From an uncultured Actinomycetes bacterium (GTDB lineage: Bacteria; Actinomycetota; Actinomycetes; Streptosporangiales; Streptosporangiaceae): a stretch of DNA of 64,000 nt. Below, piece by piece: positions 1 to 64,000 of this stretch (positions within the stretch are counted from its first letter, which is position 1; every line of letters begins with the position of its first letter). Both the position numbers and the translations under genes were made by a program. The notes beneath the pieces are model-generated. The model made no database searches and was not told where the DNA came from. It saw only the letters and a list, made by a program, of their open reading frames with translations. The stretch spans positions 1,457 through 65,456 of the forward strand of contig CAWJPL010000035.1 of assembly GCA_963844695.1 (NCBI GenBank), in the 5' to 3' direction.

Positions 1-546
1 GCCCACCTCGGTGACGTCCCCTGTCGCCAGGTTGACCATCAGCAGGCGGCGCCACGCGCCGCTCGAACGCCGGATCCCCCGCTCGAGTTCCGACGCACCG
101 CCGGTGACGAACGTCCCGGACACCTCCCGCGAATATGAGCCCGGATCGGCGGCGAGGACCAGCAGCCGCTGACCGTCCTGCGACCAGGTGAGCTGCTCGG
201 CCGATCCCGGGAAGCTCGCCGCGAGGACCGGCTCCGCTCCGGGCGCCATCGTGTAAGGGAGGTGGTGGCCGGCGAGCAGCCGATCTGAGATGCAGGCCAG
301 CCGCGATCCGTCCGGCGACCAGAGGGGATGGGTGTCGGCGGAGGGACCGCCGGTGAGCCGGACCGGGTCGGCGTCCCCCTCGGCGATCCACAGGTCGCTC
401 GGCTGTGTCACCCCGTGCTCGGAGACCACCGCGTGCAGGGTGAACGCGAACCGTGATCCGCCCGGGGCGAATTCGATCTCCATCGGCGTGCGCACCGCCA
501 GCAGCGATTCTGCGGTCGGCGGCTGCCCTGCGGCACGCTCGGTCAT
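1..546 (-). CDS. S9-type peptidase / TolB-like beta-propeller protein, N-terminal part (gene runs off the left edge)
   Basis: Absent from the ORF track because there is no stop inside the window. My reverse translation from ATG 546..544 reads MTERAAGQPPTAESLLAVRTPMEIEFAPGGSRFAFTLHAV...DLWIAEGDADPVRLTGGPSADTHPLWSPDGSRLACISDR...LTWSQDGQRLLVLAADPG. The repeated WSPDG/WSQDG blade motifs match acylaminoacyl-peptidase N-domains. A purine-rich GGGGAGAGGGGA lies just upstream of the ATG. Confidence 0.6.
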   Translation of the reverse strand, partial: MTERAAGQPPTAESLLAVRTPMEIEFAPGGSRFAFTLHAVVSEHGVTQPSDLWIAEGDADPVRLTGGPSADTHPLWSPDGSRLACISDRLLAGHHLPYTMAPGAEPVLAASFPGSAEQLTWSQDGQRLLVLAADPGSYSREVSGTFVTGGASELERGIRRSSGAWRRLLMVNLATGDVTEVG

Positions 547-722
547 GTCCGGTGTCCCCTCTCCCCTGCGCCCTCGCCGGACTGCCCTCAGCCCTGCTGC
601 CGGGCCCCGGTGGCTGGGCCGTCCCGGGTCTGCTCGCGCTGGCCCGACGGTAGCCCACCGAAGGTCACCGCGCGGCAGGCACCGGCCGCTTTCCCGCAAC
701 CCGAGGGCGCTGGGATGATGCG

Positions 723-1901
723 GTGATGGCGGATCAGATCGAGCCGTTCGTGGTCGGCGTGGACGGCGCAGCGCTGGATGACTTGCGTGACCGGCTGCGG
801 CGGGCGCGGTGGCCCGAGCGCGAGACGGTGAGCGACTGGTCGCAAGGCGTCCCGCTGGGTTACCTGCAGGACCTGTGCGGCTACTGGGCCAGCCGTTACG
901 ACTGGCGGGCCACCGAGGCGCGCCTCAACAAGATCCCGCAGTTCACCACCAGGATCGAAGGCCTGGATGTGCACTTCCTGCACCTGCGCTCCCCGTATCC
1001 CCACGCGATGCCGCTGATCATGACCCATGGCTGGCCCGGGTCGTTCCTTGAGTTCGAGCAGGTCCTCGGGCCGCTGACCGATCCGCCCGCGCACGGGGGT
1101 GACGCAGGCGACGCGTTCGACGTGGTCGTGCCGTCGCTTCCTGGCTACGGGTTCAGCGGCAAGCCAGCCAGCGCCGGCTGGGACATCCACCGCATCGCCC
1201 GGGCCTGGGCTGAGCTGATGACCCGCCTGGGCTACGACCGGTTCCTGGCCGAGGGCAGCGACTGGGGTACCAGCGTGTCCACCAGCCTGGCGCGGCAACG
1301 GCCCGGCCGCCTGCTGGGCATCCACCTCGTCCCGCCGCTGGCGCCACCCGGCCGGGACGCCGCCGAGCTGACCGCGCGCGAACGCGCCGCCCTGGCCGAC
1401 CTCGACGAACGCGGCGGCAGCGGCTCGGGCTACTCAGCGGAGCAGGGCACCCGGCCGCAGACCATCGGTTACTCGCTGACCGACTCACCGGCCGGGCTGT
1501 GCGCCTGGATCGTGGAGAAACTGTGGGCCTGGACCGATCATCCCGGCGACCTCAGCCAGGTTCTCACCGCCGACCAGGTGCTGGACAACATCACCTTGTA
1601 CTGGCTGACCGGTACCGGCGCCTCCTCCGCCCGGCTGTACTGGGAGAGCATCGCCCAGGTCACTGAATGGTTCACCACCGCCACCGACGACGCCATCACC
1701 GTCCCGGCCGGATGCAGCGTCTTCCCCAGGGAAGTACCGCGGCCCTCGCGCCGCCAGGCCCAGCGGCGCTTCGCCAACATCGTGTACTGGAACGAACCCG
1801 GCCGCGGCGGCCACTTCGCGGCCTGGGAGCAGCCCGCCGCCTTCGTCGGCGAAGTCCGCGCCGTCGCCCGAAGCTGCCACCGGGCCAGTCCCCAGACCTG
1901 A
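723..1901 (+). CDS. epoxide hydrolase (microsomal/EHN type, alpha/beta hydrolase)
   Basis: 392-aa ORF. It has an EHN-like N-terminus (IEPFVVGVDGAALDDLRDRLRRARWPE), the HGWPGSFLEF motif, and an alpha/beta-hydrolase core. Confidence 0.9.
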   Translation: MMADQIEPFVVGVDGAALDDLRDRLRRARWPERETVSDWSQGVPLGYLQDLCGYWASRYDWRATEARLNKIPQFTTRIEGLDVHFLHLRSPYPHAMPLIMTHGWPGSFLEFEQVLGPLTDPPAHGGDAGDAFDVVVPSLPGYGFSGKPASAGWDIHRIARAWAELMTRLGYDRFLAEGSDWGTSVSTSLARQRPGRLLGIHLVPPLAPPGRDAAELTARERAALADLDERGGSGSGYSAEQGTRPQTIGYSLTDSPAGLCAWIVEKLWAWTDHPGDLSQVLTADQVLDNITLYWLTGTGASSARLYWESIAQVTEWFTTATDDAITVPAGCSVFPREVPRPSRRQAQRRFANIVYWNEPGRGGHFAAWEQPAAFVGEVRAVARSCHRASPQT

Positions 1902-1963
1902 CTACGACCGTGGGCCACGGCCGTCACGCCGGGATTCCTGGATGCCGGGATGCCGGGGCCTGG

Positions 1964-2278
1964 TCACAGCGTCTGTGCGACCTCGTAGTGGGTCACGGTG
2001 GTCTCGCGGTCGATGAGGTAGTCGTCATCCTCCGGGTAGAAGACAGCGACCTCGATGTTCTGGCCCGCGAAGCCCTCGACGTCCGTCAGGGACGACCACC
2101 AGCTGACCGTCATGACTTCGGTTTGGCCGTCGCCGAGATCTGTCGTCCACATCTGGGCGCCCAGATTGCCAGGTGTCTGCTTGTAGCCGCTCAGCCCCGT
2201 GCTGGTGATGTACTCGACGTAGGCCGCCGCCTGCTCAGTCCTGACCCAGCCGCGCCATGTCCGGGCAATCATCGTCAC
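1964..2278 (-). CDS. small ABM/Dabb-like (antibiotic-biosynthesis-monooxygenase fold) protein
   Basis: 104-aa ORF with strong GC3 bias, convergent with the epoxide hydrolase. The family call rests on size and sequence pattern only. Confidence 0.6.
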   Translation of the reverse strand: MTMIARTWRGWVRTEQAAAYVEYITSTGLSGYKQTPGNLGAQMWTTDLGDGQTEVMTVSWWSSLTDVEGFAGQNIEVAVFYPEDDDYLIDRETTVTHYEVAQTL

Positions 2279-2406
2279 TCCTTCGCCTCACCGGTGCCGG
2301 TTGACCCGGCTCGAAACCTGCACCTACCCGGCATCAGCGACTGAAAGCCGCCGGCCCGCCAAAGGACTGCCTGCCCGGAGAACGAGGCCATCGGTACGAT
2401 CGCCAG

Positions 2407-4476
2407 ATGAGAGCCCTGCGGCAGGTCATCCCCCGGGCGGCCGCGCTGGCCGCCAGCGTCGCGATGGTCGCCAGCGCCGCAGCCGCGCTGGCGCTAGGGC
2501 CGGCCGGCCCCCCGGCGTCCGCGGCGGCCCGGGCAGCAGTCGCCAGCCGCGCGGCGGGGCTGCAGGTGGGCACGATCACCCTGCGCCGGTGCGCCGCGAA
2601 ACCGCTCACCTTCTGCGGGAGCCTGGCGGTGCCGCTGGACTACTCCTCAGCGGCCAGCCCCCGGATCCAGGTGGGCTTCCGCTGGCTGCCGGCCACCGGT
2701 GCGGCCGCCGGGACCATCCTCGCCGTGGAAGGCGGGCCCGGGTACGCCTCCACCGGCTCCGAGCCGGAGTACCAGGCGATGGCCGGCCGGCTGCTGGCCA
2801 CCCGCAACCTGCTGCTGATCGACCTGCGCGGCACCGGCACGTCCACCCCGGTGAAGTGCCCAGGGCTCGAGCACGCCGGCGCGAAACAGCACGGCCGCCG
2901 CTTCGACCATCTGGTCGCGGCCTGCGGCACACGGCTGAACCACACCTGGCACTACCGGGACGGCGGCTGGGTGCACGCCTCCGACTTGTTCAACACCGCC
3001 TACTCAGCCCGGGACGTGGCAGGTGTGCTGCGCGCCCTGCGGCTCGGCCGGGTGGACCTGTACGGGGACTCCTACGGCAGCTGGTTCGCCCAGGTGTTCG
3101 CGTCCCGGTACCCGGGCCGGCTGCGTTCGGTGACGCTGGACTCCACGTATCAGGTCCTGGGGCTCGATCCCTGGTACACCACGACGGTGCTGACCGCCCG
3201 GCGTGCCTTCGCCCAGGCCTGCGAGCGGTCTGCGGCCTGCGCCGCTGCTACCCGCGGCGGGCGCGCCTGGGCACGGATCGGGGCGCTGGCCCGGCGGCTG
3301 GCCCGGCGGCCGGTCAGCGGCCCGACCACGACGGCGTCCGGCACCCGCGGCCGGCTGACGGTGACCCCGCTGACCCTCGTCAACCTGGTCAACAACGCCG
3401 GCTTCGACCCGGTCGTCTACCAGGATCTGGACGCGGCCGCCCGGGCCCTGCTGCGCCACGGCGACGCCGCCCCACTGCTCCGCGTCGCCGCACTGTCACT
3501 GGGCTTCGACGACACGAACGAACCGCTGCCCGGGTTCAGCGACGGGCTGTACTTCGCCGTCTCATGCACCGACTACGTGCAGCTCTTCGACCGGTCCGCA
3601 CCGCCCCGGGTCAGGCACCGCCAGTACCGGGCGGCGCTGCGCCGCGAGCCGGCGACCACCTTCGCGCCGTTCAGCGTGGCACAGTGGACCTCGCTGGACC
3701 AGTACACCGAGGCCTACAGCGGTTGCCTGGACTGGCCCGCGCCGACCCACCACAATCGGCCGATCACCAGGCGGCCGCCGCTTGTCCCGGCCCGGCTGCC
3801 GGTGCTCATCCTGTCCGGGAGCCTCGATTCGCTGACCCCCCGGCTGGACGGCGCCACCCTGGTCGCCCGGCAGATGGGCCCCTCAGCCCGGCTGGTCACG
3901 CTGGCCAACCTGACTCATGTCACCGAGCAGGACGGCGACAGCGGCTGCGCCATGTCGATCTACCAGCGCTTCGTCTCCGATCCCGGCGGGCTGCCCGACG
4001 AGAACACCTCGTGCGCGGGCCGCGTGTCCCCGATCCACACTGTCGGCAGCTACCCGCGGGTACTGGCCGACGCCGTCCCGGCGAGCCCGCTGCCTGGCAA
4101 CCACGCCGGCCGCCAGGCCCTCCGCGCCGCCACCGTGGCCCTGGCCAGCGTGGGTGACGAGGTAAGCCGCTGGCCGTTGCTCAGCGGGAACCGGGACCTG
4201 GGGCTGCGCGGTGGCCGGGTCGCCTTCTCCGGCGGAACTGACCTGAAGATCACCCTGCGTGGCGTGCGGTGGGTGCGCGGCGCGGTCGTCGATGGCACCG
4301 CTGTCTGGGATCAGTCGTCCGGCTGGGTGACCGCCCGGCTTACCGTCCGCCCGGACGGCGGCGCGGTGGTCCGGCTGACCGGCCGATGGCGAGTGTTCGG
4401 CACCCAGCGGCAGCCCGCGGTGGTGCACGGCTCCCAGGGCGGCCGCCGTCTGGCCGCACGGTGCCCGGCGCCCTGA
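2407..4476 (+). CDS. secreted alpha/beta hydrolase, tripeptidyl-aminopeptidase (TAP/S33)-like
   Basis: 689-aa ORF. It has a signal-peptide-like N-terminus (MRALRQVIPRAAALAASVAMVASAAAALA), the DLRGTGTSTPVKC motif, a GDSYGSW nucleophile elbow and a long C-terminal TAP-like region. Confidence 0.85.
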   Translation: MRALRQVIPRAAALAASVAMVASAAAALALGPAGPPASAAARAAVASRAAGLQVGTITLRRCAAKPLTFCGSLAVPLDYSSAASPRIQVGFRWLPATGAAAGTILAVEGGPGYASTGSEPEYQAMAGRLLATRNLLLIDLRGTGTSTPVKCPGLEHAGAKQHGRRFDHLVAACGTRLNHTWHYRDGGWVHASDLFNTAYSARDVAGVLRALRLGRVDLYGDSYGSWFAQVFASRYPGRLRSVTLDSTYQVLGLDPWYTTTVLTARRAFAQACERSAACAAATRGGRAWARIGALARRLARRPVSGPTTTASGTRGRLTVTPLTLVNLVNNAGFDPVVYQDLDAAARALLRHGDAAPLLRVAALSLGFDDTNEPLPGFSDGLYFAVSCTDYVQLFDRSAPPRVRHRQYRAALRREPATTFAPFSVAQWTSLDQYTEAYSGCLDWPAPTHHNRPITRRPPLVPARLPVLILSGSLDSLTPRLDGATLVARQMGPSARLVTLANLTHVTEQDGDSGCAMSIYQRFVSDPGGLPDENTSCAGRVSPIHTVGSYPRVLADAVPASPLPGNHAGRQALRAATVALASVGDEVSRWPLLSGNRDLGLRGGRVAFSGGTDLKITLRGVRWVRGAVVDGTAVWDQSSGWVTARLTVRPDGGAVVRLTGRWRVFGTQRQPAVVHGSQGGRRLAARCPAP

Positions 4477-4516
4477 CCGCGGGGACGGCCCCGCGGCCGC
4501 GGCCCGGGCGGCCGGG

Positions 4517-5155
4517 TCATCCGCCGTCGCCGTCCGGGCGGACGGCCCGGAAGTAACGCAGCAGCGGCAGGTCACCGTACTCTTCGACGCGGAATCCCGC
4601 CGCCGCGGCCAGGTCCCCGATCAGCGCCGGGGCGTTATGGCGCATGGAGCGGCCGCCGGAGTGCAGGGCCAGACGACTGCGGGACGGACGGAAGTCGGCG
4701 ACCAGCAGCCGGCCCCCGGGGCGGAGCGCCCGGTACATCTCACCGAACGCGGCCGGGCGCTCCGGTTCGGGGATGTGATGGATGGCGAGCGTGGAGGTCA
4801 CCACGTCGAACGAGCCGTCGGGCACATCCAGCGCCTGGGCGGTGCCGACGGTGAACGAGCAGTTGCCCGGGGCTCGCCGCCTGGCGTAGGCGATCGCCGC
4901 AGCGGCGGGATCGACGCCGGTGACCTGGCCGCCTGGCGTGACGGCCGCCGCCAGCAAGCGGGCGAGATAACCCCCGCTGCACCCGACGTCCAGGACACGT
5001 TCCCCGGGCTGGGCACCGCTGAGGGCCACGATGCGCTCGTACACCCGGCGGCGCCGGCCGCCGAACGCGATCGCGCTGACCGTCTCGTACCTGCGGACGC
5101 GGCCGATGATCTCCCCCTGAGGGCCTGCATGACCAAGCTGAGCCGGCTGGCACAC
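4517..5155 (-). CDS. class I SAM-dependent methyltransferase
   Basis: 212-aa ORF with motif I VLDVGCSGGYLA and the downstream LRPGGRLLVADF. Confidence 0.85.
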   Translation of the reverse strand: MCQPAQLGHAGPQGEIIGRVRRYETVSAIAFGGRRRRVYERIVALSGAQPGERVLDVGCSGGYLARLLAAAVTPGGQVTGVDPAAAAIAYARRRAPGNCSFTVGTAQALDVPDGSFDVVTSTLAIHHIPEPERPAAFGEMYRALRPGGRLLVADFRPSRSRLALHSGGRSMRHNAPALIGDLAAAAGFRVEEYGDLPLLRYFRAVRPDGDGG

Positions 5156-5169
5156 CAGCGCTCTCCCTT

Positions 5170-5185
5170 CTTAGTGGCGACTAAG
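5170..5185. promoter_or_regulatory. 16-bp palindrome CTTAGT-N4-ACTAAG (putative TetR operator, site 1)
   Basis: The sequence cttagtggcgactaag has perfect 6-bp inverted arms. It lies 15 bp upstream of the methyltransferase start codon (5155). Confidence 0.5.
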
Positions 5186-5195
5186 TTTCTATTAA

Positions 5196-5211
5196 CTTAG
5201 TCTCCGCTAAG
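5196..5211. promoter_or_regulatory. palindrome CTTAGT-N4-GCTAAG (putative TetR operator, site 2)
   Basis: The sequence cttagtctccgctaag has 5/6 inverted arms. Its centre is 26 bp from site 1. Confidence 0.45.
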
Positions 5212-5279
5212 TTAGTTGGCAAGAGGGGACAATACGCAGCCCAAACGAGAACCCACCGGGGTCCGCCAGGTTCCGGGAA

Positions 5280-5924
5280 TCAGCCTTCGTGGCGCGCGGA
5301 CGCGGATGGCGGGGCGATGGCACCGAGGGCGAGCGCGGCTACCCGGGGTTCAAGATGGGCGACCCCGGGCAGGCCGGCCGCACGTAGCGATCGCGTCGAC
5401 AGGACCGACAGCAGCAGCCACGCGGCCGCGTCGGGGTCCACGTCGTCCCGGATGTCCCCGTCAGCCTGGCCCCGCCGGACCAGTCCGGCGAGGTGCCCGG
5501 CGACCACCGCGGCCACCCGGCTGGCCGCCTCGCCGGCCCCGGGATCGGCTAGCAAGGAGGCCGCGTCCGCGAAGAGCACGCGGTGCGGCCCGGGTCCATG
5601 CGGCTCCCCGGCCTGGGACGGGCTGAGAATGTGGGCCAGCAGGCCGGCGGCCGGGCCGTCATCCCCCGGCCGGCCGTGCAACTCCGCATCGAGGTCACCG
5701 GCCACGCGGTCGAGCACGGCGGCGAACAGGGCCGCTTTGGACCCGAAGTTCTGGAAGATCACCGGCTCGGTCACCCCGACCCGGCCGGCCACGTCGGACA
5801 CCTTCCCGGCGCGATAGCCAACCTCAGCGAACACCCCGGTCGCGGCGTCGAGAATCGACTCACGGCGCTGGGCGGCGGTCAGCCGGGTGCGCCGGGACGG
5901 CCCGGCCTGGCCCGCGGTCGGCAT
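5280..5924 (-). CDS. TetR/AcrR family transcriptional regulator
   Basis: 214-aa ORF with an N-terminal HTH (RRESILDAATGVFAEVGYRAGKVSDVAGRVGVTEPVIFQNFGSKAALF). Confidence 0.9.
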   Translation of the reverse strand: MPTAGQAGPSRRTRLTAAQRRESILDAATGVFAEVGYRAGKVSDVAGRVGVTEPVIFQNFGSKAALFAAVLDRVAGDLDAELHGRPGDDGPAAGLLAHILSPSQAGEPHGPGPHRVLFADAASLLADPGAGEAASRVAAVVAGHLAGLVRRGQADGDIRDDVDPDAAAWLLLSVLSTRSLRAAGLPGVAHLEPRVAALALGAIAPPSASARHEG

Positions 5925-5941
5925 GGCAGCCCCCTCGGCAG

Positions 5942-8776
5942 TTAGCTACAGCACAGGTGAGCTACAGCCAGCTTAGTCACCACTAAGTATAAGCCTGACG
6001 CGGCTAAGACACGGCTGACCGACGTGCCGACGTCGGACAGCGCCCGGCGGAGCTCCTTGCGGGAGCTGATCCCGAGCTTTCCGAACACCTTGCTCAGGTG
6101 CCACTCCACCGTGCGCGGACTGAGGAAGAGCTGGGCCCCGATCTCCGGGTTCGTCTGCCCGCCGGCGGCCAGCCGCGCGACCTGGACCTCCTGCGGGGTC
6201 AGCTCGTCGAGCGTCTCGACCGTACGCTTACGCACCGTCTCGCCGGTGGCCAGCAGCTCGCGCCGGGCCCGCTCGGCGAACGCCTCCATGCCGATGTCCG
6301 AGAGCATCACGTACGCGACTCGCAGCTGCTCGCGAGCGTCGGCGCGACGGTGCTCGCGCCGCAGCCATTCGCCGTACAGAAGGTGCGCGCGGGCCAGCGT
6401 CGCACAGATCTTGATGCGCGACAGCCGTTCGATCGCCTCCTGGTAGAGCCGCTCGGCCGCACCCCCCTCGGCCAGCATCGCCGCCGTGCGCGCGTGGGTC
6501 CCAAGCGCCCAGTCCGTGCCGGCGGCCTGCGTTATCTCAGCGAGCTGGGCCAGCGGACCGGCCGCGCGGTCCGCTTGGCCGCTGCGCGCGGCGCCCTCAA
6601 TCAGCTCCGCCAGCAGCCAGATCGACGGCCCCAGCCCGCGCGCGGCCTCGGTGGCCCGCTCGGCCGCGGCCAGGGCGTCCTCGTATCGGCCGAGCCCGTT
6701 ATAGCGGATCGCGCTGCCCCAGTCGTTGGCCACGAGCCAGAGCCCTTCGCCGCGCCGCAGCACATCCTCCCGTCGCTCCTCGATGAGGGCCAGCGCCACG
6801 GCGTCCCGTCCCCGCCAGTTCTCCAGCACGATCGAGGTGCGCAGCGTCAGGTGACTACCAGTGGCCTCGACGACGGCGTCTGACTCGGCGGCCAGCGACA
6901 TCGCCGCCTCGGTCCGGCCTGAGAACAGCTCGACGAGCACCCGGTCGGTGAGCGCGAGGGGCAGCGCGGAGAACGCGCCGGCCCGGCGCGCGACATCGAG
7001 ATGGCGCGCGGTGAGTTCGTCCCACGCCTCATCGTCGGCCAGCGCCCGGGCTACCCGGCAGGCCAGCCACAGCCAGCGCAGCTCGTCCTCCTCGGAGAGC
7101 GGCTCGTCCCGGAACGCGCGCAGCGCGACCTTCAACGCCGGCGCCCCTTTGACGTAGCCTTCCCGGGTGAGGAGGGCGAGCCCGTCCAGCAGCAGATCGC
7201 AGGCGCGCGCGGAGGGCTCCCAGTGAGCGGCCAGAACGGCCGCGGCGACCTCGCGGGCGTCGCCTCCGCGCACGAGGCGGTCGGCGGAGAACGCAGCTGC
7301 GAACGCCTCGAGGTAGGTCTCGCGGGCGAGCCTAGGCTCTAGCGGTTCGAGCCGCCTGGCCGCCTCGAGCAGCAGGGGCGGAGCATCGCGGCCGCGCGTC
7401 ATGGCGAACGTGATCTGCGCGTGCAACAGCTGCGCGCGGGCTCGCTCATGCTCGTCCAGCGGCCCGGCCTGCGCCATCGCCAGCAGCCGGAGCGCGGCGT
7501 CAGGCGCGCCAGCCTGGTGCTTGCCCTGCGCGGCGAGGAGCGCACGCTGCGCCCGGCGCCTCAGATCGGGTGTCAGCTCGGCGGCGCGCTCGTGAAAAGC
7601 CGCCCCCGCCGCCAGGCCGCCACGGGCCCGCGCCCGCCCGGCCGATCGCTCCAGTTCGGCAGCGACGTCCTCGTCGAGCCCGGCCGCCGCCTCAGCCCGG
7701 TGCCAGGCGCGGCGATCCGGATCGGCGTCGGCGTCGGTAGCCTCGGCGAGCGCGCGGTGCACACGCCGGCGCTCCTCCGGCGTGCCAGCGCGATAGACCG
7801 CCGAGCGCACGAGCGGATGGCTGAAGCGCACCCGCGCGCCGAAGGCAACGAGTCCCAGGGCGGCTGCCGACGCGGCCGCGTCCGGCCCGACGCCGAGCCG
7901 GGCGGCTGCCCGCCACACCAGCACCGGATCCCCGACCGGCTCAGCCGCCGCGACGAGAAGCAAGAGCCGCGTCAACGGCGGGAGCGGCGCGAGCCGCTCC
8001 CGGAAGCTCTGCTCGATCCGTCCCGGCACCGCCGGGGCGCCGGACAGCCCGAACCCGCCCGCGAGCTCGGCGGGTGTCCGGCCACGCGGCAGCTCAAGCA
8101 GGGCCAGCGGGTTGCCACGCGTCTCGGCCACGATCCGGTCACGCACCCGCTCATCGAGCGGACCGGCGAGCACTGTCCCGAGCAGCTCCTGCGCGTCAGC
8201 GTCGTCCAGCCCGCCCACGGCGAGCTCCGGCAGGCCCTCAAGATGCTGCTCGCCGCCTGGCTCGCGCACAGCGAAGACCAGCCCGACCGACTCCGCGCCG
8301 AGACGGCGCGCGACGAAGCCCAGCGCCTGGGCGGACGCCGCATCGAGCCACTGCGCGTCGTCCACGACGCAGACGAGCGGCCGCTTTTCCGCGACGTCGG
8401 ACAGCAGACTCAGCACCGCCAGGCCGACGAGGAACCGATCCGGCGCATCGCCGTCGCGCAGACCGAACGCCGTACCGAGCGCATCACGCTGCGGGCCGGG
8501 GAGGCGCTCCAGGCGATCCTGGAACGGCGCGCACAGCTGCTGCAACCCCGCGTACGCGAGTTCCATCTCCGACTCGACGCCAGCCGCCCGGACAACGTCG
8601 CATCCGGACGCATGTTGCACCAGGTACTCCAGCAGCGCGGTCTTCCCGGCCCCGGCGTCCCCGCACAGCACCAGCGCCCGGCTCGGACCCGTGCGCACGC
8701 TCGCCACCAGCTCATCCAGCACTGCGCACTCGCTGCGCCGGCTGAGCAGCCGCCGCGCTGGAACAGGAACCGACAT
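5942..8776 (-). CDS. LAL-type (large ATP-binding LuxR family) transcriptional regulator
   Basis: Walker A GDAGAGKT near the N-terminus, a long helical/TPR-like middle, and a C-terminal LuxR HTH (LTPQEVQVARLAAGGQTNPEIGAQLFLSPRTVEWHLSKVFGKLGI). The ORF is open to 8947, but ATG 8776 (MSVPVPARRLLSRR...) is the plausible start. Confidence 0.9.
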   Translation of the reverse strand: MSVPVPARRLLSRRSECAVLDELVASVRTGPSRALVLCGDAGAGKTALLEYLVQHASGCDVVRAAGVESEMELAYAGLQQLCAPFQDRLERLPGPQRDALGTAFGLRDGDAPDRFLVGLAVLSLLSDVAEKRPLVCVVDDAQWLDAASAQALGFVARRLGAESVGLVFAVREPGGEQHLEGLPELAVGGLDDADAQELLGTVLAGPLDERVRDRIVAETRGNPLALLELPRGRTPAELAGGFGLSGAPAVPGRIEQSFRERLAPLPPLTRLLLLVAAAEPVGDPVLVWRAAARLGVGPDAAASAAALGLVAFGARVRFSHPLVRSAVYRAGTPEERRRVHRALAEATDADADPDRRAWHRAEAAAGLDEDVAAELERSAGRARARGGLAAGAAFHERAAELTPDLRRRAQRALLAAQGKHQAGAPDAALRLLAMAQAGPLDEHERARAQLLHAQITFAMTRGRDAPPLLLEAARRLEPLEPRLARETYLEAFAAAFSADRLVRGGDAREVAAAVLAAHWEPSARACDLLLDGLALLTREGYVKGAPALKVALRAFRDEPLSEEDELRWLWLACRVARALADDEAWDELTARHLDVARRAGAFSALPLALTDRVLVELFSGRTEAAMSLAAESDAVVEATGSHLTLRTSIVLENWRGRDAVALALIEERREDVLRRGEGLWLVANDWGSAIRYNGLGRYEDALAAAERATEAARGLGPSIWLLAELIEGAARSGQADRAAGPLAQLAEITQAAGTDWALGTHARTAAMLAEGGAAERLYQEAIERLSRIKICATLARAHLLYGEWLRREHRRADAREQLRVAYVMLSDIGMEAFAERARRELLATGETVRKRTVETLDELTPQEVQVARLAAGGQTNPEIGAQLFLSPRTVEWHLSKVFGKLGISSRKELRRALSDVGTSVSRVLAASGLYLVVTKLAVAHLCCS
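5972..5987. promoter_or_regulatory. 16-bp palindrome CTTAGT-N4-ACTAAG (putative TetR autoregulatory operator, site 3)
   Basis: The sequence cttagtcaccactaag has perfect arms. It lies 48 bp upstream of the TetR ATG (5924), inside the last codons of the upstream LuxR-family gene. Confidence 0.5.
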
Positions 8777-8946
8777 TGCCACCAACTGAGCGTACGGCAA
8801 CCCCACGTGGGCAACCGGCCCCGTGGACCCGTGCCCCCGGGATCTGGCCCCCGGGGGTCTGCACCAGTGGTTTTGCCGGGCGCGAAGGGCGGGCGTCGAG
8901 ACCACGCTTGGTGGCGACACCAAGACCCGCCGGGATGGAGATTTCA

Positions 8947-9780
8947 ATGCCGTTTGTGATGGCCGGGACTGAGAACAGTGCCGGGGTCGAGATCTACTAC
9001 GAAGACCACGGCAGCGGGCGGCCGGTGGTGCTGATCCACGGCTACCCGCTCAGCGGCCGGGCGTGGGACAAGCAGGTCCCGGTGCTGCTGGACGCCGGGT
9101 ACCGGGTCATCACCTATGACCGGCGGGGGTTCGGCAAGTCCAGCCAGCCCGCCACCGGCTATGACTACGACACGTTCGCCGCGGACCTGAACACGCTGCT
9201 GGAACACCTCGACCTGGACGGCGCTGTCCTGGCCGGGCATTCGATGGGCACCGGTGAGGTGACCCGCTACCTGGCCCGGTACGGCTCAGCCCGGGTCGCC
9301 AAAGGAGTGCTGGCCGCCCCGATCCCGCCGTATCTGCTGCAGGCCGGCGACAACCCCGAAGGGGTGCCCCAGGCCTTGTTCGACGGGTTCGCCCAGGCCG
9401 CCCGCACCGACACCCCGGCGTGGATGACGGGGTTTTTGGCCAGCTTCTACAACACCGACACCCTGCTCGGCACCCTGGTCAGCGACCAGGCCCTCGCCGC
9501 CAGCTGGAACCTGGCGGTCACCGCGTCCGCGACCGCCGCGGTGGCGTGCGTCGCGACCTGGGCCACCGACTTCCGCGACGACCTGCCGAAGATCGACGTG
9601 CCCATCCTGGTCATCCAGGGCGACGCCGACCAGGTCCTGCCCCTGGACAAGACCGGCGCGCGGCTCCCCGCCCTGATCAACGACGCCCACCTCGTCGTGG
9701 TCGAAGGCGGCCCGCACGCCATCCCCTGGACCCATCCCGCCCAGGTCAACACCGCCCTGCTCAGCTTCCTGCGCAACTAA
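8947..9780 (+). CDS. alpha/beta hydrolase, non-haem chloroperoxidase/perhydrolase-like
   Basis: The track ORF starts at TTG 8776. ATG 8947 after GGATGGAG gives about 277 aa. Motifs include MPFVMAGTENSAGVEIYYEDHGSGRPVVLIHGYPLSGRAWDKQ and the GHSMG nucleophile elbow. Confidence 0.85.
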   Translation: MPFVMAGTENSAGVEIYYEDHGSGRPVVLIHGYPLSGRAWDKQVPVLLDAGYRVITYDRRGFGKSSQPATGYDYDTFAADLNTLLEHLDLDGAVLAGHSMGTGEVTRYLARYGSARVAKGVLAAPIPPYLLQAGDNPEGVPQALFDGFAQAARTDTPAWMTGFLASFYNTDTLLGTLVSDQALAASWNLAVTASATAAVACVATWATDFRDDLPKIDVPILVIQGDADQVLPLDKTGARLPALINDAHLVVVEGGPHAIPWTHPAQVNTALLSFLRN

Positions 9781-9815
9781 ACCCCGGCGGCCAGCCACCA
9801 CCCCCAGGAGTCACC

Positions 9816-10802
9816 ATGTCGAACCACTTCAGCGCCGACAACCTCAAGTTCCCCGGCGACGACCGCCGCCTCGACCTGACCGACGTGTTCGCCTTCCAGG
9901 CCCCGGCGCTGCACGCCCGCGGCAAGACCGTGCTGATCATGGACTCGAACCCGACCAGCGCCCCGCCCCCGATCCAGGCCCAGGCCAAAGGCCCGGAGTT
10001 CTACCCCGGCGCGGTCTACCGGATCAACATCGACACCGACGCCGACAACCACGCCGACATCGCGTTCACCTTCACCTTCTCCGAATACCAGAACGGCACC
10101 CAGACCGGCACCGCGTGGTATGCCACCGGCGCCGCCGCCCGCCAGCCCGAACCCGCCGGCCAGACCCTGGCCCGGGACTTCCCCGTCAGCTTCGACGCCA
10201 CCCCCCGGCCGGTCCAGGCCGGCCGGGTCCGGCTGGCCGCCGGGCTGCGCAGCGACCCGTTCTTCGCCGACGTCGAAGGCGCCCTGCACGGCTTCACCTG
10301 GACCGGCCACGACGACTTCGCCGGCAACAACGTCAACTCCATCGCCCTCGAAGTCCCCCACGACATGCTCGGACCCGGGCCCGTCATCGGCGTCTGGGCC
10401 TCCATCAGCCGCCACCACGACGGCGTGCTGGAGCAGATGGACCGCGGCGGGAACCCCACCATCAACCCCTTCATCAACCCCGACGGGGAGAAAAACCTGT
10501 TCAACACCCGCCACCCCGCCGACGACGTCACCAACTACCTGGAGCCATGGTCAGCGATCCTGCAAAACGCCGGCGGCTACACCCCCGACGCCGCCAGAGC
10601 CGCCGCCCTGCAAGTCCTGCCCGACATCCTGCGCTACGACCACACCAAACCCGCCACCTACCCCAACGGCCGCATCCTCACCGACGACGTCTACAGCCAC
10701 CGCTTCGCGTGGCTCACCAACGGCAAGGTCCCGCCGTCCGGCCTCAAGCCGCACGACGACCTGCTCACCGAACTCCCCTACCTCGGCCCCCCCAACCCCT
10801 AA
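9816..10802 (+). CDS. DUF4331-like protein
   Basis: In-frame ATG 9816 follows AGGAG. MSNHFSADNLKFPGDDRRLDLTDVFAF near the N-terminus and YPNGRILTDDV near the C-terminus recall the DUF4331 pattern (family recalled from memory). Confidence 0.7.
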   Translation: MSNHFSADNLKFPGDDRRLDLTDVFAFQAPALHARGKTVLIMDSNPTSAPPPIQAQAKGPEFYPGAVYRINIDTDADNHADIAFTFTFSEYQNGTQTGTAWYATGAAARQPEPAGQTLARDFPVSFDATPRPVQAGRVRLAAGLRSDPFFADVEGALHGFTWTGHDDFAGNNVNSIALEVPHDMLGPGPVIGVWASISRHHDGVLEQMDRGGNPTINPFINPDGEKNLFNTRHPADDVTNYLEPWSAILQNAGGYTPDAARAAALQVLPDILRYDHTKPATYPNGRILTDDVYSHRFAWLTNGKVPPSGLKPHDDLLTELPYLGPPNP

Positions 10803-10938
10803 CCACCAGGCGCTAACCCAGCGCCAGTCCCCTGGCCCCGCGTGCCGCCCCAGCGGCACGCGGAGCCAGGCGGCAAAACGCAGAGAAGGTGAGACACGAA
10901 CACCCGCAGCACGGCCGCCGCCCCAGGAGGCGCTCACC

Positions 10939-11535
10939 GTGGAATACCTCGTTGACATGACCACCCACGTCCCAGACCGAACCCCACCACAAGCCATCGA
11001 CGACATCCGCACCCGCGAACGCAAGCGCTCACAACAGCTCGCGTCCCAAGGCCACCTGCTCCGCCTGTGGCACCCGCCGCTCCAGCCGGGTCAATGGCGG
11101 AGCCTCGCACTGTTCGCCTGCGACGACAGCGACGACCTCAAGAGAATCCTCACCACGATGCCGCCGCACGCCTGGCGCACCGATGAGGTCACCCCGCTCA
11201 GCCGGCACCCGAACGACCCGGCACTAGAGGTCCGCCTGGAAACCACGGAGTTTCTGACCACCTTCACCCTGACCGTCCCGGAGGGCACGCCTGTCCAGGC
11301 GGTAGAGCACACCAACGCCCGCGCGGCGGAACGCGTGCACCAGCTGGCTGGGCAGGGATACCTGGCGCGGCTGTGGACGCTGCCGGGCGAGGGGCGCTCG
11401 CTGGGCCTCTGGCAAACCCAGGACGCGGCCGAGATGCAGGCGATCTTGATATCGCTCCCGCTGGGTTCCTGGGTGATCGTGCAGACCAGGCCGCTCACCC
11501 GGCATCCCGACGACCCCGCGACAGCCAAGACCTGA
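10939..11535 (+). CDS. tandem (duplicated) muconolactone delta-isomerase-like protein
   Basis: GTG 10939 is preceded by AGGAGG. Two halves of about 95 aa share the pattern (Y/F)L..(M/F)T..VP..TP...QLA.QG.L.RLW...PL.RHP.DPA. Only the last 198 codons of the 471-aa track ORF look real. Confidence 0.75.
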   Translation: MEYLVDMTTHVPDRTPPQAIDDIRTRERKRSQQLASQGHLLRLWHPPLQPGQWRSLALFACDDSDDLKRILTTMPPHAWRTDEVTPLSRHPNDPALEVRLETTEFLTTFTLTVPEGTPVQAVEHTNARAAERVHQLAGQGYLARLWTLPGEGRSLGLWQTQDAAEMQAILISLPLGSWVIVQTRPLTRHPDDPATAKT

Positions 11536-11642
11536 CCGGCCCCGCCCGCGCTGTACTGAGCGCGACAGAAACGCCGCCCGAAAAAAGGGCGCATTCCCGT
11601 CCGCTTAGCTAAATGTGGCTTATGTCAATGGTCATGGATTAG

Positions 11643-11670
11643 TTGACGCCTGGCCAGGAACTGGTAAATG
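11643..11670 (+). promoter_or_regulatory. candidate sigma70-like promoter (TTGACG-N16-TAAATG)
   Basis: Lies in an AT-richer intergenic patch about 40 bp upstream of ATG 11707. This is hexamer inspection only. Confidence 0.3.
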
Positions 11671-11706
11671 CTTGGGGCTCAAGCATCCAAGTGTCGGGGG
11701 GCCGGG

Positions 11707-13114
11707 ATGCGCACAATTCCACTCATACTCATTGCGGGCTGCGCGGCAGCGGCTGCATCGTTTCCATCGGCGTCGCTCGCTAGCGCTACGACTCCTGTGG
11801 ATGGCAGCCACCCTCGGCTGATTACCAATTTGCCCGCGGCGGCCGCCGATCCCCGGCCGGCCGGCCAGCACATCAAGCTCGCGGTCATCCGCCGCCTGGC
11901 CAGCGATCAGAAGCACCTGATCGGCTCGATGTTCGTCAACCCCGGCGGCCCCGGTGAAAGCGGCGTGGACCTGGTCCGGAATCCGGAGTCGGGTAATGCG
12001 CTCAGCGCTTGGGGTGGCGGCCGGTTCAACCTTGTGGGCTGGGACCCCCGGGGAACGAACGGAAGCGACCCGGTGCGGTCAGGTCAGCGGGCAGCTGCTG
12101 AACAACATCTCCACCGAAGACACCGCCCGTGACCTCAACTACCTGCGCCAGCTCGTCGGGGACCGGGTCCTCACCTACGTGGGCTTGTCCTACGGCACCA
12201 TCATCGGTCAGACCTACGCCAACATGTTCCCGACCCGGGTCCGAGCGATGCTGCTGGACGCCGTCGTCGACCAGAAAGCCTGGGTCAAGAGCGCAGAGGT
12301 GAGGAACGCCGTCAACGTCGGGGCAGCCGACGGTGTCTTCGCGCAGTTCGTGGCGCTCTGCCAGGGCGCCGGTCCGGCACGCTGCACGCTCGCCTGCCAC
12401 CCCGAGACCGTGGCCCAGCGCGTCGCGCGCCTGTTCCAGCAGGCGCGGCGCGCGCCGATCCCGGCTCCGCGCGCACACCCGCCCGGCGTGCTCAGCTACA
12501 GCGACCTGCTGCTGACGACGTTCCAGCCACTGCGGTCTCCGGAGGCGTGGCCCCAGTACGCCCGGGAACTCGACGCGGCGGTCAGCGGCGACGCCTCTGC
12601 CCTGGAGACCGCAGCGCGCCAGATGCAGACCCCAGCGGCATTTTCCAAGGCGACGACGTCGGCCGCGATCCAGTGCCTGGACGGTCCCGCCAGCGAGCCG
12701 GTCAGCGCGTGGCCCAGGGTCATCGGGCACCTCACGCACGTGGGCAAGCTGTGGGGTCCATTCCTGGGCTGGGCGCAATGGGCTCCGTGCGCGGCGAACT
12801 GGCCCGGGCACGCCACCGAGCGCTACACCGGCCCGTGGAACGCCAAGACCAAGACCCCGATCCTGTTCGTCAACAACGTGTACGACCCAGCCACCGGCTA
12901 CTCCAACGCCCAGCGCGCTGAGCGCCTGCTGGGCAACGCGGTGCTGCTCACCGTGGCCAGCTACGGACACCCGAGCTATCAGCTGCCCAGCAAGTGCACA
13001 GACAAATGGAGAGTCCGCTACCTCGTGCATCTCAGCACCCCGCCACCGGGGACGGTCTGTGGAGCACAGGCCCCGTTCCAACCCGGCTCCTCGGAGCTAC
13101 CCGTCACCCCGTAA
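11707..13114 (+). pseudogene. TAP/S33-like secreted alpha/beta hydrolase, disrupted by an internal deletion plus frameshift near 12075-12090
   Basis: Frame 1 (from MRTIPLILIAGCAAAAAS...) carries NPGGPGESG and WDPRGTNGSDPVR, then stops at 12132. Frame 2 (11954..13114) continues with NISTEDTARDLNYLRQL, GLSYGTIIG (GxSxG) and the TAP C-terminal part. The spacer between these motifs is about 45 aa in the intact paralog 2407..4476 but only about 10 codons here. Confidence 0.7.
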
Positions 13115-13173
13115 CCCCGCCGCCGACGGTCTGCCCGGTTGTTCAGTTGAACAGGTTGGGCTGGGCTCCCAGA

Positions 13174-13644
13174 TCAGAAGGAAAGCATTCCACTGACCAA
13201 GGCGCGCCAGGTGACGGGGCCGACGATGCCGTCCACGGTGACCGACGGGATGTCCTGGTGGAGGGCCTGCTGGAAGTCGCGGACGGCGGCGTTGGTCTTG
13301 GGCCCGAAGATCCCGTCCACTTGCAGGCCCTTACTCGGGTCGCCGGACAGGTTGCGGAACTGGAACTCCTCCTGGACCCCGCGGACGGCGTCGCCCTGGC
13401 TGCCCTGCCTGACCGTGACGATCAGCGCCGACCAGGTGTTAGGGCCGACGATGCCATCGACGGTCAGGTCCTTCTGCTGCTGGAAGGCGCGGACGGCAGC
13501 GTCGGTGCTGGGTCCGAAGATGCCGTCCACGGTGAGGTTGCGGCCGCGGTCCCGCAGCAGGTACTGCAGGGTCTTGACCGGATGCTGGTGGTCACCCCTG
13601 CGGACGAGCGGCCATGGGCTGATCGTGACGGCGGTTGCGGTCAT
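13174..13644 (-). CDS. peptidoglycan-binding (PG_binding_1) repeat protein
   Basis: Two repeats of the pattern LQ..L......L.VDGIFGP.T..AV..FQ......VDGIVGP.TW.AL. ATG 13644 follows GAGGAGGA. Confidence 0.8.
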   Translation of the reverse strand: MTATAVTISPWPLVRRGDHQHPVKTLQYLLRDRGRNLTVDGIFGPSTDAAVRAFQQQKDLTVDGIVGPNTWSALIVTVRQGSQGDAVRGVQEEFQFRNLSGDPSKGLQVDGIFGPKTNAAVRDFQQALHQDIPSVTVDGIVGPVTWRALVSGMLSF

Positions 13645-13811
13645 CGGCTCCTCCTCGCGTGGCGTGGACAAACGACCCGCCGCTGAGCGGTCGGCCACCA
13701 GCTATAGCGAGTCCTCCGTCCTCACCGATCTGAATACGCACCCGCGGAGGCGGGCTGCAGGCGATGTGCAGTTTCCATGGAAAGCCCCCGCGCCGAGAGC
13801 CGGCACCGCGC

Positions 13812-14540
13812 CTAAGTGCGTCCTGCGCTTCGTTTGACTAGGCGGAAGAAAAGGAAACCTGACCTGGTCCGGAGCTTGTCGTAAGCTTGCGGGTCCTGCT
13901 GTTGGAGGGAAGGCAGCGGCGCTGGCTCGACCAGCCTGTCGATGACGAAGCCGGCACTGCTGATGGCCGCGGTGATCGCGGTCAGCGGTCTGCGCCAGAA
14001 CGTGACCTCATACGGCTGGCCGCCCTTGTTCCAGGTCTCGGTGACCTGCATGACTTTGAAGCAGTCGTCGCGGCTGTGCTGCTGCCAGTCCATCGCCGGG
14101 TGATGGGTAGAGAACACCGCCGCGCCATCGGGCTCAAGAACCCGGTAGAACTCAGCAAGCGGCCCTGTCCAGTCGGCCAGATAGTGCATCACAAGTGATG
14201 CGACCACCAGGTCGGCGCTAGCGTCGGCGGCGAAGTCCAGAGGTTCCGCCAGGTCGGCGTTGAGGATGCGGGCTCGGTCGCCGAGGCGGTCGGTGGCCAG
14301 GCGGACCATCTCCGGGCTCACGTCGATTGCTGTCACCCTCGCGCCGCTGTCGACGAGCCAGGCAGTGAGGGCGCCCGGTCCGCACCCGGCTTCCAGCACC
14401 CGCTGCCCGGTTACATCGCCGATCAGTGCGATAGTGCCGGGCCGCTCATAGCAGGCATTAAAGGGCCCCTCGTCGTTCGCGGCCCGGTATGCCGTGCCCA
14501 TGGCGTCATACTGGCTGGCAGCTAGTTCGCCGTCTCGCAT
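13812..14540 (-). CDS. class I SAM-dependent methyltransferase
   Basis: Motif I VLEAGCGPGALTAWL. The plausible start is ATG 14540 (MRDGELAASQYD...). The track ORF extends to 14687. Confidence 0.85.
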   Translation of the reverse strand: MRDGELAASQYDAMGTAYRAANDEGPFNACYERPGTIALIGDVTGQRVLEAGCGPGALTAWLVDSGARVTAIDVSPEMVRLATDRLGDRARILNADLAEPLDFAADASADLVVASLVMHYLADWTGPLAEFYRVLEPDGAAVFSTHHPAMDWQQHSRDDCFKVMQVTETWNKGGQPYEVTFWRRPLTAITAAISSAGFVIDRLVEPAPLPSLQQQDPQAYDKLRTRSGFLFFRLVKRSAGRT

Positions 14541-14562
14541 TGGTTCCCCGTCGGTCGGACAC

Positions 14563-15114
14563 CTACGTCGCCTGCTGGCCGTTGTAATACCAGAGCGCCG
14601 ATGTGTACCAGAGCACGCCGAGGACGGTGGCGAGCGTCCCGCCGGCCACAGGCAGGACCCATCCGGGCAGCCGCCGGCTGCGCACAAGAAGTACCTTCGC
14701 GACGAACGCGCCGTAGAAGAAACAACCAGCGATCGAGTGGATCGCGACCCTGAGGCTCGTGAGTTGCACGCCGTAGGCGATCAGGCAGTGCATGGCGACC
14801 GGCAGCGTGAGCGCGAACAGGCAGAAGCCGACCACCCTGTGCGTCAGCCGCACCCGGCGCGGCGGCGCCCCCACCAGCGGCAGCTTGCGATACATCCAAA
14901 GCGCGAGCAGCACCTGGAGGGCGGCCAGTCCCAGCGCAATGGTCGCCAGCCCGGACTTCAGGGCGAACGCGTCCACCCCGAACATGACCTGGCTGTAGTC
15001 CGGCTGATGCAGCCTGCCCGCCACGTATAGCGCGACGGCGACCCCCGCAGCCAGCAGTCCTATCCACGTCAGGCGCCAGGCGGCGGGCTTGCCGTAGGAA
15101 TCCGGTGGTGTCAT
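14563..15114 (-). CDS. integral membrane protein (5-6 predicted TM helices; possibly DUF6529-like)
   Basis: 183-aa hydrophobic ORF (WIGLLAAGVAVALYV, LATIALGLAALQVLLALW, VVGFCLFALTLPVAMHCLIAY, and others). Confidence 0.75.
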   Translation of the reverse strand: MTPPDSYGKPAAWRLTWIGLLAAGVAVALYVAGRLHQPDYSQVMFGVDAFALKSGLATIALGLAALQVLLALWMYRKLPLVGAPPRRVRLTHRVVGFCLFALTLPVAMHCLIAYGVQLTSLRVAIHSIAGCFFYGAFVAKVLLVRSRRLPGWVLPVAGGTLATVLGVLWYTSALWYYNGQQAT

Positions 15115-15224
15115 GCCAAACCGCCTCGTCCGCTGCCAGTACCCGTGTATACGGATCGCTCACTCTGACCACGACTGCATACCCGCCCAGGTTCATGCCG
15201 CCGAGGAAGCGCTGGGCACTAGGC

Positions 15225-15255
15225 AAGTCGAACCGTTGACCGTCCGCTTTTCCGG
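15225..15255 (+). repeat. degenerate copy of the tRNA-Phe 3' half (old att remnant)
   Basis: aagtcgaaccgttgaccgtccgcttttccgg compares with gggtcgaaccgccgaccttccgcttttcagg in the tRNA gene and in the 46-kb copy. The similarity continues into the flanking arm. Confidence 0.55.
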
Positions 15256-15470
15256 GGTTCTGTCGCCATTTAGACCAGGATCTCGTAGGCAATGTGACAA
15301 CCCAGCTCCCCGGCATAGGTGCTGGTAAATGGGCCTACGCCGGCAGCATAGCGACCGTGCCGCCGTGGGCCACGTAGTCCCGTCTCGTCTCTGGCCTTCT
15401 GCTGGTGAGCCCTCCGGAAACAAGGACTTGTGGGGCTTCTGTGGGGCTCGGCAAGGCACGGACGGGCTCG
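15256..15470 (+). repeat. island distal-arm repeat, copy 1 (homologous to 46128..46342)
   Basis: Collinear with the 46-kb copy. The ungapped 114-nt core 15357..15470 versus 46229..46342 gives 99/114 identical by my manual count. Confidence 0.75.
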
Positions 15471-15662
15471 GTGCTTGCGCCGGGTGCGGAGAGCTGAGGC
15501 AGCCGTCCCGAAACGGTCGGGCTGCCGGATCGCTTGCAGCCAGGCGGACCAGAAAGTCCCCGGAGGAACTCCGGAGCGGTGTCGGATCGGGGCCGGGGTG
15601 TTCGTCGCAAGGATGAGAGGCCGCCCACCAGGGGCGCCCCCAAGGAGGATGGAACCGCGATC

Positions 15663-16274
15663 ATGAAACTCACGACCATCACGCAAATCACCGTCGATGG
15701 AGTGGTGCAGGGAAACGGCGCCGCGTCGGATGAGGACCGCAGGAACGGATTCGAGCGCGGCGGATGGGCCAAAGGGGCGGGCGACGACGAGACCAGGACG
15801 TTGATCACCCAGACCTACCAGCGAGCCGACGCGTTCCTGTTCGGCCGGCGGACCTACGAGCTCTTTGCCGGCTCCTGGGGAGCGATCGAAGAGATGCGCG
15901 CCCACCCCATCGGCGTGGCGCTGAACAAGACACCCAAGTACGTCGCGTCGACCACCCTCACCGAACCGCGCTGGGCGGACACGACCGTCCTGTCCGGTGA
16001 CCTCGCGGCGGCCGTCGGCCGGCTGAAGGCCCAGCCGGGCGGTGAACTGCAGGTGCACGGCAGCGGCACCCTGATCCGCTGGCTGGTCGACAACGACCTC
16101 GTCAACGAGATCACCCTGCTCATCGTCCCCGTGGTCCTCGGCCAGGGCACGCGGCTGTTCCCCGGCACCGGCCCGGACATGGCGCTTGACCTGGTCGAAT
16201 CGCGAGCCGACTCGAAGGGCGTAACGATCCAGGTCTACCGGCCGGCCGGGCGCCCTCAGTATGCGACCAGCTGA
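15663..16274 (+). CDS. dihydrofolate reductase family protein (RibD C-terminal domain-like)
   Basis: ATG 15663 follows AAGGAGGA. Sequence MKLTTITQITVDGVVQGNG...FLFGRRTYELFAGSW...LQVHGSGTLIRWL...LLIVPVVLGQGTRLF. Confidence 0.85.
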   Translation: MKLTTITQITVDGVVQGNGAASDEDRRNGFERGGWAKGAGDDETRTLITQTYQRADAFLFGRRTYELFAGSWGAIEEMRAHPIGVALNKTPKYVASTTLTEPRWADTTVLSGDLAAAVGRLKAQPGGELQVHGSGTLIRWLVDNDLVNEITLLIVPVVLGQGTRLFPGTGPDMALDLVESRADSKGVTIQVYRPAGRPQYATS

Positions 16275-16518
16275 AGCACGTGAGATAGCCCCTCGGTGTG
16301 GCGCTCTCGGTCCATGTAGCCCGGCGCCACCGGGGGGAGTAAATAAGTGGCTCCCCGGCCTGCATGTGCCTACCGTGGATGCTGGCTGGCCGACCTAGCG
16401 GTAAGGGCCAGAGTCCGGTCGTCCCGCGAGGGTTCGAGAAGCGTCAGGAAGTAGACCCGGCCTGGCCGCCAGCTCAACTCGGTTCGCGGGCAGAAAAGCG
16501 CGGTCCGTCAGGTTGAGG

Positions 16519-16986
16519 TCAAATTTTCAGCTGCAGTGCCTGGCTAAGTCTGCCTGCAATCTCGTCCATTACTGCTTCAGGTACATGACGGGCGGGATCG
16601 CCGCCGAGCAGTCCGAACACGCGCGGACCGCGCAGGTCAGCCTCCAGGCCGGGCTGGCGGGGGATGACGTGGAAGTGGAGGTGCTGAAAGCCTTCCGCTT
16701 CGGCGAACAACGCGACGTAGGTCTTGCGGCAGCCGGCCACATCTCGCAGCGCGGAGCTGACGGCTCTGAGCAGGGGTCCCAGATCGGCGGCTTCACCGGC
16801 GGTCAGGTCATCCAGCGCGACGGTATGACGGCGCAGGACAAGCACCAGCCAGCCGGGCAGCGACGTGCCGAACGCATGGGCAACGCGCCATCGCGGGCCG
16901 AGGTAGATCCGCTCTCGTGCAGGCAGATCTGCCCGCGCATTGTTAGCACAGCTCACGCACCCCTGATCTCCCGCCACGAGCCGCAT
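16519..16986 (-). CDS. HIT (histidine triad) family protein
   Basis: HLHFHVIPR histidine-triad motif. The plausible start is ATG 16986 (MRLVAGDQGCVSC...). Confidence 0.85.
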   Translation of the reverse strand: MRLVAGDQGCVSCANNARADLPARERIYLGPRWRVAHAFGTSLPGWLVLVLRRHTVALDDLTAGEAADLGPLLRAVSSALRDVAGCRKTYVALFAEAEGFQHLHFHVIPRQPGLEADLRGPRVFGLLGGDPARHVPEAVMDEIAGRLSQALQLKI

Positions 16987-17163
16987 TGTTCCAGGACGGC
17001 GTTCCCACTGCGACCAGCCAAGAGCCTCACCGTCGCAACCCCCAACGCCGGGACTCCCCCATCCGGCCGCGCTCCAGCCCGGTCCGCGGTAAATGACGAT
17101 GGCTCTGGCTGTGCACTGAATCGCGATCAACGCGCCTCAACTGGACGCGGTGACGGTACGTGG

Positions 17164-17652
17164 CTAGGCGAAATGCGACTCCACGATCGCGGCGAGGCCA
17201 TCGACTTCGCGTCGCAGTTCCGGAAGGCTCTCCACTGCAGCGGCCTCCCGCTGGAGGGCCAGGGCACGGATCTGACGCAGGATCGCGACTATCGCGGCGT
17301 GGTCGTCGATCAGGTTCCCGATCGCCGGGGCAAGGCCTGGCCGGGCATCGAGCAACTATGTAAACAGGCCGTCGTCTTCGCCCAGGTGATGCGTGGCCAG
17401 GGCTGAGCAGAACGCCAGGCAGTGGACCTGCAGCCCGTTAACCACGTGCTCATCCCCGCCAAGTGCTTCCCGGATCTGGACGAGTTCATCTCTCACCTGC
17501 TGGTGGGCACGCCGGAGCTGCAGGCTGAACGCCGCAGCCCGCTGCGTGTCGTTGGTGGCCACGCAGGTGGTCCCTTCATTCCTGCGCCTGCATGCCTGAC
17601 GCACTTCGCCACCGGCACGCGACGCGGCATCCATTCTGCGTTGGAGCTGCAT
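17164..17652 (-). pseudogene. hemerythrin (HHE cation-binding) domain protein with an in-frame TAG at 17356..17358
   Basis: Track ORFs 17356..17652 and 17164..17355 are contiguous in one frame: ...HCLAFCSALATHHLGEDDGLFT*LLDARPGLAPAIGNLIDDHAAIVAILRQI... This HH..E(E/D)..LF..L...P pattern is hemerythrin-like. Confidence 0.6.
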
Positions 17653-18416
17653 CAGGCGTTCCGCCGGGGCGGTTCCTGTTCGTCCAGGCGGGAGGCCTCC
17701 GCTGGGGTCAGGACCTCATCAGGACCGGGGGGCGTGATGTCGGCGGTCACACCGAAATCCCACAGCTCGACGATCGACCAGACCTGCTTGTCCGCGGCGG
17801 CGGCGGGCTCGGAGCTGACCGAGATGCGGCGGGCGAGGCCAGCCGCATCGAGCCACACCTCGGCAGGCATCCGGCTGAGCGCCCGATACGGCCCCGAGGG
17901 GACGCTCACCCCGGCCGGCAACGCCGCGTCTGCCCGGCCCAGGTCAACGGTGAGGCGGTAACGCGTCGCCGGGACCCCGCGCACCGCCTCCGGTCCGATC
18001 TCCACCACATCATCGCTGGCCCCGAACAGGGCATCCAGCGGCCAGAGCGGGTCATACGGCCCGAGCGGGCCGCCGGGATCGGTCAGGGAGATGCCTGTCC
18101 ACCCGTCAGCGTGCCGGAGATAGGCGTTCGCTCCGTCGTAGATCATCTCCGTCTGCCCGGCGCTCTCGCGAAGGCCCGGCTCGCCGTCACCGAGTTCCAT
18201 GAACGCAGCCGTCGCGCGGTCGGTGAGGAACAGCGACTGCGACACGCGGGCCCGGCGCGCGGCAAAGTCGGCCACCCCGTCGCAGCGCCGGTCGGGAGCC
18301 TCGGGCAGCGGTGAGCCGGTGCACCACGCGGCCAGCATCCGGGCCGTGCCGGCCGCGACCGTCCGCGCAGCGGCAGCAGCCACCCGGCCGCCGATGGGCT
18401 CCCTCACCGTGGGCAT
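17652..18416 (-). CDS. hypothetical protein
   Basis: ORF with strong GC3 bias. Its stop TGA shares one base (17652) with the downstream hemerythrin ATG (TGATG). The start is uncertain (ATG 18416, or upstream to 18491). Confidence 0.6.
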   Translation of the reverse strand: MPTVREPIGGRVAAAAARTVAAGTARMLAAWCTGSPLPEAPDRRCDGVADFAARRARVSQSLFLTDRATAAFMELGDGEPGLRESAGQTEMIYDGANAYLRHADGWTGISLTDPGGPLGPYDPLWPLDALFGASDDVVEIGPEAVRGVPATRYRLTVDLGRADAALPAGVSVPSGPYRALSRMPAEVWLDAAGLARRISVSSEPAAAADKQVWSIVELWDFGVTADITPPGPDEVLTPAEASRLDEQEPPRRNA

Positions 18417-18699
18417 GAATCCAACATAGTTGCGGCAACCCCAGGAAGCCACGGCGCCGGGACACGCAACGCGCGTAGTCGGCGCAGCCACGCAATCGGC
18501 GGCGCCGGGTTGCCAGACGAGCGTCGTCAGCGATCTGCGTGCCGGGGGACGAATAACGATGCCGAGTTGCCCATCGTCGGCCGCTGGTGGTGATCACGAC
18601 ATATATTGCGCAAACCAGTCGAGCATGGGTTGCGAGCGACGGTGGCCTGGCAGGCGCTCGCGACGGTCCCAGCGGAACACGCCACCTTGGGGAGTAACC

Positions 18700-19188
18700 A
18701 TGACAACAGAGGTCACCGAGGCCGACCTGCCGTACCTGCGCCGCTGCGTGGAACTGGCAACGGAGGCCGTCGAGGCGGGCGACTTCCCGTTCGGCTCCGT
18801 GCTCGTCGCCGCGAATGGGACCGTTCTCGCCGAGGACCGGAACCGGGAACTGACCGCGGGGGACCCGACGCGCCACCCGGAGTTCGCACTGGCGCGGTGG
18901 GCCGCGACGAACATGACCCCGCGGGAGCGGGCCGCGGCGACTGTCTATACCTCGGGCGAGCACTGCCCGATGTGCGCCGCCGCCCACGGCTGGGTCGGGC
19001 TGGGACGCATCGTGTACATCACCTCATCGGAGCAAACGGGCATCTGGCTCGCCGATCTGGGTGTCAGCCCGGCCCCGGTCCTGCCCTTGGCGATCACAGA
19101 GGTTGTTCCCAATCTGGTGGTGACAGGCCCGGTCCCCGATCTGGCGGAGCAGGTGCGCGACCTGCACCGCAGATTCCGCTCAGCGTAG
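18700..19188 (+). CDS. nucleoside/guanine deaminase (CMP/dCMP-type zinc deaminase fold)
   Basis: ATG 18700 follows GGGGAG. Zinc motifs HPEF (H-x-E) and EHCPMCAAA (PC-x2-C). Confidence 0.85.
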   Translation: MTTEVTEADLPYLRRCVELATEAVEAGDFPFGSVLVAANGTVLAEDRNRELTAGDPTRHPEFALARWAATNMTPRERAAATVYTSGEHCPMCAAAHGWVGLGRIVYITSSEQTGIWLADLGVSPAPVLPLAITEVVPNLVVTGPVPDLAEQVRDLHRRFRSA

Positions 19189-19246
19189 CGGGAGTCGGTT
19201 GAGGGGTTGTCGCTGGTGGGACGCTGGCGTTACCCCAGGTGAGGTT

Positions 19247-19280
19247 GGCGCCGCCCCGCTGGTGAGGCGGGAGCGGCGCC
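19247..19280. terminator. GC-rich hairpin between convergent genes (possible bidirectional terminator)
   Basis: GGCGCCGCCCCGC-tggtga-GGCGGGAGCGGCGCC gives about a 13-bp stem with one bulge. There is no U-tract. Confidence 0.4.
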
Positions 19281-19342
19281 CGGTAGCTGCCGGCCAGATG
19301 ACTGGGCCGGCCTGGCCAGGATTCGCAGGCTGACATAGGGGG

Positions 19343-20497
19343 TCAGCCGGCCGCCCGGAGCGGCCCGAAGAAAGCGCGCAGCTCACTGGCGACTTGCCCA
19401 GGTTCTTCGTGCGCCATGAAGTGCCCGCCGCGGCCCGGTGTGCTCCAGTGGCGCAGATCGGCGAAGACGCGTTCGGCCAGGCTCCTGGGGTAGGTCGCGT
19501 AGGCAGGCTCGTTGCTCAAGGTGACCGCTGCGGGCACGGTGATCTGGGGGACGGGCTCATTCAGCGGGTAGTTGTAGTACTGCCGAAACGATGAGCCGAT
19601 GGTGGCGGTCGCCCAGTACAAGGTCGCCACCGTGAGCAGCGTGTCCTTGTCCCAGCGGGTCTCCAGGTCCCCCTGGCAATCGCTCCAGTCACGGTACTTG
19701 TCGATGATCCAGGCGGCCATCCCGGCCGGGGAATCGGCCAGCGCAGCGGCGACGGTGTCCGGCCGGGTGCACATGATCTCGCTGTAGCCCTGGTCACCGG
19801 CGTCGTAAGCATCGCGCGCGTCGAGATACGCCTGCTCCGCTGCCGTCGGCGGCTGATCGGTGAAGTCGGTGGTGACGACCGCGGAGGTGATGTGAACACC
19901 CGTGACCTCTCGGGGGTACAGGGCGCCAAGCCACTGCGTCACCCCGCCGCCGATATCCCCGCCGAAAGCTCCGAAGTGCCGGTAGCCCAGAACCTGCGTC
20001 ATCAGCTCATGCCACAGCTCGGCGACGCGGCGGCGGGTGAACGGCCCGTGTGGAAGCTCGGAGTACAGGAATCCGGGCAAGGAGGGAATGACAACGTCGA
20101 AGGCCTCCGCGCGGTCGTCGCCAGCGCTGGCCGGGTCGGCGAGCAGTCGTCCGGCCTGCAGCATTTCCACAAAGCTGCTCGGCCATCCGTGCGTCATGAT
20201 CAGCGGCAGCGGGGACGGCACCCCTGTGGAGGCCTTGCCGCGCAGGTGGACGAAGTGGACACGGCGCCCGGCAACCTCGGCAACGTAGTGCGGGTAGGCG
20301 TTGAGCGCGCGCTCCGCGGCGCGCCAGTCGAAACCGTCGGCCCAGTAGGTGACCAGCTCGCGCAGGTAGCCGGGATCTGTTCCGGCCGCCCAGAACGCCT
20401 GGTCAGACGCCGCAGTGAACCGGGTCCGGGCCAGGCGGATGCGCAGGTCGTTCAGGACCTCATCGGATACGCAGATTCGGAAAGACGTTACTGTCAT
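19343..20497 (-). CDS. epoxide hydrolase (second EHN-type paralog)
   Basis: 384-aa ORF with VLNDLRIRLARTRF and the HGWPSSFVEM motif. Confidence 0.9.
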   Translation of the reverse strand: MTVTSFRICVSDEVLNDLRIRLARTRFTAASDQAFWAAGTDPGYLRELVTYWADGFDWRAAERALNAYPHYVAEVAGRRVHFVHLRGKASTGVPSPLPLIMTHGWPSSFVEMLQAGRLLADPASAGDDRAEAFDVVIPSLPGFLYSELPHGPFTRRRVAELWHELMTQVLGYRHFGAFGGDIGGGVTQWLGALYPREVTGVHITSAVVTTDFTDQPPTAAEQAYLDARDAYDAGDQGYSEIMCTRPDTVAAALADSPAGMAAWIIDKYRDWSDCQGDLETRWDKDTLLTVATLYWATATIGSSFRQYYNYPLNEPVPQITVPAAVTLSNEPAYATYPRSLAERVFADLRHWSTPGRGGHFMAHEEPGQVASELRAFFGPLRAAG

Positions 20498-20521
20498 TGT
20501 TTCTTGCCATCCTCATTGGCT

Positions 20522-20550
20522 ATTATCCCGCCTTATCCCCAGCGGAACAA
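20522..20550 (-). promoter_or_regulatory. candidate promoter TTGTTC-N17-GATAAT (minus strand) for the epoxide hydrolase paralog
   Basis: Reverse complement of attatc (20522..20527) and gaacaa (20545..20550). GAGGA lies just before ATG 20497. Confidence 0.35.
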
Positions 20551-20641
20551 TCTAGCCGCGTTCCGCGCCTACCAGGACGCCGCCCAATCGCTCACTCCAC
20601 AGCGCGGGGCCCGTCGGTGGCCACGAACAGGCCCAGGACGT

Positions 20642-21091
20642 TTATGACGGCCAGTCCCAGCCCAGCTGGGCGAACAGGCCCAGGCGGTCGCTGACGGCAC
20701 GGATCTCGGAGACCTTGCCGCGGTCGAGGGTGAAGATCCAGATCTGCTCGACTTCGAAGCGTCGGCCGGTCGGCTGAGGCATTCGGGGATGCGACCCGGT
20801 ATGCGTCCCACTGGCCATGAACCGGACGACCACCTGGTCGCCCTCGGCGATCAGTTCCTGGGGTGCCATCACGATGTCAGGGAACGCGGCGAGCTGCTGG
20901 GCGAAGCCGTCGAAGGCCGCGCCTGGTTCGTCGGCCTCACCATAGATGATCTTGTTGTGGTCGGTAACGTCCGCAGCGATGTGATCGGGCAGGTCGCCGA
21001 CCCGGTGCTCGTTCATGGCCTGGAACAAGCTGCGGATGGTCTGCTTGTTTGCCTCGATAGTAGTCACGTTTGCCTCGGCAACGGTCACCAT
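20642..21091 (-). CDS. SnoaL-like ester cyclase / NTF2-fold protein
   Basis: 149-aa ORF: ANKQTIRSLFQAMNEHRVGDL...VVVRFMASGTHTG...FEVEQIWIFTLDRGKVSEIRAVSD. Confidence 0.8.
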   Translation of the reverse strand: MVTVAEANVTTIEANKQTIRSLFQAMNEHRVGDLPDHIAADVTDHNKIIYGEADEPGAAFDGFAQQLAAFPDIVMAPQELIAEGDQVVVRFMASGTHTGSHPRMPQPTGRRFEVEQIWIFTLDRGKVSEIRAVSDRLGLFAQLGWDWPS

Positions 21092-21111
21092 GATTCTCCT
21101 CCTCGGTTTAT

Positions 21112-21126
21112 TCTTACGGTGTAAGA
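21112..21126. promoter_or_regulatory. 15-bp palindrome TCTTAC-N3-GTAAGA (putative TetR operator)
   Basis: The sequence tcttacggtgtaaga has perfect arms and lies in the 80-bp divergent intergenic region. Confidence 0.5.
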
Positions 21127-21133
21127 CGATATA

Positions 21134-21146
21134 CTTACGTCGTAAG
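21134..21146. promoter_or_regulatory. 13-bp palindrome CTTAC-N3-GTAAG (second putative operator, overlaps a TAAGAT -10-like hexamer)
   Basis: The sequence cttacgtcgtaag lies 21-22 bp from the first site and 26 bp upstream of GTG 21172. Confidence 0.5.
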
Positions 21147-21171
21147 ATGCGTCAAGCGAGAGGAGATGTGA

Positions 21172-21855
21172 GTGGCCAGCCGCGGTCAGGGCGAGCGTGC
21201 CGGGCTCAGCCGCGGATTGGTCCTGGATGCTGCGGTTGCCCTGGTGGACAGCGACGGTTTGGACGAGCTTTCCATGCGCAAGCTCGGCGCGGCTCTCGGC
21301 GTGGAGGCCATGACCCTCTACCACTACGTGCCGAACAAGGCGGCCCTGCTAGACGGGCTGGTCGAGTGGGTCCTGCAGCACAGCGCCACCGCACCGGCCC
21401 TCGCCGACGGCCTGTCCTGGGACCGGACGCTGCGCCGGTACGCGGAGACGCTGCGCACGACTCTGCTGGGCCATCCCGGGGTCCTGCCCCTATTCTTCAC
21501 CCGCCCGGCGGTGACGGCGCAGTCGCTCAAGGCGGTCGAAAACGGCCTTCGTGTGCTTACCGAAGCGGGCTTCGCGCTCCCGAAGGCACTCGACATGGTC
21601 AACGTCCTCAGCATTTTCGTGGTCGGCCACGCCATGGCTGAGGCCGGCACCGCCGAACTCAGCCGACGAGGCGATCCCGGATCGGCGGCCGCCTTGGCGC
21701 AGCTCGACGTCAGCGACCTGCCGCTCGTCATCGAAGCGGCGCGCCTCGCCCAGGACGCCGATGACCAAAGCCGATTCCTATTCGGTCTCGATGCCATTCT
21801 CTACGGCTTCGCCCGGTGGCAAGAACCAGGCAAGCAGACGGCGCACCGCGAGTGA
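21172..21855 (+). CDS. TetR family transcriptional regulator
   Basis: HTH LSRGLVLDAAVALVDSDGLDELSMRKLGAALGVEAMTLYHYVPNKAALLDGL. Divergent from the SnoaL-like gene. Confidence 0.9.
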   Translation: MASRGQGERAGLSRGLVLDAAVALVDSDGLDELSMRKLGAALGVEAMTLYHYVPNKAALLDGLVEWVLQHSATAPALADGLSWDRTLRRYAETLRTTLLGHPGVLPLFFTRPAVTAQSLKAVENGLRVLTEAGFALPKALDMVNVLSIFVVGHAMAEAGTAELSRRGDPGSAAALAQLDVSDLPLVIEAARLAQDADDQSRFLFGLDAILYGFARWQEPGKQTAHRE

Positions 21856-21884
21856 CTGGTCGGTCTTGATCGTTTCCATATAAA

Positions 21885-22365
21885 GGGTGCCTTTGGCCTG
21901 GGAAAAGAGCTGGGCGCGGGCCTGTCCGCAGGGCTGGCGCGGTGGCGGGCGCCACGGGCGGTGCCTGACCCGGGGAAGATCCTGGCCCACTTGGTAGTGA
22001 CGCTGGCGCTGGGCCGCGATTGCCTGTCCGATGTCGCGGCGCTGCGTGTTGTGCCGGAGATGGCCGGGCCCGTGACCTCCGACCCGGCGATCTCCCGTCT
22101 GGCCAGCGCGCTGGCCGCGGAGGGGTCGCGGGCTCTACGGGCGATCCGCAAGGCTCGCGCCGCGGACCGCGAGCGCGCCTGGGCGCTGGCCGGCGAGCAC
22201 GCGCCGGGCGGCGATGGGGCCCTGATCACGGTGGACATCGACGCCACGATCGTGACGGCGCTACTCGGACAACCAACAAACCGGGCGACGCATGCGATAA
22301 CCGCCGGTTCTGCGCGCCTAGCGGATAACGGCGCCATAGTCCGCGCCGCGCGCCGATCTGGGTAA
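21885..22365 (+). pseudogene. IS1380-family transposase N-terminal fragment
   Basis: ...GLSAGLARWRAPRAVPDPGKILAHLVVTLALGRDCLSDVAALRVVPEMAGPVTSDPAISRL...ITVDIDATIVTA matches the N-terminal third of IS1380-type transposases. Similarity is lost after about 22262. No catalytic part is present. Confidence 0.65.
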
Positions 22366-22428
22366 TTGGCATGGCTGGCGGCGCTCGGTCATGCCCGTGA
22401 GCGAAAGGTGGGTGCCCAGCGCTGGAGT

Positions 22429-22893
22429 CTAGGCCGGCTCCTCGTTGTCTGGGTTGCCTGCTAGTGCGCGGGCGGCTGCGGCCTGCCGGCTATCCATGCT
22501 CTGGTGGCCGTAGGCACTGCGCTTGCTTGCCTGCTGGTCGATCCACCGGCTGTGGGCCTCCCACGCGGATTGCTTGGTGGTACCGAGGGCAGCGCCGATT
22601 TGTGTCCACGAGGCACCTGCTGCGCGTGCAGACCGCACCGTAAGCTGGCGGCCGTAGGCGGCCTTGCGGGCGATCACCTCGCTGAGGGCAAGCAGTTCCA
22701 GGGCCTCTTCCCGGGATAGTGCCCCGGGCTCCGGCTGGTCGTCTGCTGGCAAGTCCTCAGCGCCCGGTGCGAGGAGGTCTCGCATGCGCAATTCGTCATA
22801 GCGGGCGACGGCGGTGGCGAGGGTGTGCTGGCGCTCGAGGCTGGCCGGAGTCGTCATAGCCCCACTCTTGACGTCAGGCTGTCCTGACGTCAA
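22429..22893 (-). CDS. hypothetical protein with a possible HTH (ASWTQIGAALGTTKQSAWE)
   Basis: 154-aa ORF. The start is uncertain (ATG 22893 or 22857). Confidence 0.55.
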   Translation of the reverse strand: MTSGQPDVKSGAMTTPASLERQHTLATAVARYDELRMRDLLAPGAEDLPADDQPEPGALSREEALELLALSEVIARKAAYGRQLTVRSARAAGASWTQIGAALGTTKQSAWEAHSRWIDQQASKRSAYGHQSMDSRQAAAARALAGNPDNEEPA

Positions 22894-23032
22894 GGGGTCC
22901 CGGCGGGATTACGCTGCCAGCGTGTCCGCCGGGCCCGTGCCGGGCGAGCAGGCCACGCATCTTCGTGTCACTCGGCCTCACGATTCGCGGCATGCGAGCG
23001 CGCCGACTTGTGGCCGCCAGCACTCATTCTTA

Positions 23033-23419
23033 TCAGCGGGTCGTGATAGTGCCTTGGTGGTGGAATACCTGCCAGTGGCCGGGCGCGACGCGGCGCCACA
23101 GCGAGGTGCGGTTGGATCGCCTGCCATGGTTCTCGGAGGTGTACTTGACCATAACGAGACCCTCTCCCAGCAGCCATCCCCGCATGTTCTCCACGCTGAT
23201 CGGCTCACCTTGAGGATCCGTGGCTGCGGCCACCCGCTCAGCCGTTCCTTCGTTTCCGATCTCGCCTCCGGAGGCACCGAACTCGTGGAAGTCGGGCGCG
23301 AGCAATCGTCCAAGCCGGGCCGCATCTGCCCGGCACTCCAGGCTCAGTGACTCATACTCGGCTGACATGGCCTCAGCGATCTGCTCATCAGCAGCGACCT
23401 GTCCGCTGGCCTTGTCCAT
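23033..23419 (-). CDS. NTF2-fold / DUF4440-like protein
   Basis: 128-aa ORF: LLAPDFHEFGASGGEI...VMVKYTSENHGRRSNRTSLWRRVAPGHWQVFHHQGT. Confidence 0.7.
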   Translation of the reverse strand: MDKASGQVAADEQIAEAMSAEYESLSLECRADAARLGRLLAPDFHEFGASGGEIGNEGTAERVAAATDPQGEPISVENMRGWLLGEGLVMVKYTSENHGRRSNRTSLWRRVAPGHWQVFHHQGTITTR

Positions 23420-23533
23420 GTCACGATGCTCGCAACCGACAGCGAGCCCGGATCACTTCTTCCCGCAAGTGCCCCGGTTCACTGAGGTCTTTGGTGACCT
23501 GGCCGACCCGGATGTGATGTCGCAGGCCTGGCG

Positions 23534-23944
23534 ATGACGACCTGGCTGATTGACAAGTCAGCCCTCGTCCGCCTGGCCGCCAGCCCTGACGCCGCCGAAT
23601 GGGCCGGGCGGATCGAGCGCGGGCTGGTGCGGGTCACCACCGTGACCCGCCTGGAGGCTGGCTACGCAGCCCGGTCCGGACCGGAGCTGCGAGCTGGATT
23701 GCGGCAGCCCCCGTTGTCATCCATGCCGGTCGAACACCTCACCCCCGCGATCGAGGACAGGGCGGTGGACGTGCTCACCTTGCTCGCCGACCGCGGCCAG
23801 CACTGCGCGCCGTCCATACCCGACCTGATCATCGCAGCGACCGCCGAGCTGGCTGGGCTCACGGTCTTGCACCTACATCAGGACTTCGACGTAATAGCGC
23901 AGGTCACCGGCCAGCCCCTTGAGCGGCTGAGCATCGGGCAATGA
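23534..23944 (+). CDS. vapC: PIN-domain ribonuclease toxin (VapC-like)
   Basis: 136-aa ORF with [11 protein letters not shown] (N-terminal D), [34 protein letters not shown]. Confidence 0.85.
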
Positions 23945-24148
23945 GCGGCCACGCGAAGACCCCGGCGGATGGACTGCGCTGAAGCGCAGGACCGGACAGA
24001 AGAGGAAGTTCCCGAGGCGTTGGCGTGCTGCCTGAGGCCGGGATGTACGGTCTTACACCCAAAGCATGAGTTGGCCGTGTGGGCCGGGCTTGGTGTTCTC
24101 GCCTGACGCCGGGGGGCATGCCAGGTTGCCGCGATCATCGGCGGCTGG

Positions 24149-25165
24149 TTGCCTTGGGGCGTGATCTGTGGCGGCAGCGAGGGCGTCGAGCTCGTCTGCG
24201 GCGCATTCGGGCTGACGGCAGAACCCGGAGCCTCGCTCATCCCGGTGTCGCGGGGTGCGATGGGACGAGTCTGGTGCCTGGATCTGGGCGCGGAGCGCTA
24301 CGCCGTCAAAGAACTGTTCTGGGAATCTGACGAGGAGTCGGTGCGCCCGGAAGTAACCTTCACCGCGCACCTGGAGTCCGCCGGTATCCGGCTGCCTGGC
24401 AGCCTGCCCGGCCGCGGCGGCCGATTTCTCCAGGAACTGGCCGCCGATCATGGTGGTGGCTGGCTCCGGCTGTATCGGTGGATTGATGGCGTGCCCGCGG
24501 ACCTGGCCGACCCAGGGCTGGCCGTCCAGATCGGCGACCTGGCTGGGCGGCTGCATGCTCTTGCCCGGCCGGACTGGGGTGCGGTCGACCCCTGGTATGA
24601 GAGCGTTCCGGGGCCTGCCACCTGGGAGCAGCTCGCGGATGCTGCGCGCGGGCAAGGAGCCCGCTGGGGGGAGGCGATGGCCGGGCGCGCCGGCTTGCTA
24701 GGCGACCTGGCAGATCTAGTGACCCCTATGGCGGGGGACCGGCTGGTCACCTGCCACCGGGACCTGCACCCCGACAACGTGCTGGTCGAGGCCTCCGGCG
24801 AGCTGGCCGTGCTCGACTGGGACGATGCAGGGCCGGCCTGCCCCGACCGTGAGCTTGCCGGGCTGCTGATGTTCTGGCAAGTCCACGACGACGGCACAGC
24901 CGACGATGCCGCAGTGCAGCGCACCCTCGCCGCCTACCGCGCTGGCGGGGGCCCCGGCCGGCTGCGTGACGAGCAGTCGTTCGGCATGTACATCGCTTGC
25001 AGGCTCAACTTCCTGGAGGCCCAGGCCAGCGTGGCGCTGGACCCGGGCGCGGCCCCCGAACACCGGGCATACGCGTCCAGTGAGATCTCTGACACCCTCG
25101 CCCGGCTGCCTATGCCCAGCCTGATCAGCCATCTGACCAGCCTTGCCGCCGCAACTCTGGGCTGA
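24149..25165 (+). CDS. phosphotransferase-family (APH/choline-kinase-like) kinase
   Basis: HRDLHPDNVLV catalytic loop, LDWDDAG, and the upstream YAVKEL lysine motif. The start is uncertain (24149-24161). Confidence 0.85.
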   Translation: MPWGVICGGSEGVELVCGAFGLTAEPGASLIPVSRGAMGRVWCLDLGAERYAVKELFWESDEESVRPEVTFTAHLESAGIRLPGSLPGRGGRFLQELAADHGGGWLRLYRWIDGVPADLADPGLAVQIGDLAGRLHALARPDWGAVDPWYESVPGPATWEQLADAARGQGARWGEAMAGRAGLLGDLADLVTPMAGDRLVTCHRDLHPDNVLVEASGELAVLDWDDAGPACPDRELAGLLMFWQVHDDGTADDAAVQRTLAAYRAGGGPGRLRDEQSFGMYIACRLNFLEAQASVALDPGAAPEHRAYASSEISDTLARLPMPSLISHLTSLAAATLG

Positions 25166-25442
25166 GCCACCCGGAGACCTAGACCAGTCAGGACCAACAG
25201 GCACTAAAGGCCGGCCTGTCGGCGGCAAATGCGGACATTCCCCATGAGGGAGACGCCGCATAACTATTCGACGTGCCATGAGCCGAGCACACGGCGCACC
25301 CTCTGGCGATCCATTTGGCCGGGACGGCCGGTTCAGTCTGTAGCGATATTTGCTGATAATCGTCGCTGTACCGCCGTGGCTGATGTCACCCGCCAATCAC
25401 GAAAGGTTATCTGAATAAGCCGGCGGGTAATCACATTCAGGC

Positions 25443-25481
25443 GGCCCCGGCCAAAGCGTGTTGCAGCACGCGGCCGGGGCC
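25443..25481 (+). promoter_or_regulatory. terminator-like hairpin in the 5' leader of the LysM/transglycosylase gene
   Basis: GGCCCCGGCC-N19-GGCCGGGGCC followed by TTTGCA, ending 36 nt before ATG 25517. It lies within a 350-nt non-coding, lower-GC leader. Confidence 0.4.
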
Positions 25482-25516
25482 TTTGCATGGCAACGGAACC
25501 TCGGAGGTAACAAGCC

Positions 25517-26161
25517 ATGACGCTTATCAGTATTGCAGCTGGCGGGGTAGCCAAGTCCCTGGTCGCGGTCACGATTTCGCTGCATCCTGGAGCAGCTCAG
25601 CCGGCCCGCCACGACATCACGGTTCAGCGGGGTGACTCGCTCAGCGCGATCAGCCTGCACGAGTACGGGACCGCTGCAGAGTGGCCCGCCCTGTGGTGGG
25701 CAAACCGGCGGCAGGTACCCGACCCGTCCACGATCGTGCCCGGGGAGCGGCTCATCGTGCCCGGCGGGCTGCGGGTCAGCCGATGGCTGGTCCGGGCGGC
25801 GCAGGCGGCAACCGCAGCATCGCAGCATGCCCGCCCGGTGGCCATGGCGCGCCCGCCTGCCGGTGCCCAGGTGAGCGGTGGCGCCTCGGTGGCGGACACG
25901 GTGGCCTCTGCTGCCGCGCGCCGCGCGACGCCGGGCAGCTTCCGCAGCTGCGTGATCCAGCGGGAGAGCAGCGGAAACCCCAGGGCGGTCAATCGGTCCA
26001 GCGGCGCTGGGGGCCTGTACGGTTTCCTGCCGTCCACCTGGCACGGCCTCGGTTTTTCTGGCTTGCCAGAGAATGCGTCCGTGGCTGAGCAGAACTACGC
26101 CTTCGCCAAGGAGTACGCACAGTCCGGGACCAGCGCTTGGGCCCCATACGACGGCTGCTGA
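25517..26161 (+). CDS. LysM domain + transglycosylase-like (lytic transglycosylase/Rpf-related) secreted protein
   Basis: LysM region ITVQRGDSLSAISLHEYGTAAEWPALWWANRRQVPDPSTIVPGERLIVP. The C-terminus reads CVIQRESSGNPRAVNRSSGAGGLYGFLPSTW. Confidence 0.85.
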   Translation: MTLISIAAGGVAKSLVAVTISLHPGAAQPARHDITVQRGDSLSAISLHEYGTAAEWPALWWANRRQVPDPSTIVPGERLIVPGGLRVSRWLVRAAQAATAASQHARPVAMARPPAGAQVSGGASVADTVASAAARRATPGSFRSCVIQRESSGNPRAVNRSSGAGGLYGFLPSTWHGLGFSGLPENASVAEQNYAFAKEYAQSGTSAWAPYDGC

Positions 26162-26300
26162 ATGAACCATCGGCAGCACGTCCGCAAATCTGAGCACGCC
26201 CGGATCGCGGCTATGCGGAAGCTCGCTCGGTCCCGATTATTCGCCGCATACCATTTGAGGATCCACGGGCCGTCTGAGCCGGTATGACGCCAGCTGAGTG

Positions 26301-27206
26301 TTAGGGGCGGACGGCGCGGAGCAGGAGGTAGTCAATTATCTGGCGTCGCCAGAGCAGGTCCACTTGCCTCAGCAGCAGTCGCGCGGCGGTCTGCTGCCCG
26401 GCGGGCGCAGCCGTCGCGCCTGCCAGCCGGGCTGCGGCGAGCCGGAGCGCGGGGGCAATCACGCGGTCCCCGCACACCGTGACCTCCACCTCAGCCAGGC
26501 CCGCCGCGCGCGCCGCCGCGGCGATCTGACCCGCTGTCATAGCCATGCTGGGCCGAAGTCCGAATACGCGCAGCTGAGTCAGGCCCGCCAGCAGCTCCGC
26601 CGGGCTCACCGGCCACCGCTGGACAGGGATGTCGGAGATGCTCAGCACACCGCCCGGACGCAGCACCCGGTAACACTCTTCGAAAAAAGCCTTGCGTGAG
26701 AGGAAATGGAACGCGGCCTCCACACTGATGACTCCATCGATGGTCGCATCGGCGACCGGCAGCCGGGCTGCGTCTCCGGCCACGGCCGCAGCCGCGGCCT
26801 CCCTGAGGCGCTCCCGGCCCGCCCTCAGCTGCCACTCGGTGATGTTGACCGCCACCAGCCGGCGCGGGCGGACCACCTCGGCGATCAGCGGATCCTGGGT
26901 ACCGAGCCCGTTCCCTGCATCCAGGATCACACCCCCGGCGGGCAGCGCGGACGCGAGCGTCGCTACCAGCCGGCGGCAAGCGTCCCCGGCCTCACCCTCC
27001 GAACCCAGCCCCTCCCACAAGCCCAGGTTCAGCCATCCCGGGGCCGGGGCCAGGAAGAAGTCTGATCCGATGCTCTCGTAAACGCGTGCGGCCGGATTCC
27101 GGCCCGGCCAGAACATCGCAGCGGCATGCCGCGCATGCTGGCCTGTCCATCCCGCGATCCACGTCGGCTTAAGTGCCATCCCACACCCCACCCTACGGAA
27201 CACCAT
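26301..27206 (-). CDS. class I SAM-dependent methyltransferase
   Basis: Motif I VILDAGNGLGTQD and LRPGGVLSISD. An alternative start is ATG 27179. Confidence 0.85.
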   Translation of the reverse strand: MVFRRVGCGMALKPTWIAGWTGQHARHAAAMFWPGRNPAARVYESIGSDFFLAPAPGWLNLGLWEGLGSEGEAGDACRRLVATLASALPAGGVILDAGNGLGTQDPLIAEVVRPRRLVAVNITEWQLRAGRERLREAAAAAVAGDAARLPVADATIDGVISVEAAFHFLSRKAFFEECYRVLRPGGVLSISDIPVQRWPVSPAELLAGLTQLRVFGLRPSMAMTAGQIAAAARAAGLAEVEVTVCGDRVIAPALRLAAARLAGATAAPAGQQTAARLLLRQVDLLWRRQIIDYLLLRAVRP

Positions 27207-27292
27207 CCCCAGGCACGCCTGACCACACGGGTACCAAAGTCACCTAGTGGTTAACCCGCACGCCGGCGGCATAAGCGGATATTGGGGGAGTC

Positions 27293-27775
27293 TCAGTAGT
27301 CCCAGAATCCTGTGCTGGTCAGCCTCAGGTACAAGACGTGAGCGGCGCGTCCATACGTCCACCGCATGCGGCTGAACGCGGCCGTGCCCCGGTGAGTGAT
27401 CACTTGGTGGAGGTAGATCTTGACGTTGTATACGTCGTACGGGCAGAGGGGGGCCGGATGGCAATTGGGGTTGTGCAGTTCGTGCAGCTTGCCGGTCCCG
27501 TTTCCGTAGGTCCCGCTCCACTGCTGCCAGGTCAGGCCGGTGAGGAATGGTGCCCCTCCCTGCCCGATCTCGATATCTGCGGGTGACCGCACCATGTGAG
27601 ACCAGCCGGTCGTGTGAGCGTCCATTACCGGGGTGGTGACCGAACCTGCCGCGGGGCTCAACCAGAGGGAGCCACCCAGCAGCACCGCACCGAGGCACAG
27701 CGCAGTGACCCGATTCCTGATCAATCTCTTCCCCTTCCGGCTGAGGAGTTTCACTGCGCGCGCCATGGCAGTCAT
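27293..27775 (-). CDS. secreted hypothetical protein
   Basis: 160-aa ORF with an N-terminal signal/TM segment (RVTALCLGAVLLGGSLWLSPAAG). No recognisable domain. Confidence 0.6.
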   Translation of the reverse strand: MTAMARAVKLLSRKGKRLIRNRVTALCLGAVLLGGSLWLSPAAGSVTTPVMDAHTTGWSHMVRSPADIEIGQGGAPFLTGLTWQQWSGTYGNGTGKLHELHNPNCHPAPLCPYDVYNVKIYLHQVITHRGTAAFSRMRWTYGRAAHVLYLRLTSTGFWDY

Positions 27776-27917
27776 TGCTTCCTCCCCCGGGCCTCCGGGA
27801 GTTCCCCCGGTCCCGCTGCTGGTAGGACGCGCCGAACAGCCTGCGCGTTGTCAACACCGACTACAGGAGATGCCACCAACGATGAGGTGCCCTCTGGCAC
27901 CCGGGCCCGGCGACAGG

Positions 27918-28388
27918 TCAGGGCAGGGCAGGATCCGGGTGGCCGGAAAAGAAACTGTTTGCGGCGCCGTCGTCGATGAGCGAGTGGTCCGCCAGCCATT
28001 GCACGGCACGGCGGCTGGCCCTGGTGTCCCGGAACGCGTACCAGGCCGGCAGCAGGTCCGGATGTTCTGCGCAGAGTTCGTCTTTGAACCGGCGGAAGGC
28101 TCCCTTGCCCTGGATAGCCCGGGCCAGCCTGCGCCCGGCGCGCTCGTCGGTGACTGCGTCGGCGAAGTCGGCCATGTCCTGGTACCAGATCCACGACGGC
28201 AGCGGCTCGATGAGGATCAGGTCCAGTTCGTCGAGGTCGACTGGTGTCTGCCCGTCGATGCCGGTGTCAGCGGTCCAGAACGCGATCTCTCCGGTGTCGG
28301 GGTTGATCAGCCAGTGGTGTTCGTAGTCGGTCTGGTCGGCCAGCGCGCTGGCGATCTCCTCCAGATCCAGGCTGCTCAGCTCAAGCAC
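27918..28388 (-). CDS. UPF0158-like protein
   Basis: LELSSLDLEEIASALADQTDYEHHWLINPDTGEIAFW...GKGAFRRFKDEL...WYAFRD. The frame is open upstream into the LanC-like remnant, so the start (GTG 28388) is a guess. Confidence 0.6.
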   Translation of the reverse strand: MLELSSLDLEEIASALADQTDYEHHWLINPDTGEIAFWTADTGIDGQTPVDLDELDLILIEPLPSWIWYQDMADFADAVTDERAGRRLARAIQGKGAFRRFKDELCAEHPDLLPAWYAFRDTRASRRAVQWLADHSLIDDGAANSFFSGHPDPALP

Positions 28389-28439
28389 CAGGCCAGGATA
28401 GATCTCCCCCGCTACCTGCGCTGAAGTACCGGAACGCCC

Positions 28440-29201
28440 GGCTCGCGGCACGTCAGCGCGCTTCCGGTCGGTGGCTAAGGCAAGTCCGGAGAACATCTCG
28501 GTGGGTGTGGACGGTGCGGAGCCGAGGAACCGCCACCATCCCCCGGTTTCGTCGCGGATGGCGCGCTCGACGAGGACGTCCGCCATGGTGCGCGCCCCCT
28601 GCAGCAAGGTGCCGTAAGCCGCCTGGCCGGAACCGTCCTGCGCGGCGTCGAGCAGGACGTCCCCGGCCCCGGCGGTGCCGCAGCAGCGGCCGTCGTTTTC
28701 CCAGAAACCCGGGCGCAGGCGCTGCGGGACACCGGAGGCCAGGATCGAGCGCAGGCACCGTTGCCGCAGCCCGGTGACGCCGAGCCCGGCGACAGTGTCC
28801 ACGCCGGCGTGCGCCAGTGCCGGGAACAGCTGTGACGTTCCCGCTGGCCCGTGGCATCAGGTGTCCGTGACCGGTTCCACGTCACGGCGGGAGTACGGCA
28901 GGGTGTGCGGGATGATGAACCCGCCGTCAGCGAGCGAGCCCACGGTGAGCAGATGCTGCGCGCCGTGGCGGGCGGCCACGATGAAGTCATCACGGTTCAG
29001 GGCCGCTCCGGCGATCGCCAGTGCGGTGGTTAACCCAGCCGTCCCGTGGGAGTAGTTCGGCATCCTGCTCGTCCGGCCCGGCAGCATCTCCCAGTCCAGG
29101 CCATCCTTGGTCAGGAGCCTCAACGGTGACGGCCACGGTGCCCCCGCCGTTCCAGCTGTATCCCGCGGAACAGCGGCAAGGCCCGGGCCAGTGTTGTTCA
29201 C
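28440..29201 (-). pseudogene. LanC-like (lanthionine synthetase C-like) remnant: 5'-truncated, TGG->TGA in the WCHG motif
   Basis: NYSHGTAGLTTALAIAG in 28857..29201, then TGA at 28857..28859, followed in the same frame by CHGPAGTSQLF and later GRCCGTAGAGDVLLD. About 250 aa remain, against about 400 aa for intact LanC-like proteins. Confidence 0.65.
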
Positions 29202-29580
29202 CTACGACGTCGATGACGAACGGCTCGTGATTCGCCGAGCGAGAGAGGGCGGCACGGCCTATGACTGGCTCAGCGGGCCTAATAAGGGCTACGGATTCGG
29301 GTCGAGCGGGACACCGAACCGTTCGATGGAGGAGCACCGGGAGAGCATCCGCGTCTTCCCGCCATGATCGATCCCAATACGGGCTACATTGGGAAAGACT
29401 GAGGGAACCGTGTAATCCACTCTAACCCGTGCCAGACACACTGAAGTGATCTCAGCGAAATAGATCCGGCAGTAGATCCACCGCTGACGAGCCGCGTCCA
29501 TGATCGTGGTGTATGAGAGTGGCGCCTCGTATTCTCATGGTTGAATCATCTCAATTGTCATACTGGAAAGAGGCGCTGCG

Positions 29581-30318
29581 TCAGTGCGGGGTGAGGACGT
29601 CGAACTCGTTGCCCTCCGGGTCGGCCAGGCACGTCCACGGGACGTCGCCCTGGCCGAGGTCGATGTCGGTGGCGCCGAGTGCCCGCAGGCGCGCCACCTC
29701 TGCCGCCTGATCGTCACCGGGGTAGGGCCGGAGGTCGAGGTGAACGCGGTTCTTCACGGTCTTCATGTCGGGCGTGCGCAGGAATAGGAGATACGGTCCG
29801 ACACCCTTGGCGGAGCGCAGCACCGCGTGATCGCCGGTCACCTCGTGCAGGGTCCAGTCCATCGCCTCGTCCCAGAACCGGGCCATGGCCCGGGGGTCCG
29901 CGCAGTCGACCGTCACCGCAGCCACTGGCCCGGTGTCTCGGCCGCCCGGCCAGGGCGCCAGCACGCAGAACTCGTTGCCCTCCGGGTCGGCCAGGACGGT
30001 CCATGAGACGTCGCCCTGGCCCACGTCGGCGGGTGTCGCGCCGAGATCCCGCAGGCGCGCGACCAGGTCCGCCTGATGGGCCGCAGAGGTGGTGGCGAGA
30101 TCGAGGTGCACGCGGTTCTTCACCGTCTTGGGTTCCGGGACGGCAATGACGTCGATGCAGACGGCGGCGGGGTCGGGATAGACGAAGCCTGTGGGTTCGA
30201 CGTTGGTCACGCCGGGTCCCTCGCTGGAAACACCCCAGCCCAGCGCCTCCGCCCAGAACCGGCCGACCGCGGAGTCATCCCGGGCATTCATCGCAACCTG
30301 AACCAGCCGCAGAGTCAC
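29581..30318 (-). CDS. VOC (glyoxalase/bleomycin-resistance fold) protein with two near-identical tandem modules
   Basis: The motif KTVKNRVHLDL...RL(R)(A/D)LGAT..D.GQGDV.W..LADPEGNEF.VL occurs twice. The start is uncertain (30291-30327). Confidence 0.8.
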   Translation of the reverse strand: MTLRLVQVAMNARDDSAVGRFWAEALGWGVSSEGPGVTNVEPTGFVYPDPAAVCIDVIAVPEPKTVKNRVHLDLATTSAAHQADLVARLRDLGATPADVGQGDVSWTVLADPEGNEFCVLAPWPGGRDTGPVAAVTVDCADPRAMARFWDEAMDWTLHEVTGDHAVLRSAKGVGPYLLFLRTPDMKTVKNRVHLDLRPYPGDDQAAEVARLRALGATDIDLGQGDVPWTCLADPEGNEFDVLTPH

Positions 30319-30529
30319 GCTGCCAACCCTACGCTCAGCTGGCTGAACGTAATGAACCTGTCGGGCATGGCCATACACCACTCCCGTGAACGGCAAACGC
30401 TGACGAGCCTCATCGCGGCAGATGAGGATGTTCAAGCACAGAGTACAACCCTGGCGTGCCTTTCCGTTTCAAGGGTTCATGGGATTCTCCGGCCGGGATT
30501 CTCATCCCAGCATGGTGCATGCTGTAGTT

Positions 30530-31020
30530 TCAGGCCCCCAGCCTTACCACCTGGGCCAGTTCGTGGACGCCTGGGATGTTGGGGTATCGCTTACTCAGAT
30601 CAGTGACGATGCCTCGGATCGCGGGTCTATCACGAACTTCGGCGGGCGCATGGCTGTGAGCATCTAGCAGCGAGTGCACTGTCTGCTCTGGCTTGCCCCA
30701 CTGCCACCACGCCCGGGCGAGGTCAGTAAACAGGCGTCCGCGACGTTCAGGTGTTGGGAACTGCTCAGGGTGGAGTCGACGGCCAACACCTACGGCCGAT
30801 CCCGCGTCGCCCAGAGACCAGTGCACGCCGACTCGGTAGAGAGCAACCTGCGCCGCGTCCACGCTGAAAGGTCCGCCTGAAACGGACGTGGCTGGAGCCG
30901 ACGCACGGCATGCTCGGCATCTCTGATCATCTCTATGGCTCGAGCACGGTTTCCAGCTTGAGCAGCTGTATAGGCGCAGGTGCAGAGCATTTGCGCGTAC
31001 GCGGCGGCCTCGGCGGCGCA
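30530..31020 (-). pseudogene. XRE-type regulator C-terminal fragment (frameshifted, 5'-truncated)
   Basis: Two frames carry collinear pieces (LCTCAYTAAQAGNRARAIEMIRDAEHAVRRL; then ...ERRGRLFTDLARAWWQWGKPEQTVHSLLDAHSHAPAEVRDRPAIRGIVTDL). There is no HTH part. It abuts the truncated IS at about 31020. Confidence 0.5.
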
Positions 31021-31022
31021 GG

Positions 31023-32300
31023 GTCTCCGCGGACACTGTCGGTGACCTGCTGCGGGCCGAGGGGTTCCGCCTGCTAGGCAACGCCAAGACCATCGAGGGC
31101 AGACGGCACCCGGACCGGGACGCCCAGTTCCGTTACATCAGCGAGCAGGCCACGGCTCACCAGGCGGCCGGCCAGCCGGTGATCAGCGTGGACACCAAGA
31201 AGAAGGAGCTGGTCGGGGCGTTCCGCAACGGCGGCCGGGAATGGCGGCCAGAGGGCGAGCCGGCCAGGGTCAGCACCCACGACTTCCCGGACCTGGAGCT
31301 GGGCAAGGCCATTCCTTACGGGGTCTACGACGTGGCGGCCAGCGCCGGCTGGGTCAACGTCGGCACCGACCACGACACTGCCGCGTTCGCCGTGGAGTCG
31401 GTCCGCCGCTGGTGGGACAGCGCGGGGAAAGCCGCCTACCCGGGCGCGTCGCGGCTGCTGGTCACCGCGGACGCCGGCGGGTCCAACGGGTACCGCACCC
31501 GGGCGTGGAAAGCCGAGCTGGCCGCTTTTGCCCTGGAAGCCGGGCTGTCGGTCACGGTCTGTCACTTCCCGCCCGGCACCTCCAAGTGGAACAAGATCGA
31601 GCACCGGCTGTTCTCCCACATCACCCTCAACTGGCGTGGGCGGCCGCTGACCAGCCACGAGGTCATCGTCAACACCATCGCCGCGACCACTACCCGCACC
31701 GGGTTACGGGTGCACGCCGAGCTTGACCAAGGCAGCTACCCGGACGGGGTCAAGGTCAGCGACGAGCAGATGGCCTGCCTCCCCCTGGACCGCCACGGCT
31801 GGCACGGCGACTGGAACTACACCCTGCGCCCCGAGCCGCCTCCGCCGCCCCCGCCAAGACCGCCCGCCCGCGAACCCGAGCGTCCCGGCTGGGCGAACCC
31901 GGCCCTGACCGGCCTGACCGCCGCCCAGTGGGAGCAGCTGATCACCACGCTGGCCACCCCCTACCAGGCCCAGCGCGAAGCCGCCCTCTACATCGCCCGC
32001 GGCGGCCCGCCCACCCGCAAGCCTGCCGTCAGGCACCCGCCCGCGCTCACCCTCGCCGAGCAGGTCCTGATCACCGTGCTGCGCCAGCGTTTCCGGCTGC
32101 CCCGGCCCGAACTCGCCGAGCTGTTCGGTGTCGTGACCGGCACCATCGCCAAAGCAGAACGCCAGGCCCGGCCGCTACTCCAACAGCACGGCCATCAGAT
32201 CAAGCCAGCCCCGATACCGATCAAGACCCTGGCTGAGCTGACCGCCTACGCCTCGGCTCACGGAGTCGAGCTGACCCCGAAAGCCAAACCAGCGTGTTAA
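31023..32300 (+). pseudogene. ISAzo13-family transposase, 5'-truncated
   Basis: VSADTVGDLLRAEGFRLLGNAKTIEGRRHPDRDAQFRYISEQ...ISVDTKKKELVG...VCHFPPGTSKWNKIEHRLFSHI. The reading frame is open upstream of the track start 31179, but the N-terminal quarter of the family is missing. I found no terminal repeats. Confidence 0.75.
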
Positions 32301-32470
32301 TAATCTGCGAACCCTAAGTGGCATTGAGCCTTGACCCGGCCGCCGCTCCCCAGGGATTTGTGCCCGCGAGGACGACGGGCGGGACCAGGTGCTCAGTGAG
32401 TACATCTTCATGCCGGCCGCGAAATTAGTAGCCCCGGGGTCCGTCCGCGCAGGCGATTCGTTCGTACGTG

Positions 32471-33136
32471 TCAGCGCCTAAAGGCCGACGAGGCGGCGCC
32501 AGGCCGGTCAACACGGTAGATGTAACGCAGCGCATCATCAATCGGGTTGTCGGGCGACATCGGGCCTTCAGCGACCCGCTTCAAGCCAGCCTTCTCCAGC
32601 GCACGCCAGGAGGCCACATTGGCGGCCACCACGGCGGCAAGCACCGCGGGCGCATCAGAATACGAGTTCCAGGTGTCCTCAACGGCCGCAGCGATCATGC
32701 GGGAGCCGAGACCGCGACCACGCAGCGCTGGGTCCGCGATGAGGTAGTCAAGCTCGACGGCGCCGGCTGGCACCTCGATAACCGCCGAGAATTCCGCGAG
32801 ATCCTTGGGGTAGTCGCAAATCGCCGAGCGCTGCAGCAGGCCGATTGGCCGGCCGTCGAGGAGAACGAGGAGGTCTTCCCCCGGCTCCTCGCCTCGCGTA
32901 CTCGCGCCGAAGTCGCGCTCGACCGCCTCAAGGGTTGTCTCAAGATTCCACCACCGGGTGACCTGGGGCTCTCGCAACCACTCGGCCAGCATGGGAAGGT
33001 CCCCGGCAATCAACGGCCGCCACGACAAGAAACCATCGCTAATCCTCTCCACCGTCACAGCGTAGATCCCGGGAGGGAATCGTCCTACGCGATGGTCTGA
33101 CACTAGCCCAGCCGGACAAATGGTGATCCGGAACAT
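32471..33136 (-). CDS. GNAT family N-acetyltransferase (aminoglycoside-acetyltransferase/siderophore-acyltransferase-like)
   Basis: WRPLIAGDLPMLAEWLREPQVTRWW and LIADPALRGRGLGSRMIAAAV (acetyl-CoA loop). The start is uncertain. Confidence 0.8.
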   Translation of the reverse strand: MFRITICPAGLVSDHRVGRFPPGIYAVTVERISDGFLSWRPLIAGDLPMLAEWLREPQVTRWWNLETTLEAVERDFGASTRGEEPGEDLLVLLDGRPIGLLQRSAICDYPKDLAEFSAVIEVPAGAVELDYLIADPALRGRGLGSRMIAAAVEDTWNSYSDAPAVLAAVVAANVASWRALEKAGLKRVAEGPMSPDNPIDDALRYIYRVDRPGAASSAFRR

Positions 33137-33527
33137 GCGCGGAACGACCTCCGCTGCCGCCGCCACCATTCGTGCAGTCGGCGCAGGTCAGCGCCAAGGT
33201 TCGTGCGATCACGCGGGCGGCCTCCGGAGCCGTGTGCGCGGGCCACATGCGGGCCACAGGCCAGGGACACTCGCAGGCAGCCGCCGTCACTCACGAGCAC
33301 TCGAACTCGGGCGGCCAGTACGAACATCGCTCCTGGTAGTGCGGTTCCAGCACCACCGACCTTCCAAGCTGGTGATCAAGCTTCGTGCACCCCGCGTGCA
33401 CCAACGAACAGCGAATGACGGTCACAGACGGGCACCAGCGGTGAATCTGAGATCTCGGCCGCTGACGATCACCAACGGCTTTTGCGCAGGTCAGCGAGCT
33501 AGTGCGAGGGTTGCGATGTGGTAGTGG

Positions 33528-33571
33528 TGGTCAGGGGCGGGGTCGAACCGCCGACCTTCCGCTTTTTCAGG
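33528..33571 (+). repeat. direct copy of the tRNA-Phe 3' half (att-type repeat)
   Basis: tggtcaggggcggggtcgaaccgccgaccttccgctttttcagg is the 43-nt core of 54555..54597 with one extra T in the T-run. Confidence 0.85.
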
Positions 33572-33713
33572 TGTGACAGATGTCCAGGCCAGCGACGTTG
33601 CCGCAGCGTGGACAGTCGCCGAGGGTGCGTCGGCGGTCGGGGTCGGTTGCCGCCGTTGCCGTCACCGTTGCCGTCGGCTGACCGTCCAATCGGGCACGGA
33701 CCGGGCACGATTC

Positions 33714-34445
33714 CTACGCTTGCACATCATCGGTCCCCGGGGGCAATCGGCTGCCTTTCGCGCTTGGGAGTCTGCTGCTGGTATCGGGCACATCCGAACG
33801 GTGGGCCGGCCCGGCCAGTATCCAGGTCATCAAGGCTCCGAGGACCAGCCACGCGGCACAGATTCCCAGTTCGCCCCAGCTCACCACGGCAGGGCTGCCG
33901 ATCGCAGGGCAGTCCTCTGGGCCTCCGATCGCAGGGCATTTTGCTGGGTATTCTCCCCAAACCTCGGCCTGGTATACGAGCGCGAAGCCCGCAATCCACG
34001 CCCCCGTCCACGCAGCTATGCGGAGCAAGTTGCGCGGCCGCCAGCCGCGAAACCTGACGAACCCGGCAATCAGCAGTGGGATAGGCAGAGCCAACGATGC
34101 GACAGTTGCCAGAACTACGGCGATCTGCACGGTCACAGGATCTGCGCTCCACCCCTCAATCCCGAGGCTCACATCAGCCCAGGTGAATGGCTTGGTGGTG
34201 ATGTAAAAATCGTAGCCAGTGCCGACAATCCCTGCCACCACCCACAGCATCGACAGCGACCAGGTCCAGCCCCGGACGCGCAGGCCTCCGGTGACCAGCG
34301 CCCGCGCGTCACGGAGGGAAGGCCAGCTTTGGCCAGGCCCGCTGGCCTCCAGCAAGGTGCCCAGCATCTCCCCGGCGCGATCGCGCCGGTACCAGGCAGG
34401 ATAGGCGCGCAGCAGCCAGCGGCAGCGCCGCTCCAGCGGGGTCAC
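33714..34445 (-). CDS. membrane protein (partner of the PadR regulator)
   Basis: 243-aa ORF with several TM helices. Its ATG overlaps the PadR gene stop by 4 nt (34442..34445). Confidence 0.7.
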   Translation of the reverse strand: MTPLERRCRWLLRAYPAWYRRDRAGEMLGTLLEASGPGQSWPSLRDARALVTGGLRVRGWTWSLSMLWVVAGIVGTGYDFYITTKPFTWADVSLGIEGWSADPVTVQIAVVLATVASLALPIPLLIAGFVRFRGWRPRNLLRIAAWTGAWIAGFALVYQAEVWGEYPAKCPAIGGPEDCPAIGSPAVVSWGELGICAAWLVLGALMTWILAGPAHRSDVPDTSSRLPSAKGSRLPPGTDDVQA

Positions 34446-34804
34446 GCAGGGCTCGCCTTCCGGGCACCGCCGCCCACCTGGAGAGCGCGGCCTCGGTCCG
34501 TAACCAGGCGGGCGGCGTCCGCCATCCGCGCCGCCTCGGCCCGCAGCGCCCCAGCACCAGGCGGCGTCAGCCCGTAGGAGCGCCGCACCCTGCCGTTGAC
34601 GATCTCCTCGCGCACCAGCTCCACATGGCCCTCAGTAGTGAGGCGGTCCAGCGCCGTGTACAACGTCCCGGTCGCCAGCCGGACCCGGCCGCCCGATAGT
34701 TCCCCGGTGCGCTGGATGATGGCGTAACCATGCAGGGGCCCATCCAGGAGGGACGCCAGGACGAAGTATGTCGGCTCCCGCATCGGGCCCTTCACCTTAC
34801 TCAC
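34442..34804 (-). CDS. PadR family transcriptional regulator
   Basis: YFVLASLLDGPLHGYAIIQRTGELSGGRVRLATGTLYTALDRLTTEGHVE. The start is GTG 34804 or ATG 34783. Confidence 0.85.
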   Translation of the reverse strand: MSKVKGPMREPTYFVLASLLDGPLHGYAIIQRTGELSGGRVRLATGTLYTALDRLTTEGHVELVREEIVNGRVRRSYGLTPPGAGALRAEAARMADAARLVTDRGRALQVGGGARKASPA

Positions 34805-35062
34805 ATGACCATCATAAGTAGATGCACGACACATCGCAGACCAGCCATCGACTCTAAACACTTACGGCCGGATTCGGCAGTGCGGGTGGCCTCTTCGTCC
34901 CGAAGCCAACTTGCTATGCGGACTGTTAGCGAGGCACCGTCTCGGACCTGGGATGCAGCGTCCGCTGGTGTCCACTGGCGTCTACCGCAGGCGACAGCGA
35001 TCGTTACTGACTTGGTTACTCGCCGACTTGGGTCACCTTGTCGAACAGAGGCTGGGTCCTTG

Positions 35063-35518
35063 TCAGATATGGCCTGTGGCTTCCAGGACGGCCCTCGTCA
35101 GGCGGCTCAAAGTGAGCTGGCCGAGCTCGCTGGGGCTGAACCACGCCACGTCGCTGAGTTCATTGTCAGCGATTGCGGGAACGCCGTTGATGATCTCGGC
35201 CTCATAGACCGCGGTGACGTAGGCGGCTCGGTCGCCGTTGGGATAGGTGACCTCATAGTCGGGACCACCGAGCACGCCGAGCAGCCTTTTCAGCCGCACT
35301 TCGGCCCCGATCTCCTCGCGTGTCTCGCGGATGGCCGTCTCTGCTGGAGACTCACCCAGCTCCACGGCACCGCCAAGGACGGCCCATCCATCATGATGAC
35401 CGGCATGCTGGACCAGCAGCATCCGGCTTGCCCCATCAACTGGGATCACCGAGACCGATGGCAGGAGCAGCAACTCGTGCCCGACCACTGCCCGCAGTCG
35501 GCCAATGTGCGCAGACAT
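35063..35518 (-). CDS. NUDIX hydrolase
   Basis: Nudix box GGAVELGESPAETAIRETREEIGAEV. The plausible start is ATG 35518. Confidence 0.85.
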   Translation of the reverse strand: MSAHIGRLRAVVGHELLLLPSVSVIPVDGASRMLLVQHAGHHDGWAVLGGAVELGESPAETAIRETREEIGAEVRLKRLLGVLGGPDYEVTYPNGDRAAYVTAVYEAEIINGVPAIADNELSDVAWFSPSELGQLTLSRLTRAVLEATGHI

Positions 35519-35925
35519 ACCCACCTGCGCCACCGTACGGCACCAACGGGGCAGCGGCCGTGCGCTGAGCCCGACTTTGCGGATGCTCGAGACAGGCAGC
35601 ACTCAGATCATGACTGAAGGGCCGTCGCAGTCGAGGCCTGTGGTGGCCCAGGCCGGGGGCAGGCACACAGATGAGTCTGATAGCGGCCTCCAAGACCAGC
35701 ACCGTCAGCGCAACGCTGGCCGCCCCGAACGGCGGGTCGGCGCGCGGTTGCCGCGGCTAGGGACCCTAAGGGAGCGTGCAAGCTACTGCAATGTGTGTAA
35801 GTAGGCCGGTCGCCGGCTCTGAGCGCCGCTGCCGCCGTTGCTGTGGCTTGCAAGGTGTTCCTGGCTCCTCGGCGATCGATCTCGCTCGGCGTTGCGGACC
35901 GGGCGCACAGACCGGAAATGGTGCG

Positions 35926-36483
35926 CTAGGTCCTGCCGTCGGCGACGACATCCTCTGGGCTGTGACCTGGTCCGCCGTCCCTGCCATGGCCTGCGCCGTC
36001 CGCCGCTTCGCCTGCGTCTTCCGCTGACGTCGCGGTCGTTCGCAGGGTTCTGGCCCGCTTGGTACAGCGGCGTAGCCAGAGCAGGCCGAAAACGGGAAGC
36101 ACGAGCGGGACGAAGCCGTAGCCGCTGCCATAGCCAGACCACACCGTGGCATCTGGGAACGTGGCCGGGTCGGCGAGGCTCCAGGTGCCGACCGCCAGCA
36201 CGCCGGCGAGTTCGACCGAGCAGGACACGACGGCGATCCGGCGTGCTGCCGGACTGCCGACGGCGAGGGTGACCGTGGCGAGGATATAGACCAGGCCAGC
36301 GAAGGCCGACAGCACGTAGGCGACCGGGGCGTGGCCGAACTTCGTGGCGATCTGCACCCCGGCCCGGGCGGAGGCGGCGAGCGCGAAGAGCGCGTAGATG
36401 GCGACCAGCAGACGGCCCGGGCCTGTCCTGGTCGAGTCCGGCTGCGGAGCCCTGGGCTCAGGCGGTGCCGCGGGCTCAGACAT
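35926..36483 (-). CDS. membrane protein
   Basis: 185-aa ORF with 4 hydrophobic helices and an acidic/Gly-rich tail. It overlaps the upstream gene by 8 nt. Confidence 0.65.
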   Translation of the reverse strand: MSEPAAPPEPRAPQPDSTRTGPGRLLVAIYALFALAASARAGVQIATKFGHAPVAYVLSAFAGLVYILATVTLAVGSPAARRIAVVSCSVELAGVLAVGTWSLADPATFPDATVWSGYGSGYGFVPLVLPVFGLLWLRRCTKRARTLRTTATSAEDAGEAADGAGHGRDGGPGHSPEDVVADGRT

Positions 36484-36850
36484 GGATGACCGGCCAGATC
36501 TGATGCAGCCGGACCATCAGCACGGCCGCGACGAGCCCGGCCACGGCGATGACCGCAGGGCCCCACCGGGATCGTTCCGCCAGCCCCCAGAACGCGGCAG
36601 CCACCGGGATGAACGGCATCGCGATCAGGTAACCGATGAGAATAGCCAGCCCGGCCGGGCGTTCACCGCCGGCGAGCCTGGCCACGATGAGACCGACCTG
36701 GACAAGCAGCAAGATCTCCAGGACGCCCACTGCGGCGAGGAGGGGGACGGTCATCCGCCGGTTTCGGGCGGTCATCACCAGCGCGTATCCGGCCAGCGCG
36801 AGACCGGCGATGATGATCGTCGTGGGGACGGCGCCGTTCACACTTGACAC
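36476..36850 (-). CDS. small membrane protein
   Basis: GTG 36850 follows GAAAGG and gives about 124 aa with 4 TM helices (TTIIIAGLALAGYALV, LLAAVGVLEILLLVQVGLIV, and others). Confidence 0.6.
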   Translation of the reverse strand: MSSVNGAVPTTIIIAGLALAGYALVMTARNRRMTVPLLAAVGVLEILLLVQVGLIVARLAGGERPAGLAILIGYLIAMPFIPVAAAFWGLAERSRWGPAVIAVAGLVAAVLMVRLHQIWPVIHV

Positions 36851-37140
36851 GTTACTACCTTTCGTAGTAGCAGGCGCCGGGCGAGCAGTGAGATCTGGAC
36901 CGTGGTTTGCGTGGCACTGTTCCCCGGTTCGGGGCTGCGCTGGCCAGCGATACCGCCTGGGCCATGGCACCAGCCACCGCTAGCGCCGGGAAATTCCAGG
37001 TCTGCTCACCGCCTAGGCCCACGTCATGGCCGGACTCACCGGAGGCAGGCCCCTCAGCAAGAGACCACGGCAACCAGATCGGACCGTTCTGTATGCACCG
37101 ATTGACCGACACCGATGTTCCTGGAGTCGCACCTAACGGC

Positions 37141-38645
37141 AAGGCCGGTTAGTTAAGCTTCGTTGCCGGGTGTCAAGGGGCGCCGAGGATGGCGATGGTG
37201 ATGGCGGCTTTGCGGGTTGTGCGGTCGACCTTGCCTTTGGCGTTGTATCTGGACATGGCGCGTTTGACGACGCGGGGGCTGGTGCGCGGCCGCCTGCTGG
37301 GCATCAGGCTGGCCAGGACGAGCCGGCCGATAGTCCCGGCCAGGTCGGTGACGGGGCCAGCGAGGACGCCGGCGGCCAGGATGACCTGGTCGCGGGAGGC
37401 GTTCAGGGCGACGGCGAAGCTGGCGCGGTCGGGGTCGGTGCCAGGAACGGCGCCGGCGGCGTCGGCGATCGCGGTGCGCAGCACCTGGTAGGTGACCAGC
37501 AGGGCGTAGACCTCCTGGTCGATGCCGCCGGGAGTGCGGGCGCGCAGCACCCGGCCGCCGAGGATCGTGGACTTGAGCTCGAAGTAGGCGGTCTCGACCT
37601 CCCAGCGCTCGTGGTAGAGGACAGCCACCTCACCGGCCGGGTAGCGGGCCGGGTCGGTCAGGGTAGTGACCAGCCGGGCAGCCGGCTATGGCGTGCCCGG
37701 TGCTGGTCGTGACGGTGACCTGCGCGTCGATGACCCGGACGGGGATCCCGCCGAAGCGCGACAGCCACGACCCGTCGGGCAGGCGGCTCAGGACCGGAAG
37801 CGCCGGGGCGCCGTAGCCGGCCCGGACCCGGATCAGGAAGTCCGCGCCGGTTCCCGCGATCTGCGCGGCCAGGAACCCGGCCCCGAAGCCGCGGTCAGCG
37901 AGCAGGACCATGCCCGCGTGCAGGCTGGCGAGCAGGGCCGGGGCGCAGGTGGTCTCGCCGGCCGAGACGGGCCCGAACACGGCGTCGACGACGGTACGGG
38001 TCCCGCAGCTGACCAGGGCCAGCAGCCGCAGCATCGGGTAGCCGGAAGCGCCGTTCGCGCCGCCGCGCTGCTTGGAGTAGACGGCCAGGTTCGCCTCGCT
38101 GTCCGGGACGGTCATGACCGTGCCGTCGATCGCGACCGCCAGCAGTCCCCGCCAGCGCGCCCCGCCCGCAGACGGCCCGCGCAGCAGGAAGAACAGCTCA
38201 CGCAGCGGCCCGGAACCCAGCCGGCGCCGCGCCTGGGTCATCGCGGACGCGGTCGGGACCGTCACGGGCAGCCCGCCCAGCCCCGCGGCCACCCGGTGCC
38301 AGACCTGCGTGTAGCCCAGCTCGGCGAACAGGCACCCCGCCAGCAGCAGGTAAACCACGACCCTGGCCGGCAGGACCCGCACCCGGCGCTGCACCCGGCA
38401 CGTCTGCTCCAGCACCGCGCCAGCCATCTCGAACGGCACCTGCTGCGTCAGCTCGCCCAGGTGACCCGGCGCGAACCGCCCTCCAGCCACCGTCACGGCA
38501 CGCGAAATGACAGACTGATCCACGGCGGGGCTCCAGGTGACGAGGCATGTCTTTGGCGGACAAACCTCACTTACCGGAGTCCCGCTGCCACCTCACCAAC
38601 CAACACACCTTGACAACCAGCCACATCACTTAACTAACCGGCCTT
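37141..38645 (-). mobile_element. IS4-family insertion sequence (1505 bp) with perfect 17-bp terminal inverted repeats and a 12-bp target duplication
   Basis: IR aaggccggttagttaag at 37141..37157 matches the reverse complement at 38629..38645. The flanking direct repeat gcacctaacggc is at 37129..37140 and 38646..38657. Confidence 0.85.
37173..38523 (-). pseudogene. IS4-family DDE transposase, frameshifted near 37671..37685
   Basis: The upstream frame ends ...VTVTTSTGHAIAGCPAGHYPDRPGPLPGR*. The next frame reads RLVTTLTDPARYPAGEVAVLYHERWEVETAYFELK. The local sequence cagccgg-g-cagccgg looks like a 7-nt repeat insertion, and removing 7 nt restores ...TGHAIARLVTTLTDP... Confidence 0.8.
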
Positions 38646-38973
38646 GCACCTAACGGCGGCTGGGGGTGCGTTCTCCCTACCTTCGCTCTCACTCAGCGTG
38701 ACGCTCTCGGTCCATGTAGCTCGACGCCACCTCGGGGAGCAATAAGGGTGAGCGATCTGCTGGCCACCGCAGGCCGACACGGTTGTCGCGCTTGCGCCTA
38801 GGTCCGCCGCGCGCACGTCTTGTCAAGCCTGACGCACCAAATGCGGCAGAACAGTGCGTTGCCAGGTCGGGGTTGCGCATACTTATGCGGAATTCCCTCG
38901 TCATGACTGACGAGGCATGTACGGGCAGCGAAGCGGTGCCCGCGCATGGCCTGCGCCAGATCTTCCTGGATGA

Positions 38974-39684
38974 TCATCGGGCGCGGGGCGCATCGGCCAA
39001 AGCCGCGAATTCACCAGAGGAATCCCAGATTGCTTGCACACCTGCCTGGACGTCTGCGCGGTCAACCAACTCGCTCTGGAGTTCATTGGTTAGGCGATTA
39101 ATTTCGACCTCAGAAACCCTTTGCGTGGAGCCGCTATCGGAAACAGATCTTACCCGCCCGACAACCTCTCGAGCTGCACTATCGACGGCAACTTCTTTAC
39201 GCGCATTCACATCTGCACCAAATGAATTCCACGTCGCTTGGGTCCGTCTAATCTGTGAGGTAAGGCGGTGACGCGTCTCTTCGAGGGAAGTATCACTGGC
39301 TGCTATCAGATAACTGTGATCACCTAGGATGCTCTGAAGCTCGTCGGCGTACACCGCGAGTCGTCGGCAAGTATCCCGTGGAGGGTCGCCAGCCTCTATT
39401 CGCTCAGCAACCTCACGCATACATGAGGCAATCTGATCAAAATAATTTGCAACGCGTTCCCGGCCGTCACGATCAGCATTACGTAGCCAGCCGAGCAGCT
39501 TGCCAAAGGTGCTAGCTGCCGATACGAAGAAGCTGAGAAGTGACAGCGGCTCGCCCACACGACTACCGTACACTTTTCCCTGGCAGTCCTCAGTTGCTCC
39601 TAGAGGTCGGCGTCCCGCTTGTGGCATGTGGCCACTCGACCACTGACCGCTTCGGCTACTCATACTCCGTACGCGGTGCTGCAC
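38974..39684 (-). CDS. hypothetical all-helical protein in a lower-GC patch
   Basis: 236-aa ORF. The start is uncertain (possibly near VGEPLSLLSFFVSAASTFGKLLGWL). GC is visibly lower than in neighbours. No domain recognised. Confidence 0.5.
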   Translation of the reverse strand: MQHRVRSMSSRSGQWSSGHMPQAGRRPLGATEDCQGKVYGSRVGEPLSLLSFFVSAASTFGKLLGWLRNADRDGRERVANYFDQIASCMREVAERIEAGDPPRDTCRRLAVYADELQSILGDHSYLIAASDTSLEETRHRLTSQIRRTQATWNSFGADVNARKEVAVDSAAREVVGRVRSVSDSGSTQRVSEVEINRLTNELQSELVDRADVQAGVQAIWDSSGEFAALADAPRAR

Positions 39685-39891
39685 ACGATTGACGCGGTAG
39701 GCGTCGAGTGAGACTGCACTTCACAAGGCGCTAACGCCCAAAGTTCCCCGTTCGGTGTGCTGGTGGCGGTACGGGCACTGGCATGCGGGTGGCTGTTCAC
39801 CGGGCGCGGCGGGTGGGGATCCAGGGCCGGCCCAGGGGCATGCTGGGGATGTGCCTCAATCCCAGCACGCGTTTAAGGAGGGAGAAGGTAG

Positions 39892-40785
39892 TTGAACCAG
39901 AGCGCAGCCGTGCCAGCGGTACCCGAGCGTCATGGCAGCGCCCTGGACGCGGACGGGTACATCGTCGTGCCGACCGGCCTGCCCCCCTCGATCCTTCAAG
40001 CCGTCGTGGACGACATCTGGCGCCATGCCGGTGCCACACCCGGCGACCCCGCCACGTGGTACCAGCCGGCCGTCATCCGTCCCCGGCCGGGAACGGTCGA
40101 GATGTACCACTACCAGTCAATGTGGGACGCTCGCCAGCACCCGGCGGTCTACCGGATTTTCCGCGACCTGCACCGCAGGGACGACTTGTGGGTCTCCATC
40201 GACCGGGTCGCGTTCAAGCCACCCGTCCAGCCCGGCCAGCCCGACTACGACCAGCCTGGGTTCATCCACTGGGACACCGACATCAACAGGTACCCAGATA
40301 TCCCCTTCCTGCTGCAAGGGGTTCTCGCGCTTGAGGACACGTCCGCCGACATGGGCGGCTTCCAGTGCGTCCCCTCCATCTACCGCGACCAGCAGCGCTT
40401 CCTCGACGAACAGCCCAAGCCTGGCCCGGTTCCCCGTGCCCCCGACATCGGCGGCCATCCGATCGTCAAGGTACCGCTGGCCACGGGCGACCTGGTCATC
40501 TGGAAGTCGACACTCTTGCACGGAAACGGCAGGAACTCCGCTCAGCGCCCCCGGCTGGCCCAGTATCTCACCATGAACCCGCTGCCCCCTGCAGGAGAGC
40601 AACGCGAAACACTGCGGCGAAACCGGATCATGTCATGGTCTGCTTGCACCCCACCAGACGGCGATGCCTTCCCCGGTGACCCGCGCCGCATCGAAGAGCA
40701 GCGAGGTGAGCCGGCATCACTTACCCTGCTGGGCCGACGCCTGCTGGGACTCGACGAATGGCCCCAGGCCCCAGGCACGCCCTGA
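39892..40785 (+). CDS. phytanoyl-CoA dioxygenase (PhyH) family Fe(II)/2-oxoglutarate oxygenase
   Basis: TTG 39892 follows AAGGAGGGAGAAGG. Sequence LDADGYIVVPTGL, GFIHWDTD (H-x-D), GDLVIWKSTLLHGNGRN. Confidence 0.8.
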   Translation: MNQSAAVPAVPERHGSALDADGYIVVPTGLPPSILQAVVDDIWRHAGATPGDPATWYQPAVIRPRPGTVEMYHYQSMWDARQHPAVYRIFRDLHRRDDLWVSIDRVAFKPPVQPGQPDYDQPGFIHWDTDINRYPDIPFLLQGVLALEDTSADMGGFQCVPSIYRDQQRFLDEQPKPGPVPRAPDIGGHPIVKVPLATGDLVIWKSTLLHGNGRNSAQRPRLAQYLTMNPLPPAGEQRETLRRNRIMSWSACTPPDGDAFPGDPRRIEEQRGEPASLTLLGRRLLGLDEWPQAPGTP

Positions 40786-40879
40786 TCGCTCACATCGCGG
40801 CAGAAGAGTGAGCCGGTCGGTGGTGCGGAGCGGGCCGTGGGGGGTGGGGTCATCACGTGGCTGAATTGCGGGGCAGACT

Positions 40880-41666
40880 GTGGTGGTGACCGCTGAGACT
40901 GAGGAACAGCGCAGGAAGCGGGAGCACCAGCGGTTGCTGTTCGACGGTGTTGCGGGGCTGTATGAGGCCACCCGCCGAGGCTATCCCGCCGAAATCGTCA
41001 GCATCATTGTCAGCACCGCCGCTATCGGCCCCGGCGCCACCGTGCTGGAGACCGGCTGCGGCACAGGCCAATTCACCCGGCAGCTGGCTGGCCGGGCGCT
41101 CGACATGACTGCCATCGATATCGGCGCGGCCATGGGTGGCGGCTGCCCGGCGCAACGTGGCGGACCCGAGAGTCCGGTTTCAGGTGAGCTCCTTCGAGGA
41201 CTTCACCGGCAGCGGGTCCTTCGATCTGATCGTTTCGGCGACGGCCTTCCATTGGATCGATCCCGCCATCGGCCTGGCCAAAGCCGCCCGGCTGCTGCGG
41301 CCCGGCGGCTGGCTGGCGCTGCTGGCCACCGGGGAGCGCTACCCCGAGCCATTGCGGACCCAGTTGCGCGATCTCTGGGTGAAGTACAGCAACCAGAACC
41401 CACCATCGGCCGGTCAGCCGGCCTGGCTGGCCGCGCTGCAGGAAACCAGCCTGTTCGGCCCGGCCGTGAAGGCCACTCACACCAGGGCGCTCCAGCTTCC
41501 GGCCCAGACAGTGATGGGCGTCGAGCGCACCCGCGCCACCTTCCTCAGCTACAGCCAGCAAGAGCAGGTCAGCTTCACCGCAGACCTGGGCACGCTCCTC
41601 CAGCCTGCCACCGACATTGACCTGGCCCAGGAAACCTTCCTCGCCATGGCCCCGTCCACCGCCTGA
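40880..41666 (+). pseudogene. class I SAM-dependent methyltransferase with a +1 frameshift near 41131..41140
   Basis: Frame A carries VLETGCGTGQFTRQLAGRALDMTAIDIGAAM. Frame B carries AAARRNVADPRVRFQVSSFEDF...LLRPGGWLALL. One extra G in atgGGtgg would explain the shift. This may be a sequencing error. Confidence 0.65.
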
Positions 41667-41983
41667 ACCCACCGCATGATCCGCCGCCGTCCAGCGCGCA
41701 GAGACAAACCTCAAATCCGAACGTCAGCAGCGGCATGTGAATGTGTCTGCAGCAACCGCGCTCCGCTCCTCCGGTTCCGGACAATTTAGCGCCATCATGG
41801 ATGAGGTGGCCTTCTGTGATCTCTGCGAGATGAGCCGGAGCTACTGGGTGCACGGTCTACCTGAGCGCCGTCGAGCAGCGAGCGTGACCATGTCGGCGCT
41901 GCTGGTCTCTCCCAGTAACATCGCCTCGCCTTCCGCGGTGGTCCTACAAGGGCGACGATCCTGATTACAGCCGCTGGGCCGAA

Positions 41984-43267
41984 CCAGGGACCCGGCAAAG
42001 TCGTTCATACTGCGTGTAGCAGCGTGAGCGTGCGCTGCGGGTCGCGGGCGTGGTGGCGGTTGGCGGCGGCGATGTTGTCGTGGCCGTCCAGGCGCAGGAG
42101 GCTGATGGCCAGGCTTCGCAGCGTTGCCATGACGCGGGGTGCGTTCCCGGTCCTGACCAGGGACTTGTCTTCCTGATAGGTCACGTCACGGACCCAGTGG
42201 AGCTTGTTCTCTATCTCCCAGTGGCCGCGAATCCAGGCGCCCAGGGTTGCCGGGGCAGCGCGGGAGTCGCTGGTGATGAGGTACACGACCTCGACGGTCT
42301 TCTTGCCCTTCTTCGTGACGGTCCTTCGCACCTGCGCAACCTGGGCGGCGCCGGCGAACTCGATACAGGCCGGCGCGAGCGCGGCCTTGATGGTGCGGCG
42401 GGCCCGGCGCCCATGGTCCGTGCTCACGGCCGAGACACCGGGAATGGCGGCCCAGGGAAGTTTCTTGAGCTGCCGGTACAGGGTCGGCATATTGCCCTTG
42501 ACGGTCATCACGTAGTCCGCGTCCCGGCTGATGATGGCCTGCGCGGTGTCATGCTGCGTGTGCAGCGCGTCGATTGTGATGATCGCCCCGGCCAGGTCAG
42601 CGAACGCCCTGAGCAGATCCCGCACCGCGGGGATCTCGTTCGACTTCGCGTCCACGGCGACCTGGCCGAGGACCGCGCCGATGCCGTGCGCCAGCGCGGC
42701 GACCAGGTGCGGGGCCTTCCCGGTCTCGTCCTTCGCGCCGCGGACCGTCTTGCCGTCGATCGCGATCACCAGCCGGCCGCTGGCCTGCACGGCCCTGGTG
42801 TGCAGCCACGCCCCGAGGACCCGGTCGAGCATGTCCGGGCTGACCAAGGTGAAGGCGCGCCGGAACGTGGACTCCTCCGCAGGCCCGCGAGCCGCGCCCA
42901 GCCCGGCCAGCACGTCTGCCCCGGCGTCGGCGGCCCACTGCCCGATCGCGGCGAACGACCGCGACCCCGCTATCACCGCGGCGATGCCGACGGCGAGCAG
43001 GCCGGCCATGGAGTGCCGGCGGCCGCGTTTCTTGCGCGGGTCCGGGACCTGGGCGAGGAGATCGAGGAGGTACTGGCTGCGGGCAGCCGGAATGGGCGAA
43101 GATGACATCGGCGGGCGGGCGTCCCTCGTGGCAGACGACGGTGAGCGTGAGAACTTCCATCGTTCCGCCCGGGCCCTGCCCGCCACCCGCAGGCACGCCG
43201 GACGCTTCACCCGTTGTTACGACATCGCAGGTCACAACCTCACTTCACAACTTTGCCGTGTCCCTGG
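41984..43267 (-). mobile_element. ISAs1-family insertion sequence (~1.28 kb)
   Basis: 21-nt imperfect IRs: ccagggacccggcaaagtcgt (41984..42004) versus the reverse complement of acaactttgccgtgtccctgg (43247..43267), 19/21. There is a possible 8-bp duplication gggccga(a/g) on both flanks. Confidence 0.7.
42005..43108 (-). CDS. ISAs1-family transposase
   Basis: DPRKKRGRRHSMAGLL, IAIDGKTVRGA, SNEIPAVRDLL, ITIDALHTQHDTA, HWEIENKLHWVRDVTYQEDKS. The plausible start is ATG 43108. Confidence 0.9.
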   Translation of the reverse strand: MSSSPIPAARSQYLLDLLAQVPDPRKKRGRRHSMAGLLAVGIAAVIAGSRSFAAIGQWAADAGADVLAGLGAARGPAEESTFRRAFTLVSPDMLDRVLGAWLHTRAVQASGRLVIAIDGKTVRGAKDETGKAPHLVAALAHGIGAVLGQVAVDAKSNEIPAVRDLLRAFADLAGAIITIDALHTQHDTAQAIISRDADYVMTVKGNMPTLYRQLKKLPWAAIPGVSAVSTDHGRRARRTIKAALAPACIEFAGAAQVAQVRRTVTKKGKKTVEVVYLITSDSRAAPATLGAWIRGHWEIENKLHWVRDVTYQEDKSLVRTGNAPRVMATLRSLAISLLRLDGHDNIAAANRHHARDPQRTLTLLHAV

Positions 43268-43547
43268 GGCCGAGATCGACACGCCAAATGCGTGGCAACG
43301 CCTTGGAAACGGTGAGCAGCTGCCAGCTACGGGTGGCGCGTGCCGGGCCCGATCGCCCATGGCCAGGTGCCAGGACTGCATCGATCATGGTCCGTGGTAG
43401 TGCTGGAGCACCAGGCTGCCGCTTATGTACGACTCGCATCGCGGCAGATGAGGGCACCGCACGATCCTGGACTGGCTATCTTTAACGGAGTTAGATTGGC
43501 AATGCCGGATCGGCGGGTCGGGTGACCTCCAGATTCAGCTGCGCTTT

Positions 43548-44306
43548 TCAGGGGGGCGATGGGATTGCACTGAGGAACACCTCGAAAGCCTCAGGGCCAA
43601 CATGGGGATTGCCAGCAAAAGGATACTGCAGATCCTTGATCAGAATAAGGTTGATCGTGATCAAAGCTGCGATCGCCATCACCATCCCGATATGCACAGC
43701 CCGGCTCTTCAGCCCAAAGAGAAGGCAAAACGCAATCACTATGACAGCCCCAAAGATCAGCGCCACCCAGATGGGCTCTGGTACCTCCTCGGTCATCGCA
43801 TCCAGACGGTCCCTCCGCGCTGCGGTCAAGCTGTTTACGCTCACCACTGCCTGCTCGTAGAGGACCTGCTGCTGGCTGGTGCGGGGTGAGAACCGGAATA
43901 CGTCGGCGCGGATCTGGGTCAGCAGGTCTTGCGCGAGGGGACTGCTTTTCCCCTCATTCATCAGCGGCCATTCCCTGTCTATAACCGTATGCGCATATTT
44001 CAGGGTCAGGTCCTCGATGGCTGGTCCTTCAGGCGTAGGAAGGCTGCGCGCTATCCAGTAGACGTTGGACAGCTGGTCGGCTTCGGTGTAGGTCGTGGCG
44101 TGCGCGCTGCTGAGGGTCTCCCACCCCACGATGACCACGAAGGCCAGCAGCACGGCGTACAGGACCGCAACCCCCGCGAAGATGAACCCCGCGACCTCGG
44201 TGTGCTCCTGCCGCTTCTCAGGCGCCCAGTACCGGTGAACGAGATAGACACTCAACCCCGAACCAAGCAGTGCCCCAAGGAAAATCCAGAGGTTTGGCAG
44301 GTTCAT
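43548..44306 (-). CDS. DUF4239-like membrane protein (lower-GC gene)
   Basis: 252-aa ORF with TM helices at both ends and a helical middle. GC is lower than in neighbours. The family name is recalled from memory. Confidence 0.65.
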   Translation of the reverse strand: MNLPNLWIFLGALLGSGLSVYLVHRYWAPEKRQEHTEVAGFIFAGVAVLYAVLLAFVVIVGWETLSSAHATTYTEADQLSNVYWIARSLPTPEGPAIEDLTLKYAHTVIDREWPLMNEGKSSPLAQDLLTQIRADVFRFSPRTSQQQVLYEQAVVSVNSLTAARRDRLDAMTEEVPEPIWVALIFGAVIVIAFCLLFGLKSRAVHIGMVMAIAALITINLILIKDLQYPFAGNPHVGPEAFEVFLSAIPSPP

Positions 44307-44972
44307 CGCGTCCCCCCAGGACTGCCGAAAGCCTGGCGATCAGCCCAAGGGCATGCTAGCCCTGACAGCCAGCTGCCGCTCCTGGCCAGTCCGCCTCCTT
44401 GCCGGTCTCCCGATAGGCCGCACCCCTCCGGAGCGGTCTCCCCGCGACTGGTCGTACCCGTCCACGGCGCAGCTATCTTATCCTGGCCTGACTGATCCGC
44501 TCACGACGATAAATCCCACCCGGAGACTGACCGGGAACTGGTTCAGAACCTTGAGACGGTCCGGGCCAGCTCCAGTCCGGACCGTCGAGTTCCCCGGCAT
44601 CGACCAGCCCGTGCAACGCTAATCCTGCAATGGATCGATGGGAAAGGCGAGCTAAAGGTAGTGGATTGTGTCTCGCTGCACCCCCCGCGGGGGCAGCTAC
44701 CGTGCCGCTGGCCAAACTCGACGTCTGCAAATAACGCTCATGCCGAATCGAGTGCAAGAGGCGCACTCAATTCGGCTACTTGTGAGCGAGTCTTAGCACG
44801 GGTCTGGCCCGTCTTGATGACAGGACCACCAGGCGCGGTGAGCCCGTCGGCTACCGGCATCGCTGTCGGCCCGTGTGGCGGCAGACACGAGCGCACGACT
44901 GGTCCCCGCAGGGCGACGTGCCGCAGCCTCCGGGGCTTCTGAGCAGGAGTCGAGGTGGGGCTGTCCCGGGTT

Positions 44973-45921
44973 TCAGGTGACGGGGTCCATGATGCGGTCG
45001 TAGCAGCGGCGGGCTCGTGTGCTGCGGGCGCTGGCGCCGTAGCATCTGCGGGGAGGTCCACCCGTTTAGTTCCATCAGGTCCCCCTCCGCGCCGCCACGG
45101 TCCAGCCAGGTGTGGCTGAAATGATGACGGAATCTGTGCGGGTGCACAGCCACCCCGCACTGGTTGCCTCGGCGCACAATCATCTGGTAGATGCCATTCG
45201 CCGTCATCGGGGCCCGGTTGTTGACTCCCAGCCACAGTTGCGGCCGGTATGCCTGGGCGTGCCGGGCCCGGACCCGGATGTAGCGGTCAAGGGTGACGGC
45301 GGTCTGGTGGCTGACCTTGACGATCCGCGCTTTACCGCCCTTGCCCCGGACCGTGATCTCCCGCTGCCACAGGTCAACGTCGCTGCGCTGCGCATCCTCC
45401 GGGTCGTAGACGATCCCGGCCAGTTCCGACAGCCGGATCCCCGTCGCCCGGAACACCGCGATGACCGCAAGGTCGCGGCGCTGGGCAAACGACCGACCCG
45501 CGCAGACCTTCTCCAGCTTCGATAGTTCTCCGCTCGTGAAAACAGGGATGAGCTTCTCGGTCACCCTGGGCGGCCGGAGCCTGGCCATCGGGTCCGTGAG
45601 ATCTTCCTCACCGGCCCACCATTTGAAGAACTGCTGCAGAGCGCGGTACTGGTTGCTGGCATAGGAATCGCTGTAGCGGCCCAGCAGCCACACCATCCAC
45701 CGCTGGATGTCCTGCCCGCTGACCTGCTCCTACTTGGCCCGGGATGTCTGCGGGATCAGGTGCGCCGCGGCGAACCACTGCACCGCCTCGGTGTACATCC
45801 GCACCGTCTTGCCCGACTTTCCCTCGGCCATCAGGCAGAGCCGGAACGAGGCGATCTCGGGCTGGAACACTCTCGCGGCCAAGGGCTCAGGCTGCCGCGA
45901 GCACGGTCCCGGCACGCTCAT
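44973..45921 (-). pseudogene. int: tyrosine integrase, inactivated (TGG->TAG at 45730..45732; 8-nt deletion near 45041 removing the catalytic-Tyr codon from the frame)
   Basis: Collinear with the intact copy 53375..54391. The sequence RAK*EQV compares with RTRWEQV. The sequence gccgtagcatctgcgg compares with gccgtagcgtcgcagcatctgcgg, so ...QMLRRYGASARS becomes ...QMLRRQRPQHTS. Confidence 0.85.
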
Positions 45922-46084
45922 AGTTTGTCTCTCTTCCTGCGGCCGAGCTGCGGCGCAACTCTCTGCAGGCCAGCGTTTCCGCTGGTCAGAAACTCTCAGC
46001 AAAGGTGAGATCGTGGCCGTCATGCGTCTTCTCTTTCCTGCCATTCGCGCAGGTGAGAGGGCTGGCCGATGCTACGAGAAGAGG

Positions 46085-46127
46085 TGGTCAGGGGCGGGGT
46101 CGAACCGCCGACCTTCCGCTTTTCAGG
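46085..46127 (+). repeat. direct copy of the tRNA-Phe 3' half (att-type repeat), 43/43 identical to 54555..54597
   Basis: tggtcaggggcggggtcgaaccgccgaccttccgcttttcagg. Confidence 0.9.
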
Positions 46128-46342
46128 GGTTCTATCTCCCTTTACGACCATGATCTCGTAAATATCATGCAGCCCAGCTCACCGGCATAAGGGCTGGTCA
46201 ATAGGCTGACACCACAATCATAGCCACTGTGCCGCCGTGTGCCGCGTAGTCCCGTTTCGTCTGTGGGCTTCCCGTGGTGAGCCCTCCGAAAGAAAGGACT
46301 TGTGGGGCTTCTGTGGGACCCGGCGAGGCGCGGACGGGCTCG
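46128..46342 (+). repeat. island distal-arm repeat, copy 2 (homologous to 15256..15470)
   Basis: See copy 1. The 114-nt core is 46229..46342. Confidence 0.75.
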
Positions 46343-46809
46343 TCGGCGAGCATCGCGTGCATCTAGTCGTCAGTGCTGGTCCTGGCTAGCCGACGTCCCG
46401 TCATCCCGCCGGAGTGTGTGACTGGGCATGACCGAATGGGAGTGGTTCAGGCTGGCATGCCGTACTCACTGATGTTGTGCCTGGTAAGGACGGCAGAGGA
46501 TAGAAGACTCGAACTCCTTCTCTAGCGTTCGCTCGGGCCGGCATGTGACCTGCGGTCCTTGTCAGCTGTGGGTCTGGCTGAACGGCCGCGCGCGAGAGAG
46601 AATGACTGTCGATGGTGGGCGGGCATCAATCAGGCACGATTTCTTCGGGAGCGGAAGTAGGGCGGCGGATCGCGTGGCTGCCTGAGACCGCCGCCGAGGC
46701 GGCGCAAGAGCACGTCGAGGACAGGGACGGGCGATGCGCGGCGGCGAGATCGTTCAGTTGAATGTATTGCGACGTGGTTCTGGCAGGTAGCTTTCCGAGG
46801 GGAAATGCG

Positions 46810-49800
46810 GTGTGGTTCAGGCTGCTCGGGGCGGTAGAGGTTTCCGCGGACGGAACCTCGCTTCCGCTGGGTGGCCCCAGGCAGCGGTCGGTGCTGGCCG
46901 ATCTTGCCCTGCATGTAGGCCGGGCTGTCCCTACGGCGCAGTTGATCGTCGATGTGTGGGGGGAACGGCCGCCAAGCTCGGCGGTCCACACCCTGGAGAG
47001 CTATGTCTCCCGGCTGCGCCATGTGCTGAACGCCTCCGGTGCGGCTGGCGCCGTGGTGGTCAGCAAGTCGGCCGGGTACATGCTCGACGCAGTACCAGGA
47101 AACGTCAACGTGTGGCGGTTCCGGGAACTGGCCGCGAGAGGGGGCGCGGCGGTCGAGGCGGGTGATGCGGCCACGGCGGCGGCACTGGTCGGCGCCGCGA
47201 TCGACTTGTGGCGCGGCCCGGCGCTCGCAGATATCAGGGAGGCGGCGTTTGCCCCGCCCGCGGTGCAGCGGCTGGAAGAGGAGCGGCTGACCGCGCTGGA
47301 GAACCTAATGGAGGCGCGGCTGGCGTTGGGGCGGCACCGCGAGCTCGTGGCCGAGCTTGAGGCGCTGATCGCCGGTTCCCCATACCGCGAGCATTTCCAC
47401 GCGCAGCTGATGCTGGCGTTGTACCGTTCGGGCCGGCAGGCTGATGCGCTGGCCGCCTTCGGCCGCGTCCGCGATACGCTGTCCGGCGAGCTTGGCATCG
47501 AGCCTGGCCGGAAGCTGTGCGAGCTTCAGCATGCGGTGCTGCTGCAGGCGCCCGAACTGGAACCGCGCGTCGCCGCTGCCCGCCTGGGCCCGCGCCAGAT
47601 GGCTGACCGGCAGCCAAGCGCACCGGCTGCGCCGCCGGCGGCGGGGCCTGTCCGTGCGCGTGGGGGCCGCGCCTGGCGGTGGGCTGCGGCAGCTGCGGCG
47701 CTTGGCCTAGCTGCCGCAGCGGTCGTGCCGATCCTGGTGGGCATGGGGGCCGCCCATGGCAAGACGCTTGCGGGCGGCGTGGGTGAGGTGTCCGCGGCCG
47801 GCGGTATCGCCCGCAGCGTGGCCCTGCCAGGCCCACCGGGTGCCGCCGTGGCGGCGGATGGCTCGGTATGGGTGACCAGCCCCGAGGGCAACGTGGTTTA
47901 CCGGATCGACCCGGTCACCGGGTCGCTGGTGCAGACCATACCGGTGGGCTCTGGCCCCAGCGCGATCACCGCCAGCGGTGCCGATATCTGGGTGGCCAAC
48001 ACCCTGGACGGTACGGTCTCCCGGATCAGCGCGGCCGCTAACGCGGTCGTTCAGACCGTCAATGTCGGCACCGAGCCCACCGGCATCACCGCGGACGGCG
48101 GTTCCATCTGGGTAGCAGATGCCTCGGCCAGTACCTTGTCAGCGCTCAGCTCCGTCTCCGGGCGGCTGACATCTACTATCCCTTTGCCGTCGCCGCCGTT
48201 CGGGGTCGCCTTTGGTGCTGGCTCGGTGTGGGTGACCAGCCCGGCGGACAACAACGTCACCCGGGTCGATCCGCGCACCGGCCAGCCGGGCCAGCAGATC
48301 ACGGTCGGTGCCGGGCCTACGGCTGTCGCGTTTGGCCTTGGTTCTGTGTGGGTCGCCAACAGCCTGGATAGCACAGTCTCCCGTATCGATCCCGGCACTG
48401 ACTCCGTCGCTGCCGTGATCCCGGTCGGGGATGGCCCGGACGCGCTGGCGATCACCAGGGACTCGGTCTGGGCAGCGGACCGGCTGTCGGGCGCGCTGAC
48501 CAGGATCAGCTCCGGCGGCGCCAGCCCGGTGAGCGCGATCCTCCTGGGCGGCAGCCCAGTGGCGCTAACAACCGCCGGTGACCGGGTCTGGTTCGCGGTC
48601 GGCGCTGCGAGCTCCGCCCGGCGGGCTGGCGGCACGCTGAATGCAGTCGTCAGCTACCCGCCCACGTCGATCGACCCTGCCCTGCAGTACCCCCAGATGC
48701 CGCCTCAGTTCTCCGACGCCACCTATGACACGCTTGTGACGTTCCAGAAGACCGGTGGCAGCGCCGGCCTGCAGCTGGTACCTGACCTGGCCCTTGCCAT
48801 GCCTGCCGTGACCGGCGGTGGGACCGTGTACAGGTTCACGCTGCGGCCCGGCCTGCGGTATTCGACGGGGCAGCTAGTGCGCCCGGAGGATTTCCGTTAC
48901 GCGATCGAGCGCGTCCTGGACCTCGACCCGGAAGCGGGCGCCTTCCTCGACGGGATCTCAGGGGCGTCAGCCTGCGTCCCGGGGAAGCTGTGCGACCTGG
49001 CCCGCGGGGTAACGGTCAACGGATCCGCCAGAACTGTGACGTTCCGTCTGAGCGCACCAGACCCTGACTTCCTGTACAAGCTGGCCTTCGGGTTCACCGC
49101 ACCGGTACCGTCCTACATCCCGGCCCGCGATGCCGGCCGTGATCCTGTGCCAGGCACCGGCCCCTACATGATCACCCGGTATGTTCCCGGCCGCCGGGTC
49201 GTGTTCGCGCGCAACCCGCACTTCCGGGAATGGTCGGCGGCCGCCCAGCCCGCGGGCTTCCCCGATCGCATCGTCTGGACCTTCGGCACCTCGCTCACCC
49301 GTGAGGCCGCCGAGATCGAGGCCGGGCAGGCAGACTGGACTAACGACCCGCTGCCCGGCCTCGCCGGGCTCAGAGCTCGGTTCCCAGCCCAGGTGCACAT
49401 CAGCACGCTGCCCGAAATCGTCTTCGCCGCGTTCAACACTCGGGTGGCGCCGTTCAACGACCCCCGGGTCAGGCGGGCGTTCAGCCTCGCCGCTGACCGT
49501 AACCGCTTCGTCGCAGCACTGGGCGGCCCCGGCCAGGCCGAACCGACCTGCCAGATCCTGCCGCCGGGCATTCCGGGCTACCGGCCCTACTGCCCGTTCA
49601 CCGCCGACCCCAGCGCCTCTGGCGCCTGGGTCGGCCCCGACCTGGCCGCCGCCCGCAGGCTTGTGGCCGCGTCCGGGACCAGGGGCATGCGCGTCACCGT
49701 GTGGTCCGACGACCAGGCCCCGGACGGCACTACCGCTGCCTTCATTGTCTCCGTCCTGCACATGCTCGGCTACCGGGCGGCTGCGCACGTCGTTCCGAAC

Positions 49801-50202
49801 GAAGCACTGGGCCGGGCGGTGAACGACTCGCGCCGCCGGATCCAGGCAACCGACGGCGACTGGGGCGCGGACTACCCCTCGGCGTCGGATTTCTTTGACG
49901 AGTTCTTCCGCTGCTCGGCCTTTCGCCTCGACGACCCCGCCGCCACCCGGAACGGCTCGTTCTTCTGCGACCCCGCGGCTGACCGGCTGATGAACGTCGC
50001 AGACAGCGAGCAGCTGACCAGCCCACTTCAGGCCGCAGGGACATGGGCAGCTGTCGATCGGGCGGTCACACGGGCGGCTCCGTGGGTAACCCTGGCCGTC
50101 CTGAAGAACACCGATTTCCTGTCCGCCCGGATAGGCAATTACCAGTACAACCCGTTCTGGGGCGTGCTCCTGGATCAGCTGCAGATCCGCCCTCGGCGAT
50201 GA
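46810..50202 (+). CDS. membrane-anchored SARP-type regulator: OmpR/PhoB-like wHTH + BTAD, one TM helix, beta-propeller (NHL/YVTN-like) repeats, family-5 solute-binding (SBP_bac_5) domain
   Basis: VWFRLLGAVEVSADGTSLPLGGPRQRSVLADLAL... (SARP wHTH). LWRGPALADI...HFHAQLMLALYRSGRQADALAAFGRVRDTL..ELGIEPG (BTAD). RARGGRAWRWAAAAAALGLAAAAVVPILVGMGAA (TM, about 47676..47750). About 6-7 repeats of the form VWV(T/A)....V.RIDP.....TIPVG.GP.AI. A C-terminal region of about 530 aa looks like a peptide/nickel SBP. The start is GTG 46810 or ATG 46762. Confidence 0.85.
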   Translation: MWFRLLGAVEVSADGTSLPLGGPRQRSVLADLALHVGRAVPTAQLIVDVWGERPPSSAVHTLESYVSRLRHVLNASGAAGAVVVSKSAGYMLDAVPGNVNVWRFRELAARGGAAVEAGDAATAAALVGAAIDLWRGPALADIREAAFAPPAVQRLEEERLTALENLMEARLALGRHRELVAELEALIAGSPYREHFHAQLMLALYRSGRQADALAAFGRVRDTLSGELGIEPGRKLCELQHAVLLQAPELEPRVAAARLGPRQMADRQPSAPAAPPAAGPVRARGGRAWRWAAAAAALGLAAAAVVPILVGMGAAHGKTLAGGVGEVSAAGGIARSVALPGPPGAAVAADGSVWVTSPEGNVVYRIDPVTGSLVQTIPVGSGPSAITASGADIWVANTLDGTVSRISAAANAVVQTVNVGTEPTGITADGGSIWVADASASTLSALSSVSGRLTSTIPLPSPPFGVAFGAGSVWVTSPADNNVTRVDPRTGQPGQQITVGAGPTAVAFGLGSVWVANSLDSTVSRIDPGTDSVAAVIPVGDGPDALAITRDSVWAADRLSGALTRISSGGASPVSAILLGGSPVALTTAGDRVWFAVGAASSARRAGGTLNAVVSYPPTSIDPALQYPQMPPQFSDATYDTLVTFQKTGGSAGLQLVPDLALAMPAVTGGGTVYRFTLRPGLRYSTGQLVRPEDFRYAIERVLDLDPEAGAFLDGISGASACVPGKLCDLARGVTVNGSARTVTFRLSAPDPDFLYKLAFGFTAPVPSYIPARDAGRDPVPGTGPYMITRYVPGRRVVFARNPHFREWSAAAQPAGFPDRIVWTFGTSLTREAAEIEAGQADWTNDPLPGLAGLRARFPAQVHISTLPEIVFAAFNTRVAPFNDPRVRRAFSLAADRNRFVAALGGPGQAEPTCQILPPGIPGYRPYCPFTADPSASGAWVGPDLAAARRLVAASGTRGMRVTVWSDDQAPDGTTAAFIVSVLHMLGYRAAAHVVPNEALGRAVNDSRRRIQATDGDWGADYPSASDFFDEFFRCSAFRLDDPAATRNGSFFCDPAADRLMNVADSEQLTSPLQAAGTWAAVDRAVTRAAPWVTLAVLKNTDFLSARIGNYQYNPFWGVLLDQLQIRPRR

Positions 50203-50427
50203 TGCCCCGGCAGGCAGGCCCTCCCCTTCCCGCCAGCACGATCTAGGTTGCGCCAAAGCGCGATCTGCTGGCTGCAGCCTGCCACCTGCGATCCGATCAT
50301 CTTGCGATCAGGCTCCGAGCCAGTTCTGGTTGCCTTGTCGCCACCAGTGGCTGCTGGGGGGCTGCACCATCAGGCTTGCGACCTCCGGCCGTTCGGGAGC
50401 CGCAGCTTGAGTCTTCAGGGGAGAAAC

Positions 50428-52893
50428 ATGAAGCAATCACGTTGGACATCTCGCAGGCTGCCAGGTCCCCGGATGGTTGCGGCGCTGGCGGTGGCTGGCT
50501 GCGCGGCAGTCTCCCTTGTCGTGGCGGGCGGTGCGGTGGCGTCTGGCTCGGCTGCGCCGTTGCCTGGTTCTGTTGCGCCTCGCGCGCCGCAGGCGGCGCG
50601 GTTCGGGGCTTTGCGGTTCGGGCCCGCCCGCCCGGCCGGCACAGGGCAGTCGGTGCTGGATCGGCTGGCCGGCGCGGCTCAGGCCGGGCCGGGTCGGCAG
50701 GGCGGGTTTGTGGTGCTGGGCGGCAGCCCGGGCGCCCCGGCCGCCAACCCCAGGACCGATACCGTTTACATGCCGATCCAGTGCCGTACGAGCTTCTGCC
50801 CCTCCTCAGGCAAGCCTGGGCACGTCGTGGACATCATCAACGCTTCGAAGTGCAACGCCACGATCAGGTCCGGGTGCCGGGTGGTCGCGACGATCAGGGT
50901 CGGCAGCTCCCCGCTGGCGGCTGCCGTCGATGAGCGTACCGACACCGTTTATGTCACCAACGGCAACGACGGCACAGTCTCGGTGCTGAACGGCGCCCGG
51001 TGCAACGCGCGGGTGACCCGCGGCTGCCGGCCGGTGGCGACGGTCAAGGTGGGGAAGGGACCGGTCGCCGCGGTCGTCAACCCGGCCACGCGCACGCTCT
51101 ATGTGGCGAACGTCGCCGCGGGTAGCGTCTCGGTGATCAACGCGGCCAGATGCAACGCCAAGATCACGCGAGGGTGCCGGCGCCCGGCCCGGACAGTGAC
51201 CGACAAGGCCAGCCCGTCCTGGCTCGATGTTGACAGCGCGACCGACACCGTCTACGTGGCGAACAGCGTCACCCCGGGCACCGTGTCGGTGATCGACGGG
51301 GCCGCGTGCAACGGGCACACCGGCCGCGGCTGCGGGCGGGTCCCGGCAACCGTCACGGTGGGTGCCAGCCCCTTCGCGCTCGCCGTCGACCGCGCCAGCG
51401 ACACCGTCTATGTCGCTAACTTCGTCAACGAGTTCAACGGCGGGTCGGTGTCGGTCATCAACGGCGCCCAGTGCAACGCCAAGATCACCTCCGGCTGCGG
51501 CCGCACGCCACCGGCCGTGCCCACCGGCATCGGGACCGGCTTCGTCGCGGTCAACGGCGCCCTGCACACCGTGTTCGCGGCCAATGCGGCCGACGACACG
51601 CTGTCGGCGATCAACACCCGGACCTGCGACGGGACGGTGACATCCAGCTGCGCGACCCGGCCGCCGAACCTGCGGGCCACCTCCCTCCAGGGCCCCGGAT
51701 ACAACTCGTTCCCGGGCGGCTTCGCGCTCCTCCCGAAGGCGGGCACCGCCTACGTGGTGAACATCGGGGGCCGGAACATCGTGTCGGTGACCAGCATCAA
51801 CCACTGCAACGCCACCAGCACCGCCGGCTGCCGCGCCGAGGCGCCTACCGTGCCGGAGGGCGAGTTCCTGTTGTCAGCCGACCCGGCCACCAATACCATC
51901 TACGGCGGCAACCTCAGCCAGCCGGTGATCGACGTGATCAACAGCGCGACCTGCCATGCCCGGCGTCTGGCCGGCTGCGCCCCGGCCGCGGAGATCCCGG
52001 TTCCTGACCGGGGCGCCAACGTCGGGGCAATCGATCACGCCACCCACACCCTGTACGCCGCCGCCCCGTCGTCCGACAACGTGTTCGCGATCAACACCGC
52101 CACCTGCAACGCCGAGCGCACCTCCGGCTGCGCCGCCGCCCCGCCAACCATCAAGATCGGCGCATCCCTCAAAGTGCCGGCCGTCAACCCCGCCACCCAG
52201 ACCATGTACGTGTCCTACGGCGCCAACGCCAACAAGGTCGCGGTCGTCAACGCCGCCACCTGCAACGCCATCAACACCTCCGGCTGCTCGCAGACCCCGG
52301 GCGTGGTCAGAGTCGGCGCCGGCACCGTCATCCTGGGCGTCAGCGCCGCCACCGACACCGTCTACGCCCCCAGCGGGGCGGAGAACGCGGTCGCAGTGAT
52401 CAACGGTGCCACCTGCAACGGGACCGACCATTCTGGCTGCGGGCACCTCGCCGCCACTGCCAAGGTAGGCATCGACCCGTTCGGGGCCGCGGTCAACGAC
52501 CACACCCACACCGTGTACGTGACCAACAACGCCGACGGCGACTCACCCGGCACCGTGTCGGTCATCAACGCCGCCACCTGCAACGCCACCAACACCACCG
52601 GCTGCCACCGGCGGTTCCCCACCGCCGCCACCGGCAACTCACCGCTGCTCATCACCGCGGACACCCGCACCGGCGTCCTCTACATCACCAACTTCTCCAG
52701 CGCCTCGGTGACCATCCTGAATGGAAAACGCTGCAACGCGACGGTCACCAGCGGCTGTACCAAGGCCACGCGCGAGCAGTCGGTCGGCTCGGGACCATCC
52801 GGGCTTGCCGTCAACCCGCGCACCCGCACCATCTACGTCGGCAACGGCTACCTGCCCGGATCCCTGTCAATCTTCAGAGCTACCCGCCGTTGA
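50428..52893 (+). CDS. secreted YVTN-family beta-propeller repeat protein (~13-14 blades, each with a conserved C-x7-C pair)
   Basis: ATG 50428 follows AGGGGAG. Signal/lipobox-like N-terminus MKQSRWTSRRLPGPRMVAALAVAGCAAV. There are 13 units of the form T(D)TVYV(A/T)N...(G)(T/S)VSVIN.A.CNA....GC...(A)TV.VG..P.(L/A)AV. The track ORF starts upstream at 50248. Confidence 0.85.
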   Translation: MKQSRWTSRRLPGPRMVAALAVAGCAAVSLVVAGGAVASGSAAPLPGSVAPRAPQAARFGALRFGPARPAGTGQSVLDRLAGAAQAGPGRQGGFVVLGGSPGAPAANPRTDTVYMPIQCRTSFCPSSGKPGHVVDIINASKCNATIRSGCRVVATIRVGSSPLAAAVDERTDTVYVTNGNDGTVSVLNGARCNARVTRGCRPVATVKVGKGPVAAVVNPATRTLYVANVAAGSVSVINAARCNAKITRGCRRPARTVTDKASPSWLDVDSATDTVYVANSVTPGTVSVIDGAACNGHTGRGCGRVPATVTVGASPFALAVDRASDTVYVANFVNEFNGGSVSVINGAQCNAKITSGCGRTPPAVPTGIGTGFVAVNGALHTVFAANAADDTLSAINTRTCDGTVTSSCATRPPNLRATSLQGPGYNSFPGGFALLPKAGTAYVVNIGGRNIVSVTSINHCNATSTAGCRAEAPTVPEGEFLLSADPATNTIYGGNLSQPVIDVINSATCHARRLAGCAPAAEIPVPDRGANVGAIDHATHTLYAAAPSSDNVFAINTATCNAERTSGCAAAPPTIKIGASLKVPAVNPATQTMYVSYGANANKVAVVNAATCNAINTSGCSQTPGVVRVGAGTVILGVSAATDTVYAPSGAENAVAVINGATCNGTDHSGCGHLAATAKVGIDPFGAAVNDHTHTVYVTNNADGDSPGTVSVINAATCNATNTTGCHRRFPTAATGNSPLLITADTRTGVLYITNFSSASVTILNGKRCNATVTSGCTKATREQSVGSGPSGLAVNPRTRTIYVGNGYLPGSLSIFRATRR

Positions 52894-53374
52894 CACGGCG
52901 GCGGACAGGGCCGCAGCGACCAGCCCTGCTCAGCGATGCCAGGCCCGGCTCAAGGCACGGGTGGGGAGCGTCTGGCCGTCTGGGGATTGATGATCGTGGC
53001 GGTCATGGGTTGGGATTCGCCCACCGAAGCAGACGGGCGGAACCCTGGAGGTGACCGGCCTCTTCGCCGGATCTGACGATGCCCCGAACTTGCCGTTCCT
53101 CGACGCCGACCTGGGCGACTTGAGATTCACGGCTGCTCATAGTGACAATCTGGCGTACCCGGGATGCATGACAACGCTAGGTCGCTGCCCTCCACAAACT
53201 ACGGCAAGCTCCAGACTACGAGTGAATACGCTAGGCAGCGCATAAGCATGCGTTTACGCAATGCACCCAATTCGGCAGATCCGGTTGGATCGGCAAGACC
53301 GCAGTGCTGGCACCTGGTTGCTAGCAGCACGGATCTCCGCTGTCGGTACATGCAGTGTTAGAAGATCATGCACG

Positions 53375-54391
53375 TCACCATGGACGAGCTGATGCTGTTA
53401 CCCATAGGGATGTCAGCGCGTGACGAGAACGGCGATAGGGGCTGATCTCCATGATGCGGTCGTAGGTGCGGCGGGCCCGGGCGCTGCGGGCGCTGGCGCC
53501 GTAGCGTCGCAGCATCTGCGGGGAACTCCAGCCGTTGAGCTCCATCAGGTCCCCCTCTGCGCCGCCCCGGTCCAGCCAGATGTGGCTGAAATGGTGCCGG
53601 AACCGGTGCGGCCAGGCATCCACCCCGCACTGGCGGCCGCGGCGGGCGATCATCTGGTAGATGCCGTTGGCGGTCATCGGGCCCCGGTTATTCATCCCAA
53701 GCCACAGCTGAGGCCGCCACGCCTGCGCATGCTTTGACCGGATCCGGACGTACCTGTCCAGAGCCAGAGCCGCCTCGTGCCCGATCCTGACGATCCGCGG
53801 CCTGCCGCCCTTGCCGCGGACGGTGATCTCGCGCTGCTGCAAGTCGAGGTCGCTGCGGCTGGCGTCGTCCGGGTCGTAGCGGATCCCGGCCAGTTCGCCG
53901 GCCCGGATCCCGCTCGCCTTGAGCACCGCGATCACCGCTGCGTCGCGGCGCTGGGCGAAGGTACGGCCCTGGCAGGTTCTCTCCAGGGCCGATAGTTCTC
54001 CGCTGGTGAACACCGGCACCAGCTTCTCGGCCACCTTCGGCGCGCGCAGCCGGGCCATCGGGTCGGGGATCTGCTCCTCCTCGGCGAGCCATCTGAAGAA
54101 CTGCTGCAGCGCCCGGTACTGGTTGCTGGCATACGCGTCGCTGTACCGGGTCAGCAGATGGACCAGCCACCTCTGCACATCGTGGGCGTCTACCTGCTCC
54201 CACCTGGTCCGCGAGGTGCGGGGGATCAGGTGCGCAGCGGCGAACCATGCCACCGCGTCGGTGTAGGTCCGCACCGTCTTGGCCGCCTTGCCCTCGGCGG
54301 CCAGGTGCAGCCGGAACGAGCCGATCTCAGGCTGGAAAACCCCGGCGTCAAGCGGCTTGCGCCGCCGGGGACACGGTTGCGGGACGGTCAT
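53375..54391 (-). CDS. int: tyrosine recombinase/integrase (intact)
   Basis: SAM-like N-domain (FRLHLAAEGKAAKTVRTYTDAVAWF) and a catalytic domain with RDAAVIAVLKASGIRAGEL (R), HRFRHHFSH (H-x-x-R...H) and MLRRYGAS (Tyr). The plausible start is ATG 54391 (MTVPQPCP...). The ORF is open to 54490. Confidence 0.9.
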   Translation of the reverse strand: MTVPQPCPRRRKPLDAGVFQPEIGSFRLHLAAEGKAAKTVRTYTDAVAWFAAAHLIPRTSRTRWEQVDAHDVQRWLVHLLTRYSDAYASNQYRALQQFFRWLAEEEQIPDPMARLRAPKVAEKLVPVFTSGELSALERTCQGRTFAQRRDAAVIAVLKASGIRAGELAGIRYDPDDASRSDLDLQQREITVRGKGGRPRIVRIGHEAALALDRYVRIRSKHAQAWRPQLWLGMNNRGPMTANGIYQMIARRGRQCGVDAWPHRFRHHFSHIWLDRGGAEGDLMELNGWSSPQMLRRYGASARSARARRTYDRIMEISPYRRSRHALTSLWVTASARPW

Positions 54392-54554
54392 TGTTTTTCT
54401 CTCTTCCTGCGGTTCCGCTGAAGCGCACGCATCCGCGCTTAAGCGTTTCCGCAGGTCAGAGAAGTTAAGAGAAAGCGCATCACGCGCCATGAGAATCCCT
54501 CTCTTCCTGCGATTAGCGCAGGTGAGAGGGCTGGCAGATGCTACGAGAACGAGG

Positions 54555-54628
54555 TGGTCAGGGGCGGGGTCGAACCGCCGACCTTCCGCTTTTCAGGCGG
54601 ACGCTCGTACCGACTGAGCTACCTGACC
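54555..54628 (-). tRNA. tRNA-Phe (anticodon GAA)
   Basis: Manual cloverleaf: GGTCAGG-TA-GCTC-AGTCGGTAC-GAGC-G-TCCGC-CTGAAAA-GCGGA-AGGTC-GGCGG-TTCGACC-CCGCC-CCTGACC-A. Confidence 0.9.
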
Positions 54629-54674
54629 GTGACCGACCGCCGTGACGCAACCATCACGAGCGGTCTGAGCCTAG

Positions 54675-54748
54675 CGGTCCTGACGGGACTTGAACCCGCG
54701 ACCTCCACCTTGACAGGGTGGCGAGCTAACCGGCTGCTCTACAGGACC
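54675..54748 (-). tRNA. tRNA-Asp (anticodon GTC)
   Basis: Manual cloverleaf: GGTCCTG-TA-GAGC-AGCCGGTTA-GCTC-G-CCACC-CTGTCAA-GGTGG-AGGTC-GCGGG-TTCAAGT-CCCGT-CAGGACC-G. Confidence 0.9.
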
Positions 54749-54774
54749 ATCGGTGCCGGCCATATGGCCGACGG

Positions 54775-54847
54775 TGCCCCCAACGGGATTCGAACCCGTG
54801 CCGCCGCCTTGAAAGGGCGGTGTCCTAGGCCACTAGACGATGGGGGC
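54775..54847 (-). tRNA. tRNA-Glu (anticodon TTC)
   Basis: Manual cloverleaf: GCCCCCA-TC-GTCT-AGTGGCCTA-GGAC-A-CCGCC-CTTTCAA-GGCGG-CGGC-ACGGG-TTCGAAT-CCCGT-TGGGGGC-A. Confidence 0.9.
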
Positions 54848-54901
54848 CGGTGACGGCCGCCGCCGCCGTGACCCTTGGCGCCCGCCGTCGGGGACTGCCC
54901 C

Positions 54902-54931
54902 AGCATAGGGGACAACCGGCGTGTCCGCCAA
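54902..54931 (-). promoter_or_regulatory. candidate promoter TTGGCG-N18-TATGCT for the tRNA-Glu/Asp/Phe cluster
   Basis: Reverse complement of agcata (54902..54907) and cgccaa (54926..54931), about 55 nt upstream of the tRNA-Glu 5' end. Hexamer inspection only. Confidence 0.3.
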
Positions 54932-55388
54932 AGCGTTCCCCCGCGGACCCCCAGATCCGCCGGCGCGATGCCGCATCCGCAGCGCCTGACCCGCTCTCGG
55001 GCCGGCTGCCCAGACCTGCCCAGGACTCCCCTTCAGGGCACCGCCTGGTCCCCGGCCAGAGGTGTCCCCGCAGGAAACCACATCTGTCGCCGCAAACCCT
55101 GCCACTTCCGCTCTGGGACTCCCCCGCTGGTCAGGGCCTACTTAGCAATACGTCCAAGACATCCGTGATCACCCGAACGAAGACGATCATGCAGGAACCC
55201 CTTGCGCATTTCCTAAAAATTCGACACGGTAGGCAATCGACTCACGACTTACAGTCACTACTGCCGGTCACCGAACTGGGGCCCGTGTCCCCATATTCGA
55301 TGACTCAGCGTGAAAGAAGGAATGCGATCTGCTCTGGCGGCCCCGATGCCGGAGACCAGACGCAGCCAACAGAAGAGAAGAGCCACCC

Positions 55389-57131
55389 GTGCGCAACGGA
55401 GAGCACCCCCCGCTTTCCCAGAGGCGGGCGCGCCCATCGCAGCCAGGCCGGCATCGGCAACCCGGCGACCAGCCGGTGGCCTACCGCGATGTGTTCGCCG
55501 TCAGCGAGTTCCGCGCGCTGTGGTCCGCCCAGGCACTGTCCTGCGCGGGCGATCAGTTCGCGCAGGTCGCTATCGCCTTCGTGGTCTACGCCCGGACCGG
55601 ATCGCCGTTCCTCACCGCGGCGGCGTACGCCCTGACGTACCTGCCGCCGGTGCTCGGCGGCCCGGCCCTGTCGGGGCTGGCCGACCTGTTCCCGCGCCAG
55701 CAGCTGATGATCACCCTGGACCTCATCCGGGCCGGGCTGGTGGCTCTGATGGCTGTCCGGGGGTTGCCGTTGGCCGGGCTGGGCGTGTTGTTCTTCGGCA
55801 CCGTCCTGCTCGGCACGCCGTTCTCGTCAGCCCGGGCGGCGCTGCTGCCTGAGGTGCTGCCCGGGGACAAGTACCCGCTGGGCTCCGTGATCGGCAGCCA
55901 CACCACCCAGTTCAGCCAGATCGCCGGCTTCCTGGCCGGCGGCGCCCTGGTCGCGGTGCTCGGACCCTACCGGGCCCTGGCCCTGGACTCGCTGTCGTTC
56001 AGCCTGTCGGCTGGCATCCTCGCCTGCGGGGTGCGCCCGCGGCCCGCACCACCCAGTACCGGCGACCCCTCGCCGTGGGAGATCACCTGGGACGGCACCG
56101 CCACCGTGTTCGGCAGCCCGGTGCTGCGTACCCTCGTGCTGTTCGGCTGGCTGGCCGGTTTCACCGTGGTGCCCGAGGCCCTGGCCGCCCCGTACGCGCA
56201 CACGCTCGGCGGTGGCGCGCCCACCATCGGGGTGCTGATGGCGGCCATGCCGGCCGGCACGGTGATCGGTGGGTTCGTGATCGGGCGGCTGCTGCGCCCC
56301 TCGGACCGGATGCGGCCGATGGGCTGGCTGGCCATGCTGTCCTGTGCGCCGCTGATCTTCAGCCTGGCGCACCCGCCGCTACCGGTCCTGATCCTGCTCT
56401 GGGTCCTGGCCGGCGCGGGCGGGGCCTACCAGTTGGTGGCGGCCGCCGCGTTCGTGACCGCCCTGCCCGCCGCGCGCCGGGTGCGCGCGTTCGCGGTCGC
56501 CCAGTCCGGGCTGCTGGCCTCGCAGGGCCTGGGCATCCTGACCGGCGGGGCGGTCGCCCAGCGGGTCGGGCCAACCCGGACGGTGGCCCTGGCCGGGTTG
56601 CTGGGCTTGCTGGCCGCCGCGGCCCTGGCCAGCGACTGGACGCGCAGGCACACGGAGCTGATCAGGATGCTGATGAGCGGGCGGGAGACAGCCGCCGCCA
56701 AAGCGCCGGCCACCGGGCCGCCGGGCCGCAACCTGCCGGTGGCCGAGCGAGGCACCGGGTTGCCCGCGCCGCCGCAACCCGCCGAAACCCCCGAGCCCGC
56801 CGGGTCCGCGCCCAGCGCCACCCCAGTACCCGAACGCGCCCTAGATCAGGGCCCCCGCCGCGGGTCAGCGCGCAAGGCGCCGGGTGACCGGCCGGTGCGC
56901 ACCCGCCTAACTGCCACCCGTCTTCTTGATCAGGTTCTCGGCGATCGACGCACCCTCCCCTTCCTCTGGGATGACGACCCACGCCGCGAGGTACGCCAGT
57001 ACGAAGACGCCGAAGGTCACCACCGCCAGGGCAACGAAGATCAGCCGGACCACGGTGGGGTCGATACCGGCGTACTCGCCGAGCCCGGAGCAGACGCCGG
57101 CCACGAGCCGACCTTTCCGTGTCCGGATTAG
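55389..57131 (+). CDS. MFS transporter (EntS/MFS_3-like) with a long low-complexity C-terminal tail
   Basis: YRDVFAVSEFRALWSAQALSCAGDQFAQVAIAFVVY plus about 12 hydrophobic helices ending near ...LLGLLAAAALASDW. The first in-frame stop is only at 57131. The start is uncertain (55389 or GTG 55476). Confidence 0.8.
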   Translation: MRNGEHPPLSQRRARPSQPGRHRQPGDQPVAYRDVFAVSEFRALWSAQALSCAGDQFAQVAIAFVVYARTGSPFLTAAAYALTYLPPVLGGPALSGLADLFPRQQLMITLDLIRAGLVALMAVRGLPLAGLGVLFFGTVLLGTPFSSARAALLPEVLPGDKYPLGSVIGSHTTQFSQIAGFLAGGALVAVLGPYRALALDSLSFSLSAGILACGVRPRPAPPSTGDPSPWEITWDGTATVFGSPVLRTLVLFGWLAGFTVVPEALAAPYAHTLGGGAPTIGVLMAAMPAGTVIGGFVIGRLLRPSDRMRPMGWLAMLSCAPLIFSLAHPPLPVLILLWVLAGAGGAYQLVAAAAFVTALPAARRVRAFAVAQSGLLASQGLGILTGGAVAQRVGPTRTVALAGLLGLLAAAALASDWTRRHTELIRMLMSGRETAAAKAPATGPPGRNLPVAERGTGLPAPPQPAETPEPAGSAPSATPVPERALDQGPRRGSARKAPGDRPVRTRLTATRLLDQVLGDRRTLPFLWDDDPRREVRQYEDAEGHHRQGNEDQPDHGGVDTGVLAEPGADAGHEPTFPCPD

Positions 57132-57170
57132 CCTCTTACTCCCATTGGCCTCGTTCATGCCCCCGATCAT
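56907..57170 (-). CDS. PspC-domain membrane protein
   Basis: (MIGG)MNEANGSKRLIRTRKGRLVAGVCSGLGEYAGIDPTVVRLIFVALAVVTFGVFVLAYLAAWVVIPEE. This is the only credible part of the 494-aa track ORF 56907..58391. Confidence 0.8.
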   Translation of the reverse strand: MIGGMNEANGSKRLIRTRKGRLVAGVCSGLGEYAGIDPTVVRLIFVALAVVTFGVFVLAYLAAWVVIPEEGEGASIAENLIKKTGGS

Positions 57171-57254
57171 TCCCGCTCGGACTGGGGCCAGACAGCCGAA
57201 CACGGCACGCATACGCTGGGCGCGGGAGTTAGTGACTGACCGGAAGGACCCGCC

Positions 57255-58439
57255 ATGCCCACGCACGCCGCCGGACAGCCTGGCCACGACCTCGACCTGC
57301 TCCGGATCGACCAGCAACTGAGCTCTGACGAGGTACTGGTCCGCGACACGGTACGGGCCTTTGCTGCCGAGCGGGTGATGCCGCATATCGCGGACTGGTT
57401 CGAGGCAGGCACGCTGCCCCGTGAACTCGCCCCCGAACTGGGCAAGCTGGGGCTGCTCGGCATGCACCTGACTGGCTACGGCTGTGCGGGCATGGGCCCG
57501 GTCGCGTACGGAGTCGCCTGCCGCGAGCTGGAAGCAGCCGACTCCGGGCTGCGCAGCCTGGTCTCCGTCCAGGGCTCGCTGGCCATGTTCCCGATCTGGA
57601 AATACGGCTCGGCGGAACAGAAGGAGGAATGGCTGCCCCGGATGGCCGCTGGCGAGGCGATCGGCTGCTTCGGGCTGACCGAGCCCGACCATGGGAGCGA
57701 TCCGTCCAGCATGACGACCAAAGCGATCCATAACGGAACCGGCTGGGTGCTCTCCGGCTCGAAAATGTGGATCACCAACGGGTCGGTCGCGGATATCGCC
57801 GTGGTGTGGGCCCAGACTCCGGAGGGGATCCGGGGGTTCCTGGTCCCGCGGGCGGCGCGCGGGTTCACCTCCCGCACGATCCACAAGAAGATGTCGCTCC
57901 GCGCGTCGATCACCGCGGAACTGCACTTCGACGACGTGAAGCTGCCCGCGGACGCCATGCTGCCCGGGGTGGTCGGGCTGAAAGGCCCGCTGTCCTGCCT
58001 GACTGAGGCGCGGTTCGGCATCATCTGGGGGGTGACCGGGGCGGCCCGGTCCTGCCTGGACGCCGCGGTGGACTACGCCCGGACCCGGGAGCAGTTCGGC
58101 AAGCCGATCGGCGGCTTCCAGCTCACCCAGGGCAAGCTGGCCTGGATGCTGGCCGATCTGTCCCGGGCCCAGCTGGTCGCACTGCACCTGGGCCGGCTCA
58201 AGGAAGCCGGGGAGCTGTCTCCCGAGCAGGTCAGCCTGGGCAAGATGAGCAACGTCCGGGCGGCTATCGAGATCGCCCGCCAGGCCCGGACCATCCTCGG
58301 GGCCAACGGGATCACGCTGGAGTACCCGGTGATCCGGCACGCCAACAACCTGGAGTCGGTGCTCACCTACGAGGGCACCGAGGAAGTGCACGCCCTCGCC
58401 CTGGGCCAGGTCCTGACCGGCATCAGCGCCTACCGGTAG
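57255..58439 (+). CDS. acyl-CoA dehydrogenase, glutaryl-CoA dehydrogenase-like
   Basis: 394-aa ORF: GCFGLTEPDHGSDPSSM, GSKMWITNGSVADIAVVWA, QFGKPIGGFQLTQ, YEGTEEVHAL. Confidence 0.9.
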   Translation: MPTHAAGQPGHDLDLLRIDQQLSSDEVLVRDTVRAFAAERVMPHIADWFEAGTLPRELAPELGKLGLLGMHLTGYGCAGMGPVAYGVACRELEAADSGLRSLVSVQGSLAMFPIWKYGSAEQKEEWLPRMAAGEAIGCFGLTEPDHGSDPSSMTTKAIHNGTGWVLSGSKMWITNGSVADIAVVWAQTPEGIRGFLVPRAARGFTSRTIHKKMSLRASITAELHFDDVKLPADAMLPGVVGLKGPLSCLTEARFGIIWGVTGAARSCLDAAVDYARTREQFGKPIGGFQLTQGKLAWMLADLSRAQLVALHLGRLKEAGELSPEQVSLGKMSNVRAAIEIARQARTILGANGITLEYPVIRHANNLESVLTYEGTEEVHALALGQVLTGISAYR

Positions 58440-58468
58440 GGACTCTTCCCAGTAGGCCCGTACTTACT

Positions 58469-58548
58469 GCAGAGCCGCTCACCCGCAAAGCCGCCTGCCG
58501 CAAAGCCCGCCTGCCGCAGAGCCCGCGCGTTCCGCGGAGCCCGTGCTT
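58469..58548. repeat. degenerate 15-18-nt tandem repeat (about 5 units, CCGCARAGCCCGC-like)
   Basis: tgcagagccgctcac / ccgcaaagccgcctg / ccgcaaagcccgcctg / ccgcagagcccgcgcgtt / ccgcggagcccgtgctt, in the convergent intergenic region. Confidence 0.55.
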
Positions 58549-60965
58549 ACCTCAAAGACAGGGCGGCCAGGGCGGCGTTGACGATGGAGCCGGAGTCCAG
58601 GTCGTGCGCCCGGTACAGGTCGCTGACCGACCCGGACTGGCCGAAGCTGTCCACCCCGAGGCTGACCGCGGGCACCCCCAGGGCGGAGCCGAGCCAGCTC
58701 AGCGTGTGCGAGGCGGCGTCGTGCACGGTGACGACCGGCACCCGGCCCCCGAAAGCCCCGTCCAGGAAAGCGCTGCGTAGCGCGCCGGGGATGGAGGGCA
58801 CCGTGGCGGTGCGAACCCCCTGGCGCAGCGTCCGCTGCCAGGCCCGGTAGAGCCGGTCCGCCGAGGTCACGTCGACCACGTTGGCGGCGATGCCCTCCTC
58901 GGCCAGTTCGGCCGCGGCGGCCAGCACCTCCGGCAGCACCGCGCCGCAGCCGGCCAGGTGCACCAGGGGTGTGCCGTCGGCGGCAGGGCTGGCGTCGACC
59001 AGCCGGTAGGCGCCCGCGAGGACCTGACGGCGCAGCACCGCGTCACCCAGCCGGTCCCGCGCCGCCGCGAACGGCTGCTGGTCGATGCCCCGGGTGGTGA
59101 GCCGGAAGTAGTACGAGCCGTCCTCCATGACCGGCGCCCCGCTCCGGGGCGGGACGGGCGCGGCCGCGTTGGCCGTGGCGATGCTCTGCAGGGCCCCGCA
59201 CATCAGCCAGTCCAGGGCGGTGCCGTAGGCGGGCTCGATGAACGTGACGCCGGGCAGTTCCAGGCCGACCGAGGCGGTGATGGTGGACTGGTGCGCGCCG
59301 CCCTCCGGGGCCAGGGTGATCCCGGACGGGGTGCCGGCCACGATGAACCGGGCGCCGGAGTACACCGAGTAGACGAAGGCGTCCAGGCCGCGGAGCACGA
59401 ACGGGTCGTACACCGTGCCCACCGGCAGCAGCGGCTGGTCCGACAGGTCCCAGGCCAGGCCGAGCTGGCCGAGCAGCAGGAACAGGTTCATCTCGCTGAT
59501 GCCCAGCTCGATGTGGTGGCCGTCCGGGCCCTCGGCCCACTTCAGCACGGTGTCCTCGCTCCACGACCGCCGCGCGTCCGGGCTGAACACCTTGGTGCGG
59601 TTGATGAAGCCGGCCAGGTTGGTCGAGGTGGCCACGTCGGGCGCCGCCGTGACCAGGTAGGGCGCCACGGCCTCGTCCCGGGACAGGTCCACCAGGATCC
59701 GGCCGAAGGCCTCCTGGGTCGAGAGGGCACGGCCGGTGCGCAGGCCGGTGGAATCAGGCACGGTCACGGCCGGCGGCCGGGCGGCCCCGTGGTCGGGAAG
59801 CAGAGGGCCGGGACGGGCGGGCCAGGTGCTCACGCCGCGCCGCGGCCCACTGGCCCGCCGGGGTCATCGGGTCGAAACGGTCCCACTCGGTGTCCGCGGT
59901 CAGTCCCAGCCGGGTCCGCATCTCGTCCATCTGGGTCGTGGTGAGCAGCGCCGAATGGTTGCGCGGGTTGCCGGCCATGGGCAGTCCCCAGCCCTTGACC
60001 GTGTACGCGAAGACCACGCTCGGCCGCTCCTTCTCCGCGTCGCAGGCGGCGAACGCGGCGAGCAGGGAGCGCAGGTCATGCCCGGCCAGGTCGGTGACCA
60101 GGCCGGCCAGTTCGTCGTCGGCCAGCCCGGCGCAGAACCCGCGGACCTCCTCCGGGGCGCCGTCCAGGAAGCGGGCCCGGACGTCGGCCGGGGCCAGGCC
60201 GAACAGCGACTGGTAGTGCTCGTTGGGCAGGGCGTCGATCCAGTCCCGCAGGGCGCCGCCGCTGGGCCGGGCGAACGCCTCCTGGAGCGCCGCACCGTAC
60301 TTCGCCTCCACCACGTGCCAGCCCGCCGCGGTGAACTGCTGCTCCCACTGGGCGATCCGCATCCCGGGCACCACCCGGTCCAGCGACTGGCGGTTCAGGT
60401 CCACCACCCACATGACGTTGCCGAGCCCGTCGGTGGCCGGATCGGCGACCGCCTCCCAGATGTTGCCCTCGTCCAGTTCGGCGTCGCCGATCAGGGAGAT
60501 GAACCGGCTGCGCGGCCGGGGGCCGAAGTGCGCGTCCACGTACCGGCGGGCCACGGCGGCGAACAGCGGTGCGGCCGCCCCCAGCCCGACCGACCCGGTG
60601 GAGAAGTCCGGGCTGTCCGGGTCCTTGGTCCGGCTCGGGTAGGCCTGCAGGCCGCCGAACGCGCGGAGCGACGGCAGGTAGCTGCGGTCCAGGTGGCCGA
60701 GCAGGTACTGGATCGCGTGGTACACCGGGGAAGCGTGCGGCTTCACGCTCACCTTGTCCGGCGCGTCCAGGTACGCGAAGTACAACGCGGTCATCACGCT
60801 GACCAGGCTGGCGCTGGAGGCCTGGTGCCCGCCCACCTTGACGCCGTCCCCGGTGTCGCGGTCGTGATTGGCCGCGTCCACGATCCGGGTCGCCAGCCAC
60901 AGGACCCGCTGCTGGATCTCGGCGAGGACGTCCAGATCGACCTGATCGGTACTGGCCACGGTCAT
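58547..60965 (-). pseudogene. homodimeric-type 2-oxoacid (pyruvate) dehydrogenase E1 / transketolase-like protein, split by a frameshift within 59754..59833
   Basis: N-part (ATG 60965: MTVASTDQVDLDVLAEIQQRVLWL..., ThDP motif GDAELDEGNIWEA). C-part (58547..59833: STQEAFGRILVDL..., GISEMNLFLLLGQLG, C-terminal TK-like domain). The two ORFs overlap by 80 nt in different frames. The total of 2419 nt is not a multiple of 3. Confidence 0.7.
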
Positions 60966-61052
60966 GACACTCCACCCGGGTGACGTGCTGGTCAGGCCAG
61001 CTTCCCATCCACCCCGCACACTCGCCAGTCCGGTCCTGAGACGATAGGCCGT

Positions 61053-61346
61053 GTGATCGATTCGCAGATTACCCACGACCCAGACGATTCCCGGTTCGAG
61101 TACCGCTCGGGAGGCTCCGTTGCGGAGCTTGTGTACCGGCTGCGGGGCCAACGGATGGTCCTGCTGCATACCGGCGTACCGCACGCCTTGGAAAAGCACG
61201 GCATCGGGGGCGAGCTCGTGCGGGCCGCGGTCGGGTACGCGGCGAGCCAGGGACTGACTGTCGTGCCGGCCTGCCCGTTCGCGCGGGCCTGGCTGGAGGA
61301 GCACCCGGACGTCGCGGCCCAGGTCTCGATCGACGCGCCGGCCTAG
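61053..61346 (+). CDS. small GNAT-like N-acetyltransferase (Acetyltransf_CG/YitI-like)
   Basis: 97-aa ORF from GTG 61053: RFEYRSGGSVAELVYRLRGQRMVLLHTGVPHALEKHGIGGELVRAAVGYAASQGLTVVPACPFARAWL. Confidence 0.75.
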   Translation: MIDSQITHDPDDSRFEYRSGGSVAELVYRLRGQRMVLLHTGVPHALEKHGIGGELVRAAVGYAASQGLTVVPACPFARAWLEEHPDVAAQVSIDAPA

Positions 61347-61358
61347 CGGGCGGCTGTA

Positions 61359-62462
61359 ATGGTGCCGGAGTACGCCCGCATCCTGGCCGCCGTCGTCGGG
61401 TCGTTCCTGATCGTCCTCGACTGCATCAGCCTGGTCGGGACACTGATCGTGCCCCGCCCGGCCGGCGGCCGGCTGATGATCTGGGTCAACCGGATCGTCC
61501 ACGCCGGGTTCCAGCTGATGACCGCGCCGGTCAAGAACTACCACCACCGGGACCGGATCCTGGCCGCCCAGGCCGCCACCCTGCTGATCGCCCAGCTTGT
61601 GGCCTGGCTGCTCGTGGCGTACGTCGGATTCGGGCTGCTGCTGTGGCCGTTCACGCACGGCGGGGTCACGCTGTCCTTCGACAACGCCGGGCCAGCCTTC
61701 TGGTTCGCCGGCGACTTCACCGAGGACGGGGCGGCGGTCCGCGTCATCCTGTACGCGGCCGCCCTGATCGGGCTGGTCACGGTGACCCTGCAGATCGCCT
61801 ATCTGCCCACCCTGTACTCGGCCTTCAACCGCCGTGAGACGGACGTCGCCCTGCTGAACGCGCGGGCCGGGGTGCCCTCGTGGGGCCCGGAACTGCTGGC
61901 CCGGACGCACTACGCGCTGGGCTCGGGCGCGTCCACCATCAACACCCTGCCCGACCTGTATGACCAGTGGGAGCGCTGGGCGGCGGACATCGCCGAGAGC
62001 CACACCACCTATCTGCCGCTGGTCCGGTTCCGCTCGCCCCGGCCGCTCTCGTCCTGGGTCACGGCGCTGCTCGCGGTGCTGGATTCCGCGGCCATGTACC
62101 TGGCGCTGTCCCCGGAGTCCGCGCCGACGGTCGCGGCCCGGCTATGCCTGCGCGGCGGTTTCCAGTGCTTCAACGACGTGGCCCGGGCCATGAGCCTGCA
62201 CCCGCCGGAGATGCCCGATCCGGCCGCGGGCATCAGCCTGACCTACCAGGACTGGCTGGACGCGATCGCGACGCTGGAGAAGGTGAACTTCCCGATCGAG
62301 CGCACGCCCGCCGACGCGTGGCCGGACTTCGTCGGCTGGCGGGTCAACTACGAGCAGGCCGCCTACGCCATGGCCAAGGCCGTCGACGCGGTCCCGGCGC
62401 TCTGGTCGGGCCCGCGGCGCCATGCCCAGAAAGCCATCCCGCCCATCCGCCCGCGGGCCTGA
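61359..62462 (+). CDS. hypothetical membrane protein
   Basis: 367-aa ORF with strong GC3 bias and N-terminal TM helices (ILAAVVGSFLIVLDCISLVGTLIV; LLIAQLVAWLLVAYVGFGLLLW). Confidence 0.65.
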   Translation: MVPEYARILAAVVGSFLIVLDCISLVGTLIVPRPAGGRLMIWVNRIVHAGFQLMTAPVKNYHHRDRILAAQAATLLIAQLVAWLLVAYVGFGLLLWPFTHGGVTLSFDNAGPAFWFAGDFTEDGAAVRVILYAAALIGLVTVTLQIAYLPTLYSAFNRRETDVALLNARAGVPSWGPELLARTHYALGSGASTINTLPDLYDQWERWAADIAESHTTYLPLVRFRSPRPLSSWVTALLAVLDSAAMYLALSPESAPTVAARLCLRGGFQCFNDVARAMSLHPPEMPDPAAGISLTYQDWLDAIATLEKVNFPIERTPADAWPDFVGWRVNYEQAAYAMAKAVDAVPALWSGPRRHAQKAIPPIRPRA

Positions 62463-62544
62463 CCAGTTCCGGGCGACCACGGCTACGCGGATCACCGCTT
62501 CAGTCGGTACGCTTCGTCCGACGGTGCCGGCCTGGCCGGTTCCA

Positions 62545-62619
62545 GGGGCGTTAGCTCAATGGCAGAGCAGCGGACTTTTAATCCGTAGGTTCTGGGTTCG
62601 AGCCCCAGGCGCCCCACCA
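62545..62619 (+). tRNA. tRNA-Lys (anticodon TTT), CCA encoded
   Basis: Manual cloverleaf: GGGGCGT-TA-GCTC-AATGGCA-GAGC-A-GCGGA-CTTTTAA-TCCGT-AGGTT-CTGGG-TTCGAGC-CCCAG-GCGCCCC-A-CCA. Confidence 0.9.
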
Positions 62620-62666
62620 GCGCACCAACTACGCATCCGGGTCCTCGCCGCGGCCGGGAGGGCCCC

Positions 62667-63335
62667 GTGAGCAGCCAGCAGGCCGAGATCAGCGCGGCAG
62701 ACCGGGCCGACGCCGAAACCATCTGGGACTTCCACCAGATGCACCACCAGCGACGGCCATGCGAAGCCGCGATCGGCCTGGGCAGCCGCGACCTCGGCGT
62801 GGCGACCTTCGCCGCGAAGCTCTACCACGCCGCGATGTTCCCCGTAGTGGTGTTCAGCGGCGCCAACAGCCCCAGCACCGCCGGGCGCTTCCCCCGCGGC
62901 GAAGCCGTTCACTACAGCGAGCGCGCCCTCGAACTTGGCGTCCCCGCCTCGGCCACCGTCGCCGAGCCGACCGCCACCAACACGGGTGAGAACATCACCC
63001 GCTCCCGCGACGCCCTGAGCCGCGCGGGCATCCATCCCGCCTCGGTCCTGCTGATCTCCCTGCCGTACATGGAACGCAGGGCCTACGCCACCAGCCGCAG
63101 AGCCTGGCCCGAGGTCGAGGCCATCTGCGCGTCCGAGCCACTGACCTTCGACGAGTACGTCAACAAGATCGGTGACGTGAAACTCCTCATCGACATCCTG
63201 GTCGGCGATCTCCAGCGCGTCATCGAATATCCGGCGCTCGGCTACGCCATCGCCCAGGACGTCCCCCCGCCCGTCGAGGCTGCTTACCAGCGGCTCCTGC
63301 GAACTGGATACGACACGCGCCTGATCGGCAGGTAA
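62667..63335 (+). CDS. YdcF/DUF218 (ElyC/SanA/YdcF) family protein
   Basis: 222-aa ORF from GTG 62667: AAIGLGSRDLGVATFAAKLYHAAMFPVVVFSGAN...EPTATNTGENI...LISLPYMERRAYAT. Confidence 0.8.
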   Translation: MSSQQAEISAADRADAETIWDFHQMHHQRRPCEAAIGLGSRDLGVATFAAKLYHAAMFPVVVFSGANSPSTAGRFPRGEAVHYSERALELGVPASATVAEPTATNTGENITRSRDALSRAGIHPASVLLISLPYMERRAYATSRRAWPEVEAICASEPLTFDEYVNKIGDVKLLIDILVGDLQRVIEYPALGYAIAQDVPPPVEAAYQRLLRTGYDTRLIGR

Positions 63336-63447
63336 CACGGCTGGGAGCGCCTGGTGTGCGATCACTTATCGGGCCGGAAGCCACTGTGGGTGTTGATATC
63401 ATCACGCCGGGCGGCTGTCGCGCCCTCGTCTACGCGCTGGGCACAAC

Positions 63448-64000
63448 GTGACAGGTGAGCTAGAAGCTGATCTATTCGAGTACGACCCGATTACCGAGCC
63501 ACTGACGTACCCAGGGAGAATCCCCGACACGTCAGGTGTCCTGATTGACGCGAAGTTTCATTCTCTCCGGGCGGTGGCTGGCGCAGAGCCAGAGCACTGG
63601 CTGATGTCATCAACGCCGCTCAGCGGGGTGATACAACAGCACGGCGGCTCACCCATGAGCGCCCGCGTGCCAGTGGTAGCAGTTGGGTCAAACGCTGCGC
63701 CCAGTCAGCTCGTGCGCAAGTTCGCTACCCGATCCGTCCGTCCGCTTATACCGATTACGCTCTCGGACGTATCAAACCTCATGCCCAGCGTATCCGCGCA
63801 CGTGAGTAAGCCGGGATACATTCCAGCCGTACCGGTCAAGGTTCCGGGCGCAGCATCGCCCCTGTTCGTGCTCTGGCTCGACAATGTGCAGCTTCGTATT
63901 CTGGACGAAACCGAGCCGAACTATTGGCGCCGCAGACTCCCCGCTGAATCGTTCCCAGTCAGACTGGAGTCTGGGGTCGCACTGCCGAAGTGCTCCCTAT
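63448..64000 (+). CDS. hypothetical protein, 5' part (runs off the right edge); lower-GC gene
   Basis: Not in the track because there is no stop. My translation from GTG 63448 reads VTGELEADLFEYDPITEPLTYPGRIPDTSGVLIDAKF...RVPVVAVGSNAAPSQLVRKF...PLFVLWLDNVQLRILDETEPNYWRRRL. It has 184 codons without a stop in a region of about 58% GC. VAVGSNAAPSQL..KF faintly recalls the gamma-glutamylcyclotransferase-like YGSN motif. Confidence 0.5.
   Translation, partial: MTGELEADLFEYDPITEPLTYPGRIPDTSGVLIDAKFHSLRAVAGAEPEHWLMSSTPLSGVIQQHGGSPMSARVPVVAVGSNAAPSQLVRKFATRSVRPLIPITLSDVSNLMPSVSAHVSKPGYIPAVPVKVPGAASPLFVLWLDNVQLRILDETEPNYWRRRLPAESFPVRLESGVALPKCSL

Follow-up and report, generated by a model that had tools for sequence, protein, structure and literature searches.

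The window (the whole 64-kb stretch of DNA that was analysed) contains an intact tRNA-Phe gene, followed by genes for tRNA-Asp and tRNA-Glu. To its left lie three segments, here called A, B and C, that are separated by partial copies of the tRNA-Phe gene (Table 1). Self-blastn delimited the repeated core as a 45-nt block of identity that runs from the anticodon loop to the 3′ end of tRNA-Phe, and all four core copies in the window have the same orientation. A 43-mer beginning at 54553 recurs exactly at 46083-46125, and with two mismatches at 33526-33568; the number of 43-mer matches expected from dinucleotide shuffles is 0, and 0/100 shuffles gave any. The outermost copy gave E=6e-5 by itself, but it continues directly into homology between 15256-15470 and 46128-46342 (215 nt, 81%, E=8e-53), and the adjoining arm homology makes this copy secure. 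A word-6 search revealed no further copies in the window, including near 18.5 kb, where homology to a related contig (L085; relatives are designated by L numbers) breaks off. The direct repeats are therefore as the sequence-only reading had described them, with four copies found and none expected by chance; its coordinates for them were right to within ~2 nt, and the core is 45 nt rather than the claimed 43 nt. Its additional claim of a ~22-nt arm remnant to the left of 33526 did not hold up, since the match in question (33481-33500) has 80% identity over 20 nt and an E-value of 2.1, and is indistinguishable from chance.

Table 1 Features of the tRNA-Phe locus. Positions are those of the window
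Feature	Position	Strand	Description and basis
Conserved left flank	14563-15226	-	DUF6529 gene and upstream region; Pfam; 93-95% in L081-L084, L101
Core copy 1	15227-15255		Outermost att scar; core positions 17-45 only, 25/29 bases; truncated and degenerate
Segment A	15256-33525		18.3 kb; C-type distal arm at 15256-15470, without integrase; cargo (Pfam): RibD_C, deaminase, epoxide hydrolase, SnoaL, TetR, PIN, APH, LysM/transglycosylase, methyltransferases, glyoxalase, GNAT
ISAzo13-family transposase	30927-32300		Within segment A
Core copy 2	33526-33571		Segment A/segment B junction; 46 nt, one extra T
Segment B	33572-46082		Core copies at both ends (33526-33571 and 46083-46127); integrase with stop and frameshift
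AICE-like element remnant, distal end	33572-35024	-	243-aa ORF (33714-34445) and PadR gene (34442-34861)
Segment B middle	35025-44985		Mosaic with insertion sequences; Nudix, two small ORFs, PhyH, methyltransferase fragment, bestrophin-like gene; Pfam
IS4-family transposase	37173-38523		Split
DDE_Tnp_1 transposase	42005-43210		Within segment B middle
IntB pseudogene with proximal arm	44986-46082	-	Pseudogene at 44986-45999; tblastn, Pfam on fragment
Core copy 3	46083-46127		Segment B/island C junction; 45/45 identical to tRNA 3′ part
Island C	46128-54552		8.4 kb; distal arm, two large cargo genes and IntC, between two exact 45-nt cores
Distal arm of island C	46128-46342	.	~215 nt, non-coding; common to elements with unrelated cargo
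Island C cargo 1	46762-50202		1146 aa; SARP/BTAD, beta-propeller, SBP_bac_5 (Pfam)
Island C cargo 2	50248-52893		881-aa propeller protein
IntC	53375-54490	-	Intact XerC/D-like tyrosine integrase, 371 aa; Pfam Phage_integrase and Phage_int_SAM_4
Integrase-proximal arm of island C	54491-54552	.	IntC upstream region; conserved with 46035-46080 and relatives
tRNA-Phe(GAA)	54553-54628	-	Intact; ARAGORN 54553-54628; Rfam tRNA 54555-54628, 69.9 bits
Core copy 4	54553-54597		3′ 45 nt of tRNA-Phe; tRNA-proximal att junction; core matches
tRNA-Asp and tRNA-Glu	54674-54847		Next after tRNA-Phe

The existence of the repeats is all that speaks for a local segmental duplication, or for a generic, dispersed tRNA-like repeat that is unrelated to integration. 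The repeats are, however, exact tRNA 3′ copies that are all located on the 3′ side, share one orientation, and are flanked by integrases and conserved arms. Moreover, in 129 fetched loci the core 28-mer is confined to tRNA-Phe or element junctions, and the segments between the repeats have no homology to one another except in the arms and integrases. We conclude that duplication and dispersed repetition are already refuted as explanations, and that the core is not the dispersed repeat that could have undone the sequence-only reading.

Island C would be the youngest element and is structurally intact. It has the properties of a tRNA-integrating island: it is bounded by cores, it adjoins an intact tRNA gene with an intact integrase at the proximal end, and its content varies among relatives. 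Its integrase gene, IntC, is read inward from the tRNA-proximal end. It contains no stop, the motifs GIRAGEL, GKGG, HRFRHH, GW and RRYG are visible in the alignment, and its PDB match is the XerC-like 4a8e (2.6e-15). An identical product is on record, and there are >2,600 homologues in soil metagenomes. An intact integrase had thus been correctly placed beside the tRNA; its extent, given earlier as 53375..54391, is revised to a maximal ORF of 53375-54490, within which 54391 is a possible alternative start. The proximal arm upstream of IntC is 93.5% identical over 46 nt to 46035-46080, and 90-96% identical to L085, L088 and L115. At the other end of the island, the distal arm is 88-93% identical to sequences in L085, L089, L118 and L119. 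We rejected the possibility that this arm is a small gene, there being no consistent ORF; as a structured RNA, it gave 0 Rfam matches and no convincing covariation on either strand. Between the arms, homology to the integrase modules of relatives ends at 53271/2, beyond which the cargo differs. Island C may still be mobile today.

Segment B carries a second integrase of the same family at its tRNA-proximal end. This gene, IntB, has 73% amino acid identity to IntC (tblastn), but its reading frame is broken twice, by a stop codon near 45732 and by a frameshift near 45040, the latter putting its C-terminal RRYGAS motif out of frame. At the nucleotide level, 44986-46127 is 77.7% identical to 53448-54597 over 1155 nt (blastn), confirming the earlier description of homologous integrases, one intact and one decayed, with conserved proximal arms to the left of the first two boundaries. 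The opposite end of segment B has a different affiliation: 33572-35024 is 95-97% identical to L118-L125, and 33527-35024 matches, at 95% identity, the terminal part of an 8.6-kb int-xis-RepSA element from peat metagenome contigs. In L118 and L119 this element is complete, with a SAM_3 integrase, an HTH_17 xis and RepSA between two perfect cores. The RepSA, xis and SAM_3 integrase of L118 had 0 tblastn matches in the window. Assignment of the Nudix gene and neighbouring small ORFs (35-37 kb) to the same remnant was unsupported, as the homology to L118 ends at 35024 and a 185-aa ORF from the middle of segment B is found in unrelated contexts elsewhere. Segment B hence does not correspond to one former element; judged from its homologies, it is a chimera in which a RepSA-type (AICE-like) element supplied the distal end and a XerD-type island the integrase end. 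We conclude that at least two unrelated integrase families have used the same core.

Segment A would be the oldest of the three. It has a core on either side (15227-15255 and 33526-33571), and tblastn detected no integrase remnant within it. Over 15.5-18.5 kb, its identity to L084 and L085 is 93-95%. Since these left-hand genes adjoin an IntC-type integrase directly in L085, the material from 18.5 to 33.5 kb is probably separate, and segment A probably composite. To the left of the outermost core, homology of the conserved flank extends as far as 15226 in L081-L083 and 15223 in L101, which is the outer edge of the degenerate core; L084 lacks ~15222-15530. As far as the evidence reaches, the accretion zone extends no further than the flank at 14563-15226. 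The islands have 66-68.5% G+C and a GC3 of 0.82-0.85, as compared with 70-72% and 0.89 for the flanks. The region from 11 to 15.2 kb, left of the boundary, is likewise low in G+C, such that accreted DNA may extend further left. We also considered a terminator-like hairpin to the left of the core in L081 as the native flank of the tRNA, with 7.2 kb of L081 as ancestral chromosome. We rejected this reading, since in L118 this arm belongs to the RepSA element, where it lies on the integrase side.

Integrases of the IntC family lie directly beside tRNA-Phe, in the same orientation, in five other contigs (L088, L089, L090, L115 and L116). The locus in all five has the arrangement ACAD-MFS-tRNA(Glu-Asp-Phe), with different cargo in each. 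Site content therefore varies on a constant integrase family and locus (L088, L089, L090 and L115-L117), and the sequence-only reading is not contradicted by an invariant block in relatives. Tandem junctions or second, decayed integrases occur in L084, L085, L087, L090 and L118, and in L118 and L119 the order is that of the window, with the RepSA element followed by a C-type arm on the tRNA side. No integrase was found beside tRNA-Phe in L001-L014.

Some of these comparisons raise the possibility that the integrase and arms are a resident, vertically inherited platform at which integrase-less cargo circles dock, in the manner of an integron. Divergence of the tRNA-proximal integrase among relatives roughly follows that of host genes, which fits long residence as well as it fits repeated arrival. 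L088 and L089 are 99.85% identical over 11.1 kb that include identical integrases, yet their cargo diverges 58 nt past the stop codon and they are unrelated beyond; and the window, L084 and L115-L117 all break at 53271/2, ~100 nt beyond the integrase stop. However, inner segments have integrases of their own, or remnants of them (IntB, and in L090 and L084), and an identity of only 73% between IntB and IntC indicates two integrase lineages rather than one resident gene. Furthermore, the conserved distal arm travels with the elements, and the cargo breakpoints showed no recombination-site motif. We therefore regard a resident platform as very improbable.

We searched for an empty site among GTDB species representatives, using the conserved acyl-CoA dehydrogenase as an anchor. 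Left flanks were compared with the window by ORF-level tblastn, because tblastx gives noise in high-G+C DNA. The synteny tRNA(Glu-Asp-Phe)-MFS-ACAD is conserved among the species representatives. The DNA to the left of tRNA-Phe differs in every species-level relative and includes neither DUF6529 nor IntC; L006 and L011 are the only representatives that share a neighbouring gene. A metagenome scan with a 24-nt flank motif returned 24 loci, of which only L101 is a true relative, and its site is occupied. Thus, the genome and metagenome scans yielded no clean empty site, in which the DUF6529 flank would be joined directly to tRNA-Phe.

Taken together, the data are consistent with the region downstream of tRNA-Phe being an accretion zone produced by repeated site-specific integration, a reading to which we assign a probability of about 85%. 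Serial integration is supported because relatives combine the same integrase and tRNA-Phe with other cargo, tandem junctions and decayed integrases. Within the window there is an outward gradient of decay, from an intact integrase with an exact repeat, through a pseudogene, to a degenerate repeat without integrase. All tests run supported the original proposal that elements integrated serially at one tRNA-Phe gene with each newcomer proximal to the tRNA, and also the estimate that ~39 kb, or ~60% of the 64-kb window, is accreted accessory DNA. The count of three islands needs qualification: the stacked segments are present, but three is only a minimum, with segment B chimeric and segment A probably composite.

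A less likely course of events is that all or much of the array came together in a different genome and was then acquired as one composite unit, whether tandem elements were mobilised in cis or homologous recombination took place via the conserved flanks; few or no integrations would then have happened in this lineage. Composite transfer of accreted tandems is documented (PMC5704250), and tandem homologous arms and integrases offer many substrates for recombination. The order shared with L118 and L119 and the hypervariability of the whole region between relatives also speak for such a unit. Nevertheless, we consider arrival as a unit unlikely. Decay grades outward, and the 15.5-18.5 kb region is shared with L084 and L085 at a divergence equal to that of the flank while the tRNA-proximal parts differ, which accords with changes made step by step at the tRNA end in this lineage. 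In any case, composite arrival disputes only where the integrations happened, and not that the scars are scars of integration.

From the observed arms, repeats, integrase states, site specificity of the integrase family, and variation of cargo and array among relatives, we infer the following scheme for serial integration. Circular elements would integrate through an attP that carries the 45 bp from the tRNA-Phe anticodon loop to the 3′ end, with crossover in the anticodon-loop region. Each integration would rebuild the tRNA gene from the element's own copy, and the 3′ half that is displaced would remain beyond the element as a direct repeat, so that the newest element would lie next to the tRNA and older ones would be pushed outward. 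Elements with integrases of one large, XerC/D-like family would have arbitrary cargo framed by a conserved arm of ~215 nt on one side and, on the other, the integrase with a proximal arm of ~60 nt; the second family would be represented by a pSAM2-like int-xis-RepSA element. Because the outermost core is truncated and neither arm at core copy 2 is of the C type, segments A and B need secondary deletions. Segment B would then comprise the leftovers of at least two elements, fused by deletion and altered by insertion-sequence activity, and of segment A no more than the distal arm and cargo would be left.

Segments A and B, with att copies kept on both sides and the integrase lost or inactivated, have the form of an accretion array or of cis-mobilisable elements. 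Searches for the hallmarks of other element classes were negative. Pfam scans of ~45 window ORFs detected no relaxase or mobilisation domain, as would mark an IME, and Pfam and PHROGs detected no replication initiator (RepSA, RepAM or Prim-Pol) or excisionase in window ORFs, as would mark an AICE. Similarly, there was no FtsK_SpoIIIE match, and hence no FtsK/SpoIIIE-type Tra, in the scanned window ORFs or in the precomputed Pfam annotation of L118-L125, and no excisionase was detected in the XerD-type elements with Pfam or PHROGs. In a search for phage structural, packaging and replication genes, the integrase and a single weak HTH hit were the only PHROGs matches; the best phage integrase match to IntC is 35% identical.

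Tandem accretion at tRNA genes is a textbook principle. It is already well documented for tRNA and tmRNA genes, and the present locus is a clear but ordinary example. Known cases include AICESav3728 and AICESav3708, tandem AICEs at tRNA-Arg of Streptomyces avermitilis that are separated by a 44-bp att site (PMC2440964), the tandem ssrA genomic islands of Dehalococcoides (PMC3146451), and accretion with CIMEs, as in ICESt1/CIME of Streptococcus thermophilus (PMC5704250). As in those systems, the target gene is restored, a short att copy separates the elements, the gene has the newest element as its neighbour, older ones that have lost their integrases turn into CIME-type att-flanked remnants, and several integrase families use one site. 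The differences are the uncultured Streptosporangiaceae host, the tRNA-Phe target, and dominant elements that have a XerD-like integrase but no detectable relaxase, Rep, Tra or Xis. L118 and L119 carry int, xis (HTH_17) and RepSA in the order of pSAM2-type int-xis-repSA modules (PMC2440964), between two tRNA-Phe cores, and 1.45 kb from the distal end of that element survives in the window. In contrast to pSAM2 and AICEs, the window lacks Rep, Xis and FtsK-like Tra, and no Tra was seen in L118; moreover, IntC and IntB are XerD-like, with a SAM_4 N-terminal domain, rather than AICE-type integrases, and face the opposite way. The tycheposons of Prochlorococcus, which are stacked tRNA-borne cargo elements (bioRxiv 10.1101/2020.12.28.424599), resemble the present array in being small cargo elements with an inward-facing tyrosine recombinase by the tRNA and tRNA-specific integrase clades. 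In both, stacked elements are separated by partial copies of the tRNA, integrases are fragmented, and a genomic island is built from highly variable cargo. Here, however, the host is a high-G+C soil actinomycete and no replication module or hallmark gene was detected; the likeness is one of architecture, and we do not claim membership.

Two observations are new in this analysis: the ~215-nt distal arm common to 46128-46342 and 15256-15470, and the link between 33527-35024 and a RepSA element. We speculate, as a tentative and rather doubtful proposal, that XerD-like integrase, ~60-nt proximal arm and ~215-nt distal arm could together mark out a hitherto undescribed and very abundant type of minimal cargo shuttle among soil Streptosporangiaceae. 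These would be functional counterparts of tycheposons without replication, transfer or excision genes of their own; they would exchange cargo at a fixed point just past the integrase gene, and the conserved distal arm would have a function of its own, such as that of an arm-site cluster or a small RNA. The data do point to a large, uncharacterised, tRNA-Phe-specific family of XerD-like integrases with unusually minimal elements, whose cargo turns over even between 99.85%-identical strains. Annotators should regard 15227-54552 as a mosaic of horizontally acquired DNA. The locus provides an assembly history for ~60% of a 64-kb stretch of chromosome from an uncultured soil actinomycete, in which at least two unrelated integrase families make use of one tRNA-Phe gene as a landing site, and elements that arrived long ago decay into fixed accessory DNA.

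The sequence-only reading held that the 3' half of tRNA-Phe recurs as direct repeats, and this observation is confirmed. In a window of 63-76% G+C, zero matches to the 43-mer at the 3' end of the tRNA are expected from shuffled sequences; the 43-mer occurs exactly at 46083-46125 and with two mismatches at 33526-33568. By self-blastn the block of identity is 45 nt (the core, with copies 1-4 numbered from left to right), which starts in the last anticodon-stem bases, takes in the anticodon loop and ends two bases beyond the discriminator. Core copy 1, taken alone, is weak (E=6e-5). However, it runs on into an arm that is homologous over 215 nt to the arm to the right of copy 3 (81%, E=8e-53), and we therefore regard the leftmost boundary as secure. 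No further copies in the window were found by a word-6 search. In its extent, from the anticodon loop to the 3' end, the core matches an anticodon-loop class of tRNA integration sites reportedly described by Williams (2002, Nucleic Acids Res 30:866).

Features of the tRNA-Phe locus (window coordinates)
Feature	Position	Strand	Description
Core copy 1	15227-15255		degenerate; core positions 17-45 only, 25/29 matches
Distal arm, segment A	15256-15470
Segment A	15256-33525
Core copy 2	33526-33571		one extra T (self-blastn)
Segment B	33572-46082
IntB	44986-45999		decayed integrase gene, 73% identical to IntC
Core copy 3	46083-46127		exact
Distal arm, island C	46128-46342
Island C	46128-54552		tRNA-proximal
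Island C cargo gene	46762-50202		1146-aa fusion: Trans_reg_C + BTAD (SARP-like) + beta-propeller + SBP_bac_5
Island C cargo gene	50248-52893		881-aa propeller protein
IntC	53375-54490		371 aa, intact; XerC/D-like tyrosine recombinase
Core copy 4	54553-54597		inside the tRNA gene
tRNA-Phe(GAA)	54553-54628	-	then tRNA-Asp and tRNA-Glu

As also proposed, homologous integrases, one intact and one decayed, lie at two of the boundaries with conserved proximal (integrase-side) arms. IntC has Phage_integrase and Phage_int_SAM_4 domains (Pfam), and its nearest PDB entry is the XerC-like 4a8e; it is only 33-35% identical to its nearest phage relatives, and plasmid matches are below 30%. IntB carries an in-frame stop and a frameshift, which puts its C-terminal RRYGAS motif out of frame. 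The two junctions are homologous across integrase, ~60-nt upstream arm and core (77.7% over 1155 nt), with 93.5% identity over 46 nt of the arm. No integrase remnant was found in 15-33.5 kb, and the ~22-nt arm remnant suggested to the left of core copy 2 must be withdrawn, since the match at 33481-33500 is not significant (E=2.1).

The arm to the right of core copy 2 is not of the island C type, because 33527-35024 is 95% identical to the distal end of a different element. A 243-aa ORF beside this core has 97%-identical homologues. In loci L118 and L119 it makes up, with the partner PadR gene, the distal end of an element of 8.6 kb that encodes a 429-aa integrase (Phage_int_SAM_3), an excisionase (HTH_17) and RepSA. 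Perfect 45-nt cores bound that element at both ends (L118 2281-2325 and 10874-10918); on the integrase side it adjoins a distal arm of the C type. Nothing else of the int-xis-RepSA element survives in the window. We conclude from this match that segment B is a chimera of an AICE-like remnant and the integrase end of a XerD-type island; the two would have been fused by deletion across an inner junction, perhaps through an insertion sequence. Hence serial integration stands, but the three stacked islands originally proposed are a minimum: integrases of two families account for at least four integrations recorded in the window.

The distal arm is an addition to the earlier interpretation. This ~215-nt non-coding sequence recurs in L085 (1868-2090), L089 (14452-14665) and L118 (2024-2280), and is 81-93% conserved among elements with unrelated cargo, far above all other element parts apart from the integrase. 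Rfam gave no match, and neither convincing covariation nor a consistent ORF was seen in it. Sharp cargo divergence begins 58-103 nt past the integrase stop codon: L088 and L089 match at 99.85% across 11,114 nt that include the integrase, yet are unrelated from 58 nt past its stop (~11114), and homology among the window, L084 and L115-L117 is lost at window position 53271/2, ~100 nt beyond the stop. These alignments suggest a preferred recombination breakpoint or module boundary just downstream of the integrase.

At E<=1e-20 the IntC family numbers >2,600 homologues, most of them from soil. In five syntenic loci (L088, L089, L090, L115 and L116) the integrase lies directly beside tRNA-Phe in the window's orientation, with different cargo in each; in L089 a distal arm of the C type lies 4.7 kb from the tRNA, and L090 retains a remnant of a second integrase. 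In L087 the integrase is accompanied by a core, but the tRNA 5' half is absent. The simple model gives no account of L086 (same contig as L001): its IntC homologue (10001-10969, 75% aa) is 10.7 kb away from tRNA-Phe, is oppositely oriented and has no nearby core copy.

Among GTDB species representatives, the nearest are MAGs from Streptosporangiaceae, with 77-84% identity in acyl-CoA dehydrogenase. Ten (L001-L003, L006, L007, L010-L014) keep the tRNA(Glu-Asp-Phe)/acyl-CoA dehydrogenase synteny, with the MFS gene where present, and the DNA to the left of tRNA-Phe differs in each; IntC, DUF6529 and a second core are absent within 4-9 kb of tRNA-Phe. Judged from these sequences, the site to the left of tRNA-Phe is hypervariable across the family. 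Closer relatives (~93% nt identity) are all metagenomic. Four of them (L081-L083 and L101) share the methyltransferase/DUF6529 flank, with homology ending at window position 15226 (15223 in L101) and other DNA beyond. In L084, DUF6529 is joined straight to RibD_C without ~15222-15530, and an IntC-type integrase (92.2-92.5% nt) lies only ~6.4 kb away with a second integrase fragment. L085 has the order distal arm, core, proximal arm, IntC-type integrase (94% nt), then homologues of 17644-18488, 16342-17170 and RibD_C; by this gene order, the integrase is part of an element with segment A's left-hand genes, with another element on the tRNA side. The expected variation in island content was thus found (L084, L085, L088-L090, L115, L116), but a strict empty site with the window's own flank was not.

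In the right flank, 61347-62462 encodes a 371-aa protein without a Pfam domain, with a 64%-identical paralogue in the variable region of relatives (L081 2984-4105; L101 3-373). tRNA-Lys (62545-62619), at the window's right edge, is followed by a drop in G+C to 0.63 (63001-64000), and a large serine recombinase (positions 1-1029) adjoins the orthologous tRNA-Lys in L088 and L089; this tRNA may be a second integration hotspot.

Only cargo and insertion sequences were identified when ~45 window ORFs were scanned with Pfam and PHROGs; Rep, Xis, FtsK-like Tra, relaxase and phage genes are absent from these results, and by gene content, the window is not an AICE, IME or prophage. Segment B encodes PadR, Nudix, a split IS4 transposase, a DDE_Tnp_1 transposase and others, and segment A encodes RibD_C, a deaminase, an epoxide hydrolase, TetR, PIN, APH, an ISAzo13-type transposase, GNAT and others. 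Within the 881-aa propeller gene, GC1/GC2 are unusually even, and repeats of ~150 nt occur at 50.9-52.6 kb. A short dispersed repeat (56-165 nt, 75-84% identity) at 16292-16347 and 38692-38746, in segments A and B, also occurs in relatives' islands (L089 12299-12463; L087 15427-15496), and may be a MITE or insertion-sequence end. GC3 is lower in the islands than in the flanks (0.82-0.85 versus 0.89), as is G+C (66.3-68.5% versus 70-72%). The region at 11-15.2 kb, to the left of the outermost boundary, is likewise low (67.5% G+C), and older, fully decayed accretions may reach beyond that boundary. Close relatives differ across 11001-15226: ~11620-13115 is replaced in L084, and in L081-L083 a GrpB gene missing from the window separates DUF6529 from the methyltransferase. 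The 10-11 kb zone has a strongly negative GC skew (-0.28) and contains an imperfect palindrome of 40 nt (85%) at 10831-10870.

The data fit the standard model of serial tRNA integration, and the interpretation is supported with the corrections described. In this model, attP would carry the tRNA 3' segment, integration would rebuild the tRNA gene and displace the old 3' half outward, repeated events would stack elements with the youngest adjoining the tRNA, and integrases and arms would decay afterwards. Present-day mobility of island C is plausible, as its integrase is intact, its repeats are exact and its arms match those of relatives at 88-96% identity; no excisionase was found. In Streptomyces avermitilis, two AICEs lie at tRNA-Arg with a 44-bp att site between them, and the AICEs pSE211, pMEA100 and pMR2 target tRNA-Phe (PMC2440964); Dehalococcoides carries ssrA islands in tandem (PMC3146451), and accretion and cis-mobilisable elements are documented (PMC5704250). 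The stacking of elements at a single tRNA or tmRNA gene is already well described, and the window is a fresh example from an uncultured lineage.

Follow-up and report, generated by a model that had tools for sequence, protein, structure and literature searches.

What does a SARP-type regulator do when its DNA-binding module is joined to what looks like a membrane receptor? Research on SARPs (Streptomyces antibiotic regulatory proteins) has dealt almost only with soluble, cluster-situated switches of antibiotic production. In the DNA analyzed here (64,000 nt from an uncultured Actinomycetes bacterium, referred to in full as the window), a sequence-only reading had drawn attention to a gene whose product seemed to combine a SARP module with a membrane helix, a propeller and a solute-binding protein (SBP) domain, next to a gene for a secreted propeller protein. 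Our preferred explanation, which we consider probable, is that the predicted protein is a ToxR-like single-pass one-component SARP that activates the adjacent secreted-protein gene via a three-repeat box. The features concerned are listed in Table 1.

Table 1. Coordinates in the window of the regulator, its modules, the predicted operator and the surrounding island.
Feature	Position	Strand	Evidence
attL, copy of tRNA-Phe 3′ half, left border of island	46081..46127		Identical over 47 nt to the direct repeat at 54551-54597
Regulator gene, 1130 aa: SARP, linker, TM helix, 7-blade propeller, SBP5	46810..50202	+	ORF, Pfam, AlphaFold2
SARP module, predicted cytoplasmic: winged helix aa 23-92 + BTAD aa 101-244	46876..47541	+	Pfam, PDB matches
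Disordered Pro/Ala-rich linker ending in Arg cluster, aa 251-289	47560..47676	+	AlphaFold2, homologue alignment
Single TM helix (predicted N-in/C-out), aa ~290-316	47677..47757	+	Hydrophobicity, homologues, AlphaFold2
7-bladed YVTN/NHL beta-propeller, extracytoplasmic (predicted), aa 323-598	47776..48603	+	AlphaFold2, PDB matches
Family-5 (cluster C, OppA/DppA-type) SBP domain, extracytoplasmic (predicted), aa 609-1130	48634..50199	+	Pfam, Foldseek, PDB
Predicted SARP operator CTGCGATCCGATCATCTTGCGATCAGGCTCCGAGCC, three CGAKC-type repeats 11 nt apart	50286..50321	+	PWM, conservation
-10-like hexamer position, TTGCCT here (degenerate)	50330..50335	+	TANNNT position across sites
Partner/predicted target: secreted lipoprotein, tandem 7+7-bladed YVTN propeller, 13 C-x8-C hairpins	50428..52893	+	Lipobox, AlphaFold2, Foldseek
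Tyrosine integrase of island, intact	53375..54490	-	Pfam Phage_integrase + SAM-like N domains
tRNA-Phe (GAA); 3′ half = attR 54551-54597	54553..54628	-	ARAGORN, Rfam, direct repeat

The regulator is read from a single uninterrupted frame spanning 46762..50202 (+). GTG at 46810, with GAGGGGA just 5′ of it, is its likely start, and homologues of 54-97% identity have their first residue at the matching place. From N to C terminus the product consists of an OmpR-type winged helix and BTAD, a Pro/Ala linker, a hydrophobic helix, a YVTN/NHL propeller and a family-5 SBP domain, and this full architecture is common to more than 100 protein clusters with 53-97% identity. Because the same single polypeptide is encoded by so many independent clusters, the fusion is not an artefact, and the earlier view of one protein, as opposed to separate genes, a frameshift or an assembly error, holds. 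In metagenome loci, SARP, propeller and SBP are still found together at identities as low as about 36-40%. Judged by sequence, the regulator is a member of a large, unnamed and so far undescribed family in soil Actinomycetota and not a rare fusion.

The N-terminal part closely resembles SARPs of the AfsR/EmbR type (Streptomyces and Mycobacterium), with the same winged helix and BTAD. Residues 23-92 match Trans_reg_C (36.3 bits; Pfam cut-off 26.2) and residues 101-244 match BTAD over positions 3-146 of the 146-position profile (157.5 bits; cut-off 22.1), residues 3-251 can be aligned to EmbR and AfsR (PDB matches, E 8.5e-46 and 2.1e-42), and the module is modeled by AlphaFold2 with pLDDT above 90. 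The DNA-contact residues W74, P79, R92 and R94 of AfsR correspond to W50, P55, R68 and R70 of the regulator, which are invariant across our homologue alignment A1; this supports the predicted DNA-binding competence of the module. The remainder of the protein is different. EmbR adds an FHA domain to its SARP module, whereas the regulator is predicted to continue into a TM helix and an extracytoplasmic propeller and SBP5. The described SARP classes are all soluble, namely small, medium (NB-ARC), large (NB-ARC and TPR) and SARP-LAL, and the 2024 review that sets them out never mentions the membrane (PMC10972967). The domain search found no NB-ARC, TPR or LAL domain in the regulator, and no described SARP class fits it. 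Fitting a described class and sitting in or controlling a biosynthetic cluster are usual for SARPs and are not strict defining features.

The best-supported reading of the topology, as predicted from the sequence, is the N-in/C-out arrangement of ToxR and CadC. The linker is disordered (residues 253-289; AlphaFold2 pLDDT 31-45) and poorly conserved, with a mean identity among homologues of only 26%. It ends in RARGGRAWRW, immediately N-terminal of the sole strongly hydrophobic 19-mer of the protein (aa 292-310; Kyte-Doolittle 2.34, runner-up 1.44), and the AlphaFold2 model has a lone helix at 290-309. The most hydrophobic window occupies the same linker position in 58 of 58 aligned homologues, flanked by net charges of +5.1 (N-terminal) and -1.2 (C-terminal). 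Counting against a membrane location, the helix is Ala-rich and its Hessa-scale sum in the window protein is +0.89 kcal/mol. Three invariant Cys pairs (722/728, 914/928 and 1035/1053) are confined to the part C-terminal of the helix, and this, together with the extracytoplasmic location of SBP5 and YVTN relatives, argues that the ectodomain lies outside. A DNA-binding domain and a TM segment are thus predicted in one polypeptide from hydrophobicity, charge and conservation, with the N-terminal DNA-binding domain inside and the C-terminal sensor outside, as judged from charge bias, Cys pairs and secreted relatives.

In these respects the regulator is like the ToxR/CadC/TcpP-type transmembrane transcription regulators (TTRs), which are one-component proteins with an inner N-terminal OmpR-type winged helix, an unstructured linker, one helix and an outer C-terminal sensor. 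Unlike them, it has a BTAD and predicted SARP-type tandem direct-repeat sites, and the periplasmic domains of ToxR and CadC are unrelated to its sensor. Single-pass proteins are the commonest TTR type (56% of 50,302), and the same census contains 213 BTAD-containing TTRs and records SBP_bac_5 in none (PMC10269533).

The ectodomain has two parts. The first (aa ~340-600) matches the Pfam propeller families Vgb_lyase, YNCE, SGL and NHL and is modeled as 28 strands in 7 blades (AlphaFold2 pLDDT ~88-90), with PDB matches to 1l0q (E 5.6e-25), Vgb lyase and the PknD sensor 1rwi (E 5e-6). PknD, a Ser/Thr kinase of Mycobacterium tuberculosis, is likewise a single-pass receptor with an outer NHL propeller, of which the structure has been solved and is six-bladed; unlike the regulator, with its 7 blades followed by SBP5 and its predicted DNA-binding output, it has no SBP domain. 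The second part, a complete bilobal SBP fold, matches SBP_bac_5 at aa 656-1036 (E 1.6e-52, profile positions 2-364 of 368), and Foldseek aligns it with the entire length of binding proteins of the OppA/DppA/MppA/NikA type (E 1e-27 to 1e-20; 520-560 columns; TM-score on target 0.6-0.73). PDB matches include 2wok (E 4.4e-35) and 8upi (E 2.9e-34). A W-G-A-D1021-Y-P segment aligns with WGADFP of OppA2 and WIADFP of 8upi, and D1021, which we take to be the ligand-site acidic residue of the W-x-x-D segment as in OppA/DppA, is conserved in at least 90% of alignment A1. The SBPs nearest to it have arginine or peptides as ligands, and by analogy the ligand of the SBP5 cleft is most likely a peptide-like or amine-bearing small extracellular compound. 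The overall pTM of the regulator model is only 0.44, and weak patches (pLDDT below 50) occur in the SBP part at 627-664, 839-849 and 1104-1130.

The sequence-only reading had proposed an N-terminal wHTH and BTAD, a single hydrophobic helix with a positive-inside flank, 6-7 propeller blades, a complete family-5 SBP domain and a ToxR/CadC-like topology. The domain searches, the 7-bladed model and the near-complete SBP profile with its full-length structural matches bear out the modules, and the helix position and charge pattern kept in all 58 homologues despite sequence drift, the C-terminal-only Cys pairs and the reuse of the ectodomain described next favor the predicted topology.

The TM-propeller-SBP5 module also occurs behind Guanylate_cyc domains (L110 and L124; at least 115 clusters), behind a Pkinase domain (L131; further kinase-linked versions are P0145 and P0223), and in SARP-cyclase and kinase-cyclase fusions. 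Found on nucleotide cyclases as well as on Ser/Thr kinases, this ectodomain appears to behave as a portable outside sensor. There is precedent for SBP5 proteins feeding signaling pathways besides transporters (PMC8050422). DppA-Tap, CBP-ChiS and OppA2 of the clavulanic acid cluster involve the same fold and ligand-site segment, although there the SBP is secreted on its own and docks onto a receptor or transporter, whereas the SBP5 of the regulator is covalently fused. Free family-5 SBPs, secreted or lipid-anchored, are also co-encoded with an ABC permease and ATPase, unlike the SBP5 at this locus.

A candidate DNA target of the regulator can be predicted from sequence in front of the partner gene. 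The PWM of a 36-nt box has one match in the window, at 46.1 bits (next best 6.3), and leave-one-out scores of 20-49 bits. CGAGC-like pentamers are found at box offsets 8, 19 and 30 in 18/18, 14/18 and 9/18 sites, respectively. Box matches abut a regulator gene in 42 of 43 cases; 32 matches are on the opposite strand, 47-89 nt upstream of the regulator gene, and the other 10 are on its own strand, 10-154 nt past its stop, and 0.72 Mb of unrelated loci contained one weak match. The box is always oriented toward the adjacent secreted-protein gene, is conserved before partner genes in both gene arrangements, and precedes three unrelated kinds of neighbor gene. The PWM finds no box upstream of the regulator itself in the window, unlike at 32 other loci, and a box above 15 bits is absent from 22 of 58 SARP-type loci, mostly relatives of at most 49% identity, plus L047, L060, L061 and L064.

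Of 31 unique sites, 16 have a TANNNT that starts at box index 44 or 45, and elsewhere in 110 nt the hexamer hardly ever starts; its position would put repeat 2 at about -40..-30 and repeat 3 at about -29..-19. The two AfsR repeats occupy the positions matched by these predicted repeats (PMC10936776), and the classical SARP site comprises three heptamers with an 11-bp period overlapping the -35 region (PMC10972967). The afs box, with its 11-nt-phased direct repeats overlapping -35, has the same geometry as the predicted operator. Beside the gene, the conserved box, whose three repeats are phased at 11 nt and lie at a fitting distance from a -10-like hexamer, is a candidate for the repeat-type site that is a trait of SARPs. 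The regulator most likely switches on the adjacent secreted-protein gene. The 5′ end of the box also carries a conserved TGCGAT, which is out of phase and does not fit the three-repeat model.

We propose that a small extracellular ligand would bind in the SBP5 cleft, perhaps with the propeller also taking part, and that the conformation or self-association of the ectodomain would shift upon binding. The tethered SARP modules could then occupy the three repeats, at about -51 to -19, as neighbors in a row and recruit RNA polymerase as in AfsR, and by this recruitment the cell would produce the secreted lipoprotein with its disulfide-stapled double propeller. A self-contained cassette of regulator, operator and target would result. 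Such a model demands that a membrane-tethered activator reach chromosomal DNA, which is established for ToxR and CadC; we know of no SARP for which such access has been shown, and this counts against a tethered SARP. The chances seem to us evenly balanced for the broader proposal that these proteins constitute an undescribed large class of membrane-receptor SARPs in soil Actinomycetota, with a composite sensor shared with adenylate/guanylate cyclases and Ser/Thr kinases, in which a peptide-like signal drives the tethered SARP onto a three-repeat operator, and regulator, operator and target make up a minimal mobile cassette unrelated to antibiotic clusters.

Alternatively, the membrane form may be inactive, with a protease cutting the linker or helix on signal and freeing a small, soluble SARP to activate the target, like anti-sigma/RIP-type systems. 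The 40-residue disordered, poorly conserved Pro/Ala linker between BTAD and helix would suit this, aa 1-250, once cut loose, would amount to a canonical small SARP (PMC10972967), and PMC11484849 reports that CadC is activated by proteolysis. However, no protease gene is found in the island and none is conserved beside the regulator, ToxR-type regulators function while tethered, and release cannot explain how the same sensor works when joined to a cyclase or kinase, so that we regard this explanation as unlikely. Ranking a little below it is the idea that the partner is not only the target, and that the secreted double propeller binds the regulator ectodomain and modulates or delivers the signal, like ToxS-ToxR or VtrC-VtrA. 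The partner is extracytoplasmic and tethered to the membrane by its lipobox, both proteins have YVTN-type propellers, their genes are adjacent in about 30 loci, and co-component systems with such logic exist (PMC9214523). Yet the partner has its own predicted box-type promoter and no translational coupling, its gene is either divergent or downstream, and in other clades it is swapped for unrelated proteins or absent. This role for the partner and activation by a tethered SARP would be compatible through a feedback loop.

The box itself may be the site of another factor or a leader/RNA element of the partner gene, a reading to which the 22 of 58 loci without a box and the unexplained, out-of-phase TGCGAT lend some weight. 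We consider it very improbable, as Rfam has no match at the box, the box follows the regulator gene and not one of the three unrelated neighbor types, and the 11-nt phasing, three repeats and fixed TANNNT distance are SARP-promoter-like; furthermore, the box is upstream of the predicted -10 and would therefore be outside the transcript. Least probable of all, the hydrophobic stretch may be no membrane helix and the whole protein cytoplasmic, with propeller and SBP serving as an internal ligand-binding domain, like the periplasmic-binding-protein fold in LacI-type regulators. The Ala-rich helix with its marginal Hessa value would permit this, but hydrophobicity and the Arg cluster are kept in all 58 aligned homologues amid sequence drift, the invariant Cys pairs are in the C-terminal part only, the same segment joins cyclase and kinase domains to the same ectodomain, and the close structural relatives of propeller and SBP are all secreted.

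If the preferred reading of a tethered SARP is true, a surface-receptor SARP would be a fifth architectural class, and SARP-type recruitment of RNA polymerase could operate from the membrane. Turning up with DNA binding, with cyclic-nucleotide synthesis and with protein phosphorylation as its three outputs, the propeller-SBP5 ectodomain would be a sensor module of general use in actinobacteria. Predicted operator and target are no more than 250 bp from the regulator gene, which makes the system small enough for direct testing, and it may be reusable as a one-protein biosensor in actinomycetes.

Unlike known SARPs, the regulator has no biosynthetic cluster nearby and a predicted regulon of one secreted-protein gene. 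The ORFs examined in the window include none for an ABC permease or ATPase and none for a PKS or NRPS, in agreement with the earlier statement that transporter and biosynthetic genes are lacking nearby. No ABC genes lie beside the regulator in the window or in L047-L051; those of L047 are of the branched-chain type and on the far side of an integrase. The secreted propeller protein seen earlier beside the regulator is recognizable by its lipobox LAVAGC, its Cys pattern and an AlphaFold2 model (pLDDT 83, pTM 0.83) that matches double propellers in Foldseek. Two questions left by the sequence-only reading concerned the conservation of neighbors. The YVTN partner is conserved in many closer relatives, adjoining the regulator in about 30 loci, divergent or downstream, but not in all, and in other clades a ~290-aa lipoprotein or beta-helix protein replaces it or the neighbor is absent. 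The tRNA-Phe integrase is not conserved, with a relative in only one other locus (L059). The small integrase-bearing island itself is well delimited, with regulator, partner and an intact tyrosine integrase enclosed in 8.47 kb between perfect 47-nt tRNA-Phe repeats. A 29-nt core of the repeat recurs at 33534-33562.

Encoded by a single open frame on the plus strand (46762..50202), the regulator is 1130 aa long, and its start codon is likely the GTG at 46810, because the equivalent residue opens homologues at 54-97% identity; GAGGGGA lies just 5′ of it. The sequence-only reading had described an N-terminal SARP module (winged helix and BTAD), six or seven propeller blades and a complete family-5 solute-binding domain, and we found all of its elements where it had placed them, with Pfam recognizing each part (see the table of features). 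In an AlphaFold2 model based on 58 homologues, the confidently predicted SARP module (pLDDT >90) is followed by a disordered linker, an isolated helix, 28 strands that form seven blades (pLDDT ~88-90), and an alpha/beta domain. The last of these gave full-length Foldseek alignments with OppA, DppA, MppA, NikA and the peptide-binding structures 8upi and 2wop (E 1e-27 to 1e-20, TM-score on target 0.6-0.73). By sequence, 1l0q, an archaeal S-layer propeller of the YVTN type (E 5.6e-25), was nearest to the propeller, with Vgb lyases, the PknD sensor and designed PknD derivatives also among its nearest sequences, and the SARP module was nearest to EmbR (E 8.5e-46) and AfsR (E 2.1e-42). NCBIfam matched the SARP region of AfsR and had no specific family covering the whole regulator. 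By its two defining domains, the winged helix and BTAD, the regulator is a member of the SARP family, and it belongs to none of the classes (small, medium, large, SARP-LAL) described for that family.

Features of the regulator, its island, the surrounding DNA and related loci (aa, regulator residues; L-prefixed, fetched relative loci; all others, window positions)
Feature	Location	Strand	Basis or remark
Regulator gene	46810-50202	+	
Trans_reg_C	aa 23-92		Pfam
BTAD	aa 101-244		Pfam
Disordered linker	aa 253-289		AlphaFold2 model
Isolated helix	aa 290-309		AlphaFold2 model
Seven-bladed propeller	aa 323-598		AlphaFold2 model
Vgb_lyase, YNCE, SGL, NHL	about aa 340-600		Pfam propeller families
Alpha/beta domain	aa 609-1130		AlphaFold2 model
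SBP_bac_5	aa 656-1036		Pfam, E 1.6e-52
Box (predicted operator)	50286-50321		36 nt
Partner, 821-aa protein	50428-52893	+	next gene after regulator
Intact tyrosine integrase	53375-54490	-	
tRNA-Phe	54553-54628	-	
47-nt repeats	46081-46127, 54551-54597		3′ half of tRNA-Phe
29-nt core copies	33534-33562, 46091-46119, 54561-54589		exact copies
Degraded integrase, two ORFs	44851-45696, 45730-46044	-	
ISAzo13-type DDE transposase	31179-32300	+	within lower-GC stretch
IS4 transposase, frameshift-split	37173-38523	-	within lower-GC stretch
DDE_Tnp_1 transposase and associated N-domain	42005-43210	-	within lower-GC stretch
LAL-type regulator	5942-8947	-	high-GC flank
ORF with tandem MIase domains	10120-11535	+	Pfam MIase, 2 stretches
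Cyclase-ectodomain fusion	L110:2336-5449		
Cyclase-ectodomain fusion	L124:2278-5397		
Kinase-ectodomain fusion	L131:1-3258		
~290-aa lipoprotein	L073:2838-3713	-	
~290-aa lipoprotein	L074:5029-5949	-	
~290-aa lipoprotein	L077:704-1564	-	
~290-aa lipoprotein	L078:428-1270	-	
~290-aa lipoprotein	L080:734-1705	-	

We analyzed the membrane topology of the regulator in the light of its homologues. Residues 292-310 are the only strongly hydrophobic 19-residue window in the protein (Kyte-Doolittle 2.34; next best 1.44), and RARGGRAWRW precedes them. The single helix with a positive-inside flank noted in the sequence-only reading proved to be a family trait: in 58/58 aligned homologues the most hydrophobic 19-mer falls in the same linker position (aa 283-335), with mean hydropathies of 2.36 for the top window and 1.53 for the second best, and mean net charges of +5.1 in the 18 residues preceding the helix window and -1.2 following it. 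Homologues share about 60-67% sequence identity in their folded domains but only 41% across the helix and 26% across the linker, so that what is conserved in this region is a physical property and not the sequence. Of the seven cysteines, six are invariant and belong to the SBP domain (722/728, 914/928, 1035/1053), and they would fit the disulfides expected of an extracytoplasmic domain. Several independent indicators place the propeller and SBP5 domain outside the cell, and a single-pass N-in/C-out topology is a strong prediction. In the architecture and topology taken jointly our confidence is very high.

A search of 5.8 billion proteins gave 5697 matches to the regulator at E<=1e-10. Nearly all of the best 120 clusters among these matches have the full domain set, at identities of 53 to 97%, while the shorter members of the 120 (69-89% coverage) appear truncated. 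Names given to these proteins at source are "YVTN family beta-propeller protein", "ABC transporter substrate-binding protein" or "BTAD domain-containing putative transcriptional regulator", and a few of the proteins are assigned to Streptosporangiaceae and Acidimicrobiales. In 80 soil-metagenome loci, SARP, propeller and SBP are found in one frame down to 36-40% identity. The window is part of a 496,563-bp metagenome-assembled contig, and the sequence-only reading had allowed that a frameshift or assembly error might have joined separate genes; the recurrence of the same single frame in so many clusters and loci rules this out. A single-protein scan of genome contigs, whose peptide patterns were too specific, returned just two full-length relatives (L001 and L002), and we used its other 44 loci, which have single-domain matches, as negative controls in the later work on the box.

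Some metagenome loci match only residues ~310-1127 despite the presence of upstream DNA. In two of them (L110 and L124), frames and Pfam revealed a class III Guanylate_cyc domain followed by an Arg-rich stretch, a hydrophobic helix, a propeller and SBP5, and in a third (L131) a Ser/Thr kinase domain occupies the N-terminal position held by the cyclase. L112, L116 and L120-122 resemble the cyclase loci by eye, and their N-terminal domain had no Pfam match. Searching with the L110 protein, we found at least 115 clusters of cyclase-type ectodomain proteins, some from Gaiellaceae and Thermoleophilia, as well as triple fusions of the ectodomain with SARP and cyclase (P0144, P0203, P0150) or with kinase and cyclase (P0145, P0223). 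Because a single extracellular module joins, via one helix, three cytoplasmic output types, the propeller-SBP5 ectodomain bears the signature of a transmembrane sensor domain and is predicted to act as one.

The neighbour of the regulator had been read as a single secreted propeller protein, and the partner indeed has a lipobox (LAVAGC), a disordered tether of roughly 90 residues and a confident model (pLDDT 83, pTM 0.83) whose Foldseek matches are tandem seven-bladed propellers; these were generic double propellers only and gave no functional lead. The fold carries 13 invariant C-x8-C hairpins (C-N-A-x5-G-C) spaced 43-52 residues apart, about one per blade, a regular disulfide stapling that E. 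coli YncE, the source of the family name, does not have. An additional C-x4-C pair lies close to the start of the fold. Conservation of this YVTN partner, raised in the sequence-only reading, held in part: members of its family (2051 matches) adjoin the regulator in about 30 loci, where they follow it in the same orientation or diverge from it on its upstream side, and in other clades a different protein takes their place. In a clade whose SBP part is 59-63% identical, this is a divergent lipoprotein of ~290 aa from a family with no Pfam or NCBIfam match, which is preceded by the box and is a predicted second type of target; in L047 it is a beta-helix protein. As that reading had also noted, neither transporter genes nor a biosynthetic cluster are nearby: we found no ABC permease or ATPase genes next to the regulator in the window or in L047-L051, and no PKS/NRPS genes among the window's large ORFs.

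Between regulator and partner, the window and L050 share a conserved spacer, though the proteins are only about 55% identical. Counts of shared 9-mers upstream of regulators yielded words that were mostly specific to clades and missed the box, which was found, as CTGCGATTCGAGCATCTTGCGACCAGGCTTCGAGCC, by a mismatch-tolerant search followed by a 36-nt weight matrix. It consists of three repeats that recur every 11 nt: offsets 8, 19 and 30 carry CGAGC-like pentamers in 18/18, 14/18 and 9/18 seed sites, and information content is highest at T6/A10, T17/A21 and T28/A32. Leave-one-out scores were 20-49 bits. The 64-kb window has exactly one match, at 46.1 bits (next best position 6.3), and 1.5 Mb of fetched loci have 43 above 15 bits. 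Of these, 32 are on the opposite strand 47-89 nt upstream of the regulator start, 10 are on the same strand 10-154 nt past its stop, and one, weak (15.5 bits), falls in the 0.72 Mb of loci without the ectodomain. The island copy of the regulator does not have the upstream box that 32 other loci carry. With all three kinds of neighbour, the box is in every case oriented towards the gene for the secreted protein. A conserved TGCGAT at its 5′ end (window 50287-50292, index 1-6, with equivalents elsewhere), 16 nt 5′ of the second repeat, does not share the phase of the 11-nt repeats, and a simple model of three protomers does not account for it. Over 46000-54900, Rfam searched with a permissive E-value returned the three tRNAs only, and we therefore rejected a known RNA element between the genes. 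A simple sigma-70 and terminator scan between the two genes, uninformative for a high-GC organism, returned nothing.

A hexamer TANNNT has its first base at box index 44 or 45 in 16/31 unique sites, compared with four occurrences elsewhere in the 110 nt scanned, and the remaining sites have GACGCT or TACCTS at this index. Taking TANNNT as the -10 element would place repeats 2 and 3 at about -40 to -30 and -29 to -19, and repeat 1 would be an added upstream unit; in the window, the partner's transcript is predicted to start near 50342. The two AfsR repeats of the afsS promoter have the same coordinates as repeats 2 and 3, and two SARP protomers bind them side by side; their contacts on RNA polymerase are sigma region 4, the beta flap, the zinc-binding domain of beta′ and the C-terminal domain of alpha (PMC10936776). 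The classical SARP site comprises three heptamers, separated by 4 nt each, that overlap the -35 (PMC10972967). The AfsR DNA-contact residues W74, P79, R92 and R94 correspond to W50, P55, R68 and R70 of the regulator, which are invariant in the family; T88 corresponds to S64.

From comparative evidence, the box is probably the operator of the regulator, with the neighbouring gene as its target; that it serves another factor seems very improbable given its placement beside regulator genes. We propose that a ligand would bind the SBP5 cleft and alter the state of the ectodomain, and that the tethered SARP modules would thereby be brought together, occupy the three repeats side by side and recruit RNA polymerase to the partner promoter. 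Since SARP is monomeric until it meets DNA (PMC10936776), gathering tethered modules would favour occupation of the repeats. We lean towards this overall picture of a membrane-anchored SARP with an outside sensor activating the partner. Activation might instead proceed by proteolytic release of the SARP module, which we consider unlikely, and a role of the partner as a ToxS-like co-sensor, somewhat less likely still, would be compatible with the proposed mechanism. A wholly cytoplasmic regulator hardly seems credible beside the helix and charge pattern of the homologues. The nearest solved SBP relatives bind arginine or peptides, and the regulator retains the segment WGAD1021YP; the Asp of such a segment is the acidic residue of the ligand site in OppA and DppA. 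A peptide-like ligand is a tentative suggestion.

The regulator had been likened in its topology to ToxR/CadC-type transmembrane transcription regulators, and it would work as they do; this view of a one-component SARP gains support from the helix conservation, the invariant paired cysteines and the re-use of the sensor module, and is extended by the box. Its parts and general logic are known, and single-pass winged-helix regulators are a known class. A census of 50,302 transmembrane transcription regulators lists BTAD in 213 (0.42%), without comment, SBP_bac_5 in none, and SBP_bac_3 and SBP_bac_8 twice each (PMC10269533). The word "membrane" is absent from a 2024 SARP review (PMC10972967), and a review of SBPs in signalling treats solely free SBPs docking onto receptors, with transcriptional regulators unmentioned (PMC8050422). 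In the literature searched, poor in subscription journals so that absence is not proof, we found neither a SARP described as anchored in the membrane nor a transcription regulator with an SBP5 domain, and this domain combination, the shared sensor module and the predicted operator-target cassette were likewise not described there. A receptor-type SARP outside any biosynthetic cluster would surprise a SARP specialist, and the system is compact enough for direct testing.

The integrase-bearing island of the sequence-only reading is borne out by a perfect 47-nt repeat of the 3′ half of tRNA-Phe; the island measures 8.47 kb, and between the two copies of the repeat lie the regulator, the partner and a tyrosine integrase that is intact. 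Between 52893 and 53375 no excisionase-like ORF was supported, and the 680 nt from attL, the left repeat, to the regulator start (46128-46809) have no supported gene. A third copy of the 29-nt tRNA-Phe core and a degraded integrase (73% protein and 78-90% DNA identity to the intact one) show that a second, older island, at about 33.5-46.1 kb, sits in tandem at tRNA-Phe with that at 46.1-54.6 kb. A conserved tRNA-Phe integrase context, which that reading had raised, was rejected: a related integrase fragment occurs in L059 alone. Other loci have tRNA-Val, tRNA-Thr, tRNA-Ile or no tRNA nearby, or integrases, toxin-antitoxin pairs or transposases. The cassette therefore tends to occupy variable regions. 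GC content is 0.64-0.70 at ~10000-56000 of the window, compared with 0.71-0.75 in both flanks, which suggests a large acquired block with the regulator island only its last part. A LAL-type regulator of 1000 aa in the high-GC flank, with an AAA_16 ATPase and a C-terminal LuxR/GerE HTH, is unrelated to the island. Several alpha/beta-hydrolase and epoxide-hydrolase genes flank an ORF with two tandem muconolactone delta-isomerase domains, and this region may represent an aromatic-catabolism neighbourhood.

What the first reader, a model, noticed from the sequence alone, without database searches (positions are those of the whole stretch)
50428..52893. Island cargo 2: ~13-14-blade YVTN propeller in which every blade carries a C-N-A-x4-G-C (C-x7-C) hairpin
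I count 13 units with the pattern (I/L/V)N-x3-C-N-(A/G)-x4-(G/S)-C, for example INAARCNAKITRGC, INGAQCNAKITSGC and INAATCNATNTTGC. An N-terminal C-x4-C is also present. This gives about 28 cysteines in regular pairs behind a signal/lipobox-like leader (LAVAGC). The regularity suggests one disulfide-stapled loop per blade, forming a periodic surface array on a probable double 7-bladed propeller. The regulator next door has propeller blades of similar type but without cysteines. Together with their isolation as the island's only cargo, this suggests the two genes act as one module, possibly a sensor with its target or co-receptor. The function is unknown.
Basis: partly seen in the sequence, partly recalled or inferred. 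Interest (0 to 1): 0.65.

Follow-up and report, generated by a model that had tools for sequence, protein, structure and literature searches.

The report
Disulfide-looped double propeller with its regulator
This is an exported 14-blade (7+7) YVTN propeller protein in which 13 blades carry an invariant Cys-x7-Cys loop; it belongs to a large uncharacterised family from uncultured soil and peat bacteria, and here it sits next to a membrane-spanning SARP regulator that probably controls it, on a small tRNA-Phe island.

Summary
The gene at 50428-52893 (+) encodes 821 aa with 29 Cys: C25 in the leader, one C-x4-C, and 13 evenly spaced C-x7-C units (consensus VSVIN-x-A-x-C-N-A-x-x-T-x-G-C).

AlphaFold (pLDDT 85, pTM 0.84) gives 14 four-stranded blades. 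The best fold matches are tandem 7+7 propellers. Each Cys loop lies between the third and fourth strand of a blade.

The family is large (932 clusters at E<=1e-30) and is seen only in metagenome-assembled genomes of soil and peat Actinomycetota and Dormibacterota. The 26 loop cysteines are essentially invariant down to 36% identity. No curated family model describes it.

The neighbour (46762-50202) is a SARP regulator with one membrane helix, a Cys-free 7-blade propeller and an SBP_bac_5 domain. Such a regulator is adjacent in 29 of 78 homologous loci, but only 12 of 80 regulator loci have a Cys propeller. Direct repeats in 11-nt phase, as at SARP sites, lie upstream of the propeller gene in two clades.

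Best reading: a surface-tethered, disulfide-stapled binding scaffold whose gene is a local target of the regulator. I could not measure disulfide geometry. The ligand is unknown. This is a new variant of a known kind, of moderate interest.

The parts
50428..52893 (+). Cys-propeller gene: 821 aa, 29 Cys, 14 YVTN-type blades
   Evidence: ORF and translation; TIGR02276 YVTN repeat 45.5 bits against a cutoff of 27.85; AlphaFold pLDDT 85.4, pTM 0.84
50417..50423 (+). Shine-Dalgarno-like AGGGGAG, 4 nt before the ATG at 50428
   Evidence: read from the sequence
50428..50502 (+). Export leader, residues 1-25: basic n-region (RR), hydrophobic stretch, lipobox-like V-A-G-C25
   Evidence: read from the sequence; most homologues have a lipobox-like Cys, including textbook LAAAC-SG forms; lipidation not tested
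50503..50700 (+). Ala/Pro/Gly-rich disordered linker, residues 26-91
   Evidence: pLDDT below 50 for residues 1-91; sequence poorly conserved
50701..51855 (+). Propeller 1: blades 1-7, residues about 92-476, with C119-x4-C124 and Cys loops 1-7
   Evidence: DSSP strand pattern; blade alignment; tandem 7+7 fold matches. The boundary between the two propellers is inferred.
51856..52890 (+). Propeller 2: blades 8-14, residues about 477-821, with Cys loops 8-13. The last blade has three strands and is probably completed by N-terminal strand 94-96.
   Evidence: DSSP; this closure ('velcro') is inferred from strand counts
50851..52758 (+). The 13 C-x7-C loops. Coding positions: 50851-50877, 51001-51027, 51151-51177, 51307-51333, 51472-51498, 51625-51651, 51805-51831, 51952-51978, 52105-52131, 52261-52287, 52414-52440, 52579-52605, 52732-52758.
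   Evidence: invariant in 196 homologues; frame C-N-(A/G)...G-C conserved and tip positions 3-4 variable
50239..50313 (+). Operator-like region between the two genes. Five CGATC motifs (50239, 50261, 50289, 50294, 50305), four of them in 11-nt phase. Conserved 28-nt box CTGCGATCCGATCATCTTGCGATCAGGC at 50286-50313.
   Evidence: densest CGATC cluster of the window; 0 of 20,000 shuffles reach 5; box conserved in L001, L010, L012 and L051
46762..50202 (+). Membrane-spanning SARP regulator, 1146 aa: wHTH 46876-47085, BTAD 47110-47541, membrane helix 47674-47754, Cys-free 7-blade propeller about 47779-48681, SBP_bac_5 48775-49917
   Evidence: Pfam and NCBIfam; hydrophobic helix WRWAAAAAALGLAAAAVVPILVGMGAA; six invariant Cys in the SBP domain
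46301..46318 (+). Direct heptamer repeat TGTGGGG-CTTC-TGTGGGA, 460 nt upstream of the regulator ATG
   Evidence: same type of box as the TGTGAG-N5-TGTGAG box found upstream of Cys-propeller genes in 12 other loci
53375..54490 (-). Intact tyrosine integrase of the island
   Evidence: Pfam Phage_integrase plus SAM-like N domains
54553..54628 (-). tRNA-Phe (GAA), the integration site. Its 3' part (54551-54597) is the attL repeat.
   Evidence: ARAGORN, Rfam, repeat D8
46081..46127 (.). attR: exact 47-nt copy of the tRNA-Phe 3' part, marking the far end of the 8.4-kb island

Best explanation
The gene encodes an exported, probably lipid-anchored protein. A leader with lipobox VAGC and a disordered linker of about 65 residues hold a tandem 7+7 YVTN beta-propeller outside the membrane.

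Compared with an ordinary 40-residue YVTN blade, such as those of the regulator next door, 13 of the 14 blades carry a 10-12-residue insertion in the hairpin between the two outer strands. This insertion is a nine-residue loop, C-N-(A/G)-x-x-T-x-G-C. Its two cysteines most likely form a disulfide. The result would be a ring of stapled loops at the rim of one face of each propeller. The frame is invariant and the loop tips are free to vary.

I read the protein as a rigid, protease- and acid-resistant cell-surface binding scaffold whose ligand is not known.

Its gene is a local transcriptional target of the adjacent one-component regulator. That regulator has a cytoplasmic SARP DNA-binding part, one membrane helix, and an outside sensor made of a Cys-free propeller and a peptide-type solute-binding domain. 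It would bind the 11-nt-phased direct repeats between the two genes.

In this genome the pair arrived as the only cargo of an 8.4-kb integrase island at tRNA-Phe.

Shown: sequence pattern, fold class, conservation, synteny, repeat boxes, island structure. Inferred: disulfides, lipidation, DNA binding by the regulator, binding function.
For: - Pattern and invariance: 13 C-x7-C units, kept in 2,705 of 2,716 scored pairs across 196 homologues. The count of 13 holds down to 36% identity. The distant subfamily has exactly 26 Cys. The extra C-x4-C pair is lost only as a pair, 7 times.
- Fold: 14 blades with high confidence. The best PDB fold matches are tandem 7+7 propellers such as Aip1 1NR0. The closest structure by sequence is the Methanosarcina S-layer YVTN propeller 1L0Q.
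- Loop position and insertion. Frame conserved and tips as variable as other exposed loops.
- Export: leaders across the family.
- Synteny: a SARP regulator is adjacent in 29 of 78 loci, in the same-strand or divergent arrangement. All five closest regulator relatives have a Cys propeller. The near-identical contig L159 has the same pair.
- Operator boxes: phased CGATC repeats conserved in 5 loci. A TGTGAGC-TTTN-TGTGAGG box plus a -10-like hexamer lies about 50-60 nt upstream of the propeller ATG in 12 loci, three of which have no adjacent regulator. The same box lies divergent from regulators in 7 further loci.
- A soluble SARP without an outside domain is adjacent in L065 and L070. This favours 'target' over 'outside partner'.
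- Metatranscriptome contigs lie on both genes.
Against: - Sulfur-sulfur distances were not measured, and invariant cysteines would also fit metal binding.
- No -10 hexamer is obvious downstream of the window's CGATC repeats. The window's box differs from the TGTGAG box of the sister clade, so it is unclear which box the window's regulator binds.
- In Dormibacterota the same propeller is fused to a short cytoplasmic segment and a membrane helix directly after an ECF sigma gene. That looks like a sensor rather than a passive product.
- Most members of the regulator family sit next to other proteins.
- No ligand, partner or enzyme activity can be read from the sequence.
Confidence: 0.55

Rival explanations
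1. Co-sensor. The Cys propeller is the outside partner of the regulator rather than mainly its product. It would bind the regulator's outside propeller/SBP domain, or sense the signal itself, and gate the regulator's activity or stability. Analogies, from my own knowledge, are ToxS for ToxR, LpqB for MtrB, and the outer domain of an anti-sigma factor.
For: - The window's gene order is regulator then partner on one strand, 225 nt apart.
- In 7 loci, mostly Dormibacterota (L034-L037, L056, L057, plus a Streptosporangiaceae locus L062), an ECF sigma gene lies immediately upstream. In the six Dormibacterota loci it overlaps a Cys-propeller gene that carries a cytoplasmic segment of about 45 aa and a membrane helix, the usual layout of an anti-sigma factor.
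- The propeller is associated with four different kinds of signalling genes.
- Both proteins expose blades of the same type outside the cell.
Against: - The N-terminal segment matches no known anti-sigma domain.
- Soluble SARP and STAND-TPR neighbours have no detected outside domain or membrane segment with which to reach an outside partner.
- Promoter-like SARP boxes lie in front of the propeller gene.
- No interaction test was possible.
Confidence: 0.2
2. Recognition array. The 13 loops are the working parts rather than staples. Each conserved disulfide frame presents 2-4 variable tip residues, giving a multivalent binder of a repetitive polymer or of partner proteins (lectin-, adhesin- or inhibitor-like).
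For: - Tip positions 3-4 are among the most variable in the protein (2.7-2.8 bits against a mean of 1.70) inside an invariant frame.
- The loops are regularly placed on one face.
- There are many paralogues per genome and tandem copies.
- From memory, nine-residue disulfide-closed loops act as binding loops in Bowman-Birk inhibitors.
Against: - The tips are no more variable than the other exposed loops of the blade.
- The loop consensus (C-N-A-x-x-T-x-G-C) does not match the Bowman-Birk loop.
- No lectin or inhibitor family matched.
Confidence: 0.12
3. Metal- or redox-active cysteines. The Cys pairs are thiolates that bind a soft metal, or a redox-sensitive array that reports oxidative-folding or thiol stress in the envelope.
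For: All 26 Cys are invariant. From memory, membrane-bound one-component regulators such as CadC and ToxR use periplasmic Cys pairs as redox or pH switches.
Against: - The protein is exported into an oxidising compartment.
- No His/Met/Asp enrichment accompanies the Cys.
- The pairs flank a hairpin tip, as structural staples do.
- No metal-binding family matched.
Confidence: 0.06
4. Enzyme. The propeller is a lyase or lactonase-type hydrolase acting on an extracellular substrate. The substrate's product would then be sensed by the regulator's solute-binding domain.
For: Pfam Lactonase PF10282 is hit above its cutoff (49.7 bits). The regulator's own propeller matches the virginiamycin B lyase family (63 bits against a cutoff of 50). 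Solute-binding proteins recur next to the family (SBP5 fusion; DctP-like lipoprotein in 6-8 loci).
Against: - The Lactonase match covers only 85 of 344 profile positions and reflects blade similarity.
- The residues conserved family-wide are all framework residues (C, G, T-x-T-x-Y, D/N). No blade-specific polar cluster stands out.
- YncE and other equivalog models score far below their cutoffs.
Confidence: 0.07

Closest known systems
YVTN-family beta-propeller repeat proteins (TIGR02276), e.g. Methanosarcina mazei surface-layer protein, PDB 1L0Q
   Same: Same repeat family: TIGR02276 at 45.5 bits, 1L0Q at E=6e-21. Four-stranded blades with the T-x-T-x-Y-V-x-N and VSVI(D/N) motifs. Extracellular location.
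   Different: 1L0Q is a single 7-blade propeller of 40-residue blades without cysteine loops. Here there are 14 blades of 49-60 residues, 13 with an inserted C-x7-C loop, plus a C-x4-C in blade 1.
E. coli YncE (PDB 3VGZ; NCBIfam NF052280), the name databases give to homologues
   Same: Exported YVTN-type propeller with weak sequence similarity (E=6e-5). Sources label homologues 'YncE family'.
   Different: The score is 73.7 bits against an equivalog cutoff of 400. YncE has one 7-blade domain of about 350 aa and no Cys loops. The label 'DNA-binding YncE' should not be transferred.
Tandem 7+7 beta-propellers such as Aip1 (PDB 1NR0), Pwp2, Utp21
   Same: Best fold matches over about 770-800 aligned columns. 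Two seven-bladed rings in one chain.
   Different: Eukaryotic cytoplasmic WD40 proteins with 8-12% identity and TM-scores of 0.3-0.47. The likeness is in architecture only.
SARP regulators (AfsR, ActII-ORF4, DnrI) and their heptamer-repeat operators
   Same: The neighbour has the OmpR-type wHTH plus BTAD. Direct heptamers at 11-nt spacing lie about 8-9 nt upstream of a -10-like hexamer in front of the propeller gene in related loci, as established for SARP promoters (my own knowledge).
   Different: Known SARPs are soluble and control antibiotic clusters. This one has a membrane helix and an outside propeller plus SBP_bac_5 sensor, and it sits beside single genes for secreted repeat proteins. 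I found no paper describing this architecture.
Membrane-bound one-component regulators with a partner gene (ToxR/ToxS, CadC) and the MtrB-LpqB lipoprotein partner
   Same: A DNA-binding domain tethered by one membrane helix to an outside sensor, with an exported protein encoded next door (analogy from my own knowledge).
   Different: No sequence relationship, and a partner interaction was not tested here.

Membership tests
YVTN beta-propeller repeat family (TIGR02276) | Repeat model matched above its curated cutoff | tested here: met
   45.5 bits against 27.85. The profile of the family also hits 1L0Q at 6e-21.
YVTN beta-propeller repeat family (TIGR02276) | Four-stranded blades closing into seven-bladed rings | tested here: met
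   AlphaFold gives 14 blades at pLDDT above 90 in the core. Top fold hits are 7+7 tandems.
YncE (NF052280 equivalog) | Whole-protein score at or above the equivalog cutoff; single 7-blade domain of about 340 aa | tested here: not met
   73.7 bits against a cutoff of 400. The protein is 821 aa with 14 blades.
Lactonase, 7-bladed propeller (PF10282) | Match over the domain, implying the enzyme family | tested here: inconclusive
   49.7 bits exceeds the cutoff of 21.7, but only profile positions 30-114 of 344 are matched. This is blade-level similarity only.
Bacterial lipoprotein | Basic n-region, hydrophobic region and lipobox [LVI][ASTVI][GAS]C | tested here: met
   RR...MVAALAVAG-C25. A lipobox-like Cys is present in most homologues and missing in a few. 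The hydrophobic stretch continues after C25, so a signal anchor is possible.
Bacterial lipoprotein | Actual cleavage and lipidation | not testable with these tools
   Needs labelling, globomycin treatment or mass spectrometry.
Disulfide-stapled loop | Paired cysteines within bonding distance in the fold | not testable with these tools
   The model coordinates are not exposed. Indirect support: the pairs flank a hairpin tip, are invariant, and the protein is exported.
Target of a SARP regulator | Direct heptamer repeats at 11-nt periodicity upstream of the gene | tested here: met
   CGATCAT-N4-CGATCAG at 50294-50311, with two more CGATC in phase, conserved in 5 loci. The TGTGAG-N5-TGTGAG box is found in 12 related loci.
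Target of a SARP regulator | Regulator binds the repeats and activates transcription | not testable with these tools
   Needs a gel shift or footprint and a reporter assay.
tRNA-integrated genomic island | Integrase next to an intact tRNA; direct repeat of the tRNA 3' part at the far end | tested here: met
   tRNA-Phe 54553-54628, integrase 53375-54490, exact 47-nt repeats at 46081-46127 and 54551-54597.
Anti-sigma factor (for the Dormibacterota relatives only) | Recognisable anti-sigma domain at the N-terminus | tested here: not met
   No Pfam match at E<=1 for the first 107-110 residues. Only the layout fits: sigma gene, overlapping gene, single membrane helix.

The most novel reading that the evidence does not exclude
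The Cys propeller is a new kind of extracytoplasmic sensor module used by several unrelated signalling systems in uncultured soil bacteria: membrane-bound SARP regulators, ECF sigma/anti-sigma pairs and two-component systems. Its 13 disulfide loops would be the sensing elements, either as a redox-sensitive array or as a set of variable recognition tips. The membrane-spanning SARP with a propeller plus solute-binding ectodomain would then be a previously undescribed class of one-component receptor.
Probability: 0.17. Interest if true: 0.75.

Novelty: new variant of a known kind. Interest (0 to 1): 0.5.

Why it matters
The family is large, with 932 clusters at 50% identity, and the copies in genome assemblies come only from abundant, uncultured soil and peat lineages of two phyla. 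No curated model describes it, and databases label it 'DNA-binding YncE', which the evidence here does not support.

A propeller with a strictly kept number of per-blade disulfide loops is an unusual and easily testable design. It would be a natural rigid scaffold with 13 loop positions.

The neighbouring membrane-spanning SARP, with conserved operator boxes, widens a regulator class known mainly from antibiotic clusters. It also offers a tractable regulator-target pair for study in a cultured actinomycete.

Tried and rejected
- Rfam scan of the island at E<=1 found only the tRNA, so the conserved intergenic box is not a known RNA element.
- Three literature searches found nothing on such a propeller or regulator.
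- Foldseek against the PDB gave only generic tandem WD40 folds.
- Pfam on the N-terminal segment of the ECF-linked relatives gave nothing.
- The consensus promoter/terminator scan found no sigma-70-like promoter between the two genes.
- A paired-loss test for disulfide partners was uninformative for the 13 loops, because they are almost never lost. It worked only for the C-x4-C pair.
- An exact look-up of the window's protein in the assembly collection found no record.
- I searched for an integrase next to homologues and found none in 78 loci. The island setting therefore belongs to the window and its close relative L159.
- No further gene, such as an excisionase, was found between the propeller gene and the integrase.
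- Two read-laying runs failed. The third gave only sparse metatranscriptome contigs, which cannot show co-transcription.
- 'Tat export' was considered because of the RR in the leader. I did not adopt it, because the motif is weak (S-R-R-L-P-G).
Full report
**Observation.** The ORF at 50428-52893 (+) translates to 821 residues with 29 cysteines. C25 lies in the leader, C119 and C124 form a C-x4-C, and there are 13 C-x7-C units with 49-60 residues between successive units. The consensus of the units is V-S-V-I-N-x-A-x-C-N-(A/G)-x-x-T-x-G-C. The ATG at 50428 has AGGGGAG 4 nt upstream, and homologues begin at the same methionine. The longer TTG ORF from 50248 is therefore not needed.

**Fold.** Pfam gives only a partial Lactonase propeller match. 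NCBIfam gives the YVTN repeat above its cutoff and YncE far below its cutoff. I aligned the protein with 53 homologues (A1). AlphaFold on this alignment gives pLDDT 85.4 and pTM 0.84. Residues 1-91 are disordered, and residues 92-821 form 14 four-stranded blades. In each of blades 1-13 the Cys loop lies between the third and fourth strands, the two outer strands. By propeller topology this puts all the loops at the rim of one face, the same face as the conserved D-x-x-T-x-T turn. That placement is an inference, not a measurement. The last blade has three strands, and the N-terminal strand 94-96 probably completes it. Foldseek's best PDB matches are tandem 7+7 propellers (Aip1, Pwp2, Utp21 and others) at 8-12% identity. 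By sequence, the closest solved structures are the Methanosarcina S-layer YVTN propeller 1L0Q (6e-21) and YncE (6e-5).

**What the loop is.** The regulator next door has seven Cys-free blades of exactly 40 residues, with W at 370, 410, 450, 490, 530, 570 and 610. These blades have a short hairpin, VSRIDPxTGxV. The blades of the target protein are 49-60 residues long, and the extra length is the C-x7-C loop in that same hairpin. The loop is thus an insertion into an ordinary YVTN blade.

**Conservation.**
- A word-indexed search found 2,269 relatives at E<=1e-5. The top 120 are 57-95% identical, and almost all have exactly 13 C-x7-C units.
- A full profile search of 1.84 billion representatives gave 932 clusters at E<=1e-30. 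Among the best 150, C-x7-C counts go up to 14 (many are fragments). Three giant YVTN proteins among them have no C-x7-C units.
- In 196 aligned homologues, 2,705 of 2,716 scored pairs are C/C. There are only two single-Cys losses in the 13 loops. The C-x4-C pair is lost as a pair seven times and never singly.
- In the loop, C1, N2, A/G3, G8 and C9 are nearly fixed. Positions 4-5 (offsets 3-4 from C1) are as variable as the other exposed loops, at 2.7-2.8 bits against a family mean of 1.70.
- The residues conserved across the family are all framework residues. No blade-specific polar cluster suggests a catalytic site.

**Distribution.** All 78 loci recovered from species-representative genomes are metagenome-assembled genomes from soil, peat and palsa. 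They come from Actinomycetota (Streptosporangiaceae, Solirubrobacterales, Acidimicrobiales) and Candidatus Dormibacterota. Genomes often carry several paralogues, some in tandem. Near-identical DNA occurs in many soil metagenomes. Short contigs from soil and permafrost metatranscriptomes, some 100% identical, lie on both genes. This is weak evidence of expression.

**Export.** The leader is MKQSRWTSRRLPGPR-MVAALAVAG-C25, followed by more hydrophobic residues and A-S-G-S. Most homologues have a lipobox-like Cys. One clade has textbook lipoprotein signals (LAAAC-ASGAG), and a few have plain signal peptides without Cys. Export is well supported. Lipidation is probable but unproven.

**The neighbour and the module.** The gene at 46762-50202 encodes an OmpR-type wHTH and BTAD (a SARP), a hydrophobic helix (residues 305-331), the Cys-free propeller (which also matches the Vgb lyase family above its cutoff), and an SBP_bac_5 domain with six invariant Cys. 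It is thus a membrane-spanning one-component regulator with an outside sensor.

Among the 78 Cys-propeller loci, the adjacent genes are as follows:
- A SARP gene in 29 loci. It is upstream on the same strand, as in the window, in 6 loci, divergent with a 90-300-nt gap in 16-18, and otherwise placed in the rest. 26 of the 29 carry the SBP5 domain.
- An ECF sigma gene immediately upstream in 7 loci (six Dormibacterota, one Streptosporangiaceae). In the six Dormibacterota loci it overlaps the propeller gene, and the propeller carries a cytoplasmic segment of about 45 residues and a membrane helix.
- A STAND NTPase-TPR protein in 6 loci.
- A DctP-like lipoprotein together with a histidine kinase and a NarL-type regulator in 6-8 loci.

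None of the 78 loci has an integrase.

The reverse test used the regulator alignment A2 against metagenome contigs. Only 12 of the best 80 loci have an adjacent Cys propeller, but all five regulators closest to the window's (66-72% identity) do. Other regulators sit beside PD40 propellers, right-handed beta-helix proteins or another Cys-rich repeat protein. The pairing is real but not exclusive in either direction.

**Operator boxes.** The 225-nt gap between the two genes holds five CGATC motifs (50239, 50261, 50289, 50294, 50305). Four of them are in 11-nt phase. This is the densest cluster in the 64-kb window, and none of 20,000 shuffles reaches five. A 28-nt box around CGATCAT-CTTG-CGATCAG is conserved in four other same-strand loci whose proteins are only 63-74% identical.

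In the divergent clade, a TGTGAGC-TTTN-TGTGAGG box lies 50-60 nt upstream of the propeller start codon in 12 loci. It is followed after about 9 nt by a -10-like hexamer. Three of these 12 loci have no adjacent regulator. The same box lies divergent from regulators in seven regulator-centred loci. In total there are 25 hits in 4.6 Mb, nearly all in such positions.

Direct heptamers at 11-bp spacing just upstream of the -10 are the established signature of SARP-dependent promoters (my own knowledge). The window also has TGTGGGG-CTTC-TGTGGGA at 46301, upstream of the regulator gene. Rfam finds no RNA family in the island apart from the tRNA. These data favour the reading that the propeller gene is a transcriptional target of the regulator.

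**Island.** An exact 47-nt repeat of the 3' part of tRNA-Phe (46081-46127 and 54551-54597) brackets the integrase (53375-54490), the regulator and the propeller. No other gene is evident in the island. A third, slightly degraded copy at 33534-33570 and an integrase pseudogene at 44851-46044 show an older island in tandem. Contig L159 carries the same cargo at 97% nucleotide identity, with integrase remnants and different downstream genes.

**Explanation.** I propose a surface-tethered tandem propeller stiffened by 13 disulfide-closed hairpin loops. It would serve as a binding scaffold and be expressed under the control of the adjacent membrane-spanning SARP (confidence 0.55). The main rival is a co-sensor role (0.2), suggested by the anti-sigma-like fusions. 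Readings in which the loops are recognition elements (0.12), metal or redox sites (0.06), or the protein is an enzyme (0.07) are less supported.

**Comparison and novelty.** The protein is a member of the YVTN repeat family. It is not YncE, whose cutoff it misses by a wide margin. No Pfam or NCBIfam model captures the Cys-loop subfamily, and I found no paper on it or on a membrane-spanning SARP with this ectodomain. I class it as a new variant of a known kind, of moderate interest (0.5).

Noticed in passing
window 33534-33570, 44851-46044, 46081-46127: A second, older island lies in tandem at the same tRNA-Phe site. There is a third, slightly degraded copy of the tRNA 3' repeat at 33534-33570. 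An integrase pseudogene is split over two frames (44851-45696 and 45730-46044, minus strand), directly left of the middle repeat.
   Followed up: partly
window 15349-15470 (box at 15429): A 120-nt stretch, 85% identical to L159 975-1095 (the counterpart there of window ~46220-46340), occurs a second time in the window. It includes a TGTGGGG-CTTC-TGTGGGG direct repeat and lies just upstream of an ORF that I read, from the sequence alone and without a family search, as dihydrofolate-reductase/RibD_C-like (15534-16274, +). It may be another site for the same regulator family.
   Followed up: no
Such regulators sit beside varied secreted repeat proteins: PD40 propellers, right-handed beta-helix proteins, and a Cys-rich 'WNGxxW' repeat protein with no Pfam match (L136:2581-5313).
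   Followed up: partly
L034-L037, L056, L057 (Dormibacterota): Here the Cys propeller carries a cytoplasmic segment of about 45 residues and a membrane helix. Its gene overlaps the end of an ECF sigma factor gene, which is the layout of an anti-sigma factor, but no known anti-sigma domain is detected.
   Followed up: partly
L159 (JGI contig Ga0599180_0003277): A contig 97% identical to window 46197-53707 carries the same regulator-propeller pair. Its integrase is degraded, and different mobile-element-like genes (HTH_17) lie downstream. This shows the island in a second genomic state.
   Followed up: partly
window 46000-54700 in runs X25-X28: Short contigs from soil and permafrost metatranscriptomes lie on both the regulator and the propeller gene. 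Two of them match with no differences (51120-51273 and 51359-51510). Coverage is too sparse to show transcript ends.
   Followed up: partly
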